A stretch of DNA of 64,000 bases, taken from contig CM120649.1 of the NCBI GenBank assembly GCA_051362555.1, forward strand, positions 9,734,001 to 9,798,000. Reading direction: 5' to 3'. Every line of letters begins with the position of its first letter. The first letter of the stretch is position 1. Positions 1 to 64,000 of the stretch are shown in pieces. The notes under the pieces are model-generated. The model was given only the letters and a program-made list of their open reading frames with translations. It ran no database searches and was not told the DNA's origin. Origin of the DNA: Lingula anatina. Its lineage: Eukaryota; Animalia; Brachiopoda. The position numbers and the translations under genes were made by a program.

Positions 1-908
1 TGTGTGTTAGAGAGAGAGAGAGAAGGGGGAGTGAGAGAGAGAACTTGTTTGTGGGAGGGTGTGGTAAGAGAGATAGAGAATTTAGTATTAAAAAAGCTCA
101 AAGAACTTCAAAATTGATTTTAAAAAACTAAACACAATAATTCTATGCCTATTTTGAAAGTTGTATTATTTTTAAAATACAAAAACAGAAAAATCTGACA
201 TTTTGTTAAAACAAAAAGGGTTCAGCTTATCCATTATTTTAAAACTAATAAAAAATTACATAACACATGACCAGGAGAATAAACTCTTTATATCTGTAAT
301 ATTCTGTCATTATATCATGCATACTCAGTTTTAGATATGCTCAAGATGACTTTAAAGGGTTAATGTGAACTGTTGAGATTTGGGTGGGGGTGGGAGGGAG
401 TTGTGCGCTTAGCAAAAATTTTGATATAGACAAAATTTTATGTATACATTCTGATGCTTGTGCATTGTCTGCTGTGACATTAAATGAGTCTGTATGTATT
501 CTGCTGAACTCATCTCAGCCTCACATCATCAGCACAGGTCAGTTCAACAACGATATTGCTACACTGTTGATTCTCTTCGATCCCATTGTGAACATTGTCG
601 CTATATGTTTTAGCTGAGAAATTATCATTTTGGAAAAAGGTGAATTAGATCCCACTCAGTTTTATACATATTCAAGGTGACAAGGGTTAATATAAACTGT
701 TTAGGGGCGGGGGTGTGCTCAGCAAAAATCTTGATATAAACAAAATTTCATATATAAATTCTGATGCCTGTTCATTGTCTGTTGTAACATTGAATGTGTC
801 TGCATGCATGTATTCTGATCACTGTCTATGTCTTTATTGGTGCTGTATATGTTTATTATAATATAATAATATATTTTGATCACTGTGTTATGTCTGTGTT
901 GTAACTAA

Positions 909-978
<70 letters not shown>

Positions 979-1371
979 GCGGATTTAGGGCGGATTCTGG
1001 GTCTTCCTGTATATATATATACCGGTATATATATATATATTTTTTATTGATGATTTATTATCTGTTTTCAGTAGAAATGAAGGTGTTTCCTGGATTATCA
1101 TCACACTGAGGACAGTTGAATTCATCTGTTCACCATCTCGATCTACAACCACACAGTGTCAGCAAAGGTCAGTGCAACAACAATATTGCCCTACTGCTGG
1201 TTCTATTCAATCCCTTTCTGACCTCGCCACTATATGTTGTAACTGGGAAATAATCAATTGTAAATGGGTCATTGAGATCCAAATCAGATTTTGATATGAT
1301 CAAGGTGACAAGGGTTAATGTTAACTGTTTGGAGTTGGGTTGCGAGGGTTCGCTTAGCAAAAATCTTGATA
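1..1371 (+). repeat. ~2.1-kb tandem repeat unit, copy 1, first segment (continues 6208-6433 and 12408-12934 after insertions)
   Basis: Near-identical to 12935-13480, 14502-15439 and 50298-51200. Contains GT/GA and (TA)n microsatellites and three ~330-bp internal subrepeats (gggttaatg..aactgttt..cttagcaaaaa..gacatt.aatg). Confidence 0.85.
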
Positions 1372-4300
1372 CAGTTACAGGATTAATAGCCTTGGTTTAT
1401 AATCCTTATGGTAGTTAAATGACTATTATCGGTGCGTTAATTATAGGGAATTAAACCTTAAGCCGTTGGGACCCAGCAGCGATAAATACTACTCCAACTC
1501 GGCCTAAATTTACTCAGCTCGCTTTTAGCCACCCACTGTGAGCAGGACACCATCATCAATAGAAAAGTACTCCTGCACTTTCATTTAGATAAACAGGGTG
1601 ATAAACCTGATGGGGTGAACGGGGTGAAAATACCGGTCTTTGTGAGTAAGAACAATAGCAGCCCGCGGATCGCGTCGCGTATTTCTCGAATTAAATGCTC
1701 TCAAATTGCCTTATACTGTTGAACAACCACGAAGAAAAAATTAATAACTGAAAGTCCTTGAATAATCCCACCTTTTATAATACTTTTTTTTACATTTCAA
1801 ATGACGAACATTTTGCTGTTGCGAAACACGCTAGTAAAAATTACGCACTATCTTTCCCGACTTGCGTTTATTCAGTTTGATGCACTGTAAAATTAAGAAA
1901 TTTAAATGTTATAATTATATCATTGTCAAGGTATTTAATTTCAATATCACAACTGCATAAATTTTCATAATTATTCTAGTCGTACACCATGATACACTGC
2001 AGTAGGGTTATAAGATTGCAGTCATTTTAATTATTCGTATGACAAACAAACTGCCAAATTATGAAAGTGGACACCTTCTGGACCTCCATACATACGGCAC
2101 CTGGCAAAGCTGATAGACAAAAAGGCAATTTTCACATTTTCAGCGCGAGATCGTTTGCAATCCGAGAGAGACGAGGAGGCAATTTTCTTATCTGCTAAAA
2201 AGACTTTGTTAGCCAAAGAGCAAGACGAGAACGCCAGTTTCGTATCGTCAGCGGGAGATCGTTCGCAATCTGAGTGAAACGACAATGCAATTCTCATATC
2301 CGTTCAATAGCTTCCGTTTGCGGAAGATCGTCAGCCGGAGATCGTTCTCGATCTAAGCGAGACGAAGAGGCAATTTTCATATTCATTCATGGGAATTGGT
2401 TCGAAAAAGAGTGTCAGCGGCAGATCGTTATCGATTGTTATTAACTCTCCCTTCCCATTGAAATTTATTATTTTATAAAATATTTTTCACTTCATCACAC
2501 TCCCACCCCATTTTGGACAGCCTGTATCCCAATCCTAGAAAAAAGGCTTGGTTCTGGGTGAAATGATGTAATTGAACTTAATTGAATAGCCGCAATGTAT
2601 TTAATTTTATCTGATGATTTTATTACTGGTGACAACTGAGCTATGATTTTTGGGCGAATTTAATTTATTTTAAATTTACATTTAACCGTACCTGGGAATT
2701 TTGAAAATCTGTGCTTAGAATTCTAAAAGGTCAGGTTACGCCCCTGATCCTTAACCTACCCCTCTCTGGTTAATTACTAGTTTACTTAACATCACAAAAC
2801 GCAGTAGATCACTTTCCTGAAACCGCACTAATACGTGTATCAACAGATTTGCTCGTGGGGTTTATGTAAAGGGGGGTTGATTTTAACTTGTGTATAGGCA
2901 ATGCTTAGGTTTTGCGTAGCTCGTGAAGTTTATATGCACTTTTTCTCAAAAATGTTTTAACATGTCCTGCCCCACCAGCCAGCTTTTGTTCATTACATCC
3001 TGGATATAGCGGTTTCGTTCGTGTCTCTTAAATATATGAGTCGTCGTAGAAACTTCCAAAACTTTACTTGCTTCATGAAAGTCTACCCTTCCACATCAAA
3101 GTCGAACATTCTGCGTGTGTTGCTAGACTTTGCTTTGATTATTTACAGCGACACAAGTTGATAGAAGTCTTATCCGCCCTGACGCGTAAACAAGAGTTGC
3201 AGCTCTTTGTTAGTTACGAGCTAATTGCACTCTTAACCTACCCCTCGCTGGTTAATTACTAGTTTAGTAAACAGTACAAAACGCAGTACAAAACGAAGAT
3301 CACTTTCCTAAAACAGAAAAAAAGCTCTGTATCAGTTCATATATGCTATCTCACCCATTATCACTACACAAATATGAGCAGTAACTGTCGTGTGTACTGG
3401 GTAAGGGGGTGGCAGTGAAACATTTGTAATAAATATAGATACAAAGAATGTTGGCATCCTTCACCCCCTGGTAAATAATTACAAAATTGGGTGATATGTA
3501 TTGTAGGGTGGCGTTTCGTTATTGTTTTTATTATCTTATCATTTTCTTTTGTGTGAACGTTCTTTGTCATGAAGTGCGTTGAGTCAGATGGTTTTATCCC
3601 CCGAATAGCTGACCGATTCACTGTCCATCTCATGCGTGTGGTAGTTGCTTTATATATATATTTGTTTTAGATTTGTTCGCAATGTATGTATATTACTTGG
3701 TATACGTTGCGGTGTACAGAATGTGGTCACAGACGTAAGTATTTGCATCGTGATAGTCTGGGCATCGAGATCTAGGTGGAGAAGGCAAATTAGGTTAATA
3801 ACGAAGTTTATGGCCATAGTAATTAGTGGTCGATTTCTCACCTCATTCTCTTCAACCAGAGGCAGTAACAGATAACCATCGCCTGTCTTTATTTCAGGGA
3901 CAATAGTGCTGTCTCATGAGAGCATTGATAGTTTCCTACTCTTTTGTCACTTCCTCTTCCATTGTCTGCTGAGGTATGTCCGATGAATACCGATAAGGAC
4001 AGAGACATCAGCACGCATATAACAATACTTCTGGAAGGCTCAAAATTATCACAGTTTATGTAATTTTATTTCAAAGATCAACTAAAAGATTGAAAGCACT
4101 CACTACCAACACTCGGAATTTGTACAAATACTTTTTTCGAAAAGAACTTTCTCAAACGGAATGTTGAGATGTTGGTATGTGCTTTGTAGGCTGTTGATTG
4201 AGATCGGGTTCAGCCCCGTCATAAGAAAATATATGTTATAGTGATCCAAAACTATGCGATATTATACTCATTTTTGCTTTATTCTTATTTAAGATATATT

Positions 4301-6207
4301 ATAATAACACCTGTAGGTGAAATAAGAATGTAGTGATGAAAAAAAAGTAGGAGGGAATACCAGAGGACTAACGGACTCCTTATATAAAATAATGACAGGG
4401 AGAAAACCTGATGTGAGAGTGGCCTTTGTCTTCTGTCTTTCTTTCAAATTTTACTGCACTGCAGATACCAATGTTTCTAACTTTTTGTTGAAGAATGCTG
4501 ATACTGGTACGTGTTACTTTGGAACGCTTGACCCACGTAGCATCCTAGGGGTATTTAAATTTTCACTGAGACAGGAAAAAAAAAAACAGAAGAAAAAATT
4601 GCTGAAGTGTTTCCTTTTATTCATACTGATGAATCTGTTATCTGTTTGCCAAAAATCATTTTTGGTTTGACCACATTCTCTATTGTGTCTGTCTGAAGAG
4701 AAAAAAGGATACAGGGTATATATTAGAAGCGTTTTACTTGGGAGGGGGGTCTACATATTCAATTTGTGTATGCGTACATGAAGAACAATTGTATTATTTT
4801 AAATAAGGTTTAATTACGTTTTGTTTACATTAATACAAACGCTGGATAATTTTTACAGAAAGTTAATTGTCCTTAAAACGTCCTATATTTTATCAAATTT
4901 TCAGCAAGCAATAATCTGTAAAATGAAGCAAATAAAAACAAACAATTTAAACACTGAAAATTCTTATGAAAATTAGGCTATTTAAGGGACCTTTTATTAC
5001 TTCATATGAAAAACGGACCTATTTAAAACAACAACTTTTACCAGCAAGAAAATGTTGATAACAAAATAATACTGAACGTTGCATGCAGTGAATATGTTAG
5101 TTCGAATGTTAGTTTGATCTTTTTTTCCACAATTTAAAAGTTTAACTTTTTTTTAGTTTTAACTTGTTACTTAAAAGTCTAATTTAGTTTAATAGTGTAA
5201 CCGAACAAATGTTGATTCCATGCAATTAATGGTTATAAAATTTAAGTTGTCTTTTAGGTGAAACATTAAAACAAAAATAGTGAGCAACATGGCAACATAA
5301 AAATGACCACAAACAAACCAATAAATTAACACTGTCGTCGGATAAGGCATGTACATGTGCTTACATCGTCTGAATTACCTTTGTAACCGTACTTGTAACC
5401 TGAAATTCAATTGGAAATAAAAGTGTAAAGTAAACAAAAAAGGGCAGAGGTGCATAAGCACTTTTAACAGTTTTATCTAAAAGCGAAAACGACTTTGTCG
5501 CTATATAGTTAGCGCGTTCGATATATTGTTGCTTGCACATGTAAAAAATGGCGCCGAAATATCAGCCGCATGCTCAAAGTCGATTCGATGCGGAATGTAG
5601 TTATTGTTTTGAAAATAATTTTTCTGTGAATGGTGGCCTGAAAAGATGTTAACAGTGTAATATGAAGTTTTAAAGAACATATTAAACCACGGCAGCATTA
5701 GTATATTCATATCAAGCAGACTCTGTGCATATACACGAGTCATGCCCTGCAATGTGAGGGTCACGCTGTCGAGATCGGCCGGTAAACTGTTCAGGTAAAA
5801 TTTTAGTAATGCTCGGCAAATCCATAATGAAATAAGTCAATCAAGTTGTCTAGGGAGATATATGATGCAAGCACGTTCCACAAGGTTATAATTAACTGAA
5901 GCGATCTTATTAGCTGATTCAACGAGCCACGCGTCGTTTACCGGATTACATAACAAGCAAAGATAAAGTGGTGTTGGCGTCCCGCTGCAGCTTCAACAGC
6001 TTATTTTGACAAGGCTCGCGCTAAGTGCTGGCTTGAGAAAAACATCATTGTTAAACCTTAATGCCGATGCGTTAATTACTTATGGTCGCATTGTCTTCTT
6101 CCCACGGCGACCATTCATAAAAAGGGGGCGTAGTTAGGTATTAGACGAATTTTTTAATCACCCCACGCGTTAGTGGTGCGTTGTCCTCTGACATAATCCG
6201 TTACCTG
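1372..6207. mobile_element. 4.8-kb non-autonomous DNA transposon-like insertion with TA target duplication
   Basis: Interrupts gaTAtaaac, which is intact in the other repeat copies: gaTA|cagttacaggatta...taatccgttacctg|TAtaaac. Imperfect TIRs CAG.TA..GGATTA. No long ORF. Confidence 0.7.
2110..2430. repeat. Degenerate short tandem repeats
   Basis: Recurring motifs ggcaattttc, cagcg.gagatcgtt and gagacga repeated 4-5 times. Confidence 0.6.
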
Positions 6208-6433
6208 TATAAACAAAATTTTATGTATAAATCTTGCTGCCTTTGGATTGTCTGTTGAGACATTGAATGTGTCTATATTTATTCTGATCACTGTCTATGT
6301 CTTTATTGTCACTGTATGTGTTTATTATAATATAATAATTTTGATCACTTTGTTACACATTTTTTAAAAATGGCCCAATTGTTTTGACCAAGTGGGCCAA
6401 AGTGGCCCTATGAGATTTTGACTCAGGAATAAG
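6208..6433 (+). repeat. ~2.1-kb tandem repeat unit, copy 1, middle segment
   Basis: Matches 13679-13905 and 19120-19353. Confidence 0.8.
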
Positions 6434-6589
6434 TTTAAAGTTTATTTCACTGTAACATATGCATCCACTTGTGTGGATGAAAATGACAATATGAATACAA
6501 TTTTTGTGAATATGTTATTAAACAATCACAATGAGTAAGAATATTAACTTATTTACTATTAAAAAAAAAAAAAATTACTATTACTACTA

Positions 6590-9500
6590 TTACTCAATTG
6601 CGATGAGTGCAGCACTATCTTGTAGATCCCTCCTAGCAAAAGCAGAGGAGAGAAACTGAGCTAGTGCAATAATGGTTTCTTTTTCTTGACATTTCATAAT
6701 TATAGTAAATTTTTCATCAGTTGTTTTTAGGCCAAAATGTGTATCGTGTTTTGTAAATACCTTATATAATATTGTGCGCAGGTCGTTGTATAGGGGGCAT
6801 GTTGTGAGAAAGTGTTTTTCGTCTTCAATTTTGTCTTTAGAACAGTAATGGCATATTCTGTCGGTCCGAGGAGTGTTGTTGTATCTGCCTGTTTCAATGT
6901 GAAGTTTATGCCCACTGGTGCGAAAATGGCTTAGGTCTTTTATCAGTATCGTGAAGAAGGTCTAGATATTTTTCTTTTTTGAATGTATTTTTGAATTGGC
7001 AATATACTTTGGATTTGGAATTGTGCTCAAGCTCACTGTGCCAGTTTTGTACGTACCCACTAATGATTCGTTCTCTGAACATACTTAGGAAATTTATGTC
7101 AGGATCCTGCTTTAGCCATACATCTCCAAATCCGTTTTCAAACAAGAGTTTCATAATACCTTCACTCCATGACAGGTTATCATCATTCAAATTTGGCAGG
7201 CTTTCTGTTGTGAGTAAATTGTAATAATGTAATTCATCTAGGTATGCTTGTTTGAGTAGGTTGTTTTCGTCTGTGCGTAATATTTTGAGCCAAAATTTTA
7301 TTAATTGTATGTTAATTTTTATGTAAACAGGAATCCTTCCAGTCTCTCCTCTTACTGTGTGGTTTGAAGTTTTTGGGTGAACACCTAAAATTTGTTTACA
7401 AAAACTGAGATTTAGCTTTTCCGATGGAGTTCTGTCTGTAAGGGGGGTATATCCCCAGACCTCTGATCCGTACGTTGCAATTGGCATTATGATTGTATCG
7501 AAAAGTTTTTCCTTGAGGGATGATTTAATAGAGCTGGTTAGATGAAAGTAACTTTTTAGTGCAAAAAATGCTTTTTGTGCTTTTTCTTTTAATCTTGTTT
7601 GAGCTGCAGTGAATTTGCCAGATCTAGTGAAAAGAATTCCTAGGTAATTGTAGCTAGACGAGATAGTGAGTAGTTTACCGCCAATGTTAAATCTGTGTTT
7701 GCTTTGAGTGGTGCCGTCCGTGATTTTTCCCTTGCTGTTGAAAATGACAACTTGGGTTTTTTAAATGTTTATCGAAAGTCTCCATAGTTTACAATACGTT
7801 TTTAGACAATCCAGGCTATATTGGAGACCTAATGGGCTTTTCGAAAAGAGAACTAGGTCGTCAGCATAGAATAGCCCAGACACCGGTTTATTATTGATCA
7901 GAGGGGGGTCACTTTTTGAATTGTCTATACCTCTTAGTAAATCATCTACAAATAGGTTAAACAAGAATGGGCTTAGAGTATCCCCTTGCTTAACACCTTT
8001 ATATGTGGAGAATGAATCGGTGATGCCGGAAGGGGTTTTAACACAAGCCGTTGCATGACTATACATGGTTTTGATGTTTCTGTAAAATTTCCCACCAACC
8101 CCAAGCTTTAACAGTTTATACAGGAGACCCTCTCTCCAAACACAGTCAAACGCCTTACTGAAGTCTATAAAACACGTGTACAGTTTTCTTTTAGACCTAG
8201 CGAATTTTGTTACAAGTGACTTGAGAATAAATGTGTTGTTTGCAGTACTGTGATTTTCCCTAAATCCTGCTTGATGGGGGAGTGGGACGCCCTTCTTTTT
8301 GCATTCGCTTTTAAGCCTGGTTAGCAGGATTGAGTTATATAATTTTCCAACACAACTGGTTATGGAAATTCCACGATAGTTGTCTGCTTTGCTGGGGTCG
8401 CCTGATTTGAATATAGGTATAATAAAACTTTTATTCCAAATATCTGGATATTCTGCTCTGTGGAAGACGGCATTAAATAGTTTGTGAAGAATTGGTGCTA
8501 TTATTGTTTTACTGGATTTTAACATTTCATTTGTGATTTTGTCTTCCCCAGGTGATTTATTGTTTCCTAGGGAGTTGATTCCCTTAATAATCTCCTCTGT
8601 GGTTATCTCATGATCTAAGAGACTGATATTGTCATTGTTTGCCTCCATAATTGGGAGCTGGGATTCAACATTCTCTTTAAAGGTGTTATCGTAATCACCG
8701 CTATCGGCGTTACTGCTGAGATTTTTGAAGTGTTCAAAAAATATGTTAGGGTCTACATAATCCTTGGCATTTGAGCTTGTGGTTTTGTCGTTTAGTTCTT
8801 TAATTGTTTGCCAAAATACTTTCGGGTCAGTATTTTCCATAGATTTGAGCTTTTCAAGAAGGTCTGACTTGTATTTATGCTGGGCTTTTTTACAGGCTCG
8901 TTTGTATTTGTTCATGGCAGAGTAGTATGTGCCTGAGACTACAGGGTCGTTGGGGAATTTATTTCTGGATTTGCTGAGTGTTTTAAGTTCACTTTTCATT
9001 TCCTTTAATGTTTTGTTGTACCACTTTCTTTGATTGGTTTTTCTTTTCTTTGTAGAGTATCTGATGCATTTTAGTGATTTTTCAGCGGCTGTTGCCATTA
9101 TTGAATTGAACTGGTCAACTAAAGTTGTTGAATTAAGAGGGCTTTGGTTTTGGAGGTCCAGTGTGTCGTTAAGGTTTTTGATAAGTCTTTGACATTCTGT
9201 GCTAGCAAGAGCACTTGTGAATTTTTCACTAGAATCCTTGGACCAGGTGTATTTAGGTGGTTTTGGTTTTAACTTTTTTTCTTGACCTTCTTTGTGGGTG
9301 ATGTTGCATGGCAGCATATAATGGAGGGGGCAGTGGTCTGAGTGGGGGGTTAAATCTTCAACTTTCATATAGAGAATATTGCAGAAGAGCTCAGTACTAC
9401 ATAAGACATAATCGACAGTGCTGCACCCACCTGGTTGGAAGCTGGTAAAATTCCCTAGTAGGTCTCCTGCTTTCCTTCCATTAAGAATTCTAACTTTGCT

Positions 9501-10145
9501 GGACTTGCATAAGTCTAATAACTTTTTTCCATACTCGTTTGTTTTGTGTGTGTCCATATTGTTTCTTTGCACGGGAGTGTCACAAACGTAGTATCCATTG
9601 TTTATCGGCAAATGAAGGGATGAATCCTGTTCAATAAAGTCTGAGTGAATATTGGTGTAGGCATTAAAGTACCCTTGTACAATAATGTCACATTCCTTGG
9701 CATACTGAACAATCTCATTGTGGATCTCATCAAACATGTCCATCTTTGTACGATTGCTATAACTGGAGTTAGCCGGACTTATATATACTGTAGCTAGCAT
9801 AATGTCTTTTTCTGTTTGGAAAAATGCTTTTTTAAGTTTAAGACTTAAAATATATTCGTTCCTACTAGTAATTCTTTCTACACCAGTGTTTAAACACTTT
9901 TTCACAAATATGACTATCCCTCCAGAGTTCCTACGTGCTGTTTTTAGTTTTGATTTTCTATAGCAGTGAAATGTGACATATCCTGGCATTGAAGGTATTG
10001 TATTGCTATCAGTCCATGTCTCTGTAAGTGCAAAGATATCGTATTGTGTAATGAGACTGATAAGATCTGTGTCTTCAAGTTTTGACCCTAGACCTTGAAT
10101 GTTCCAGCATCCGATACGAATGCTCTCTTGTTGTATTCTTCTCAT
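6590..10145 (-). pseudogene. LINE ORF2: AP endonuclease, reverse transcriptase, C-terminal CCHC finger (disrupted)
   Basis: APE motifs WNIQGL, LTETW, GYFNA (GDFNA altered), VDY, SDHCPL. RT motifs YRGISI, DFSKAFD, GVKQGDTLSP, YADD. In-frame stop at 7761 followed by YGSEVWG. Frameshift near 6935, then HIETGR...RICHYC...EDEKHFLTTCPLY, with stop at 6590. Confidence 0.92.
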
Positions 10146-10177
10146 GAATTGAATGAAAAGTTACTGATGTCCCCTCG

Positions 10178-11997
10178 CTAATTACGCCGAACCAGTTTCC
10201 AGTCGTAGTATCCATTATCCTCTGGGGAAGAATGCGTGTTATGATTGTGGGTTTGTTTGCGCGCGTAGCGTTGGAATGTATGTTTTCCATGCGTGTACCT
10301 GTCATTGTACCTGTATGAGGGATGACCATGACTCTCAGTTTTTGACATCGGCATTTCCACATCTTGCTTTCGCCATCCAAGAGTGTATTTAGTGTGTATA
10401 ATTAGCCTTGGAAGTCCGTGTCGGTCATTTAAGTGGACCTCATCATGGTAAAGAGCCTCGCATAAGCCATAGTCAGTACACACAACAGCGTCATTACATT
10501 GGAATTGAATCCCTTTGGAAGAACATAGTTGTTCTAACTGCTTGTTGATTTTGTTAATGCTATAGTATGCCATGTCTCTGCGAGGCAATAAACCAGACAC
10601 AATGATCTTTTTCCCTGAGAACTTTTCTTGCGCTGTTGTAATCATTTTTTGATAGTCTTGCGGTAACAGCTCTGCATTTAATTTGATGTCATTTGTCCCT
10701 GTATGAATAAGACATGACTGCAGTCTGGATTGTCCATTCTATTTATGAAGTTATGCATTTCCTTTACCCCTCCTCTTACATATTTGTGTTTAAAGGATCC
10801 TAATGTTGAAGCACGTGCGCAGTCTAGACGATTGAATGTTGAATCTGACAGGATCAACACAGCTTCTTTATTTACAGAATTGTGGCTCACTCCCCTGGTT
10901 GGCACTCTTTTTGTAGCTTTTGAGTTGTTTTCTGCATTGTTGCTCTTGCCTTGTGATTTGGGTGGATCTTTTGAAAGATAATCTGTTTGTTTGATAATTT
11001 TGGCACAATCAGCATATGATGGTCTGCCTGTGTTATCATCTTCTCTCTTTTGTGGATTTTGGGCATCCTTCGCTGTTTGTTTTTGACTCTTTGGAGATGC
11101 TGCTGATTTGTTTTCACACTCTGGGGATGGTTTGTTTTCACACATTTGGCTCCTCTTTTTTTCTTTTGACTCTTGAAGTGTTTTCACTTCCTTTTCTACT
11201 CTTTTAAGTTCTAATTCCAGATCTGATTTGAGTTTGGACATTTCCCTAATTTCTTTCAGTTCTGCTTTAGTTTCCTTTAATTCAGTTTCAAGGTGGGAGG
11301 TTTTCTTAACAAGTGTATTTAACTTCTCTGCTTTTAGTTTGACTAGCTCCATTAATTGCTTGTTGTTGTTTGTCTGTGTCTGCATTGACGCGTCCAAGCG
11401 CATAATTAAAGCTGTGTAGGAAGCTTCCATGTTGGACAGGGTATTGTTAATTACCAGAAAGTTTGACTCAATGGTACGCTTCGTTGCACTCGCTTTGTTA
11501 AGTAGGCTCCTTTTCACAGAGGGTGTCACTGTGGGTGTGCTTGGGCCTGGGCTGTTGAGGTTGATAGTTTCCTGGTAGAGACAGCTGTTGGTGTCAGCAG
11601 ACTCATCTTTTTGAAACAACTCGGTGTTCACCCTTCCATTCAAGTCATTTAAATTAAAGCTGCTATCAAAGACCATGTCCGTTATATTTTTTTCTTCTTC
11701 AAGAGTTTGTGGGGTTTCATTCTGTGTGCCACTTGTGATAGCATTTGTTTCTTTCTTAGTCTTTTTCTCATATTCTTCACATGAAAAAACATTTTCACCA
11801 TCATAAACAAGGAAATCTTCTATTCCGGATGATTCCATAAATTTTTTGGCTCCTGTAAAATGGACATATCCTCTGTGCGATGCTCCTTTGAAAAGGTTGA
11901 CTTGGTCATGAGCTTTGCACCATTGTTTGTATACTCCTGGTACCCTTCCTTTTGAAACGGAATAATAGTTTTTGTCTTTCTTGTTTTTCCCTTCCAT
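10178..11997 (-). pseudogene. LINE ORF1: RNase H1 N-terminal (Cauli_VI-like) domain, coiled coil, SGNH esterase; one frameshift
   Basis: N-terminal YYSVSKGRVPGVYKQW...VNLFKGASHRGY; heptad-rich middle. SGNH blocks LILSDS, HTGTND (restored across a frameshift near 10709), IIVSGLLPR, DEVHLN. Confidence 0.8.
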
Positions 11998-12407
11998 GAT
12001 TTAGATAATAGGCAGTTTTTGTCTTTGAAAATAATTAATAGCAGTTAAAATATGTTCAAGAGTCTTCTAGATTTGTTTCTATATTGTTTGAATATTCCTG
12101 AACTATCATATATTCTATCTGAGTTTACCTATAGTCACTTGCTCCAGTGTCCATCTGAGACCCTCCATTGAATTTGAAGTGAAATCATCCTCCTCTGTGA
12201 CCTCTCCACCTTCTACTTGAAATATCCAATATTAAAGTCCTCATTTACTCCTTATTTGTGTTCCCATTGAATTTTTTCCATATTCATGCACAATTTCTGA
12301 CTGGATTTGTCTTTGTTAAGAGCTTAGGACATCAGTATTTAAGTGTATCAGCTCACTACCTGACTGTGCACAACTTCCATGTCGGCCATCTTAACTTTAG
12401 GAATAAG

Positions 12408-12934
12408 GATCCCTGTTATTCTAAGGAAATTCCAATGACTTTACTTTTTAAAACATAAAATCAATAGAATGTTTCTAATATAAATTTTCAAAAGAACACC
12501 ATAGGGCAAATTTAATTAAATCAACCAGCGGGTAAACACTGGAAGGCTTTGTCAATTTCAACAACTTGTTCATTTCAAACAGTGCAGTTTTCGTGCATGC
12601 GCAGTCGTTTGAATCCTGTGCTATTGTGTGAACAATTATTTTGAATGAATTATACAAATCAATTTGTTCATTTTTCTTTGGTTTGTTACATATTTTCTAT
12701 TTCAAGATATGATACTTTACTGCTTGGGGATGCTCTTCCCATATTGCTGCATTTTACAATGTAGTGCTTGCTTTATCCACTTGGCGGCAGCACCTTACAG
12801 TGAAGCTGAAGTCTTCATTTAATCTTAATGATGTCTTGGTGTGTTTCGTGTGTGTGTGTGTGTGTGTGAAAGAGAGAAAGAGTTAGTGTGTGTGTGTGTT
12901 CAATCTTGATGTCTTGGTGTGTTTCTTGTATGTG
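12408..12934 (+). repeat. ~2.1-kb tandem repeat unit, copy 1, last segment
   Basis: Matches 13906-14500 and 19354-20141. Confidence 0.8.
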
Positions 12935-14342
12935 TGTGTGTTAGAGAGATAGAGAGAAGGGGGAGTGAGAGAGAGAACTTGTTTGTGGGAGGGTGTGGTA
13001 AGAGAGAGAGAGAATTTAGTATTAAAAAAGTTCAAAGAACTTCAAAATTGATTTTAAAAAAAACTAAACACAATAATTCTATGCCAATTTTGAAAGTTGT
13101 ATTATTTTTAAAATACAAAAACAGAAAAATCTGACATTTTGTTAAAACAAAAAGTGTTCAGCTTATCCATGATTTTAAAACTAATAAAAAATTACATAAC
13201 ATGTACATGGCCAGGAGAATAATCTCTTTATATCTGTAATATTCTGTCATTATATCATGCATACTCAGTTTTAAATATGCTCAAGATGACTTAAAGGGTT
13301 AATGTGAACTGTTGAGATTTGGGTGGGGTGGGAGGGAGTTGTGCGCTTAGCAAAAATTTTGATATAGACAAAATTTTATGTATACATTCTGATGCTTGTG
13401 CATTGTCTGCTGTGACATTAAATGAGTCTGTATGTATTCTGCTGAACTCATCTCAGCCTCACATCATCAGCACAGGTCAGTGCAACAACAATATTGCCCT
13501 ACTGCTGATTCTATTCAATCCCTTTCTGACGAACGCCACTATAAGTTGTAACTGAGAAATAATCAATTGTAAATGAGTCATTGAGATCCAAATCAGATTT
13601 TGATATGTTCAAGGTGACAAGGGTTAATGTTAACTGTTTGGAGTTGGGGGGCGAGGGTTGGCTTAGCAAAAATATTGATATAAACAAAATTTTATGTATA
13701 AATCTTGATGCATTTGCATTGTCTGTTGAGACATTGAATGTGTCTATATGTATTCTGATCACTGTCTATGTCTTTATTGTCACTGTATGTGTTTATTATA
13801 ACATAACAATTTTGATCACTTTGTTAAACATTTTTTTAAAAATGGCCCAATTGTTTTGACCAAGTGGGCCAAAGTGGCCCTATGAGATTTTGACTCAGGA
13901 ATAAGGATCCCTGTTATTCTAAGGAAATTCCAATGAATTTACTTTTTAAAACATAAAATCAATAGAATGTTTCTAATATAAATTTTCAAAAGAACACCAT
14001 AGGGCAAATTTAATTAAATCAACCAGCGGGTAAACACTGGAAGGCTTTGTCAATTTCAACAACTTGTTCATTTCAAACAGTGCAGTTTTCGTGCATGCGC
14101 AGTCGTTTGAATCCTGTGCTATTGTGTGAACAATTATTTTGAATGAATTATACAAATCAATTTGTTCATTTTTCTTTGGTTTGTTACATATTTTCTATTT
14201 CAAGATATGATACTTTACTGCTTGGGGATGCTCTTCCCATATTGCTGCATTTTACAATGTAGTGCTTGCTTTATCCACTTGGCGGCAGCACCTTCAGTGA
14301 AGCTGAAGTCTTCATTAAATCTCAATGATGTCTTGGTGTGTT

Positions 14343-14390
<48 letters not shown>

Positions 14391-14501
14391 GAGAAAGAGT
14401 AAGTGTGTGTGTGTTCAATCTTGATGTTTTGGTGTGTTTCTTGTCTGTCAATGTGTGTGTGCGTGTGTGAGAGAGAGAGAAAGAGTGAAACAATTAGTGT
14501 G
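12935..14501 (+). repeat. Tandem repeat unit, copy 2 (internally deleted by ~630 bp)
   Basis: Same order as copy 1, but joins cagcacaggtcagt directly to gcaacaacaatattgccc at ~13481. Confidence 0.85.
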
Positions 14502-15439
14502 TGTGTGTTAGAGAGATAGAGCAAAGGGGGAGTGAGAGAGAGAACTTGTTTGTGGGAGGGTGTGGTAAGAGAGATAGAGAATTAAGTATTAAAAAAACTC
14601 AAAGAACTTCAAAATTGATTTTAAAAAACTAAACACAATAATTCTATGCCAATTTTGAAAGTTGTATTATTTTTAAAACACAAAAACAGAAAAATCTGAC
14701 ATTTTGTTAAAACAAAAAGTGTTCAGCTTATCCATTATTTTAAAACTAATAAAAAATTACATACCACGTACATGACCAGGAGAATAAACTCTTTATATCT
14801 GTAATATTCTGTCATTATATCATGCATACTCAGTTTTAGATATGCTCAAGATGACTTTAAAGGGTTAATGTGAACTGTTGAGATTTGGGTGGGGGTGGGA
14901 GGGAGTTGTGCGCTTAATAAGCAAAAATTTTGATATAGACAAAATTTTATGTATACATTTTGATGCTTGTGCATTGTCTGCTGTGACATTAAATGAGTCT
15001 ATATGTATTCTGCTGAACTCATCTCAGCCTCACATCATCAGCACAGGTCAGTTCAACAACGATATTGCTACACTGTTGATTCTCTTCAATCCCATTGTGA
15101 ACATTGTCGCTATATGTTTTAGCTGAGAAATTATCATTTTGGAAAAAGGTGAATTAGATCCCACTCAGTTTTATATATATTCAAGGTGACAGGGGTTAAT
15201 ATAAACTGTTTGTGTTTGGGGGCGGGGGTGTGCTCAGCAAAAATCTTGATATAAACAAAATTTCATGTATAAATTCTGATGCCTGTTCATTGTTTGTTGT
15301 GACATTGAATGTGTCTGCATGCATGTATTCTGATCACTATGTCTTTATTGGTGCTGTATATGTTTATTATAATATAATAATATATTTTGATCACTGTGTT
15401 ATGTCTGTGTTGTATCTAACGTGTATGTGTGTATATATA
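14502..15439 (+). repeat. Tandem repeat unit, copy 3, first segment (resumes 18733-20141)
   Basis: Matches 1-920. Confidence 0.85.
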
Positions 15440-16098
15440 ACTTTTAGCGTTAGACTTAGAGACAGTAGTATACAACTTTGGCATAGTAGGATATCGCAAG
15501 AAAATCTCAAATTGAGAAGGTATAAAACTTTCAAACTTCATTTTGAGAAAGAAAAATATCTTGATATAATACAAGATAAAGAAAAACGTCAAACCCTAAC
15601 CAAATTCAGAATCAGCAGCCACAATTTGCACAATAGAAACAGGTCGCCACGTCAAGGGTAAACCAACACCAGTCGAAGACAGAAAATGCCAAATCTGCCA
15701 CTCTGGAGTTATAGAGGATGAAGAACACTTCTTAATTACCTGCCCTCTGTATACAGAACACAGAAAAGAACTCTTTGCACATTTAAACAACAAAGATAAA
15801 TTCCACTTTATAATGAATAATCCAAACGAAACAGTGATTATTTCCTTGGCCAAATTCCTTAACCTTGCTTTTAACAAAAGAAACTGTGCTACATCTTCAA
15901 CTTCATGATATCTATCAATTACTACTATAAATACGAAGATTTAGTTCACATAGTAGAAACATTGGTACATTTCTATACATGTATTTTGGTGCTATTTATC
16001 TATGTATTTTGCTATTACTATTATCATTATTAATGGTGCTATTACCTTATCTATGTACATTTTCACCAGCTCAGTCTGGTGCAGAAAGTATGAATAAA

Positions 16099-16100
<2 letters not shown>
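15440..16100 (+). mobile_element. 5'-truncated RTEX-like LINE, 3' fragment
   Basis: Encodes KLRRYKTFK..EKYL..LTKFRISSHNL, a frameshift, then IETGRH..RKCQIC..IEDEEHFLITCPLY. This is similar to the C-terminus of the 6.6-10.1 kb ORF2. AATAAA at ~16093 before (AT)n. Confidence 0.8.

Positions 16101-16176
<76 letters not shown>
16101..16176. repeat. (AT)n microsatellite
   Basis: Perfect dinucleotide run. Confidence 0.95.
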
Positions 16177-16179
<3 letters not shown>

Positions 16180-18730
16180 TATTCACAAAAATTAATACAG
16201 GACATTTAAAGCACAATAAGAGACAGATACACCTTCCACATACCATTCACACACTGCAAATAAAGTTCTTACAAATGTTGATTAAAAATACATGTAGAAT
16301 TTTTTTTTAATAAAAGAATCTTAGTAGGCCTAGGCTACGATAAATGTTCTTTTCTATTCATATCAATATTTTTTCTATACTGTCCCATTTTTTTCTTAGA
16401 TTATCTGCCTTTTGAGGACCCAGTAGGTATAAAGATTGAAAATCTATTTTCTTTTGCTTTTCCAAATACTTTTTGCAGGCATTCCAAAGAGGTGTAATTT
16501 TATTCTGTCTACATAGAGTGAAATATTTCTTTATATAGAGAAGTAGTAGATTAATACCTAAGAGAGGGCTGTCGTCCAGGATTCCAAATATAAACACGCA
16601 CGGTTGTTGTTGCAATTCAACAGAGTACTGTGTGCGTAGGTTCTGAATGAGACAAGTCCAAATAGCCTGAACATATGTACAGTCCCAGAAAATATGCAAT
16701 AAAGTTTCTTTTGGGTCATTACAGAAAGTGCATCGCTCATGTTCTAACATATTATATTTAAAAAGCATCAAATTCGTAAAATAAATTCTATGTAAAATTC
16801 TAAATTGCAATGTGAGAAGTTTATGATCATTTGTTTCTCGAAAGGGCAATGCATGAACTAGCTTCCACTTTTCACTTGGAAAATCAATGTTCAGCTTTTC
16901 CCTCCACTTATCATGGATGTTAAAAGGCATTGCTTCCTTATCTGAAATAAATTTCGGGTAAAAAAGTTTCATTAATTTGTTTTTCGATTTTAATAATACG
17001 AGATTTTTATTTGTTATTGCTGCAAGGTTCTTTTGATACCCTCTTATAATAGTTTTCCAGGCAGAAGGTAAAGCGCTGATGACGCCTTGATAGTCAAGGA
17101 AATTACAATCTATATTATATTCATCACAAAAAACGTCTAGACTTTTTACTGAACCAGTATTATCAATCAGGTCATTAACGTAAAGCACACCTTTTCGAAA
17201 CCATGGTTTATAGAAGATTATCTTTTTATTGATCTTAATATGATCATTTCCCCATAAAGGTTGTGCTAGGATATCATCCGGAGAAGAAATAGAAAATTCT
17301 TGAACAGAAGCCCATATTACCAAAATCTCTTTCCAGGAAGTATTTAGTATATTAATATTACGTATAGACTGTAGGCCCTTCAATGGAAGTAGCAATACGT
17401 CAATTCCCCCGATTTCCGCAATCTCATCCATTAAAAGAGTTTTCCACGAAGAACAATTATGTGGATTTACCAATTTCTTTAGCCATATCAATTTAAGAGC
17501 TTTACAGAAGGATTTCACCTCGGGGACCTTTAATCCACCGTTTTCATAAGAATTAATCATAACATTTCTCTTAACTTTATCTATTTTACTGTTCCAGATA
17601 AAGCGATAAAAAAACTCGCTCCAATTCTTTAAAGAAATGATCAGCAGGCATAGGAAGGACAGTTAATATTTGGATGATAGTAGGGAGTGCCAAGGATTTT
17701 AAAATAGTTACTTTACCTAGGAGTGAAATATGACGGAACGACCAATCATTTAACAACGATTTGATGGAATGTAATTTTTCTCTAAAATTCTCTTCATAAA
17801 TGTCATCCTTTGCTAGGTTATACCAAATACCCAGTAGTTTAAATTTCCCACTATGATTCCAAAATATATACTTTTAGAGGTTTGATACTCCTCACCACAG
17901 CAGCGCTTTGCTCCAATCCAAACAGCCTGGCTTTTTTCAAAATTTATTTTCAATCCTGAACATTGAGAGAACAATTCTAGCATATCCAGAGCTGCATTCA
18001 ATGACTCTCTATCATCTGCTAGATGGAGCGTGGAGTCATCTGCGTATTGTGTAATGACGTATTCTAAGTTATGCAGTAAGATCCCTTTTATGTTTGGATC
18101 AAATTTGACCGCTGCGCTGAGCAATTCTATGCAGATAATAAATATGAAAGGGGACAGAGGGTCACCCTGTCTAACGCCCCGAGTGACATTAAAGAATTCT
18201 GTTAGATGTCCATTATTTTCCACTGCAGTGGAAATATTAGAGTAAAGGGTTTTGAACCAGTTTTGAATATCTTCACTAAAATTAAAAAAAATTTAAGACA
18301 CTGCAAAATATATGCCCACTCTACAGAATCAAAAGCTTTTTCGAAATCTAGCATTAATAAAATTCCTGAAATGTCATCTTTTTCTGTTTTATGGATGATA
18401 TCTTGAATAGTTCTGGAACATTCGCCTATATAGCGACCTTTAACAAATCTAGCCTGTGTAAAAGAGATGATATCGTCAATGTGTAATTGGATTCTGGCTG
18501 CTATGCAAGCAGAAGCAAGTTTGTAATCGACATTCAGCAAAGTAATTGGACGCCAATTCTTAAGGAATACTTTCTCCTTCCCCTCCTTTGGTATACACTT
18601 GATTATACCTTGGCGTTGAGATGTAGACATTGACTGTACTTCAAAGGATTTATTCAGTGACCTAAGCAGAGGCTCCTTGAGATCAGTCCAAAAGAATTTA
18701 AAAAATTCTACCGTATAGCCATCCAAACCA

Positions 18731-18732
<2 letters not shown>
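16177..18732 (-). mobile_element. 5'-truncated Tx1/L1-clade LINE (RT plus zf-RVT-like region), frameshifted
   Basis: PGLDGYTVEFFKFFW, WRPITLLNVDYK, LDFEKAFDSVEW, GVRQGDPLSP, QYADD, GGLKVP and CTFC...HIFWDC across ORFs 18202-18732, 17813-18223 and 16358-17560. AATAAA at 3' end. (AT)n on both sides. Confidence 0.88.
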
Positions 18733-18793
<61 letters not shown>

Positions 18794-20141
18794 ATTGATG
18801 ATTTATTATCTGTTTTCAGTAGAAATGAAGGTGTTTCCTGGATTATCATCACACTGAGGACAGTTGAATTCATCTGTTCACCATCTCGTTCTACAACCAC
18901 ACAGTGTCAGCAAAGGTCAGTGCAACAACAATATTGCCCTACTGCTGATTCTATTCAATCCCTTTCTGACCATCGCTACTATATGTTGTAGCTGGGAAAT
19001 AATCAATTGTAAATGGGCCATTGAGATCCAAATCAGATTTTGATATGTTCAAGGTGACAAGGGTTAATGTTAACTGTTTGGAGTTGGGGGGCGAGGGTTC
19101 GCTTGGCAAAAATCTTGATATAAACAAAATTTCATGTATAAATCTTGATACCTTTGCATTGTCTGTTGAGACATTGAATGTGTCTATATGTATTCTGATC
19201 ACTGTCTATGTCTTTATTGTCACTGTATGTGTCAGTCAGTCATATTATAAAATAATAATTTTGATCACTTTGTTAAACATTTTTTAAAAATGGCCCAATT
19301 GTTTTGACCAAGTGGGCCAAAGTGGCCCTATGAGATTTTGACTCAGGAATAAGGATCCCTGTTATTCTAAGGAAATTCCAATGAATATACTTTTTAAAAC
19401 ATAAAATCAATAGAATGTTTCTAATATAAATTTTCAAAAGAACACCATAGGGCAAATTTAATTAAATCAACCAGCGGGTAAACACTGGGAGGCTTTGTCA
19501 ATTTCAACAACTTGTTCATTTCAAACAGTGCAGTTTTCGTGCATGCGCAGTCGTTTGAATCCTGTGCTATTGTGTTAACAATTATTTTGAATGAACTATA
19601 GAAATCAATTTGTTCATTTTTCTTTGGTTTGTTACATATTTTCTATTTCAAGATATGATACTTTACTGCTTGGGGATGCTCTTCCCATATTGCTGCATTT
19701 TACAATGTAGTGCTTGCTTTATCCACTTGGCGGCAGCACCTTACAGTGAAGCTGAAGTCTTCATTAAGGCTTCGTTCACATGCAATGTCTATTTTCTAAA
19801 TTCTATTTTCTATTTGCGGTATGTCTTATGATCACGGTCTGTGGCCTGAATATCCCGCGGCGTAATTACTGGCAGCGCGAGCCAGTTACTATAAGTTACT
19901 ATAATTACTCGCACTGCCAGTAATTACGCGGCGGGATATTCAGGCCACAGACCGTGATCATAAGATAGCGCAAATAGAAAACAGAAATTAGAAAATAGAC
20001 ATTGCATGTGAACGAAGCCTAAAACTCAATGATGTCTTGGTGTGTTTCGTGTGTGTATGTGTGTGTGTGTGAAAGAGAGAAAGAGTAAGTGTGTGTGTTC
20101 AATCTTGATGTGTTTCTTGCCTGTCTGTGTGTGAGTGTGTG
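18733..20141 (+). repeat. Tandem repeat unit, copy 3, second segment
   Basis: (TA)n, then a match to 1040-1371, 6208-6433 and 12408-12930. Interrupted by a MITE. Confidence 0.85.
19768..20019. mobile_element. Palindromic MITE, PIF/Harbinger-like
   Basis: 252 bp with ~110-bp inverted arms (GGCTTCGTTCACATGCAATGTC...GACATTGCATGTGAACGAAGCC). TAA duplication at both ends; empty site cattaaatctc at ~14314. Confidence 0.88.
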
Positions 20142-20443
20142 CATGGGCGTAACTAGGCATACGCACGGATGCACTGTGCGTACAATTTTTGGCCAACCAT
20201 GATATTATTTTATATAAATTTAGTGTATTTTTCACGGAATATAAAAGAAAATCCTCTGCTTATTAAAGTCACCTGTACTAGTACCCAGTATGTACAAATC
20301 CTCTGTATCAATTGGATAGGCACAATTGTTCTGACTCCCCCCCCCCCTCCCGGCATGCATACTTTTATTGAACTGAGGTAAACAATACATATAACTTTAA
20401 CAAGGCCTATCTTAATCGTCCATCTAACTGGAACTTCCTTTAC

Positions 20444-21201
20444 TATATCTGCCATCTCCTTCCACTGCTATGGGCTGTCCTTCACACCCTCTCAGATCTT
20501 GAATGCGGCGTAGATTCTCACGGCGCTGTTGCATGTCAGCTTTCTTTAGCTTGGTTATGGCAGCACCGACTTTATTTGCTTGCTTTTGCATGGATGATGC
20601 ACTGGGCGGGGTCACATTGGTCGCCATTACAATCTGCCTCATGGCCGTGTTGGAGATCATGTTTTGTGACAGGCCTACTTGCAAGCCTGCATTCACAGTT
20701 GCTGCTCTCCTGCTACGCTGCTTGCTCTCGACTTCATTGTACAATTTCTGTTTCCCTGTCCTGTACTGACATGTCACATTTTAGTCCCATTGACCAAGCC
20801 ACTCCCCACTTGCTCTCTGCCTCTCTGTCCCGAACCATTGAGCCAGTGCACTCAGCTGTATGCTCTGACAAGACTTTGTTGACCAGATTGACAAGTTTTT
20901 CTGGTGAAACCAACTTGTATTCATCATCTGGGGGTTGGGGCTGGCTACTGGACACACTCTCTGACTGGGCCCTCCTAGGTCTGAGTATGATGGGTGCATC
21001 AGGGTTGCTGTTGAGGGTTGTGGGTGGCCCGACAGGGGGTGGAGAGGAGGCTGCCTGGTACAATTCTTGGCTGGGTCTGATGTATCTTCTCACAATAGGT
21101 TCTGGAGGCTGGTCAGACTGCTGACGTCCAGTGGAAAACTTGTTTCCCTTCACAAATACACTTTTTTTTCGTTTTTTCCAGCTACCTTTACCGTACGGCA
21201 T
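20444..21201 (-). pseudogene. DDD/E transposase, 5' fragment (diverged copy 0)
   Basis: MPYGKGSW... to IAVEGDGRY, then breaks off. 2-bp deletion near 20772. Confidence 0.8.
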
Positions 21202-21912
21202 GGTGGATGGAAAGTGACTTCTGAGTCCAGAGGCAGAGACGGGGCATTTTATAGCATCAGCTGCCCATTGTCTCTCCCAGGTGTGCAGGAAAGCAGGATA
21301 CATGACAACAAAAGGTATGAACAATGATTGGAAGTGGAGTTTCCTGTAAACAGCAAACTGCATGGCCCCAGTGCAGGAGGGGGGTCCCCAGCTTAGCAAG
21401 TGAGTATTGTTCTGCAGGGAGGGACAGGAAACATGATTTCCTGTTTCCTCACAAGACACACAAACAAACATAAACAACAGTTGTGACAATTAACCTTGCA
21501 CTTGAGTTTAAGTAATTTTTAAATATTTTAAAATCTTTTTATTAGTAATTTTCCACTTCTTACACTTTATTTCTCAGCAAAGTGCACTTAAACCAGTCTC
21601 AACTGGTTAAGATGCTTATCTCAAATTATCTCACATGTCCAGTATCAGGTGTCAAAATTTCAAAACAATTGAAACAAATTCAAGCACAGAAATTTGCATT
21701 TAACTTTTTATCACTCATGAAATTTTGCTTTCTCACCAGGTGCAATATTGGCTAAAGTGGCCCATACAGCAACCACATTTTCAACTTGACAGGGCTCAGT
21801 CATCAAGAGACCGTTCTCAGTCATATTGGGCGGAGCAGTTGGCAGTGCATTAAGGTTTTAATTTTTGGTGTCAGAAGGTAAGAACAGGGGGGTGGGTGGT
21901 GGTTTGTGTGAA

Positions 21913-22373
21913 GGGCAGAAACCACTAAATCAGCCTGTCAGCACCTGTTATAGACGAATGTAGTTCAGTGAGAGAAAATTAGTGCTTTTTTCCATTTTTT
22001 TTCCTGGCATTTCTTGTGTGTTGCTAGGGTTAATTTTGGTATCAACTAGCAGGCTAGGGTGTATACTACTGCCAGTTTTTTTTTCAGGACCAGGCTCAGG
22101 TGCGGTGCAGTCGTGAGACCTCTGGCGGAGGGGGCTACTGACTGTGAGTGGTGCAGTGGTTTGTTTACAAACAGAGGGGTGCAAATGTTCAAATGATGCC
22201 GGTAAGCAAGAAAGTCTGATATGACAGTATATTTTTTTGCCATTGGGAGTTATGTCAGTGTGTCTACTGTCCATGGGGATGGGAAATGTTTCACAGAGTA
22301 ATTTTGTTCATGCAGTATTGAAGGCATTTCTTAGTATGGTCGTCAATGGGAAATTATTTGGTGGTTTCTGCCC
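21913..22373. repeat. LTDR 1 (461 bp, with TIRs)
   Basis: TGAA|GGGCAGAAACCACTAAAT...ATTTGGTGGTTTCTGCCC|TGAA. Confidence 0.88.
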
Positions 22374-22436
22374 TGAACAGGAAAAGTGACAACTGTTCAC
22401 TTTTGGCTCAGTTTCTAAATTTAGAGCAGCACAGGA

Positions 22437-22444
22437 TATAAAAG
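22437..22444 (+). promoter_or_regulatory. Candidate TATA box of the nuclease gene (repeated in every unit)
   Basis: TATAAAAG 37 bp upstream of the ATG at 22474. Confidence 0.4.
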
Positions 22445-22473
22445 GGTGGTCTTGCATCATTTCACAGACAAAA

Positions 22474-22839
22474 ATGGCTAATCAGCAATTATTTGAAGAA
22501 TTGAGAGAGAAATAACATGCAAAATTGCATAACACACAGGAGGGATAGTGTTGGCTTTGGACTGGGGGCACCAGTTGTTCCAGTGGGGTCCGTTATGGGA
22601 AGATGAGGGTTACTTTTGCTGGGGCCAGACACTCTGTTACTGTTGGAGTGCACAGGGTGGTATTTATGCTTAAGGAGAGGGTTTTACTCATTCCGAGAGG
22701 GACAGAAGTACATGTATCTCACCTGTGTGGAGTCACAGCAGAGCCTCACGGAATCAACAATAACAGATTACATTGTCATACTGTGGGCAGGTGCCTCGGA
22801 CACGGACAGGGGCCAAATTGTGTATATGATAATTATTAA
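22474..22839 (+). pseudogene. His-Me finger (homing endonuclease-like) nuclease, copy 1
   Basis: MANQQLFEELREK*HAKLHNTQEG*CWLWTG...RYGKMRV...VHRVVFML...VSHLC..AEPHGINNNRLHC...CLGHG..PNC. Two in-frame stops; the usual CxNPxHL segment is absent. Confidence 0.8.
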
Positions 22840-23016
22840 TATTATTGTTATTATTATAATGATAATTCCGAGAGGGATTAAATTTACATTTACTTAGTTT
22901 ATAGATTTCTCAATTATATTTCTAAGTTTTAAGACTAGAAGAAAGACCAACAAACTTTTTTTATATTTCACAACCAGTTTATTGCAGAGTAGTATCTTGA
23001 AATTATACATTTTCTT

Positions 23017-24938
23017 TTAATTGCTTGCTCTCTTTGAATAGCTGTGATCAGGAAATACAAGTTTTGGCATAGATATGCATCTTCTGTAGTCATTATTACT
23101 TTTCAATGCTTTAGATCTGTCATATCTTCTGTAACGGCTAAGGATTCTCCATCTAGCTCTTAACTTAAATGCAACTGTCTTTTTGTGATTTATTCTCATT
23201 TTCATCTGTTTTTCATCTTTCTCTAGATATTTAACAACTGAAGAAGTGGGCCTAACACCAACAGAGGCCATTTTACTCAAAGTGGATTGCTTAAGTCAAT
23301 TATTCCTCAAGTGAACTGCACTGTGAATCCTGCCTTCGAAGTTCCGCGAAAAGGTGACAACTTTATTATTAGTTTTCTGAAATATCCTGTTTAAAGACTC
23401 CACTTTTTGTGTGTTGGTATTAAGTTTTGTTGATTCAATGGCCCTTGGGCCCAGTCTATAATTTAGGCACTGTCTTAAGATGTGCATATCTTCAGAGTTG
23501 CTAAAGTCTAGTTTGCCTTTCTCAGGGAAAATAGTTTCCGAGCCACCTTTGCATACATAAGAATACTTCAAACAATTTTCACAATCACCAGTGTAACAAC
23601 TAATTATAGAGTCAGTGACATAGCTCAGTGCTCTTTTAATCAATTCTATGTCACCTTTATTTGCTTTAAAGCAGGCATCAAATTCAGCATAGCAGCGCAT
23701 TGCTATGCACTGAGCAAAGCGTTTTTGCATTTTGTCTCTTGAGTACTTAGTTTTCCCTGGAAAAACTTGACCGGAAAATGGTGCTTTTTCAATTTGCTTT
23801 TTCAGAGCTTAAGTGAAGTGGCGCGTGTCCCGAAGACTTTCGACATCATCACATACAGAGTGGGCTTGGCTATCCCCATCAGTGGTTAAGGCACCAACTG
23901 TGACCTCTCCAGAAATTTCCTCAAGAATCTGCTGCATGGCACGTTTCTCATCTCCAATGCTGTCGTCTTCTCGCAGATTGGCCGTGCAGATACCACTGTG
24001 CTCTGGACAGGATACATCTTCCCCTCTACTTCTCAGCAGGTGAGCTTTGTGGCATAACTTGTTTCCGGTGTAAACACCAATGATGTCTTTTTTGCTGGTT
24101 ACATTTTCCGCAACAGTGTATACAGTCTGAGTGGCTGGCTGGTATGGTGTTTTGTTCCCTCCACTGAAAAGACTATTATTATATCTGCCATCTCCTTCCA
24201 CTGCTATGGGCTGTCCTTCACACCCTCTCAGATCTTGAATGCGGCGTAGATTCTCACGGCGCTGTTGCATGTCAGCTTTGTTTAGCTTGGTTATGGCAGC
24301 ACCGACTTTATTTGCTTGCTTTTGCATGGATGATGCACTGGGCGGGGTCACATTGGTCGCCATTAGAATCTGCCTCATGGCCGTGTTGGAGATCATGTTT
24401 TGTGACAGGCCTACTTGCAAGCCTGCATTCACCGTTGCTGCTCTCCTGCCACACTGCTTGCTCTCGACTTCATTGTACAATTTCTGTTTCCCTGTCCTGT
24501 ACTGACATGTGTCACATTTAATCCCATTGACCAAGCCACTCCCCACTTGCTCTCTGCCTCTCTGTCCCGAACCATTGAGCCAGTGCACTCAGCTGTATGC
24601 TCTGACAAGACTTTGTTGACCAGATTGACAAGTTTTTCTGGTGAAACCAACTTGTATTCATCATCTGGGGGTTGGGGCTGGCTACTGGACACACTCTCTG
24701 ACTGGGCCCTCCTAGGTCTGAGTATGACGGGTGCATCAGGGTTGCTGTTGAGGGTTGTGGGTGGCCCGACAGGGGGTGGAGAGGAGGCTGCCTGGTACAA
24801 TTCTTGGCTGGGTCTGATGTATCTTCTCACAATAGGCTCTGGAGGCTGGTCAGACTGCTGACGTCCAGTGGAAAACTTGTTTCCCTTCACAAATACACTT
24901 TTTCTTCGTTTTTTCCAGCTACCTTTACCGTACGGCAT
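23017..24938 (-). pseudogene. DDD/E transposase (Kolobok/Mutator-like domain), copy 1
   Basis: ~640 codons when repaired. Motifs AVEGDGRYNN, GNKLC, LTTDGDS, DTRHF, TNTQKVESLN. 1-bp frameshift near 24519; in-frame stops at 23809 and 23296. Candidate TATA on - strand near 24990 and AATAAA at 22978-22983. Confidence 0.85.
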
Positions 24939-25649
24939 GGTGGATGGAAAGTGACTTCTGAGTCCAGAGGCAGAGACAGGGCATTTTATAGCATCAGCTG
25001 CCCATTGTCTCTCCCAGGTGTGCAGGAAAGCAGGATACATGACAACAAAAGGTATGAACAATGATTGGAAGTGGAGTTTCCTGTAAACAGCAAACTGCAT
25101 GGCCCCAGTGCAGGAGGGGGGTCCCCAGCTTAGCAAGTGAGTATTGTTCTGCAGGGAGGGACAGGAAACATGATTTCCTGTTTCCTCACAAGACACACAA
25201 ACAAACATAAACAACAGTTGTGACAATTAACCTTGCACTTGAGTTTAAGTAATTTTTAAATATTTTAAAATCTTTTTATTAGTAATTTTCCACTTTTTAC
25301 ACTTTATTTCTCAGCAAAGTGCACTTAAACCAGTCTCAACTGGTTAAGATGCTTATCTCAAATTATCTCACATGTCCAGTATCAGGTGTCAAAATTTCAA
25401 AACAATTGAAACAAATTCAAGCACAGAAATTTGCATTTAACTTTTTATCACTCATGAAATTTTGCTTTCTCACCAGGTGCAATATTGGCTAAAGTGGCCC
25501 ATACAGCAACCACATTTTCAACTTGACAGGGCTCAGTCATCAAGAGACCGTTCTCAGTCATATTGGGCGGAGCAGTTGGCATTGCAATAAGGTTATAATT
25601 TTTGGTGTCAGAAGGTAAGAACAGGGGGGTGGGTGGTGGTTTGTGTGAA

Positions 25650-26110
25650 GGGCAGAAACCACTAAATCAGCCTATCAGCACCTGTTATAGACGAATTTAG
25701 TTCAGTGAGAGAAAATTAGTGCTTTTTTTCCATTTTTTTCCTGGCATTTCTTGTGTGTTGCTAGGGTTAATTTTGGTATCAACTAGCAGGCTAGGGTGTA
25801 TACTACTGCCAGTTTTTTTTTCAGGACCAGGCTCAGGTGCGGTGCAGTCGTGAGACCTCTGGCGGAGGGGGCTACTGACTGTGAGTGGTGCAGTGGTTTG
25901 TTTACAAACAGAGGGGTGCAAATGTTCAAATGATGCCGGTAAGCAAGAAAGTCTGATATGACAGTATATTTTTTTGCCATTGGGAGTTATGTCAGTGTGT
26001 CTACTGTCCATGGGGATGGGAAATGTTTCACAGAGTAATTTTGTTCATGCAGTATTGAAGGCATTTCTTAGTATGGTCGTCAATGGGAAATTATTTGGTG
26101 GTTTCTGCCC
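25650..26110. repeat. LTDR 2
   Basis: Same TIRs and TGAA flanks; variant B. Confidence 0.88.
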
Positions 26111-26210
26111 TGAACAGGAAAAGTGACAACTGTTCACTTTTGGCTCAGTTTCTAAATTTAGAGCAGCACAGGATATAAAAGGGTGGTCTTGCATCATTTC
26201 ACAGACAAAA

Positions 26211-26576
26211 ATGGCTAATCAGCAATTATTTGAAGAATTGAGAGAGAAATAACATGCAAAATTGCATAACACACAGGAGGGATAGTGTTGGCTTTGGACT
26301 GGGGGCACCAGTTGTTCCAGTGGGGTCCGTTATGGGAAGATGAGGGTTACTTTTGCTGGGGCCAGACACTCTGTTACTGTTGGAGTGCACAGGGTGGTAT
26401 TTATGCTTAAGGAGAGGGTTTTACTCATTCCGAGAGGGACAGAAGTACATGTATCTCACCTGTGTGGAGTCACAGCAGAGCCTCACGGAATCAACAATAA
26501 CAGATTACATTGTCATACTGTGGGCAGGTGCCTCGGACACGGACAGGGGCCAAATTGTGTATATGATAATTATTAA
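26211..26576 (+). pseudogene. His-Me finger nuclease, copy 2
   Basis: Same as copy 1, offset +3737. Confidence 0.8.
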
Positions 26577-26753
26577 TATTATTGTTATTATTATAATGAT
26601 AATTCCGAGAGGGATTAAATTTACATTTACTTAGTTTATAGATTTCTCAATTATATTTCTAAGTTTTAAGACTAGAAGAAAGACCAACAAACTTTTTTTA
26701 TATTTCACAACCAGTTTATTGCAGAGTAGTATCTTGAAATTATACATTTTCTT

Positions 26754-28675
26754 TTAATTGCTTGCTCTCTTTGAATAGCTGTGATCAGGAAATACAAGTT
26801 TTGGCATAGATATGCATCTTCTGTAGTCATTATTACTTTTCAATGCTTTAGATCTGTCATATCTTCTGTAACGGCTAAGGATTCTCCATCTAGCTCTTAA
26901 CTTAAATGCAACTGTCTTTTTGTGATTTATTCTCATTTTCATCTGTTTTTCATCTTTCTCTAGATATTTAACAACTGAAGAAGTGGGCCTAACACCAACA
27001 GAGGCCATTTTACTCAAAGTGGATTGCTTAAGTCAATTATTCCTCAAGTGAACTGCACTGTGAATCCTGCCTTCGAAGTTCCGCGAAAAGGTGACAGCTT
27101 TATTATTAGTTTTCTGAAATATCCTGTTTAAAGACTCCACTTTTTGTGTGTTGGTATTAAGTTTTGTTGATTCAATGGCCCTTGGGCCCAGTCTATAATT
27201 TAGGCACTGTCTTAAGATGTGCATATCTTCAGAGTTGCTAAAGTCTAGTTTGCCTTTCTCAGGGAAAATAGTTTCCGAGCCACCTTTGCATACATAAGAA
27301 TACTTCAAACAATTTTCACAATCACCAGTGTAACAACTAATTATAGAGTCAGTGACATAGCTCAGTGCTCTTTTAATCAATTCTATGTCACCTTTATTTG
27401 CTTTAAAGCAGGCATCAAATTCAGCATAGCAGCGCATTGCTATGCACTGAGCAAAGCGTTTTTGCATTTTGTCTCTTGAGTACTTAGTTTTCCCTGGAAA
27501 AACTTGACCGGAAAATGGTGCTTTTTCAATTTGCTTTTTCAGAGCTTAAGTGAAGTGGCGCGTGTCCCGAAGACTTTCGACATCATCACATACAGAGTGG
27601 GCTTGGCTATCCCCATCAGTGGTTAAGGCACCAACTGTGACCTCTCCAGAAATTTCCTCAAGAATCTGCTGCATGGCACGTTTCTCATCTCCAATGCTGT
27701 CGTCTTCTCGCAGATTGGCCGTGCAGATACCACTGTGCTCTGGACAGGATACATCTTCCCCTCTACTTCTCAGCAGGTGAGCTTTGTGGCATAACTTGTT
27801 TCCGGTGTAAACACCAATGATGTCTTTTTTGCTGGTTACATTTTCCGCAACAGTGTATACAGTCTGAGTGGCTGGCTGGTATGGTGTTTTGTTCCCTCCA
27901 CTGAAAAGACTATTATTATATCTGCCATCTCCTTCCACTGCTATGGGCTGTCCTTCACACCCTCTCAGATCTTGAATGCGGCGTAGATTCTCACGGCGCT
28001 GTTGCATGTCAGCTTTGTTTAGCTTGGTTATGGCAGCACCGACTTTATTTGCTTGCTTTTGCATGGATGATGCACTGGGCGGGGTCACATTGGTCGCCAT
28101 TAGAATCTGCCTCATGGCCGTGTTGGAGATCATGTTTTGTGACAGGCCTACTTGCAAGCCTGCATTCACCGTTGCTGCTCTCCTGCCACACTGCTTGCTC
28201 TCGACTTCATTGTACAATTTCTGTTTCCCTGTCCTGTACTGACATGTGTCACATTTAATCCCATTGACCAAGCCACTCCCCACTTGCTCTCTGCCTCTCT
28301 GTCCCGAACCATTGAGCCAGTGCACTCAGCTGTATGCTCTGACAAGACTTTGTTGACCAGATTGACAAGTTTTTCTGGTGAAACCAACTTGTATTCATCA
28401 TCTGGGGGTTGGGGCTGGCTACTGGACACACTCTCTGACTGGGCCCTCCTAGGTCTGAGTATGACGGGTGCATCAGGGTTGCTGTTGAGGGTTGTGGGTG
28501 GCCCGACAGGGGGTGGAGAGGAGGCTGCCTGGTACAATTCTTGGCTGGGTCTGATGTATCTTCTCACAATAGGCTCTGGAGGCTGGTCAGACTGCTGACG
28601 TCCAGTGGAAAACTTGTTTCCCTTCACAAATACACTTTTTCTTCGTTTTTTCCAGCTACCTTTACCGTACGGCAT
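26754..28675 (-). pseudogene. DDD/E transposase, copy 2
   Basis: Same lesions as copy 1; one V>A change. Confidence 0.85.
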
Positions 28676-29386
28676 GGTGGATGGAAAGTGACTTCTGAGT
28701 CCAGAGGCAGAGACAGGGCATTTTATAGCATCAGCTGCCCATTGTCTCTCCCAGGTGTGCAGGAAAGCAGGATACATGACAACAAAAGGTATGAACAATG
28801 ATTGGAAGTGGAGTTTCCTGTAAACAGCAAACTGCATGGCCCCAGTGCAGGAGGGGGGTCCCCAGCTTAGCAAGTGAGTATTGTTCTGCAGGGAGGGACA
28901 GGAAACATGATTTCCTGTTTCCTCACAAGACACACAAACAAACATAAACAACAGTTGTGACAATTAACCTTGCACTTGAGTTTAAGTAATTTTTAAATAT
29001 TTTAAAATCTTTTTATTAGTAATTTTCCACTTTTTACACTTTATTTCTCAGCAAAGTGCACTTAAACCAGTCTCAACTGGTTAAGATGCTTATCTCAAAT
29101 TATCTCACATGTCCAGTATCAGGTGTCAAAATTTCAAAACAATTGAAACAAATTCAAGCACAGAAATTTGCATTTAACTTTTTATCACTCATGAAATTTT
29201 GCTTTCTCACCAGGTGCAATATTGGCTAAAGTGGCCCATACAGCAACCACATTTTCAACTTGACAGGGCTCAGTCATCAAGAGACCGTTCTCAGTCATAT
29301 TGGGCGGAGCAGTTGGCATTGCAATAAGGTTATAATTTTTGGTGTCAGAAGGTAAGAACAGGGGGGTGGGTGGTGGTTTGTGTGAA

Positions 29387-29847
29387 GGGCAGAAACCACT
29401 AAATCAGCCTATCAGCACCTGTTATAGACGAATGTAGTTCAGTGAGAGAAAATTAGTGCTTTTTTCCATTTTTTTTCCTGGCATTTCTTGTGTGTTGCTA
29501 GGGTTAATTTTGGTATCAACTAGCAGGCTAGGGTGTATACTACTGCCAGTTTTTTTTTCAGGACCAGGCTCAGGTGCGGTGCAGTCGTGAGACCTCTGGC
29601 GGAGGGGGCTACTGACTGTGAGTGGTGCAGTGGTTTGTTTACAAACAGAGGGGTGCAAATGTTCAAATGATGCCGGTAAGCAAGAAAGTCTGATATGACA
29701 GTATATTTTTTTGCCATTGGGAGTTATGTCAGTGTGTCTACTGTCCATGGGGATGGGAAATGTTTCACAGAGTAATTTTGTTCATGCAGTATTGAAGGCA
29801 TTTCTTAGTATGGTCGTCAATGGGAAATTATTTGGTGGTTTCTGCCC
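29387..29847. repeat. LTDR 3
   Basis: Same TIRs; variant A. Confidence 0.88.
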
Positions 29848-29947
29848 TGAACAGGAAAAGTGACAACTGTTCACTTTTGGCTCAGTTTCTAAATTTAGAG
29901 CAGCACAGGATATAAAAGGGTGGTCTTGCATCATTTCACAGACAAAA

Positions 29948-30313
29948 ATGGCTAATCAGCAATTATTTGAAGAATTGAGAGAGAAATAACATGCAAAATT
30001 GCATAACACACAGGAGGGATAGTGTTGGCTTTGGACTGGGGGCACCAGTTGTTCCAGTGGGGTCCGTTATGGGAAGATGAGGGTTACTTTTGCTGGGGCC
30101 AGACACTCTGTTACTGTTGGAGTGCACAGGGTGGTATTTATGCTTAAGGAGAGGGTTTTACTCATTCCGAGAGGGACAGAAGTACATGTATCTCACCTGT
30201 GTGGAGTCACAGCAGAGCCTCACGGAATCAACAATAACAGATTACATTGTCATACTGTGGGCAGGTGCCTCGGACACGGACAGGGGCCAAATTGTGTATA
30301 TGATAATTATTAA
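29948..30313 (+). pseudogene. His-Me finger nuclease, copy 3
   Basis: Same as copy 1. Confidence 0.8.
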
Positions 30314-30490
30314 TATTATTGTTATTATTATAATGATAATTCCGAGAGGGATTAAATTTACATTTACTTAGTTTATAGATTTCTCAATTATATTTCTAAG
30401 TTTTAAGACTAGAAGAAAGACCAACAAACTTTTTTTATATTTCACAACCAGTTTATTGCAGAGTAGTATCTTGAAATTATACATTTTCTT

Positions 30491-32412
30491 TTAATTGCTT
30501 GCTCTCTTTGAATAGCTGTGATCAGGAAATACAAGTTTTGGCATAGATATGCATCTTCTGTAGTCATTATTACTTTTCAATGCTTTAGATCTGTCATATC
30601 TTCTGTAACGGCTAAGGATTCTCCATCTAGCTCTTAACTTAAATGCAACTGTCTTTTTGTGATTTATTCTCATTTTCATCTGTTTTTCATCTTTCTCTAG
30701 ATATTTAACAACTGAAGAAGTGGGCCTAACACCAACAGAGGCCATTTTACTCAAAGTGGATTGCTTAAGTCAATTATTCCTCAAGTGAACTGCACTGTGA
30801 ATCCTGCCTTCGAAGTTCCGCGAAAAGGTGACAACTTTATTATTAGTTTTCTGAAATATCCTGTTTAAAGACTCCACTTTTTGTGTGTTGGTATTAAGTT
30901 TTGTTGATTCAATGGCCCTTGGGCCCAGTCTATAATTTAGGCACTGTCTTAAGATGTGCATATCTTCAGAGTTGCTAAAGTCTAGTTTGCCTTTCTCAGG
31001 GAAAATAGTTTCCGAGCCACCTTTGCATACATAAGAATACTTCAAACAATTTTCACAATCACCAGTGTAACAACTAATTATAGAGTCAGTGACATAGCTC
31101 AGTGCTCTTTTAATCAATTCTATGTCACCTTTATTTGCTTTAAAGCAGGCATCAAATTCAGCATAGCAGCGCATTGCTATGCACTGAGCAAAGCGTTTTT
31201 GCATTTTGTCTCTTGAGTACTTAGTTTTCCCTGGAAAAACTTGACCGGAAAATGGTGCTTTTTCAATTTGCTTTTTCAGAGCTTAAGTGAAGTGGCGCGT
31301 GTCCCGAAGACTTTCGACATCATCACATACAGAGTGGGCTTGGCTATCCCCATCAGTGGTTAAGGCACCAACTGTGACCTCTCCAGAAATTTCCTCAAGA
31401 ATCTGCTGCATGGCACGTTTCTCATCTCCAATGCTGTCGTCTTCTCGCAGATTGGCCGTGCAGATACCACTGTGCTCTGGACAGGATACATCTTCCCCTC
31501 TACTTCTCAGCAGGTGAGCTTTGTGGCATAACTTGTTTCCGGTGTAAACACCAATGATGTCTTTTTTGCTGGTTACATTTTCCGCAACAGTGTATACAGT
31601 CTGAGTGGCTGGCTGGTATGGTGTTTTGTTCCCTCCACTGAAAAGACTATTATTATATCTGCCATCTCCTTCCACTGCTATGGGCTGTCCTTCACACCCT
31701 CTCAGATCTTGAATGCGGCGTAGATTCTCACGGCGCTGTTGCATGTCAGCTTTGTTTAGCTTGGTTATGGCAGCACCGACTTTATTTGCTTGCTTTTGCA
31801 TGGATGATGCACTGGGCGGGGTCACATTGGTCGCCATTAGAATCTGCCTCATGGCCGTGTTGGAGATCATGTTTTGTGACAGGCCTACTTGCAAGCCTGC
31901 ATTCACCGTTGCTGCTCTCCTGCCACACTGCTTGCTCTCGACTTCATTGTACAATTTCTGTTTCCCTGTCCTGTACTGACATGTGTCACATTTAATCCCA
32001 TTGACCAAGCCACTCCCCACTTGCTCTCTGCCTCTCTGTCCCGAACCATTGAGCCAGTGCACTCAGCTGTATGCTCTGACAAGACTTTGTTGACCAGATT
32101 GACAAGTTTTTCTGGTGAAACCAACTTGTATTCATCATCTGGGGGTTGGGGCTGGCTACTGGACACACTCTCTGACTGGGCCCTCCTAGGTCTGAGTATG
32201 ACGGGTGCATCAGGGTTGCTGTTGAGGGTTGTGGGTGGCCCGACAGGGGGTGGAGAGGAGGCTGCCTGGTACAATTCTTGGCTGGGTCTGATGTATCTTC
32301 TCACAATAGGCTCTGGAGGCTGGTCAGACTGCTGACGTCCAGTGGAAAACTTGTTTCCCTTCACAAATACACTTTTTCTTCGTTTTTTCCAGCTACCTTT
32401 ACCGTACGGCAT
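30491..32412 (-). pseudogene. DDD/E transposase, copy 3
   Basis: Same lesions as copy 1. Confidence 0.85.
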
Positions 32413-33123
32413 GGTGGATGGAAAGTGACTTCTGAGTCCAGAGGCAGAGACAGGGCATTTTATAGCATCAGCTGCCCATTGTCTCTCCCAGGTGTGCAGG
32501 AAAGCAGGATACATGACAACAAAAGGTATGAACAATGATTGGAAGTGGAGTTTCCTGTAAACAGCAAACTGCATGGCCCCAGTGCAGGAGGGGGGTCCCC
32601 AGCTTAGCAAGTGAGTATTGTTCTGCAGGGAGGGACAGGAAACATGATTTCCTGTTTCCTCACAAGACACACAAACAAACATAAACAACAGTTGTGACAA
32701 TTAACCTTGCACTTGAGTTTAAGTAATTTTTAAATATTTTAAAATCTTTTTATTAGTAATTTTCCACTTTTTACACTTTATTTCTCAGCAAAGTGCACTT
32801 AAACCAGTCTCAACTGGTTAAGATGCTTATCTCAAATTATCTCACATGTCCAGTATCAGGTGTCAAAATTTCAAAACAATTGAAACAAATTCAAGCACAG
32901 AAATTTGCATTTAACTTTTTATCACTCATGAAATTTTGCTTTCTCACCAGGTGCAATATTGGCTAAAGTGGCCCATACAGCAACCACATTTTCAACTTGA
33001 CAGGGCTCAGTCATCAAGAGACCGTTCTCAGTCATATTGGGCGGAGCAGTTGGCATTGCAATAAGGTTATAATTTTTGGTGTCAGAAGGTAAGAACAGGG
33101 GGGTGGGTGGTGGTTTGTGTGAA

Positions 33124-33584
33124 GGGCAGAAACCACTAAATCAGCCTATCAGCACCTGTTATAGACGAATTTAGTTCAGTGAGAGAAAATTAGTGCTTTT
33201 TTTCCATTTTTTTCCTGGCATTTCTTGTGTGTTGCTAGGGTTAATTTTGGTATCAACTAGCAGGCTAGGGTGTATACTACTGCCAGTTTTTTTTTCAGGA
33301 CCAGGCTCAGGTGCGGTGCAGTCGTGAGACCTCTGGCGGAGGGGGCTACTGACTGTGAGTGGTGCAGTGGTTTGTTTACAAACAGAGGGGTGCAAATGTT
33401 CAAATGATGCCGGTAAGCAAGAAAGTCTGATATGACAGTATATTTTTTTGCCATTGGGAGTTATGTCAGTGTGTCTACTGTCCATGGGGATGGGAAATGT
33501 TTCACAGAGTAATTTTGTTCATGCAGTATTGAAGGCATTTCTTAGTATGGTCGTCAATGGGAAATTATTTGGTGGTTTCTGCCC
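33124..33584. repeat. LTDR 4
   Basis: Same TIRs; variant B. Confidence 0.88.
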
Positions 33585-33684
33585 TGAACAGGAAAAGTGA
33601 CAACTGTTCACTTTTGGCTCAGTTTCTAAATTTAGAGCAGCACAGGATATAAAAGGGTGGTCTTGCATCATTTCACAGACAAAA

Positions 33685-34050
33685 ATGGCTAATCAGCAAT
33701 TATTTGAAGAATTGAGAGAGAAATAACATGCAAAATTGCATAACACACAGGAGGGATAGTGTTGGCTTTGGACTGGGGGCACCAGTTGTTCCAGTGGGGT
33801 CCGTTATGGGAAGATGAGGGTTACTTTTGCTGGGGCCAGACACTCTGTTACTGTTGGAGTGCACAGGGTGGTATTTATGCTTAAGGAGAGGGTTTTACTC
33901 ATTCCGAGAGGGACAGAAGTACATGTATCTCACCTGTGTGGAGTCACAGCAGAGCCTCACGGAATCAACAATAACAGATTACATTGTCATACTGTGGGCA
34001 GGTGCCTCGGACACGGACAGGGGCCAAATTGTGTATATGATAATTATTAA
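33685..34050 (+). pseudogene. His-Me finger nuclease, copy 4
   Basis: Same as copy 1. Confidence 0.8.
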
Positions 34051-34227
34051 TATTATTGTTATTATTATAATGATAATTCCGAGAGGGATTAAATTTACAT
34101 TTACTTAGTTTATAGATTTCTCAATTATATTTCTAAGTTTTAAGACTAGAAGAAAGACCAACAAACTTTTTTTATATTTCACAACCAGTTTATTGCAGAG
34201 TAGTATCTTGAAATTATACATTTTCTT

Positions 34228-36149
34228 TTAATTGCTTGCTCTCTTTGAATAGCTGTGATCAGGAAATACAAGTTTTGGCATAGATATGCATCTTCTGTAG
34301 TCATTATTACTTTTCAATGCTTTAGATCTGTCATATCTTCTGTAACGGCTAAGGATTCTCCATCTAGCTCTTAACTTAAATGCAACTGTCTTTTTGTGAT
34401 TTATTCTCATTTTCATCTGTTTTTCATCTTTCTCTAGATATTTAACAACTGAAGAAGTGGGCCTAACACCAACAGAGGCCATTTTACTCAAAGTGGATTG
34501 CTTAAGTCAATTATTCCTCAAGTGAACTGCACTGTGAATCCTGCCTTCGAAGTTCCGCGAAAAGGTGACAACTTTATTATTAGTTTTCTGAAATATCCTG
34601 TTTAAAGACTCCACTTTTTGTGTGTTGGTATTAAGTTTTGTTGATTCAATGGCCCTTGGGCCCAGTCTATAATTTAGGCACTGTCTTAAGATGTGCATAT
34701 CTTCAGAGTTGCTAAAGTCTAGTTTGCCTTTCTCAGGGAAAATAGTTTCCGAGCCACCTTTGCATACATAAGAATACTTCAAACAATTTTCACAATCACC
34801 AGTGTAACAACTAATTATAGAGTCAGTGACATAGCTCAGTGCTCTTTTAATCAATTCTATGTCACCTTTATTTGCTTTAAAGCAGGCATCAAATTCAGCA
34901 TAGCAGCGCATTGCTATGCACTGAGCAAAGCGTTTTTGCATTTTGTCTCTTGAGTACTTAGTTTTCCCTGGAAAAACTTGACCGGAAAATGGTGCTTTTT
35001 CAATTTGCTTTTTCAGAGCTTAAGTGAAGTGGCGCGTGTCCCGAAGACTTTCGACATCATCACATACAGAGTGGGCTTGGCTATCCCCATCAGTGGTTAA
35101 GGCACCAACTGTGACCTCTCCAGAAATTTCCTCAAGAATCTGCTGCATGGCACGTTTCTCATCTCCAATGCTGTCGTCTTCTCGCAGATTGGCCGTGCAG
35201 ATACCACTGTGCTCTGGACAGGATACATCTTCCCCTCTACTTCTCAGCAGGTGAGCTTTGTGGCATAACTTGTTTCCGGTGTAAACACCAATGATGTCTT
35301 TTTTGCTGGTTACATTTTCCGCAACAGTGTATACAGTCTGAGTGGCTGGCTGGTATGGTGTTTTGTTCCCTCCACTGAAAAGACTATTATTATATCTGCC
35401 ATCTCCTTCCACTGCTATGGGCTGTCCTTCACACCCTCTCAGATCTTGAATGCGGCGTAGATTCTCACGGCGCTGTTGCATGTCAGCTTTGTTTAGCTTG
35501 GTTATGGCAGCACCGACTTTATTTGCTTGCTTTTGCATGGATGATGCACTGGGCGGGGTCACATTGGTCGCCATTAGAATCTGCCTCATGGCCGTGTTGG
35601 AGATCATGTTTTGTGACAGGCCTACTTGCAAGCCTGCATTCACCGTTGCTGCTCTCCTGCCACACTGCTTGCTCTCGACTTCATTGTACAATTTCTGTTT
35701 CCCTGTCCTGTACTGACATGTGTCACATTTAATCCCATTGACCAAGCCACTCCCCACTTGCTCTCTGCCTCTCTGTCCCGAACCATTGAGCCAGTGCACT
35801 CAGCTGTATGCTCTGACAAGACTTTGTTGACCAGATTGACAAGTTTTTCTGGTGAAACCAACTTGTATTCATCATCTGGGGGTTGGGGCTGGCTACTGGA
35901 CACACTCTCTGACTGGGCCCTCCTAGGTCTGAGTATGACGGGTGCATCAGGGTTGCTGTTGAGGGTTGTGGGTGGCCCGACAGGGGGTGGAGAGGAGGCT
36001 GCCTGGTACAATTCTTGGCTGGGTCTGATGTATCTTCTCACAATAGGCTCTGGAGGCTGGTCAGACTGCTGACGTCCAGTGGAAAACTTGTTTCCCTTCA
36101 CAAATACACTTTTTCTTCGTTTTTTCCAGCTACCTTTACCGTACGGCAT
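34228..36149 (-). pseudogene. DDD/E transposase, copy 4
   Basis: Same lesions as copy 1. Confidence 0.85.
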
Positions 36150-36860
36150 GGTGGATGGAAAGTGACTTCTGAGTCCAGAGGCAGAGACAGGGCATTTTAT
36201 AGCATCAGCTGCCCATTGTCTCTCCCAGGTGTGCAGGAAAGCAGGATACATGACAACAAAAGGTATGAACAATGATTGGAAGTGGAGTTTCCTGTAAACA
36301 GCAAACTGCATGGCCCCAGTGCAGGAGGGGGGTCCCCAGCTTAGCAAGTGAGTATTGTTCTGCAGGGAGGGACAGGAAACATGATTTCCTGTTTCCTCAC
36401 AAGACACACAAACAAACATAAACAACAGTTGTGACAATTAACCTTGCACTTGAGTTTAAGTAATTTTTAAATATTTTAAAATCTTTTTATTAGTAATTTT
36501 CCACTTTTTACACTTTATTTCTCAGCAAAGTGCACTTAAACCAGTCTCAACTGGTTAAGATGCTTATCTCAAATTATCTCACATGTCCAGTATCAGGTGT
36601 CAAAATTTCAAAACAATTGAAACAAATTCAAGCACAGAAATTTGCATTTAACTTTTTATCACTCATGAAATTTTGCTTTCTCACCAGGTGCAATATTGGC
36701 TAAAGTGGCCCATACAGCAACCACATTTTCAACTTGACAGGGCTCAGTCATCAAGAGACCGTTCTCAGTCATATTGGGCGGAGCAGTTGGCATTGCAATA
36801 AGGTTATAATTTTTGGTGTCAGAAGGTAAGAACAGGGGGGTGGGTGGTGGTTTGTGTGAA

Positions 36861-37321
36861 GGGCAGAAACCACTAAATCAGCCTATCAGCACCTGTTATA
36901 GACGAATGTAGTTCAGTGAGAGAAAATTAGTGCTTTTTTCCATTTTTTTTCCTGGCATTTCTTGTGTGTTGCTAGGGTTAATTTTGGTATCAACTAGCAG
37001 GCTAGGGTGTATACTACTGCCAGTTTTTTTTTCAGGACCAGGCTCAGGTGCGGTGCAGTCGTGAGACCTCTGGCGGAGGGGGCTACTGACTGTGAGTGGT
37101 GCAGTGGTTTGTTTACAAACAGAGGGGTGCAAATGTTCAAATGATGCCGGTAAGCAAGAAAGTCTGATATGACAGTATATTTTTTTGCCATTGGGAGTTA
37201 TGTCAGTGTGTCTACTGTCCATGGGGATGGGAAATGTTTCACAGAGTAATTTTGTTCATGCAGTATTGAAGGCATTTCTTAGTATGGTCGTCAATGGGAA
37301 ATTATTTGGTGGTTTCTGCCC
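36861..37321. repeat. LTDR 5
   Basis: Same TIRs; variant A. Confidence 0.88.
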
Positions 37322-37421
37322 TGAACAGGAAAAGTGACAACTGTTCACTTTTGGCTCAGTTTCTAAATTTAGAGCAGCACAGGATATAAAAGGGTGGTCT
37401 TGCATCATTTCACAGACAAAA

Positions 37422-37787
37422 ATGGCTAATCAGCAATTATTTGAAGAATTGAGAGAGAAATAACATGCAAAATTGCATAACACACAGGAGGGATAGTGTT
37501 GGCTTTGGACTGGGGGCACCAGTTGTTCCAGTGGGGTCCGTTATGGGAAGATGAGGGTTACTTTTGCTGGGGCCAGACACTCTGTTACTGTTGGAGTGCA
37601 CAGGGTGGTATTTATGCTTAAGGAGAGGGTTTTACTCATTCCGAGAGGGACAGAAGTACATGTATCTCACCTGTGTGGAGTCACAGCAGAGCCTCACGGA
37701 ATCAACAATAACAGATTACATTGTCATACTGTGGGCAGGTGCCTCGGACACGGACAGGGGCCAAATTGTGTATATGATAATTATTAA
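37422..37787 (+). pseudogene. His-Me finger nuclease, copy 5
   Basis: Same as copy 1. Confidence 0.8.
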
Positions 37788-37964
37788 TATTATTGTTATT
37801 ATTATAATGATAATTCCGAGAGGGATTAAATTTACATTTACTTAGTTTATAGATTTCTCAATTATATTTCTAAGTTTTAAGACTAGAAGAAAGACCAACA
37901 AACTTTTTTTATATTTCACAACCAGTTTATTGCAGAGTAGTATCTTGAAATTATACATTTTCTT

Positions 37965-39886
37965 TTAATTGCTTGCTCTCTTTGAATAGCTGTGATCAGG
38001 AAATACAAGTTTTGGCATAGATATGCATCTTCTGTAGTCATTATTACTTTTCAATGCTTTAGATCTGTCATATCTTCTGTAACGGCTAAGGATTCTCCAT
38101 CTAGCTCTTAACTTAAATGCAACTGTCTTTTTGTGATTTATTCTCATTTTCATCTGTTTTTCATCTTTCTCTAGATATTTAACAACTGAAGAAGTGGGCC
38201 TAACACCAACAGAGGCCATTTTACTCAAAGTGGATTGCTTAAGTCAATTATTCCTCAAGTGAACTGCACTGTGAATCCTGCCTTCGAAGTTCCGCGAAAA
38301 GGTGACAACTTTATTATTAGTTTTCTGAAATATCCTGTTTAAAGACTCCACTTTTTGTGTGTTGGTATTAAGTTTTGTTGATTCAATGGCCCTTGGGCCC
38401 AGTCTATAATTTAGGCACTGTCTTAAGATGTGCATATCTTCAGAGTTGCTAAAGTCTAGTTTGCCTTTCTCAGGGAAAATAGTTTCCGAGCCACCTTTGC
38501 ATACATAAGAATACTTCAAACAATTTTCACAATCACCAGTGTAACAACTAATTATAGAGTCAGTGACATAGCTCAGTGCTCTTTTAATCAATTCTATGTC
38601 ACCTTTATTTGCTTTAAAGCAGGCATCAAATTCAGCATAGCAGCGCATTGCTATGCACTGAGCAAAGCGTTTTTGCATTTTGTCTCTTGAGTACTTAGTT
38701 TTCCCTGGAAAAACTTGACCGGAAAATGGTGCTTTTTCAATTTGCTTTTTCAGAGCTTAAGTGAAGTGGCGCGTGTCCCGAAGACTTTCGACATCATCAC
38801 ATACAGAGTGGGCTTGGCTATCCCCATCAGTGGTTAAGGCACCAACTGTGACCTCTCCAGAAATTTCCTCAAGAATCTGCTGCATGGCACGTTTCTCATC
38901 TCCAATGCTGTCGTCTTCTCGCAGATTGGCCGTGCAGATACCACTGTGCTCTGGACAGGATACATCTTCCCCTCTACTTCTCAGCAGGTGAGCTTTGTGG
39001 CATAACTTGTTTCCGGTGTAAACACCAATGATGTCTTTTTTGCTGGTTACATTTTCCGCAACAGTGTATACAGTCTGAGTGGCTGGCTGGTATGGTGTTT
39101 TGTTCCCTCCACTGAAAAGACTATTATTATATCTGCCATCTCCTTCCACTGCTATGGGCTGTCCTTCACACCCTCTCAGATCTTGAATGCGGCGTAGATT
39201 CTCACGGCGCTGTTGCATGTCAGCTTTGTTTAGCTTGGTTATGGCAGCACCGACTTTATTTGCTTGCTTTTGCATGGATGATGCACTGGGCGGGGTCACA
39301 TTGGTCGCCATTAGAATCTGCCTCATGGCCGTGTTGGAGATCATGTTTTGTGACAGGCCTACTTGCAAGCCTGCATTCACCGTTGCTGCTCTCCTGCCAC
39401 ACTGCTTGCTCTCGACTTCATTGTACAATTTCTGTTTCCCTGTCCTGTACTGACATGTGTCACATTTAATCCCATTGACCAAGCCACTCCCCACTTGCTC
39501 TCTGCCTCTCTGTCCCGAACCATTGAGCCAGTGCACTCAGCTGTATGCTCTGACAAGACTTTGTTGACCAGATTGACAAGTTTTTCTGGTGAAACCAACT
39601 TGTATTCATCATCTGGGGGTTGGGGCTGGCTACTGGACACACTCTCTGACTGGGCCCTCCTAGGTCTGAGTATGACGGGTGCATCAGGGTTGCTGTTGAG
39701 GGTTGTGGGTGGCCCGACAGGGGGTGGAGAGGAGGCTGCCTGGTACAATTCTTGGCTGGGTCTGATGTATCTTCTCACAATAGGCTCTGGAGGCTGGTCA
39801 GACTGCTGACGTCCAGTGGAAAACTTGTTTCCCTTCACAAATACACTTTTTCTTCGTTTTTTCCAGCTACCTTTACCGTACGGCAT
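37965..39886 (-). pseudogene. DDD/E transposase, copy 5
   Basis: Same lesions as copy 1. Confidence 0.85.
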
Positions 39887-40597
39887 GGTGGATGGAAAGT
39901 GACTTCTGAGTCCAGAGGCAGAGACAGGGCATTTTATAGCATCAGCTGCCCATTGTCTCTCCCAGGTGTGCAGGAAAGCAGGATACATGACAACAAAAGG
40001 TATGAACAATGATTGGAAGTGGAGTTTCCTGTAAACAGCAAACTGCATGGCCCCAGTGCAGGAGGGGGGTCCCCAGCTTAGCAAGTGAGTATTGTTCTGC
40101 AGGGAGGGACAGGAAACATGATTTCCTGTTTCCTCACAAGACACACAAACAAACATAAACAACAGTTGTGACAATTAACCTTGCACTTGAGTTTAAGTAA
40201 TTTTTAAATATTTTAAAATCTTTTTATTAGTAATTTTCCACTTTTTACACTTTATTTCTCAGCAAAGTGCACTTAAACCAGTCTCAACTGGTTAAGATGC
40301 TTATCTCAAATTATCTCACATGTCCAGTATCAGGTGTCAAAATTTCAAAACAATTGAAACAAATTCAAGCACAGAAATTTGCATTTAACTTTTTATCACT
40401 CATGAAATTTTGCTTTCTCACCAGGTGCAATATTGGCTAAAGTGGCCCATACAGCAACCACATTTTCAACTTGACAGGGCTCAGTCATCAAGAGACCGTT
40501 CTCAGTCATATTGGGCGGAGCAGTTGGCATTGCAATAAGGTTATAATTTTTGGTGTCAGAAGGTAAGAACAGGGGGGTGGGTGGTGGTTTGTGTGAA

Positions 40598-41058
40598 GGG
40601 CAGAAACCACTAAATCAGCCTATCAGCACCTGTTATAGACGAATGTAGTTCAGTGAGAGAAAATTAGTGCTTTTTTCCATTTTTTTTCCTGGCATTTCTT
40701 GTGTGTTGCTAGGGTTAATTTTGGTATCAACTAGCAGGCTAGGGTGTATACTACTGCCAGTTTTTTTTTCAGGACCAGGCTCAGGTGCGGTGCAGTCGTG
40801 AGACCTCTGGCGGAGGGGGCTACTGACTGTGAGTGGTGCAGTGGTTTGTTTACAAACAGAGGGGTGCAAATGTTCAAATGATGCCGGTAAGCAAGAAAGT
40901 CTGATATGACAGTATATTTTTTTGCCATTGGGAGTTATGTCAGTGTGTCTACTGTCCATGGGGATGGGAAATGTTTCACAGAGTAATTTTGTTCATGCAG
41001 TATTGAAGGCATTTCTTAGTATGGTCGTCAATGGGAAATTATTTGGTGGTTTCTGCCC
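40598..41058. repeat. LTDR 6
   Basis: Same TIRs; variant A. Confidence 0.88.
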
Positions 41059-41158
41059 TGAACAGGAAAAGTGACAACTGTTCACTTTTGGCTCAGTTTC
41101 TAAATTTAGAGCAGCACAGGATATAAAAGGGTGGTCTTGCATCATTTCACAGACAAAA

Positions 41159-41524
41159 ATGGCTAATCAGCAATTATTTGAAGAATTGAGAGAGAAATAA
41201 CATGCAAAATTGCATAACACACAGGAGGGATAGTGTTGGCTTTGGACTGGGGGCACCAGTTGTTCCAGTGGGGTCCGTTATGGGAAGATGAGGGTTACTT
41301 TTGCTGGGGCCAGACACTCTGTTACTGTTGGAGTGCACAGGGTGGTATTTATGCTTAAGGAGAGGGTTTTTCTCATTCCGAGAGGGACAGAAGTACATGT
41401 ATCTCACCTGTGTGGAGTCACAGCAGAGCCTCACGGAATCAACAATAACAGATTACATTGTCATACTGTGGGCAGGTGCCTCGGACACGGACAGGGGCCA
41501 AATTGTGTATATGATAATTATTAA
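41159..41524 (+). pseudogene. His-Me finger nuclease, copy 6
   Basis: As copy 1, with an L>F change shared with copy 7. Confidence 0.8.
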
Positions 41525-41701
41525 TATTATTGTTATTATTATAATGATAATTCCGAGAGGGATTAAATTTACATTTACTTAGTTTATAGATTTCTCAATT
41601 ACATTTCTAAGTTTTAAGACTAGAAGAAAGACCAACAAACTTTTTTTATATTTCACAACCAGTTTATTGCAGAGTAGTATCTTGAAATTATACATTTTCT
41701 T

Positions 41702-43623
41702 TTAATTGCTTGCTCTCTTTGAATAGCTGTGATCAGGAAATACAAGTTTTGGCATAGATATGCATCTTCTGTAGTCATTATTACTTTTCAATGCTTTAGA
41801 TCTGTCATATCTTCTGTAACGGCTAAGGATTCTCCATCTAGCTCTTAACTTAAATGCAACTGTCTTTTTGTGATTTATTCTCATTTTCATCTGTTTTTCA
41901 TCTTTCTCTAGATATTTAACAACTGAAGAAGTGGGCCTAACACCAACAGAGGCCATTTTACTCAAAGTGGATTGCTTAAGTCAATTATTCCTCAAGTGAA
42001 CTGCACTGTGAATCCTGCCTTCGAAGTTCCGCGAAAAGGTGACAACTTTATTATTAGTTTTCTGAAATATCCTGTTTAAAGACTCCACTTTTTGTGTGTT
42101 GGTATTAAGTTTTGTTGATTCAATGGCCCTTGGGCCCAGTCTATAATTTAGGCACTGTCTTAAGATGTGCATATCTTCAGAGTTGCTAAAGTCTAGTTTG
42201 CCTTTCTCAGGGAAAATAGTTTCCGAGCCACCTTTGCATACATAAGAATACTTCAAACAATTTTCACAATCACCAGTGTAACAACTAATTATAGAGTCAG
42301 TGACATAGCTCAGTGCTCTTTTAATCAATTCTATGTCACCTTTATTTGCTTTAAAGCAGGCATCAAATTCAGCATAGCAGCGCATTGCTATGCACTGAGC
42401 AAAGCGTTTTTGCATTTTGTCTCTTGAGTACTTAGTTTTCCCTGGAAAAACTTGACCGGAAAATGGTGCTTTTTCAATTTGCTTTTTCAGAGCTTAAGTG
42501 AAGTGGCGCGTGTCCCGAAGACTTTCGACATCATCACATACAGAGTGGGCTTGGCTATCCCCATCAGTGGTTAAGGCACCAACTGTGACCTCTCCAGAAA
42601 TTTCCTCAAGAATCTGCTGCATGGCACGTTTCTCATCTCCAATGCTGTCGTCTTCTCGCAGATTGGCCGTGCAGATACCACTGTGCTCTGGACAGGATAC
42701 ATCTTCCCCTCTACTTCTCAGCAGGTGAGCTTTGTGGCATAACTTGTTTCCGGTGTAAACACCAATGATGTCTTTTTTGCTGGTTACATTTTCCGCAACA
42801 GTGTATACAGTCTGAGTGGCTGGCTGGTATGGTGTTTTGTTCCCTCCACTGAAAAGACTATTATTATATCTGCCATCTCCTTCCACTGCTATGGGCTGTC
42901 CTTCACACCCTCTCAGATCTTGAATGCGGCGTAGATTCTCACGGCGCTGTTGCATGTCAGCTTTGTTTAGCTTGGTTATGGCAGCACCGACTTTATTTGC
43001 TTGCTTTTGCATGGATGATGCACTGGGCGGGGTCACATTGGTCGCCATTAGAATCTGCCTCATGGCCGTGTTGGAGATCATGTTTTGTGACAGGCCTACT
43101 TGCAAGCCTGCATTCACCGTTGCTGCTCTCCTGCCACACTGCTTGCTCTCGACTTCATTGTACAATTTCTGTTTCCCTGTCCTGTACTGACATGTGTCAC
43201 ATTTAATCCCATTGACCAAGCCACTCCCCACTTGCTCTCTGCCTCTCTGTCCCGAACCATTGAGCCAGTGCACTCAGCTGTATGCTCTGACAAGACTTTG
43301 TTGACCAGATTGACAAGTTTTTCTGGTGAAACCAACTTGTATTCATCATCTGGGGGTTGGGGCTGGCTACTGGACACACTCTCTGACTGGGCCCTCCTAG
43401 GTCTGAGTATGACGGGTGCATCAGGGTTGCTGTTGAGGGTTGTGGGTGGCCCGACAGGGGGTGGAGAGGAGGCTGCCTGGTACAATTCTTGGCTGGGTCT
43501 GATGTATCTTCTCACAATAGGCTCTGGAGGCTGGTCAGACTGCTGACGTCCAGTGGAAAACTTGTTTCCCTTCACAAATACACTTTTTCTTCGTTTTTTC
43601 CAGCTACCTTTACCGTACGGCAT
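41702..43623 (-). pseudogene. DDD/E transposase, copy 6
   Basis: Same lesions as copy 1. Confidence 0.85.
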
Positions 43624-44334
43624 GGTGGATGGAAAGTGACTTCTGAGTCCAGAGGCAGAGACAGGGCATTTTATAGCATCAGCTGCCCATTGTCTCTCCC
43701 AGGTGTGCAGGAAAGCAGGATACATGACAACAAAAGGTATGAACAATGATTGGAAGTGGAGTTTCCTGTAAACAGCAAACTGCATGGCCCCAGTGCAGGA
43801 GGGGGGTCCCCAGCTTAGCAAGTGAGTATTGTTCTGCAGGGAGGGACAGGAAACATGATTTCCTGTTTCCTCACAAGACACACAAACAAACATAAACAAC
43901 AGTTGTGACAATTAACCTTGCACTTGAGTTTAAGTAATTTTTAAATATTTTAAAATCTTTTTATTAGTAATTTTCCACTTTTTACACTTTATTTCTCAGC
44001 AAAGTGCACTTAAACCAGTCTCAACTGGTTAAGATGCTTATCTCAAATTATCTCACATGTCCAGTATCAGGTGTCAAAATTTCAAAACAATTGAAACAAA
44101 TTCAAGCACAGAAATTTGCATTTAACTTTTTATCACTCATGAAATTTTGCTTTCTCACCAGGTGCAATATTGGCTAAAGTGGCCCATACAGCAACCACAT
44201 TTTCAACTTGACAGGGCTCAGTCATCAAGAGACCGTTCTCAGTCATATTGGGCGGAGCAGTTGGCATTGCAATAAGGTTATAATTTTTGGTGTCAGAAGG
44301 TAAGAACAGGGGGGTGGGTGGTGGTTTGTGTGAA

Positions 44335-44795
44335 GGGCAGAAACCACTAAATCAGCCTATCAGCACCTGTTATAGACGAATGTAGTTCAGTGAGAGAAAA
44401 TTAGTGCTTTTTTCCATTTTTTTTCCTGGCATTTCTTGTGTGTTGCTAGGGTTAATTTTGGTATCAACTAGCAGGCTAGGGTGTATACTACTGCCAGTTT
44501 TTTTTTCAGGACCAGGCTCAGGTGCGGTGCAGTCGTGAGACCTCTGGCGGAGGGGGCTACTGACTGTGAGTGGTGCAGTGGTTTGTTTACAAACAGAGGG
44601 GTGCAAATGTTCAAATGATGCCGGTAAGCAAGAAAGTCTGATATGACAGTATATTTTTTTGCCATTGGGAGTTATGTCAGTGTGTCTACTGTCCATGGGG
44701 ATGGGAAATGTTTCACAGAGTAATTTTGTTCATGCAGTATTGAAGGCATTTCTTAGTATGGTCGTCAATGGGAAATTATTTGGTGGTTTCTGCCC
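44335..44795. repeat. LTDR 7
   Basis: Same TIRs; variant A. Confidence 0.88.
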
Positions 44796-44895
44796 TGAAC
44801 AGGAAAAGTGACAACTGTTCACTTTTGGCTCAGTTTCTAAATTTAGAGCAGCACAGGATATAAAAGGGTGGTCTTGCATCATTTCACAGACAAAA

Positions 44896-45261
44896 ATGGC
44901 TAATCAGCAATTATTTGAAGAATTGAGAGAGAAATAACATGCAAAATTGCATAACACACAGGAGGGATAGTGTTGGCTTTGGACTGGGGGCACCAGTTGT
45001 TCCAGTGGGGTCCGTTATGGGAAGATGAGGGTTACTTTTGCTGGGGCCAGACACTCTGTTACTGTTGGAGTGCACAGGGTGGTATTTATGCTTAAGGAGA
45101 GGGTTTTTCTCATTCCGAGAGGGACAGAAGTACATGTATCTCACCTGTGTGGAGTCACAGCAGAGCCTCACGGAATCAACAATAACAGATTACATTGTCA
45201 TACTGTGGGCAGGTGCCTCGGACACGGACAGGGGCCAAATTGTGTATATGATAATTATTAA
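44896..45261 (+). pseudogene. His-Me finger nuclease, copy 7
   Basis: As copy 6. Confidence 0.8.
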
Positions 45262-45438
45262 TATTATTGTTATTATTATAATGATAATTCCGAGAGGGAT
45301 TAAATTTACATTTACTTAGTTTATAGATTTCTCAATTATATTTCTAAGTTTTAAGACTAGAAGAAAGACCAACAAACTTTTTTTATATTTCACAACCAGT
45401 TTATTGCAGAGTAGTATCTTGAAATTATACATTTTCTT

Positions 45439-47360
45439 TTAATTGCTTGCTCTCTTTGAATAGCTGTGATCAGGAAATACAAGTTTTGGCATAGATATGC
45501 ATCTTCTGTAGTCATTATTACTTTTCAATGCTTTAGATCTGTCATATCTTCTGTAACGGCTAAGGATTCTCCATCTAGCTCTTAACTTAAATGCAACTGT
45601 CTTTTTGTGATTTATTCTCATTTTCATCTGTTTTTCATCTTTCTCTAGATATTTAACAACTGAAGAAGTGGGCCTAACACCAACAGAGGCCATTTTACTC
45701 AAAGTGGATTGCTTAAGTCAATTATTCCTCAAGTGAACTGCACTGTGAATCCTGCCTTCGAAGTTCCGCGAAAAGGTGACAACTTTATTATTAGTTTTCT
45801 GAAATATCCTGTTTAAAGACTCCACTTTTTGTGTGTTGGTATTAAGTTTTGTTGATTCAATGGCCCTTGGGCCCAGTCTATAATTTAGGCACTGTCTTAA
45901 GATGTGCATATCTTCAGAGTTGCTAAAGTCTAGTTTGCCTTTCTCAGGGAAAATAGTTTCCGAGCCACCTTTGCATACATAAGAATACTTCAAACAATTT
46001 TCACAATCACCAGTGTAACAACTAATTATAGAGTCAGTGACATAGCTCAGTGCTCTTTTAATCAATTCTATGTCACCTTTATTTGCTTTAAAGCAGGCAT
46101 CAAATTCAGCATAGCAGCGCATTGCTATGCACTGAGCAAAGCGTTTTTGCATTTTGTCTCTTGAGTACTTAGTTTTCCCTGGAAAAACTTGACCGGAAAA
46201 TGGTGCTTTTTCAATTTGCTTTTTCAGAGCTTAAGTGAAGTGGCGCGTGTCCCGAAGACTTTCGACATCATCACATACAGAGTGGGCTTGGCTATCCCCA
46301 TCAGTGGTTAAGGCACCAACTGTGACCTCTCCAGAAATTTCCTCAAGAATCTGCTGCATGGCACGTTTCTCATCTCCAATGCTGTCGTCTTCTCGCAGAT
46401 TGGCCGTGCAGATACCACTGTGCTCTGGACAGGATACATCTTCCCCTCTACTTCTCAGCAGGTGAGCTTTGTGGCATAACTTGTTTCCGGTGTAAACACC
46501 AATGATGTCTTTTTTGCTGGTTACATTTTCCGCAACAGTGTATACAGTCTGAGTGGCTGGCTGGTATGGTGTTTTGTTCCCTCCACTGAAAAGACTATTA
46601 TTATATCTGCCATCTCCTTCCACTGCTATGGGCTGTCCTTCACACCCTCTCAGATCTTGAATGCGGCGTAGATTCTCACGGCGCTGTTGCATGTCAGCTT
46701 TGTTTAGCTTGGTTATGGCAGCACCGACTTTATTTGCTTGCTTTTGCATGGATGATGCACTGGGCGGGGTCACATTGGTCGCCATTAGAATCTGCCTCAT
46801 GGCCGTGTTGGAGATCATGTTTTGTGACAGGCCTACTTGCAAGCCTGCATTCACCGTTGCTGCTCTCCTGCCACACTGCTTGCTCTCGACTTCATTGTAC
46901 AATTTCTGTTTCCCTGTCCTGTACTGACATGTGTCACATTTAATCCCATTGACCAAGCCACTCCCCACTTGCTCTCTGCCTCTCTGTCCCCAACCATTGA
47001 GCCAGTGCACTCAGCTGTATGCTCTGACAAGACTTTGTTGACCAGATTGACAAGTTTTTCTGGTGAAACCAACTTGTATTCATCATCTGGGGGTTGGGGC
47101 TGGCTACTGGACACACTCTCTGACTGGGCCCTCCTAGGTCTGAGTATGACGGGTGCATCAGGGTTGCTGTTGAGGGTTGTGGGTGGCCCGACAGGGGGTG
47201 GAGAGGAGGCTGCCTGGTACAATTCTTGGCTGGGTCTGATGTATCTTCTCACAATAGGCTCTGGAGGCTGGTCAGACTGCTGACGTCCAGTGGAAAACTT
47301 GTTTCCCTTCACAAATACACTTTTTCTTCGTTTTTTCCAGCTACCTTTACCGTACGGCAT
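45439..47360 (-). pseudogene. DDD/E transposase, copy 7
   Basis: Same lesions as copy 1; one R>G change. Confidence 0.85.
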
Positions 47361-48071
47361 GGTGGATGGAAAGTGACTTCTGAGTCCAGAGGCAGAGACA
47401 GGGCATTTTATAGCATCAGCTGCCCATTGTCTCTCCCAGGTGTGCAGGAAAGCAGGATACATGACAACAAAAGGTATGAACAATGATTGGAAGTGGAGTT
47501 TCCTGTAAACAGCAAACTGCATGGCCCCAGTGCAGGAGGGGGGTCCCCAGCTTAGCAAGTGAGTATTGTTCTGCAGGGAGGGACAGGAAACATGATTTCC
47601 TGTTTCCTCACAAGACACACAAACAAACATAAACAACAGTTGTGACAATTAACCTTGCACTTGAGTTTAAGTAATTTTTAAATATTTTAAAATCTTTTTA
47701 TTAGTAATTTTCCACTTTTTACACTTTATTTCTCAGCAAAGTGCACTTAAACCAGTCTCAACTGGTTAAGATGCTTATCTCAAATTATCTCACATGTCCA
47801 GTATCAGGTGTCAAAATTTCAAAACAATTGAAACAAATTCAAGCACAGAAATTTGCATTTAACTTTTTATCACTCATGAAATTTTGCTTTCTCACCAGGT
47901 GCAATATTGGCTAAAGTGGCCCATACAGCAACCACATTTTCAACTTGACAGGGCTCAGTCATCAAGAGACCGTTCTCAGTCATATTGGGCAGAGCAGTTG
48001 GCATTGCAATAAGGTTATAATTTTTGGTGTCAGAAGGTAAGAACAGGGGGGTGGGTGGTGGTTTGTGTGAA

Positions 48072-48514
48072 GGGCAGAAACCACTAAATCAGCCTATCAG
48101 CACCTGTTATAGACGAATTTAGTTCAGTGAGAGAAAATTAGTGCTTTTTTTCCATTTTTTTCCTGGCATTTCTTGTGTGTTGCTAGGGTTAATTTTGGTA
48201 ACAACTAGCAGGCTAGGGTGTATACTACTGCCAGTTTTTTTTTCAGGACCAGGCTCAGGTACCTCTGGCGGAGGGGGCTACTGACTGTGAGTGGTGCAGT
48301 GGTTTGTTTACAAACAGAGGGGTGCACATGTTCAAGTGATGCAGGTAAGCAAGAAAGTCTGATGACAGTATATTTTTTTGCTATTGGGAGTTATGTCAGT
48401 GTGTCTACTGTCCATGGGGATGGGAAATGTTTCACAGAGTAATTTTGTTCATGCAGTATTGAAGGCATTTCTTAGTATGGTCGTCAATGGGAAATTATTT
48501 GGTGGTTTCTCTCC
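48072..48514. repeat. LTDR 8 (terminal, diverged, 443 bp)
   Basis: Left TIR intact. 16-bp and 2-bp deletions plus several substitutions in the distal part. Right TIR altered to GTGGTTTCTCTCC, followed by TGCA and unrelated sequence. Confidence 0.85.
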
Positions 48515-50290
48515 TGCAATTCACACGGCAGCAGCTTGTCTTAGTAAGGACTCAACCAGTTGAAAACTTGAGGCACAGCTTCAGGGACAAGATCACACCA
48601 TCTACCCTTGCTGTGATGATGGCCGGATATACTCGTACTGTACATTATCTATGTCTTGTCCTCCTAGTTTCTCTAATACCATTTCTCCTGATCTATGCTC
48701 ACATCAATCTCTACAACTTTACCAACAGCTACACATTTTTTACATCTGAAAGTATAAAGCCAAAATTGTAATAAAGCACTATCAATTTACTTGTTATATA
48801 TTGTTTGAGGGCAAAAGAAAAAGGCAGCAACCACGTATCATAATCAAGATAACTGAAAATCAAATATGCATAATCAAATAGCTTTAATTGTATATACTAC
48901 TGATGATTTAATCTTTTAAACTTCAGCATAAATTTTGACTTTCTCTTGTTAAAGCATAGCCACTTTATCAAAATGTGCTTGAACAAATAATAATAATAAA
49001 CAACCTGCACACATGATGGAACATGGAGGTCAATTGCCACAAAATAAGTTGATTTGTACTTGGTAGCCTGAGAAATAGTATCAGGTGTTAATTTGAGCTG
49101 TAATAATACCACAGAGTTAACAACGACACAAGCATATGGTGTTATGTCACAAAATTCATGCATTACTTGCTGTGGCAGTGTCCTCCTCAACCTATTGTGC
49201 ACCGCAGGTTTTGATTTTCAATGTCATCAAAAATTTTTATTGTTGTTAGTTTGATCTATGTATCTGCTATTCAAATAATATCGTTTGGAAAATAACTAAC
49301 TGATTTAATTATGCTTTTGCGACATGAAATTATCATTAACTTTGCCGGTTCACGTGTACACAGTACCTTGCTATCAGTGCTGCTCTTTTCTCCCCAACTC
49401 GCCACTGACAGGCTTACCACATCATTTCAAAACAACGTTGGTATGCTCCTTTACTTTTGGTGTTGGCAGTTTTGCCCGGGGGACATCGTTTTCGGTTAAA
49501 AACAACATATCGTTTTCACCCATCTTTGCATTGCTCCTGTACAAAATGTCCCCTTGCTGCCTCCCCAAGGGAAAAATCGTAGCACGTGGGTAGTTACGCA
49601 AGACCTGTGACGTATAACGCGCGCAAGGTTATTGGAGGGTTCAGTGGCCTTCAACTCTCCTGTAGCCTCTTTCTTTCGCTGGCTATATTTATCTCAGGTA
49701 AAAATCTACCCGAGTGTTATTTTTAAAGAGCAGCTCCCGAAACCCTGGGGGCACTAGATAAAATCTGGACACCAGGTTTAATAAGGAGCTAGAGAAACAA
49801 AGGAAGACTTTTTCCTGCAAAGCTTCAAAGAGTTTTGACATGGACTTGACGCAGCTTACCCCTCCAAACTAACAGGGTGACATGGGCAATTTTTACAAAC
49901 AAATAATTAAACTTAGATGTATCAGAGCTCTGTCGTGTCGTACAATTGGTTGTTTTGGGAGCCATGCATCCACATATGTAAGGTGAATAAAACCGTAAGT
50001 TAGTTCAACTCAGAGGCGGATCCAGGTTTATTCGAAGGGGGTTCCACGTATGTGAAGCTAGCCTCCTTTTAAATAAATATACCGTTCTGGGTAATAATAA
50101 TATTGAAACTTTTTTAATTGCGAGAATATTTCTGACTAAATGATGATTTTATTATAAATGGAAATAAAGATGCGATGTGTGGTACATGTGCTTTGATTAC
50201 GCTGTCCTTCATCTGTTGCGTTAGTCTACATTTTGCTTGGAATTTTAAAAATCTGTGAGTACAAATTTTAAAGGTCTGGTTACGCCCCTG

Positions 50291-51505
50291 GTGTGTATGT
50301 GTTAGAGAGATAGAGAGAAGGGGGAGTGAGAGAGAGAACTTGTTTGTGGGAGGGTGTGGTAAGAGAGATAGAGAATTTAGTATTAAAAAAGCTCAAAGAA
50401 CTTCAAAATTGATTTTAAAAAACTAAACAATAATTCTATGCCAATTTTGAAAGTTGTATTATTTTTTAAATACAAAAACAGAAAAATCTGACATTTTGTT
50501 AAAACAAAAAGTGTGCAATTTATCCATTATTTTAAAACTAATAAAAAATTACATAACGCGTACATGACCAGGAGAATAATCTCTTTATATCTGTAATATT
50601 CTGTCATTATATCATGCATACTCAGTTTTAGATATGCTCAAGATGCCTTTAAAGGGTTAATGTGAACTGTTGAGATTTGGGTGGTGGTGGGAGGGAGTTG
50701 TGCGCTTAGCAAAAATTTTGATATAGACAAAATTTTATGTATACATTCTGATGCTTGTGCATTGTCTGCTGTGACATTAAATGAGTCTGTATGTATTCTG
50801 CTGAACTCATCTCAGCCTCACATCATCAGCACAGGTCAGTTCAACAACGATATTGCTACACTGTTGATTCTCTTCAATCCCATTGTGAACATAGCCGCTA
50901 TATGTTTTAGATGAGAAATTATCATTTTGGAAAAAGGTGAATTAGATCCCACTCAGTTTTATACATATTCAAGGTGACAAGGGTTAATATAAACTGTTTA
51001 GGGGCAGGGGTGTGCTCAGCAAAAATCTTGATATAAACAAAATTTCATGTATAAATTGTGATGCCTGTTCATTGTCTGTTGTGACATTGAATGTGTCTGC
51101 ATGCATGTATTCTGATCACTGTCTGTCTTAATTGGTGCTGTATATGTTTATTATAATATAATAATATATTTTGGTCACTATGTTATGTCTGTTTTGTAAG
51201 TAACATATATTTTGATCACTATGTAATGTCTGTTTTGTAAGTAATATATATAATATATATATTTGCTAGTCACATTTTCTGAATATCCATGATACTAATA
51301 TATTATTATTAAATATTAATGGTCATTATGCTGTTAAACATTATGTAATGTTGCATCAAAATCTGAAGAAACCCCTATTTTGGGCACTGCTCCCATGATG
51401 ACCATTTAAGGAAAACCATGTCACTTACTGTTCTCAAACTTACAGGAAAGAAGCATGGGACTTAAAGCTTCAGTGAGCAATGCAGTCTATTTGGTAAATT
51501 TTCTG

Positions 51506-51603
<98 letters not shown>

Positions 51604-52216
51604 GATGATTCATTATCTGTTTTCAGTAGAAATGAAGGTGTGTTTCCTGGATTATCATCACACTGAGGACAGTTGAATTCATCTGTTCACCATCTCGTTC
51701 TACAACCACACAGTATCAGCAAAGGTCAGTGCAACAACGATGTTGCTCTACTGCTGATTCTATTCAATTCCTTTGTGACCATTGCCATTATATGTTGTAA
51801 CTGGGAAATAATCAATTGTAAATGGGTCATTGAGATCCAAATCAGATTTTGATATGTTCCAGGTGACAAGGGTTAATGTTAACTGTTTGGGGCAAGGGTT
51901 CGCTTAGCAAAAATCTTGATATAAACAAAATTTCATGTATAATTCTTGATGCCTTTGCATTGTCTGTTGAGACATTGAATGTGTCTGTTTGTATTCTGAT
52001 CACTGCCTATGTCTTTATTGTCACTGTATGTGTTTATTATAATATAATAATTTTGATCACTGTGTTACACAATTTTTAAAAATGGCCCAATTTTTTTTAC
52101 CAAGTGGGCCAAAGTGGCCCTACAAGATTTTGACTCAGGAATAAGGATCCCTGTTATTCTAAGGAAATTCCAGTGAATTTACTTTTTAAAACATAAAATC
52201 AATAGAATATTTCTAA
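50291..52216 (+). repeat. Tandem repeat unit, copy 4 (partial; runs into unique sequence)
   Basis: Matches 1-1371, 6208-6433 and 12408-12478. About 250 bp of extra sequence sits inside its (TA)n tract (about 51260-51507). Confidence 0.85.
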
Positions 52217-52845
52217 AGAAACAGTTTTCTTTTTTTTTCAAACACTGGCTGCACATTTTCTGTATTTCCACATCAGCAGTTGTATTGGTATTTATGTCTT
52301 TAAACATTATGTAATATTATTTTATGCACTGTCATGATTTTTTAAATATTGGGATTTTCATTGTGTGAATTTGAACTCTTGTGGTCCTGAAACTGTAATC
52401 TTATTGCAGGGGCGGATTGAGACCGTCTTCTGGGCCTTCTGGAAGATTGTCAGATTTTAATGTTTACATTGATGGGTATCTATTTTTTTCTGTTGGAAGA
52501 CCATCAAAAATGGAGGCTGGACCAACAAAGATAATTTGGAATACTGTCAGAAAATATCTCTCCTGTTCACTCTTGTTATTGACCATGTTATCTGTTGTTC
52601 ATGATTAAAATTCAGTGTTGATTGACAGCACTATTTATTATTGCATCAAAATTGACAAAATGACCTATTTACTGCATCTTTATTTTCGGTTTTTTGTCTG
52701 TACATTTGACAGCTTTGCTGCCTTGTTTATTCTTTTGAACCCAGCATATTAATGAAAGTTGAATATAAATTATGAATGAATATGTGTACCCCTTGTACAA
52801 GTTCTGGTTAAAAGTACTTTGATGATTCATTTTCTTTGTCGCCAG

Positions 52846-54580
52846 GTACTGTCAGCTGATCTTAATGTAGATGCCCCAGATGGACCTTTGTTTTCTGAGA
52901 AGGAAATTATCCCTGAAACATCATTGCCTGCAGATAACGAAGGTGTGTAACATTTTAGATGCAAAGTTATTCCAAGTTTTGCACCAGTTTACATCTTAAT
53001 CTCTGTTGATTTATATATATGCACTGCTGCACTATGGATATTTATATATTTTAACTTTCACAATTACCAGTATAAAAATTGGATTACCCTGTTTGCATTA
53101 TACATACTTACTTAGCAAGAATTAAAATAAAGTTCTAGTGTTTGGAAAAAAAGACACATTTCAGAGCCCACATTTAAAAATCAATATATTAAATAGAAAA
53201 GTGTACTATTATTTGTTTAGGGTAGCATCTATATGTTTTAGGCAATTTCTTGGTTTTAAATTACCAGGATTACCTCATTCTTTATAATAATAAAAGGCTG
53301 GTTATTGTGATTTTTCCCCTGTTCAGCAGGAGAAATTTGAAGATATAACAGAGACATCTTTGCACATGAGTAATGAAGAAATTTGTCATGATGAGGTCTT
53401 ATTGTGAGATTTTGTATTAATTATATAAAAAATAATTATTTTGCAGAGGGACCAGATGCTTGTTTGTCAGGGAGAACGACACTAGACAAAATGAAAATGA
53501 AGATGGTCAGATAAATGTGAGTACAAGTAATGCTATCATCTTTTCTACAGTTTTTGTGGGGCATTTTTTTTCAAACATGTTGCTCATAATTTGATTATTA
53601 AAATTTCATTATTAACATCTATATTTACTACCTTATGCATACTATCCATACAACCAAGATAGGTAAAAAGGTCTATATAGAACAACTAAATGGATTAAGG
53701 TAAAAAATGCATGAGCTTTTGGCTTCAAGTCTATGTTGCACTGTGTTATTTTCTTCACAAAGGTAATATGTTTCTTGCAACATTAATTAACATGATAAAA
53801 GGTTCTTTTTAAAAAAGTGTTTATGCTCCCATGATTTGGTATTTTATAAAAGGAATTAATTTGTATTGATATAGTTTACAGGATTATTTTACAAGACATT
53901 GTGACAATATACAGGAGGAGGAGCATGATGCTGACCCAAGGGTAAGCTGTCATTGTTACTTGAGGAGAAGTGTAGAGGCAGGACAATGGAGTTTCATTTT
54001 CATTTTTAGAGTACATTTGGTGCCATACTTTAGTTAAAATTTAATGAGGCTTTAAAAATCTGAATTGCAGAAAAAGTAAAAATTCCAGAGACTTCACAAT
54101 CAAGACACTACATGCCTATGCATGTGTTGACAAAATGAATATATTATGGTACATTTTCAATATCAATAATTTTTATTTTATTAAAAGTTCTGTGTTGTGG
54201 ATCATTTTGTTTTTAGTTTAATAACCAGGTAATTCAATTACATAAATATGTGCAGAGTTTGTTGTGAAAATGTGTGACCTTGAGATTTTGTATCTGGCAA
54301 GTCAGACTCTAAAATGGGGGATAATTCATATATTAATTAATATATTAATTTCTTTTCGGGGATGGAACATTGGAGATGGCAATGACCCACTGTATACAGG
54401 TGCTATCTTGAGCAAAGCACAGGGTCTTTTGTTGATTGTGGCCTTCATACTTTGACATAATCTGACAGATGCAGCATTGAATGACATTTTAAGCATCCTG
54501 GGGGTACCTGTAATTCTGCCCAATGCATTTCCTGATACAAAGTATAAATTCTACAAAGCTTTTGTAATGATAAGACCCAG
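52846..54580 (+). pseudogene. Putative upstream exons of the EnSpm/CACTA transposase gene
   Basis: AG/GT-bounded acidic segments at about 52846-52942, 53326-53395, 53448-53516 and 53882-53941. Segment 54360-54580 reads DPLYTGAILSKAQGLLLIVAFIL*HNLTDAALNDIL...TKYKFYKAF, typical of the N-terminal region of animal EnSpm transposases. Confidence 0.55.
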
Positions 54581-55131
54581 GTATATGTTTTATTTATATG
54601 GGGTATTGACTTGGTAAAAGGGGTTAAATATAAGAAGCATATCTTTTTCAAAATGTCAGGGAAATCCTATTTATCAAGGACATTTTTGCCTCACCCATCT
54701 AGTTTTGGACATTTTCAGCTGCAAAATAAAAATGTTTAACCGGCATTATTGCATTTTTGTATAATTACTTGATGCATGTGAACTATAAGATGTGCAAGTT
54801 ACATCACAATACAAGATATGAAAAATAGGTCACATCTTTAGAGGTCTTACAGTAATCAAAGGTTAAAAAGTAACAAACTGTATCCTTTTTCTAGTGCTTT
54901 ATATCATTTTAAAAGTCGGGCAAAATTATCTATTTAAACTGCTGCTGTATATGTATCTGCAACCTCTACATACAAAATGACTTATTCCCCCACCTTTCTA
55001 TTACAATGAAAACATTTGAATATATCTATGTATATATTATGTAAAATAAACCAATAACACTAGTGTCCTTTAGTCTCTTTTATCTTGTAAATGAAAATGA
55101 ACTTATACAGTTTATATTATTTGATTTTTAG

Positions 55132-57110
55132 GTCCACTTTTATTGCCCATTATGTACCTCCTACTTAGGTAGATCTGTGGGCCATGCGAAGCAGCATTTG
55201 ATGGGGAGCAAGCAATCAAGGATGGGACATTCTTCTGATATATCCCCATAAAGGAACAGTTGTTGGACATTTTACGAAATGATAAACTGAGTCATCATTT
55301 GACCAACAGCTATGTAGAGAAATTGTAGGCTGCCAATGCCATTTCAGATATAACAAATTCATATCTTTACAAAAGTTTAATCCGAAAACATAATCCACTG
55401 GGAATGACTTAACACTTACACTGAACAGTGATGGCATCCCAATCTTTAAGTCATCTGGGTACCAAATTTGGCCAATGCAGTGTTTTGTAAATGAACTTCC
55501 CCACATCTTCATTCTGAGAATATACTATTAACTGGGCTTTGGTTCAGACATAGCAAGCCAAGAAACATGAATACATTTTTGAGGCCTTTTATCGATGAAT
55601 GTATTCATCTTGAAGAAAATGCATTCAGTTTTCAAGGGGTTCAAAGCAGAGTTTTTCCACAAATCTGCTGCACAGACAGCCCTGCATGGGCTTTGATCAG
55701 TAACTGTTAACAGTACAATGGGCAATTTGGGTGTGACTGGTGTGAGTACCAAGGTGAAACAGTTGCTAGAGAGAGAGATCCTCCAACAAGGTATTATCCA
55801 TACAGGGAGGTGCCAGTGAGGACTGATACCAAACAAGGGGAGAAGCAAGCAGAAGAAGCAAATGAAGCTGTGAAAGGTTTAAAGGGCCTTTCAGTGATTC
55901 AGCAGCTGCCAACATTTGATGTTGTAAATGGGATGACTCCAGAATACATGCATGGTGTGTGCCAGGGAGTAATGTGGCAGTTGACATCACTATGGTTAGA
56001 TCCACCCAATCACGAGGAGCCATATTTTGTGGGAAGAAGCAGTGCTGCCATTGATAATAGGCTATTGAGCATCAGTCCCCCATAAGAGATTTTCCGGTCA
56101 CCACACTCAATCAAAGAAAGTTAGTTCTGGAAGTCATCAGAATGGAGGTCATTACTAATGTACGGCCTTGTTGTTTTTTACGGTACCTTGCCTACAGTAT
56201 ACCATCAACATTTTTTTTCTCATTTATGGTGTGTACTGTTTGTTAGGTGAGAGCATCACACCTACTACTATAGCAGTGGCAGATGCCTGCTTAGTCAAGT
56301 TTGTTCTTCAAATGGAGGAGCTGTATGGGCTCTCCGCATGCACATTCAATGTGCACCAGTTAACGCACTTGGCACATGGAGTGAAGATGTGTGGACCATT
56401 TTGTGCAACTTCAGCCTTTACTTTTGAAAGTAAAAACCACGATCTCTTGAAATTATTTGCAGGAACTCAGTGTGTGCCACAGCAGATTTGTTCAACCTTT
56501 AATTTGATCAGGATATTACCAGTTTTGGCCAGGAAATGTGTGACAGAAGACCTTGATTTTGATGTAATTAGTGTGTTTAATGAGCTTACTAACAGTTCAC
56601 CTTCTATAAAGAGTAAAAAGATTTTGGACGAGGGGCGTTTTTTCCATTGGGAAAGGGAAGAAAACAGCATTGACTATTACAGAGAATATTTCTATTATGA
56701 AATTATTGAATTTTGATTTAAACCACCTCTCCGCAATCATTTACTATAAATTTTGTATAAATAATGTTTTGTTCTCAAGCATTCAGTATACATGTGCAGT
56801 GAGGCATGACAACTCATGTGTTGAGTTTATAGGTGGCAAGTATGGAAGAGTTGTTGGACTTTATGTGGTTAAACCACATTGTTATTGTAAGACTGATGAG
56901 CTCCAATATTGCCAATGTGCTGTACACTATGTTGTTTTGTTAAAAGAACTTGAATGTGTTAAGTGGGATCTCTTCAGAGATGTGGAACTGGGTGCAGTGT
57001 CAGCATTTTTGCCAAAAGTCAGTGAGTCAAACCGAATATTGGCTGTTTCATCTGTAAACATTATAAAAATGCATTTGCTTGAAGCTGAGACACAGATTAT
57101 TTTTATGTGA
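55132..57110 (+). pseudogene. EnSpm/CACTA (Transposase_21/Tnp2-like) transposase, main exon, multiply disrupted
   Basis: VHFYCPLC, LTLNSDGIPIFKSSGYQIWPMQCFVNELP, LTGLWF, QYNGQFGCDWC, PEYMHGVCQGV, WKSSEWR, FNVHQLTHL...GP..ATSAFTFESKN, spread over several frames with stops. Confidence 0.88.
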
Positions 57111-58249
57111 GTTACCTTGCAGGTTTTATGATAACTAGCTCTAGTGCACATATGCACATTTTCTATTAGATGACATTATTTTGTTTTGCTGTGCAGATGA
57201 CTTTTTACAGTAGTATTTATTTATGTATCTCCATGCTGGATTCATTGATATTTTAATATCAAGTAATTAAAATTACTTAAATTGTATTGTTATTTTAAAA
57301 ATAATATTGTTCTAATGTGTATGCGATATTTCAGTTGGTGATTCATAGTTGTTTTAACTTCACTTTAATTTCCCTCTGAAAAGCCTTGACAAGTAATTGA
57401 AGCTCTGCACAGTGTCTTGAGAAATGTTCGAATTTGAAATAAACCATGAGAAGGGCTTGGTTTTCATCATGTTAGCCCCTGAAAACTACTTGAATTTGAT
57501 CGTCAAGCAATTTTTGGAAAATTATTTCAAGTCTTGTAATATTTACCTGAAAGTGGACAATAAAACTGGCAGACACATTTTGGACAACATTTGAGATTGC
57601 TTTCATGTTTGGACTTTTATGTGTTGAAACACAGAGTTTTTGTGAAATATTACTCTCTTGCTGATGGATATCTTGTGTATATAGTTGTAATTGCCTATTT
57701 ACTTACATGGATGTTTTCTTATTTTGAGTTTTGTGTCTGTTTGAAACTGTTCACTAAAAATGTTTATTTTCTGTTAATGCTGTGCTTACATAAATTAAAA
57801 TACCACAGTTGAATGAATGATATTAACAACTCCAATGAACTTTGAACAATAAAAAAGAATAATATGAAAGGTTTTTCATTTTTGTAGGAAATGTAGAAAC
57901 TGATAGATATGTAAAAAAAAAAAAAAACATGCATTTCAAAATGCATCAGTAATCAAAATTCTAATATTTTAGATTACAGTTTCCCCAGTTATTACTCCAA
58001 TTTTTAACAACTTCATTCAACTTTTTAATGGACATGTACCTACACTTTACAAATTTAGGAGCATTTTAACTGACACTTGAACCACTTGCATCTGTTAGAT
58101 AATGAAAAAGTATAAAGAAAAAATAAAGCAAAACATATATAATACAAGTATCTAGAGAGTATACACACACACACACACACACACACAAAATAGAATATGT
58201 AATATATGAGCACAAGGATCTTGAGAATATATGTTGTTTTGATATTTTT

Positions 58250-58406
58250 TTTCCTATAGGGCTACCTACAAAATTTCCCATAGGATCTTAAAGGAATTCC
58301 TAAAGGAAACCCTATAGAAAAGATTTCCTATAGGATCCTATAGAATTCCTATAGGAAACCCTATAGAGAAGCTTTCCTATGGGATCACAAAGATTTTTGT
58401 CATATG
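58250..58406. repeat. Subterminal repeats and probable right end of the EnSpm element
   Basis: About 10 direct and inverted copies of (tt)cctatagg(aa)-like motifs 1.1 kb downstream of the transposase, ending in gatttttgtcatatg. Confidence 0.6.
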
Positions 58407-61400
58407 ACCACTGATTTGGTTAAAAGAGACATTGTTTGAGATTTTGCCTCAAGGAAGAAACTCTGTGGTTTCATAACTAACTCGTGAAAGTTCTTTTTAA
58501 AGGCATCTTGCCTGATATTATCAAGGGTTTCTGGATTAAGAATTTAGTGTAGATTTTTTTATTGAAAAAATCATGAATCTTAGATTGGGTAAGAAAGGCT
58601 ATAAAAGTGGAGAAATGCCGTGGCTCCAGGAGTAAAGTGAAAAGTTCTTTCACAGGACTGGCAATAATGTGTTTGGTTCTAATAAAGTAAGAATAAATGG
58701 CACACTTATGATTGTTTATTATATAATTACATTATAAAAAGCCTCTTTGAGTTTTATTTTGTGTTATTTTTCTATTCACATCATATTATTTAGTTTGTTT
58801 ATCATTCATGGGCTATTTGCGTGCTAAAAGGTGTATATATGGTCCACTTTCCCCTACCTCTTCCTGCCAAAAAGTTCAAATTCCTTTCCAGATACAAAAT
58901 ATAACCTTTTCAAACATTTTTTATTGAAGAAAAGACTGCATTTTCCCTCGGTTCGTTCTCACTTAAATGTAATGCTTCTTGCGGGGATTGGATAATGTAT
59001 TGATTAAACAGAAAAACACACGGTATAAACTTTTATTATTTATTCCATTAAAACATTTTGTGCAGGTTGGGTTTGTATTTTGAATGTTTTTTGATAATGC
59101 AACAAATGTCCAGTAAATATCCTCATAATATAAATTTTTCAAGATGCCCAAGTCCTCTATATAGGTGTTACTTCCCACTCTTGTGGGAGTAGTTTTCCTG
59201 GAATAGTCTGTAAAGTGAACGCTTTGCCTGCCCAAACCTTTGCCTTTAGCTTTCCGAAAAATATTGTAAATGATATTTTAATATTTATTTAATATTTATT
59301 TTTTATTTAAAAATGACTAATTTTGCTTTGGATAACAGTTCATTTAAATGCTAATCAAATACGAAAAAACAATGGCAACCTTATGGTATATTAGTATTTT
59401 TCAAACTATGTACTTTAAGCCATCAAAGTGCTTAAAACAATAATTTTTCAAGGTTTAAAAAGGGTCCGGTAATATTCCTTTTTTATTTCTACATAAGTCT
59501 GTACAGTTCGTTTGCTTGTTTGAGAACATCCCCCACTATCTATCACTTTCGTATGTAGGAACTTTCAATGGCATCTGGCAAAAAGATGAAGAGAGTTCAT
59601 TCTTTGAGTGTACTAGTATGTACAAGTTTTCATTTAGGAAATATGAATAATGAAATAACTACTAGTACATGTAATGATGAAAACATGCATTCATGATTAC
59701 TGCTGAGCAATTTGAATAGGCCTTTTACTGTAGGAAAAGTAAACTTTGACAAGGTTTAAAAAGGTTCATGTAATACATACCTCATTCCCTTCTTTCTTAA
59801 TTTGGTCCACCCTGTTTGCTTGTTTAAAGCATCTTGATGCTTCTCAGACATGTAGTAGACCTGTCTTTTTATATCGTCTGGTCAAGAAATAAACAGAGAA
59901 AAGAAATAAACGAAAATATGAATGCTGAAATAACTGCATGTAAATATGAAGATAATCGTGATTATTGCTACACGACTTGAGTGAACCTAGTCAGAGTGTT
60001 TACATAAAAACAAATTCAAAGACTTCTGAGGCTCTAATCAAGGACTTTTAATGGTTGTTTGTTCCCTTTAAATTGCTTGATTCAAATGTTACATACGGCC
60101 TACCTGATGTTTTTCTCATTCTCTTCATCCTTATCAGTTTAATAATCCCAGCAGTAATAATCCCACATCGTTGAGTTTGGCACTTACATTTTTGGACTTT
60201 TGACTTGCTACAGTCAATATCAATATTATTATTATTATTATTATTATTAACTTGCTTCAATCATTGCAAATCACTGAACATAATAAAGTTAGTGACTGGA
60301 GATTCTCTAACCTTTTTATGTCAAGGAGAGCGTGTTTTTCTCTAGAGAAATCACTGCAAATCCCAACATTACCAAAAACAACTAAGTTAGTGACATGAGA
60401 TCCTCTAGCCTTTTTTGTCGAGGAGAGCGCGCTTTTCTCTTTCGAAATGATCCTTTGGCCTGCCAAACTGTGACCTTCAACACTTTTTTCACTTGCTGCA
60501 ACCAACGCATACATCCTGACATAACTGAGACAGCGACGATAGCTACTGTTAAATGTCAAGCTTTTTTCTTGGTGAAAAAGTCCTCTATGCAAATATGGAG
60601 ATGTGACTGCTGACATTTATATTTTTGACTTGTTGTATTGAAATCCTGACAATGTTGGAAATAGAAATGTCGACGTAGAAATGTCGTCGTTTCAAGCGTC
60701 ACAATTACATTGTACATGAGATGAAATGCGGCGATGTGAACACTTCTTTCACTGCATTAAATGCTATTGTTCATTTCTTTTCAGAATACAACTAACTTTA
60801 AGGTTCGACAGGCATTGGCGGCGACAAGTGGAAAATGTATTGTCTCTTTCATTGATTTTTCGTTACTTAAAATGTTCAAATCAAGGAAATATCTTGGAAG
60901 GTCCATCTTTTTACATTATTGTCGGTTCATGGAAAGCGCTGCTCTTCTAACAAGGTTTTAAGTTGACAAATTGAATACCTTAAGCAAAGTGTAAAACATT
61001 GCATTATGCAAACAATTTGCAAAAATATGGGCTTGTTAGCATACCGCGCTTATTGTAAGATACGGAATAGTATGTTTATATACAAAAGTTCACCATATCG
61101 ATAGAAAATAAAATATAAATGCAATCTTTCCGGGTATCAAAAGTTGGGGTATAAGGTGGTCTTTGGCACTGTAAGAGGTGATAGTTGAACTTTTGAAAGT
61201 CAATGAAAATGATGGTTTTTCCGAGAGGTTAAAAAAGGTGACCTTTTACAAAATGAAAAGCGAAAGAAGACCTTTTCGTCAGGGTCATCTTTCGCTAACA
61301 TTTTGTAAGTAAATAAAAGGCGATAAACCCAATATAGAGGTGCATTACTCATGATGAAGTGTCAAAAATCAAAATGGAAGTAATTCAAAGTTGCATTTAT

Positions 61401-62497
61401 TTTTAACATGTGTATAGAACAGAAATCCACAACTGTCTCAATTTAAATTCAAATTTTGATTTTTACCACGTCTTTACATTGCGCAAAGAGCCCTAAATGG
61501 TTACAAATATTCCGGGTCATTTAACTTTAATTTTATACCGCGTTCGGATATATTTTGTAGAGTTTCAATCATGGTAAATTATACATGACGTAAGGATGTT
61601 TCATAAATATTTAAACTGTAACGCAGGGGCTTTGCATCATGGCTAATACATGTACTAGGTAACGTATGTTCCCCAGAAAAATTGTTAGAAAGTTTCATTT
61701 TGTTCACGTAAAAGAATAAATAAAATAATTGGTCTTGAGCATATTTTGGGAACCACTTGACCAATCTTATTTTCAATGTAAATGACAATGTAAATAGTCA
61801 ATGTAAATGGCAAAGCGTATCTTTTTCGTCACCATCGTTAAATTATCGTCGTTCAAATGCACTTGTTACGATTGATGCATTTTTAATCCTTTATCAAATG
61901 TGTATGTGCATCTACATGTAGATTAAACGCTGCAAATATTATACTTGGCGGTTGCACACAGTGTCTGGGTGTCTTCATACATTTTCTTGCTAGCAGGATC
62001 TTAAATGTCAATAGTGCATTTAAGTCTAGTAAAATCTGTGTTTGACCTATGGTCGTGAAATAAAATATTATTGATTGGTTACTTTCACCCTGAGATGATC
62101 TAAATAATCATTCATCGTGCGAGAATTTGTGAACGTTGTGGTCATAACGGCGAGAGGGGGACTAATATTTGTGTGTGTTATGAACGTGGCGAGTGGATGT
62201 GAGTGTGTGTAGTGGGCAGGGAGAGGTGGTCACGTAAAGGGAAATAATGATGTTGTAATTGCTTTGATATGTAAGACACAAGTCAATTCTTTTTCATGGC
62301 AATTTTGTAAAGATACAAGACCCGCTTAAAGTGTCTTCTTTGTTTCTTTGTGGGTATTCCACAAAATATGTAAACAGAATCCATTTAGAAATAAGTGCGT
62401 ATTTGCTATTCCAGTGTGAAAACATCCTTTAGTATTTCCAGTGGAATTCTCACATTGTTAACCCGGAAACAAATGTCTGAAATCTAATACACATGTA

Positions 62498-63716
62498 GGG
62501 GAGACCGGGGCTAGTTGGCCCAGTTAGACACTTTTGGCCTTGTAGAGCCAACTAGGAGTGGGTTAGAGTAACAAAACCGGTTTCAGAGTAAGCCCCATGA
62601 ACTAAGCTACGTATGCAACGTCATTATTTTTCAAATATAATGCCAGGTGGCTCAAAATTTGACAAAAAACGCAGTTGACCCCAGGGTCGGGGCAAGTTGG
62701 CCCCCCTATACGAAAATGAAGTATATATCCCATGTAAACGCCTTAAAATACATTTTTATAAATTTTTAATTTATTTAATTGATTTTTGAGAGTCTTTGAT
62801 GAATAAACAGTTCAAATGAGGCAGATTTATTGAGGTTTCCGTACGTCACGTTGTTGGGGGGGGGGGGGGGGTATGTGTTGCAAGAACCAAAATATCTATC
62901 AATAAAATGTGTTTTGTTTTAATTAAGAATAAATAAATAATGGTATAAAGAAGGTTTTTAATGAATGAAAACGAATTATAAATTTTCTTTTTAAAAGAAA
63001 GTAACAAATTCAGTTTTAAACCAATGAGTTTGTTTCAACAATGGTCTCTAGCTAGGGACACTAAATACAAAGGGAATTACCTTACAATGAATTAAGGCAA
63101 AATAAATGTTTTTCTACGGAAAGTCCAATGAATTTGCTTTTTAATACTTACAATCAACAGAATATTTCTGATATAAATTTTCAAAAAGACACCAGAGAGA
63201 AAATTTAAAAAAATCAATCAGACGGTAATAGACACCGGCAAGCTTTGTCAATTTCACCAACTTGTTTATTTCAAACAGCGTTGCGCGCAAAGGTTTGTGG
63301 GTAATATGAGGGTCCAACTTGCCCCGAGTCAAGGGGGCCAACTAGCCCCGGGTGCACATTATTTATTTTAAAGGATGGTAGCCATTTATGGTGCTAGAAT
63401 GAGCAACGATGATACATCTCTGTGAAACTTGAAACAATGAGCTTCAGTTTGATGCCCTATACATATCTTATATTCGATCAAAAGCCTATGAAAATAGATT
63501 TTGAAATCTCTTAAACAAAATTACTTTTAGGTGCAAAAATCGTTTATTTCGACTCACCGCTTAAGTAAAACTTTTTAACGTCCGACACTTCCTTAGCATT
63601 GTAGGCTACGGTCACTTTGCAAGAGTATGTGGCCAATTTTTTTACCTCGTAGTTACTTTTTCATAAATTGACTGGGGGCCAACTTACCCCGGGGTCCAAC
63701 TAGCCCCGGTCTCCCC
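62498..63716. mobile_element. 1.2-kb MITE, Tc1/mariner-pogo-like
   Basis: 21-bp TIR GGGGAGACCGGGGCTAGTTGG / CCAACTAGCCCCGGTCTCCCC with TA on both flanks. Internal copies of the TIR core at about 62685, 63310-63352 and 63674. Confidence 0.85.
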
Positions 63717-64000
63717 TACATGTAGGATGTTATTATACGTTGCACGCAATGTTCGCTACCCAGCTGCAGTACAAGTACACACTCAAAGCACAACTGTTAA
63801 CTACCTTACACGTACAGTGAATCACATAAAGCAATGGAGATATCGCAATTGAACGTTTCCTATGGAGACAAGCTGACGTCGATGTTTTCCACTTTCAGAC
63901 AAAATGTTTATTTACAAGTAAACTGTGGACTAAAATACATGCTGTTATTTAACTAAGGGGTTTGACCACATTTGTCAATTCATGTGCGCTTTTCACTATA

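What the first reader, a model, noticed from the sequence alone, without database searches (positions are those of the whole stretch)
20444..48514. 28-kb multimer of a composite-type eukaryotic DNA transposon: TIR-bearing long direct repeats, a DDE transposase and a homing-type nuclease
Seen: partial INT, then (LTDR-INT)x7, then LTDR. Each 461-bp LTDR has 18-bp TIRs and TGAA on both sides. The 3276-bp INT carries a ~640-codon DDD/E transposase and a convergent ~120-codon His-Me finger gene, each with a candidate TATA and poly(A) signal. The array ends exactly at an LTDR TIR. Established: this is the architecture of KolobokP (Kolobok superfamily), which resembles bacterial composite transposons and LTR elements, so the system type is described. 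This family, its TGAA junctions and the 7.5-unit multimer may be new, and the nuclease's role is unresolved as far as I know.
Basis: partly seen in the sequence, partly recalled or inferred. Interest (0 to 1): 0.85.

Follow-up and report, generated by a model that had tools for sequence, protein, structure and literature searches.

The report
Tandem array of dead KolobokP transposons
The window holds a head-to-tail chain of seven nearly identical copies of a known kind of animal DNA transposon (KolobokP) in which both genes are broken in every copy, so the chain likely grew recently by uneven DNA exchange between its end repeats and not through its own enzymes.

Summary
Observation confirmed: partial INT, (LTDR-INT)x7, LTDR, period 3737 bp. 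It is a new family of the described KolobokP lineage. Multimers and TGAA target duplications are already in Kojima and Bao 2022, and this scan saw a crippled KolobokP array on other DNA before.

The array therefore expanded after both genes died. All 6 internal LTDRs are mosaics of the two outer LTDRs, switching within LTDR nt 25-130, as unequal LTDR-to-LTDR exchange predicts.

Public runs of the same organism hold a sister unit with an open transposase and, by inference, the same dead nuclease, and RNA reads carry the open transposase alleles. Other copies keep the nuclease motif. The element's own nuclease was not needed in cis; supply in trans is not excluded. Copy number is unverified (no genome, no long reads). 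Modest interest: a known system, but a usable natural test of the untested nuclease model.

The parts
20444..21912 (-). INT0: truncated older internal region (element 5' 1.47 kb). Carries the first ~255 transposase codons with its own 2-bp frameshift; the nuclease half is missing
   Evidence: about 1.2% from INT7
21913..22373 (-). LTDR1, 461 bp, 18-bp TIRs, TGAA on both sides; donor of the right part (plus-strand view) of all internal LTDRs
22374..25649 (-). INT1, 3276 bp. INT2-7 repeat every 3737 bp: 26111-29386, 29848-33123, 33585-36860, 37322-40597, 41059-44334, 44796-48071
   Evidence: 5 variable columns among 7 copies, mean pairwise difference 0.05%
22474..22839 (+). His-Me finger (I-PpoI-like) nuclease pseudogene: TAA at codon 14, TAG at codon 25, 27-nt in-frame deletion after SHLC; same in all 7 units
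23017..24938 (-). Kolobok DDE transposase pseudogene (~640 codons): 1-bp deletion near 24516, TAA at 23809-23811, TGA at 23296-23298; same in all 7 units
24984..24990 (-). TATAAAA 52 nt upstream of the transposase ATG; RNA coverage from sister copies starts just downstream
25650..26110 (-). LTDR2 (mosaic type B). LTDR3 29387-29847 (A), LTDR4 33124-33584 (B), LTDR5 36861-37321 (A), LTDR6 40598-41058 (A), LTDR7 44335-44795 (A)
25674..25779 (.). Exchange window, LTDR nt 25-130 (shown for LTDR2): internal LTDRs switch from LTDR8 alleles to LTDR1 alleles between nt 25-48 (4 of 6) or nt 83-130 (2 of 6)
48072..48514 (-). LTDR8, 443 bp, outer and most diverged LTDR (12 substitutions and 2 deletions against LTDR1), damaged outer TIR; the element's 5' end
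48515..48518 (.). TGCA, candidate target-site duplication; empty-site reads of the host repeat diverge exactly before 48515; the matching left copy is absent
   Evidence: loose ends in X1, X8, X18; TSD status inferred

Best explanation
This is an (LTDR-INT)7-LTDR multimer of a KolobokP DNA transposon whose transposase and His-Me nuclease genes are broken in every unit, and it likely grew in place by host-driven unequal exchange between LTDRs. Order of events (steps 1-4 inferred from shared and private changes): (1) a subfamily lost its nuclease; (2) one copy inserted into a host repeat at TGCA; (3) a first duplication gave the INT0 and INT1-7 lineages, which drifted about 1.2% apart, took different frameshifts and lost the left end; (4) very recently an exchange between LTDR8 and LTDR1 inside LTDR nt 25-130 made a unit with a mosaic LTDR, and further unequal exchange copied it to seven. 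Shown directly: the architecture, the shared breaks, the mosaic LTDRs and the 0.05% spread. No unit can supply either enzyme, so any element-encoded activity would have to come from other copies in the genome.
For: All six breaks are present in 7 of 7 full units, against 5 variable columns in 3276. In all 6 internal junction segments the 14 INT substitutions, both frameshift indels and LTDR nt 25 follow the INT7/LTDR8 side, and every marker from nt 130 on follows LTDR1. This is the chimera that LTDR8 x LTDR1 exchange makes (model 5a of PMC9587614). Both lineages carry derived changes: other copies have the 16 bp and the GCCC end that LTDR8 lacks, and loose ends show LTDR8's letters at nt 272 and 281. 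INT0 and INT1-7 share 3 letters (47054, 47483, 47545) at which X1 and X8 both read otherwise, so they are sisters. X1's unit appears to share the nuclease breaks: all 19 differences of that piece are listed, none at the stops, and it has only 3 gap letters. By parsimony the nuclease was dead before both duplications. No homing-site-like palindrome is enriched in the exchange window (500 of 500 shuffles reach the best score).
Against: Both switch intervals are short (23 and 47 bp), while the longest identical tracts between the two lineages lie in INT (317 and 272 bp), where passive recombination should be favoured. Chance of two exchanges within 105 bp: 0.11 over the 1931-bp homology, 0.40 over the LTDR alone. 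This is suggestive of a hotspot but not significant, and one patchily repaired event could give both types. Copies with the nuclease motif exist in the organism, so help in trans is possible. Two INT sites (46991, 47991) are private to INT7 and do not fit the simple mosaic. X7 carries the same sample label as X1 but shows no contig with the window's TAG allele (0 of depth 509.9), which I cannot explain. The left TSD is missing and copy number is unverified.
Confidence: 0.55

Rival explanations
1. Induced unequal crossover in trans: an intact His-Me nuclease from another copy cuts inside LTDR nt 25-130, and repair off the wrong LTDR adds units (model 5c of Kojima and Bao).
For: Both switch types lie in one 105-bp stretch of the LTDR and none in the 1.47 kb of INT homology (chance that both fall in the LTDR 0.057). 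X7, X8 and X3 contigs read TAC at the TAG, and X7 and X8 hold the missing 27 nt.
Against: No semi-palindrome enrichment in the window. The TAA at codon 14 was not resolved in other copies, so no fully open nuclease gene was shown. Nuclease-sense RNA depth is only about 2-4 reads. The numbers are not significant.
Confidence: 0.2
2. Circle route: LTDR1 x LTDR8 recombination excised an LTDR-INT circle that was reinserted or rolled out in tandem, possibly helped by transposase from a sister copy (IS26-like, model 5b).
For: Such a circle carries the same mosaic LTDR. Units are almost identical. A sister subfamily has an open, transcribed transposase. X1 holds the whole unit as one self-closing 3756-nt contig.
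Against: One rolling event should give one LTDR type, but two alternate (B A B A A A). Self-closing contigs arise from any monomer or array in an assembly graph, and several related loci show the same terminal overlap, so they are no evidence for circles.
Confidence: 0.13
3. Assembly artefact: the true locus has fewer (or more) units, and the A/B pattern is mixed haplotypes.
For: 28 kb of 99.95% identical units is hard to span. No genome, reads or spanning contig were available.
Against: The outer units are distinct. Internal differences are substitutions and linked four-marker blocks, with no homopolymer indels among the 7 INTs. Internal LTDRs are recombinant types that match neither outer LTDR.
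Confidence: 0.1
4. The 461-bp repeat is an independent MITE inserted at TGAA in a plain transposon that then became a satellite.
For: TGAA lies on both sides of 7 of 8 LTDRs. LTDR bins are about 6 times deeper than INT bins in X8.
Against: INT ends in X1, X3, X7 and X8 are joined to the same LTDR. The LTDR start matches KolobokP-6_CorFlu at 26 of 31 letters. The array ends at a TIR. Solo LTDRs are normal for KolobokP.
Confidence: 0.02

Closest known systems
KolobokP lineage of Kolobok DNA transposons (Kojima and Bao 2022, PMC9587614), ~450-bp LTDR type
   Same: LTDR-INT-LTDR architecture, 461-bp LTDR, 18-bp TIR with GG...CC ends, DDE transposase with a convergent His-Me nuclease, monomer 4198 bp, (LTDR-INT)n-LTDR multimer sharing LTDRs. 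The LTDR start matches KolobokP-6_CorFlu at 26 of 31 letters by eye and resembles KolobokP-4_MoPh.
   Different: TIR words are not at any LTDR start in the paper's consensus file. The transposase groups with 7 unnamed proteins (support 1.0, best 63%); the best named relative is 43%. Seven units against five seen in the parts read. Both genes are dead in every unit, the left end and TSD are lost, and the INT ends are a direct TGAA.
I-PpoI His-Cys box homing endonuclease (PDB 1evw, 1a73)
   Same: A profile of the window's nuclease plus 2 relatives hits I-PpoI at E 1.6e-5 over the SHLCH..C....HL..E....N core.
   Different: The window's copy lacks the 9 residues holding the equivalents of C105 and H110 and has two early stops. 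No target site is known.
IS26-type pseudo-composite transposons and TRIM or LTR tandem arrays (as discussed in PMC9587614)
   Same: Direct end repeats shared between tandem units; a unit of one repeat plus interior.
   Different: Eukaryotic, with the transposase inside INT and no reverse transcriptase. A likeness of architecture only, not tested.

Membership tests
KolobokP | INT flanked by long terminal direct repeats of about 450 or 660 bp | tested here: met
   461 bp in 7 of 8 LTDRs, 443 bp in the last
KolobokP | Each LTDR has short TIRs with 5'-RR...YY-3' ends | tested here: met
   18 bp, GG...CC, 1 mismatch; 3 mismatches in LTDR8; subterminal likeness to published LTDR starts
KolobokP | DDD/E transposase with C/DxxH signature and two zinc fingers | tested here: met
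   PF20700 E 4e-44; motifs EGDGRY, TTDGDS, RDTRH, NTQKVES, KLCHKA...CPEHSGIC and CYTGDCENC...C aligned with 14 relatives; the gene itself is broken
KolobokP | Downstream His-Me finger nuclease on the opposite strand | tested here: met
   Present as a pseudogene. Two PF05551 relatives at E 5e-15 and 1e-7, I-PpoI hit. Pfam gave no hit on the window's own copy. Same layout in 23 of 36 related loci
KolobokP | 3-5-bp TSD at the outer ends of monomers and multimers | tested here: inconclusive
   Right end abuts TGCA at an empty-site breakpoint; left end is deleted; no genome to search
KolobokP | Solo LTDRs and monomers elsewhere in the genome | tested here: inconclusive
   X8 depth 15,802-20,758 in LTDR-only bins against 975-4,243 in INT bins, and mixed flanks behind the TIR (agreement 0.49); summed contig depth is not a copy number
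KolobokP | Transposase falls inside the KolobokP clade of Kolobok | tested here: inconclusive
   Nested among loci with the convergent nuclease and mollusc proteins in a 41-sequence tree, but without outgroups from other Kolobok lineages or the paper's named sequences
KolobokP | Host in one of the seven listed animal phyla | not testable with these tools
   Organism name is coded; a flanking LINE has no close named relative (best 37%); the Atlas gave no answer
Active autonomous element | Open transposase and nuclease frames | tested here: not met
   Six shared breaks in 7 of 7 units

The most novel reading that the evidence does not exclude
The LTDR carries a dedicated exchange site at nt 25-130 that family proteins work in trans (the nuclease of motif-intact copies or the transcribed transposase of the nuclease-dead sister subfamily), so this array would be the first sequence footprint locating where KolobokP multimers are made, with dead units being pumped into a young satellite.
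Probability: 0.2. Interest if true: 0.6.

Novelty: new member of a known kind. Interest (0 to 1): 0.35.

Why it matters
The role of the KolobokP nuclease is still a model awaiting experiment (PMC13565253, 2026). This locus narrows the question. A nuclease-dead lineage multimerised, apparently twice, so the nuclease is not needed in cis. The mosaic LTDRs give a 105-bp candidate interval for a cleavage assay. The organism appears to hold both motif-intact nuclease copies and a transcribed open transposase, so it is a practical test system. It is also a clean picture of a dead transposon turning into a 3.7-kb tandem repeat. It is not a new kind of system.

Tried and rejected
No genome is held, so solo LTDRs, monomers, TSDs and INT-INT junctions could not be searched. 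Host phylum was not found: the LINE search gave no close named hit, 51 flank frames gave no host gene in Pfam (51 of 66 frames sent), and the Atlas did not answer. The run search listed no RNA holder; that blank is not used as evidence. A homing-site palindrome in LTDR nt 16-140 was looked for and is no better than shuffles. The idea that both flanks are the two halves of one TIR element found only a 9-bp match at E 3.9 and was dropped. The self-closing X1 contig was rejected as evidence for circles. Protein-motif searches of the paper's supplement did not name a nearest family: LSQNM, GGKTP, VHLRNN and RCLGH gave 0 hits and YTGNKLC 1 hit without a visible name; gapped alignments can hide words. 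A name search in supplement 4 found nothing because that file holds coordinates and is cut. The scan's look-up by sequence found nothing. No fold or complex job was run, as it would not change the reading.
Full report
Observation. Self-BLAST shows a 3737-bp period from about 20440 to 48516. LTDR1-7 are 461 bp with 18-bp TIRs and TGAA on both sides. LTDR8 is 443 bp, has two extra substitutions in its outer TIR and is followed by TGCA. The element reads on the minus strand. No whole genome is held, so copy number rests on the assembly.

Genes. The minus-strand frame is a Kolobok-type DDE transposase: PF20700 at E 4e-44, 160 relatives among 4868 candidates, best 63%, with the DDE residues, DxxH signature and both zinc fingers aligned. 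The convergent plus-strand frame matches two PF05551 proteins, and their joint profile hits I-PpoI at E 1.6e-5. Of 36 metagenome loci of transposase relatives, 23 carry such a nuclease. In a midpoint-rooted tree of 41 sequences the transposase groups with seven unnamed proteins (support 1.0) among those loci and named mollusc proteins; no outgroup was available.

Both genes are dead in every unit. The transposase has a 1-bp deletion, a TAA and a TGA. The nuclease has a TAA at codon 14, a TAG at codon 25 and lacks nine residues after SHLC. All 23 related nucleases keep that stretch, which holds the equivalents of I-PpoI C105 and H110; the paper lists H110 among the catalytic motif residues. All six breaks are in 7 of 7 full units, whose INTs differ at only 5 columns, mean 0.05%. 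INT0 has a different, 2-bp frameshift at nearly the same place and is about 1.2% from INT7. The expansion is therefore younger than the death of both genes (inference).

Mosaic LTDRs. Aligning INT0+LTDR1 with the seven matching segments shows that in all six internal junctions the 14 INT substitutions, the frameshift indels and LTDR nt 25 follow the INT7/LTDR8 side, while every marker from nt 130 to 459 follows LTDR1. The four markers at nt 48-83 split them: LTDR3, 5, 6 and 7 follow LTDR1, and LTDR2 and 4 follow LTDR8. Two INT sites are private to INT7. This is the chimera expected from an LTDR8 x LTDR1 exchange, whether by unequal crossover or through a circle (models). The switch intervals are 23 and 47 bp, while the longest identical tracts lie in INT (317 and 272 bp). 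The chance of two exchanges within 105 bp is 0.11 over the full homology and 0.40 over the LTDR alone, and one patchily repaired event could give both types. This is a lead, not a shown hotspot. No palindrome is enriched there.

Other copies in the same organism. Ten of 21 listed runs, from 4 studies and one coded organism, hold part of the unit; I laid 7 different runs. X1 has the whole unit as one 3756-nt contig that lacks all three transposase breaks. All 19 differences of its nuclease-side piece are listed, none falls on the nuclease stops, and it has 3 gap letters, so it appears to share the dead nuclease (inferred from the count). RNA run X12 (about 6% read) shows minus-strand transcripts across the transposase, starting just downstream of the TATA box. 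They carry the open alleles in 55 of 55, 19 of 19 and 36 of 37 reads, and X1-type letters at several sites. X18 agrees at the two stops (16 of 16, 5 of 5) but is mostly more diverged. These runs need not come from carriers of this array. On the nuclease, X7, X8 and X3 contigs all read TAC at the TAG, and X7 and X8 loose ends show the missing 27 nt; the TAA row was among those not shown. Against a tidy picture, X7 has X1's sample label yet shows none of the window's alleles at 22548-22618. INT ends are joined to the LTDR in X1, X3, X7 and X8, and LTDR bins are about six times deeper than INT bins in X8, in keeping with solo LTDRs, though summed depth is no copy number. INT0 and INT1-7 share three letters at which X1 and X8 both differ, so both duplications at this locus likely postdate nuclease loss.

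Ends. Reads of the right-hand host repeat diverge exactly before 48515 in X1, X8 and X18, which fixes the element end and makes TGCA the candidate TSD. The 30 letters shown for that empty site begin with the same 8-mer that stands at the array's left junction, 20447. This hints that the left end was lost at a microhomology; it was not tested.

Comparison with what is known. PMC9587614 defines KolobokP. I read its abstract, main text parts 1-4 of 6, Table S1 in full and parts 1-2 of 7 of supplement 2, and ran word searches in the supplements; file 4 is held cut. It describes multimers, solo LTDRs and non-autonomous multimers, notes some families without an apparent nuclease, and shows TGAA TSDs and a five-unit array. 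This family's TIR words are not at any LTDR start in its consensus file (positive control found), but the element's first 31 letters match KolobokP-6_CorFlu at 26. A search for KolobokP found two papers. The second, PMC13565253 (one passage read), says the nuclease model awaits confirmation. Two wider searches (listings only, 20 of 48 and 12 of 143 shown) showed no test of it. The scan's own notes list four other KolobokP finds, one a tandem array of a crippled copy (not checked).

Verdict. The array is a new family of a known kind, and I put membership of KolobokP at about 0.95. Best mechanism: passive unequal LTDR exchange (0.55), against nuclease in trans (0.2), circle route (0.13), assembly artefact (0.1) and independent MITE (0.02). 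Interest 0.35.

Noticed in passing
window 48515-49560: The right flank is a high-copy host repeat that is transcribed and spliced on the minus strand (joints 48745-49005, 48745-49367 and 49066-49366 with CT..AC ends in X12 and X18); no Pfam hit in three frames tested.
   Followed up: partly
window 20444-20454 and 48515: The empty-site letters shown before 48515 start with the 8-mer found at the array's left junction, suggesting the left end was deleted at a microhomology between flank and INT0.
   Followed up: partly
window 45453-45620 (transposase 3' end, unit 7 coordinates): 18 X12 RNA reads jump back by 168 nt in frame without GT-AG ends, and depth falls beyond 45452: a tandem duplication in an expressed copy or a circular RNA.
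   Followed up: no
window 46458-47338: Six X12 reads show a plus-strand (antisense to transposase) GT..AG splice of 879 nt.
   Followed up: no
window 20776-20790 and 24510-24521: INT0 and INT1-7 carry different frameshifts (2-bp and 1-bp deletions) within about 10 bp of each other in the transposase.
   Followed up: partly
window 6906-12000, minus strand: Near-complete LINE: ORF1 in two pieces with an RNase H1 N-terminal domain (PF01693) and a GDSL esterase-like domain (PF13472, below cut-off), ORF2 endonuclease-RT split by one stop; best relative 37%.
   Followed up: partly
window 16358-18906, minus strand: Second, broken LINE fragment with RT and zf-RVT domains.
   Followed up: no
window 19770-20020: A nearly perfect palindromic MITE of about 250 bp with GGC...GCC ends and TAA on both sides, Harbinger-like by recall (seen).
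   Followed up: no
window 1-971, 12399-15439, 18733-19767, 50291-52216: Interspersed family of about 0.9-1.5 kb with internal sub-repeats, including a tandem pair at 12399-15401.
   Followed up: no
window 56159-57110, plus strand: Weak DUF4218 hit (E 0.0017, below cut-off), possibly a CACTA-type transposase relic by recall.
   Followed up: no
L002 1-5516: A metagenome locus with about 1.5 tandem units of a related element (1.4-kb direct repeat at 93%), another KolobokP-like multimer.
   Followed up: no
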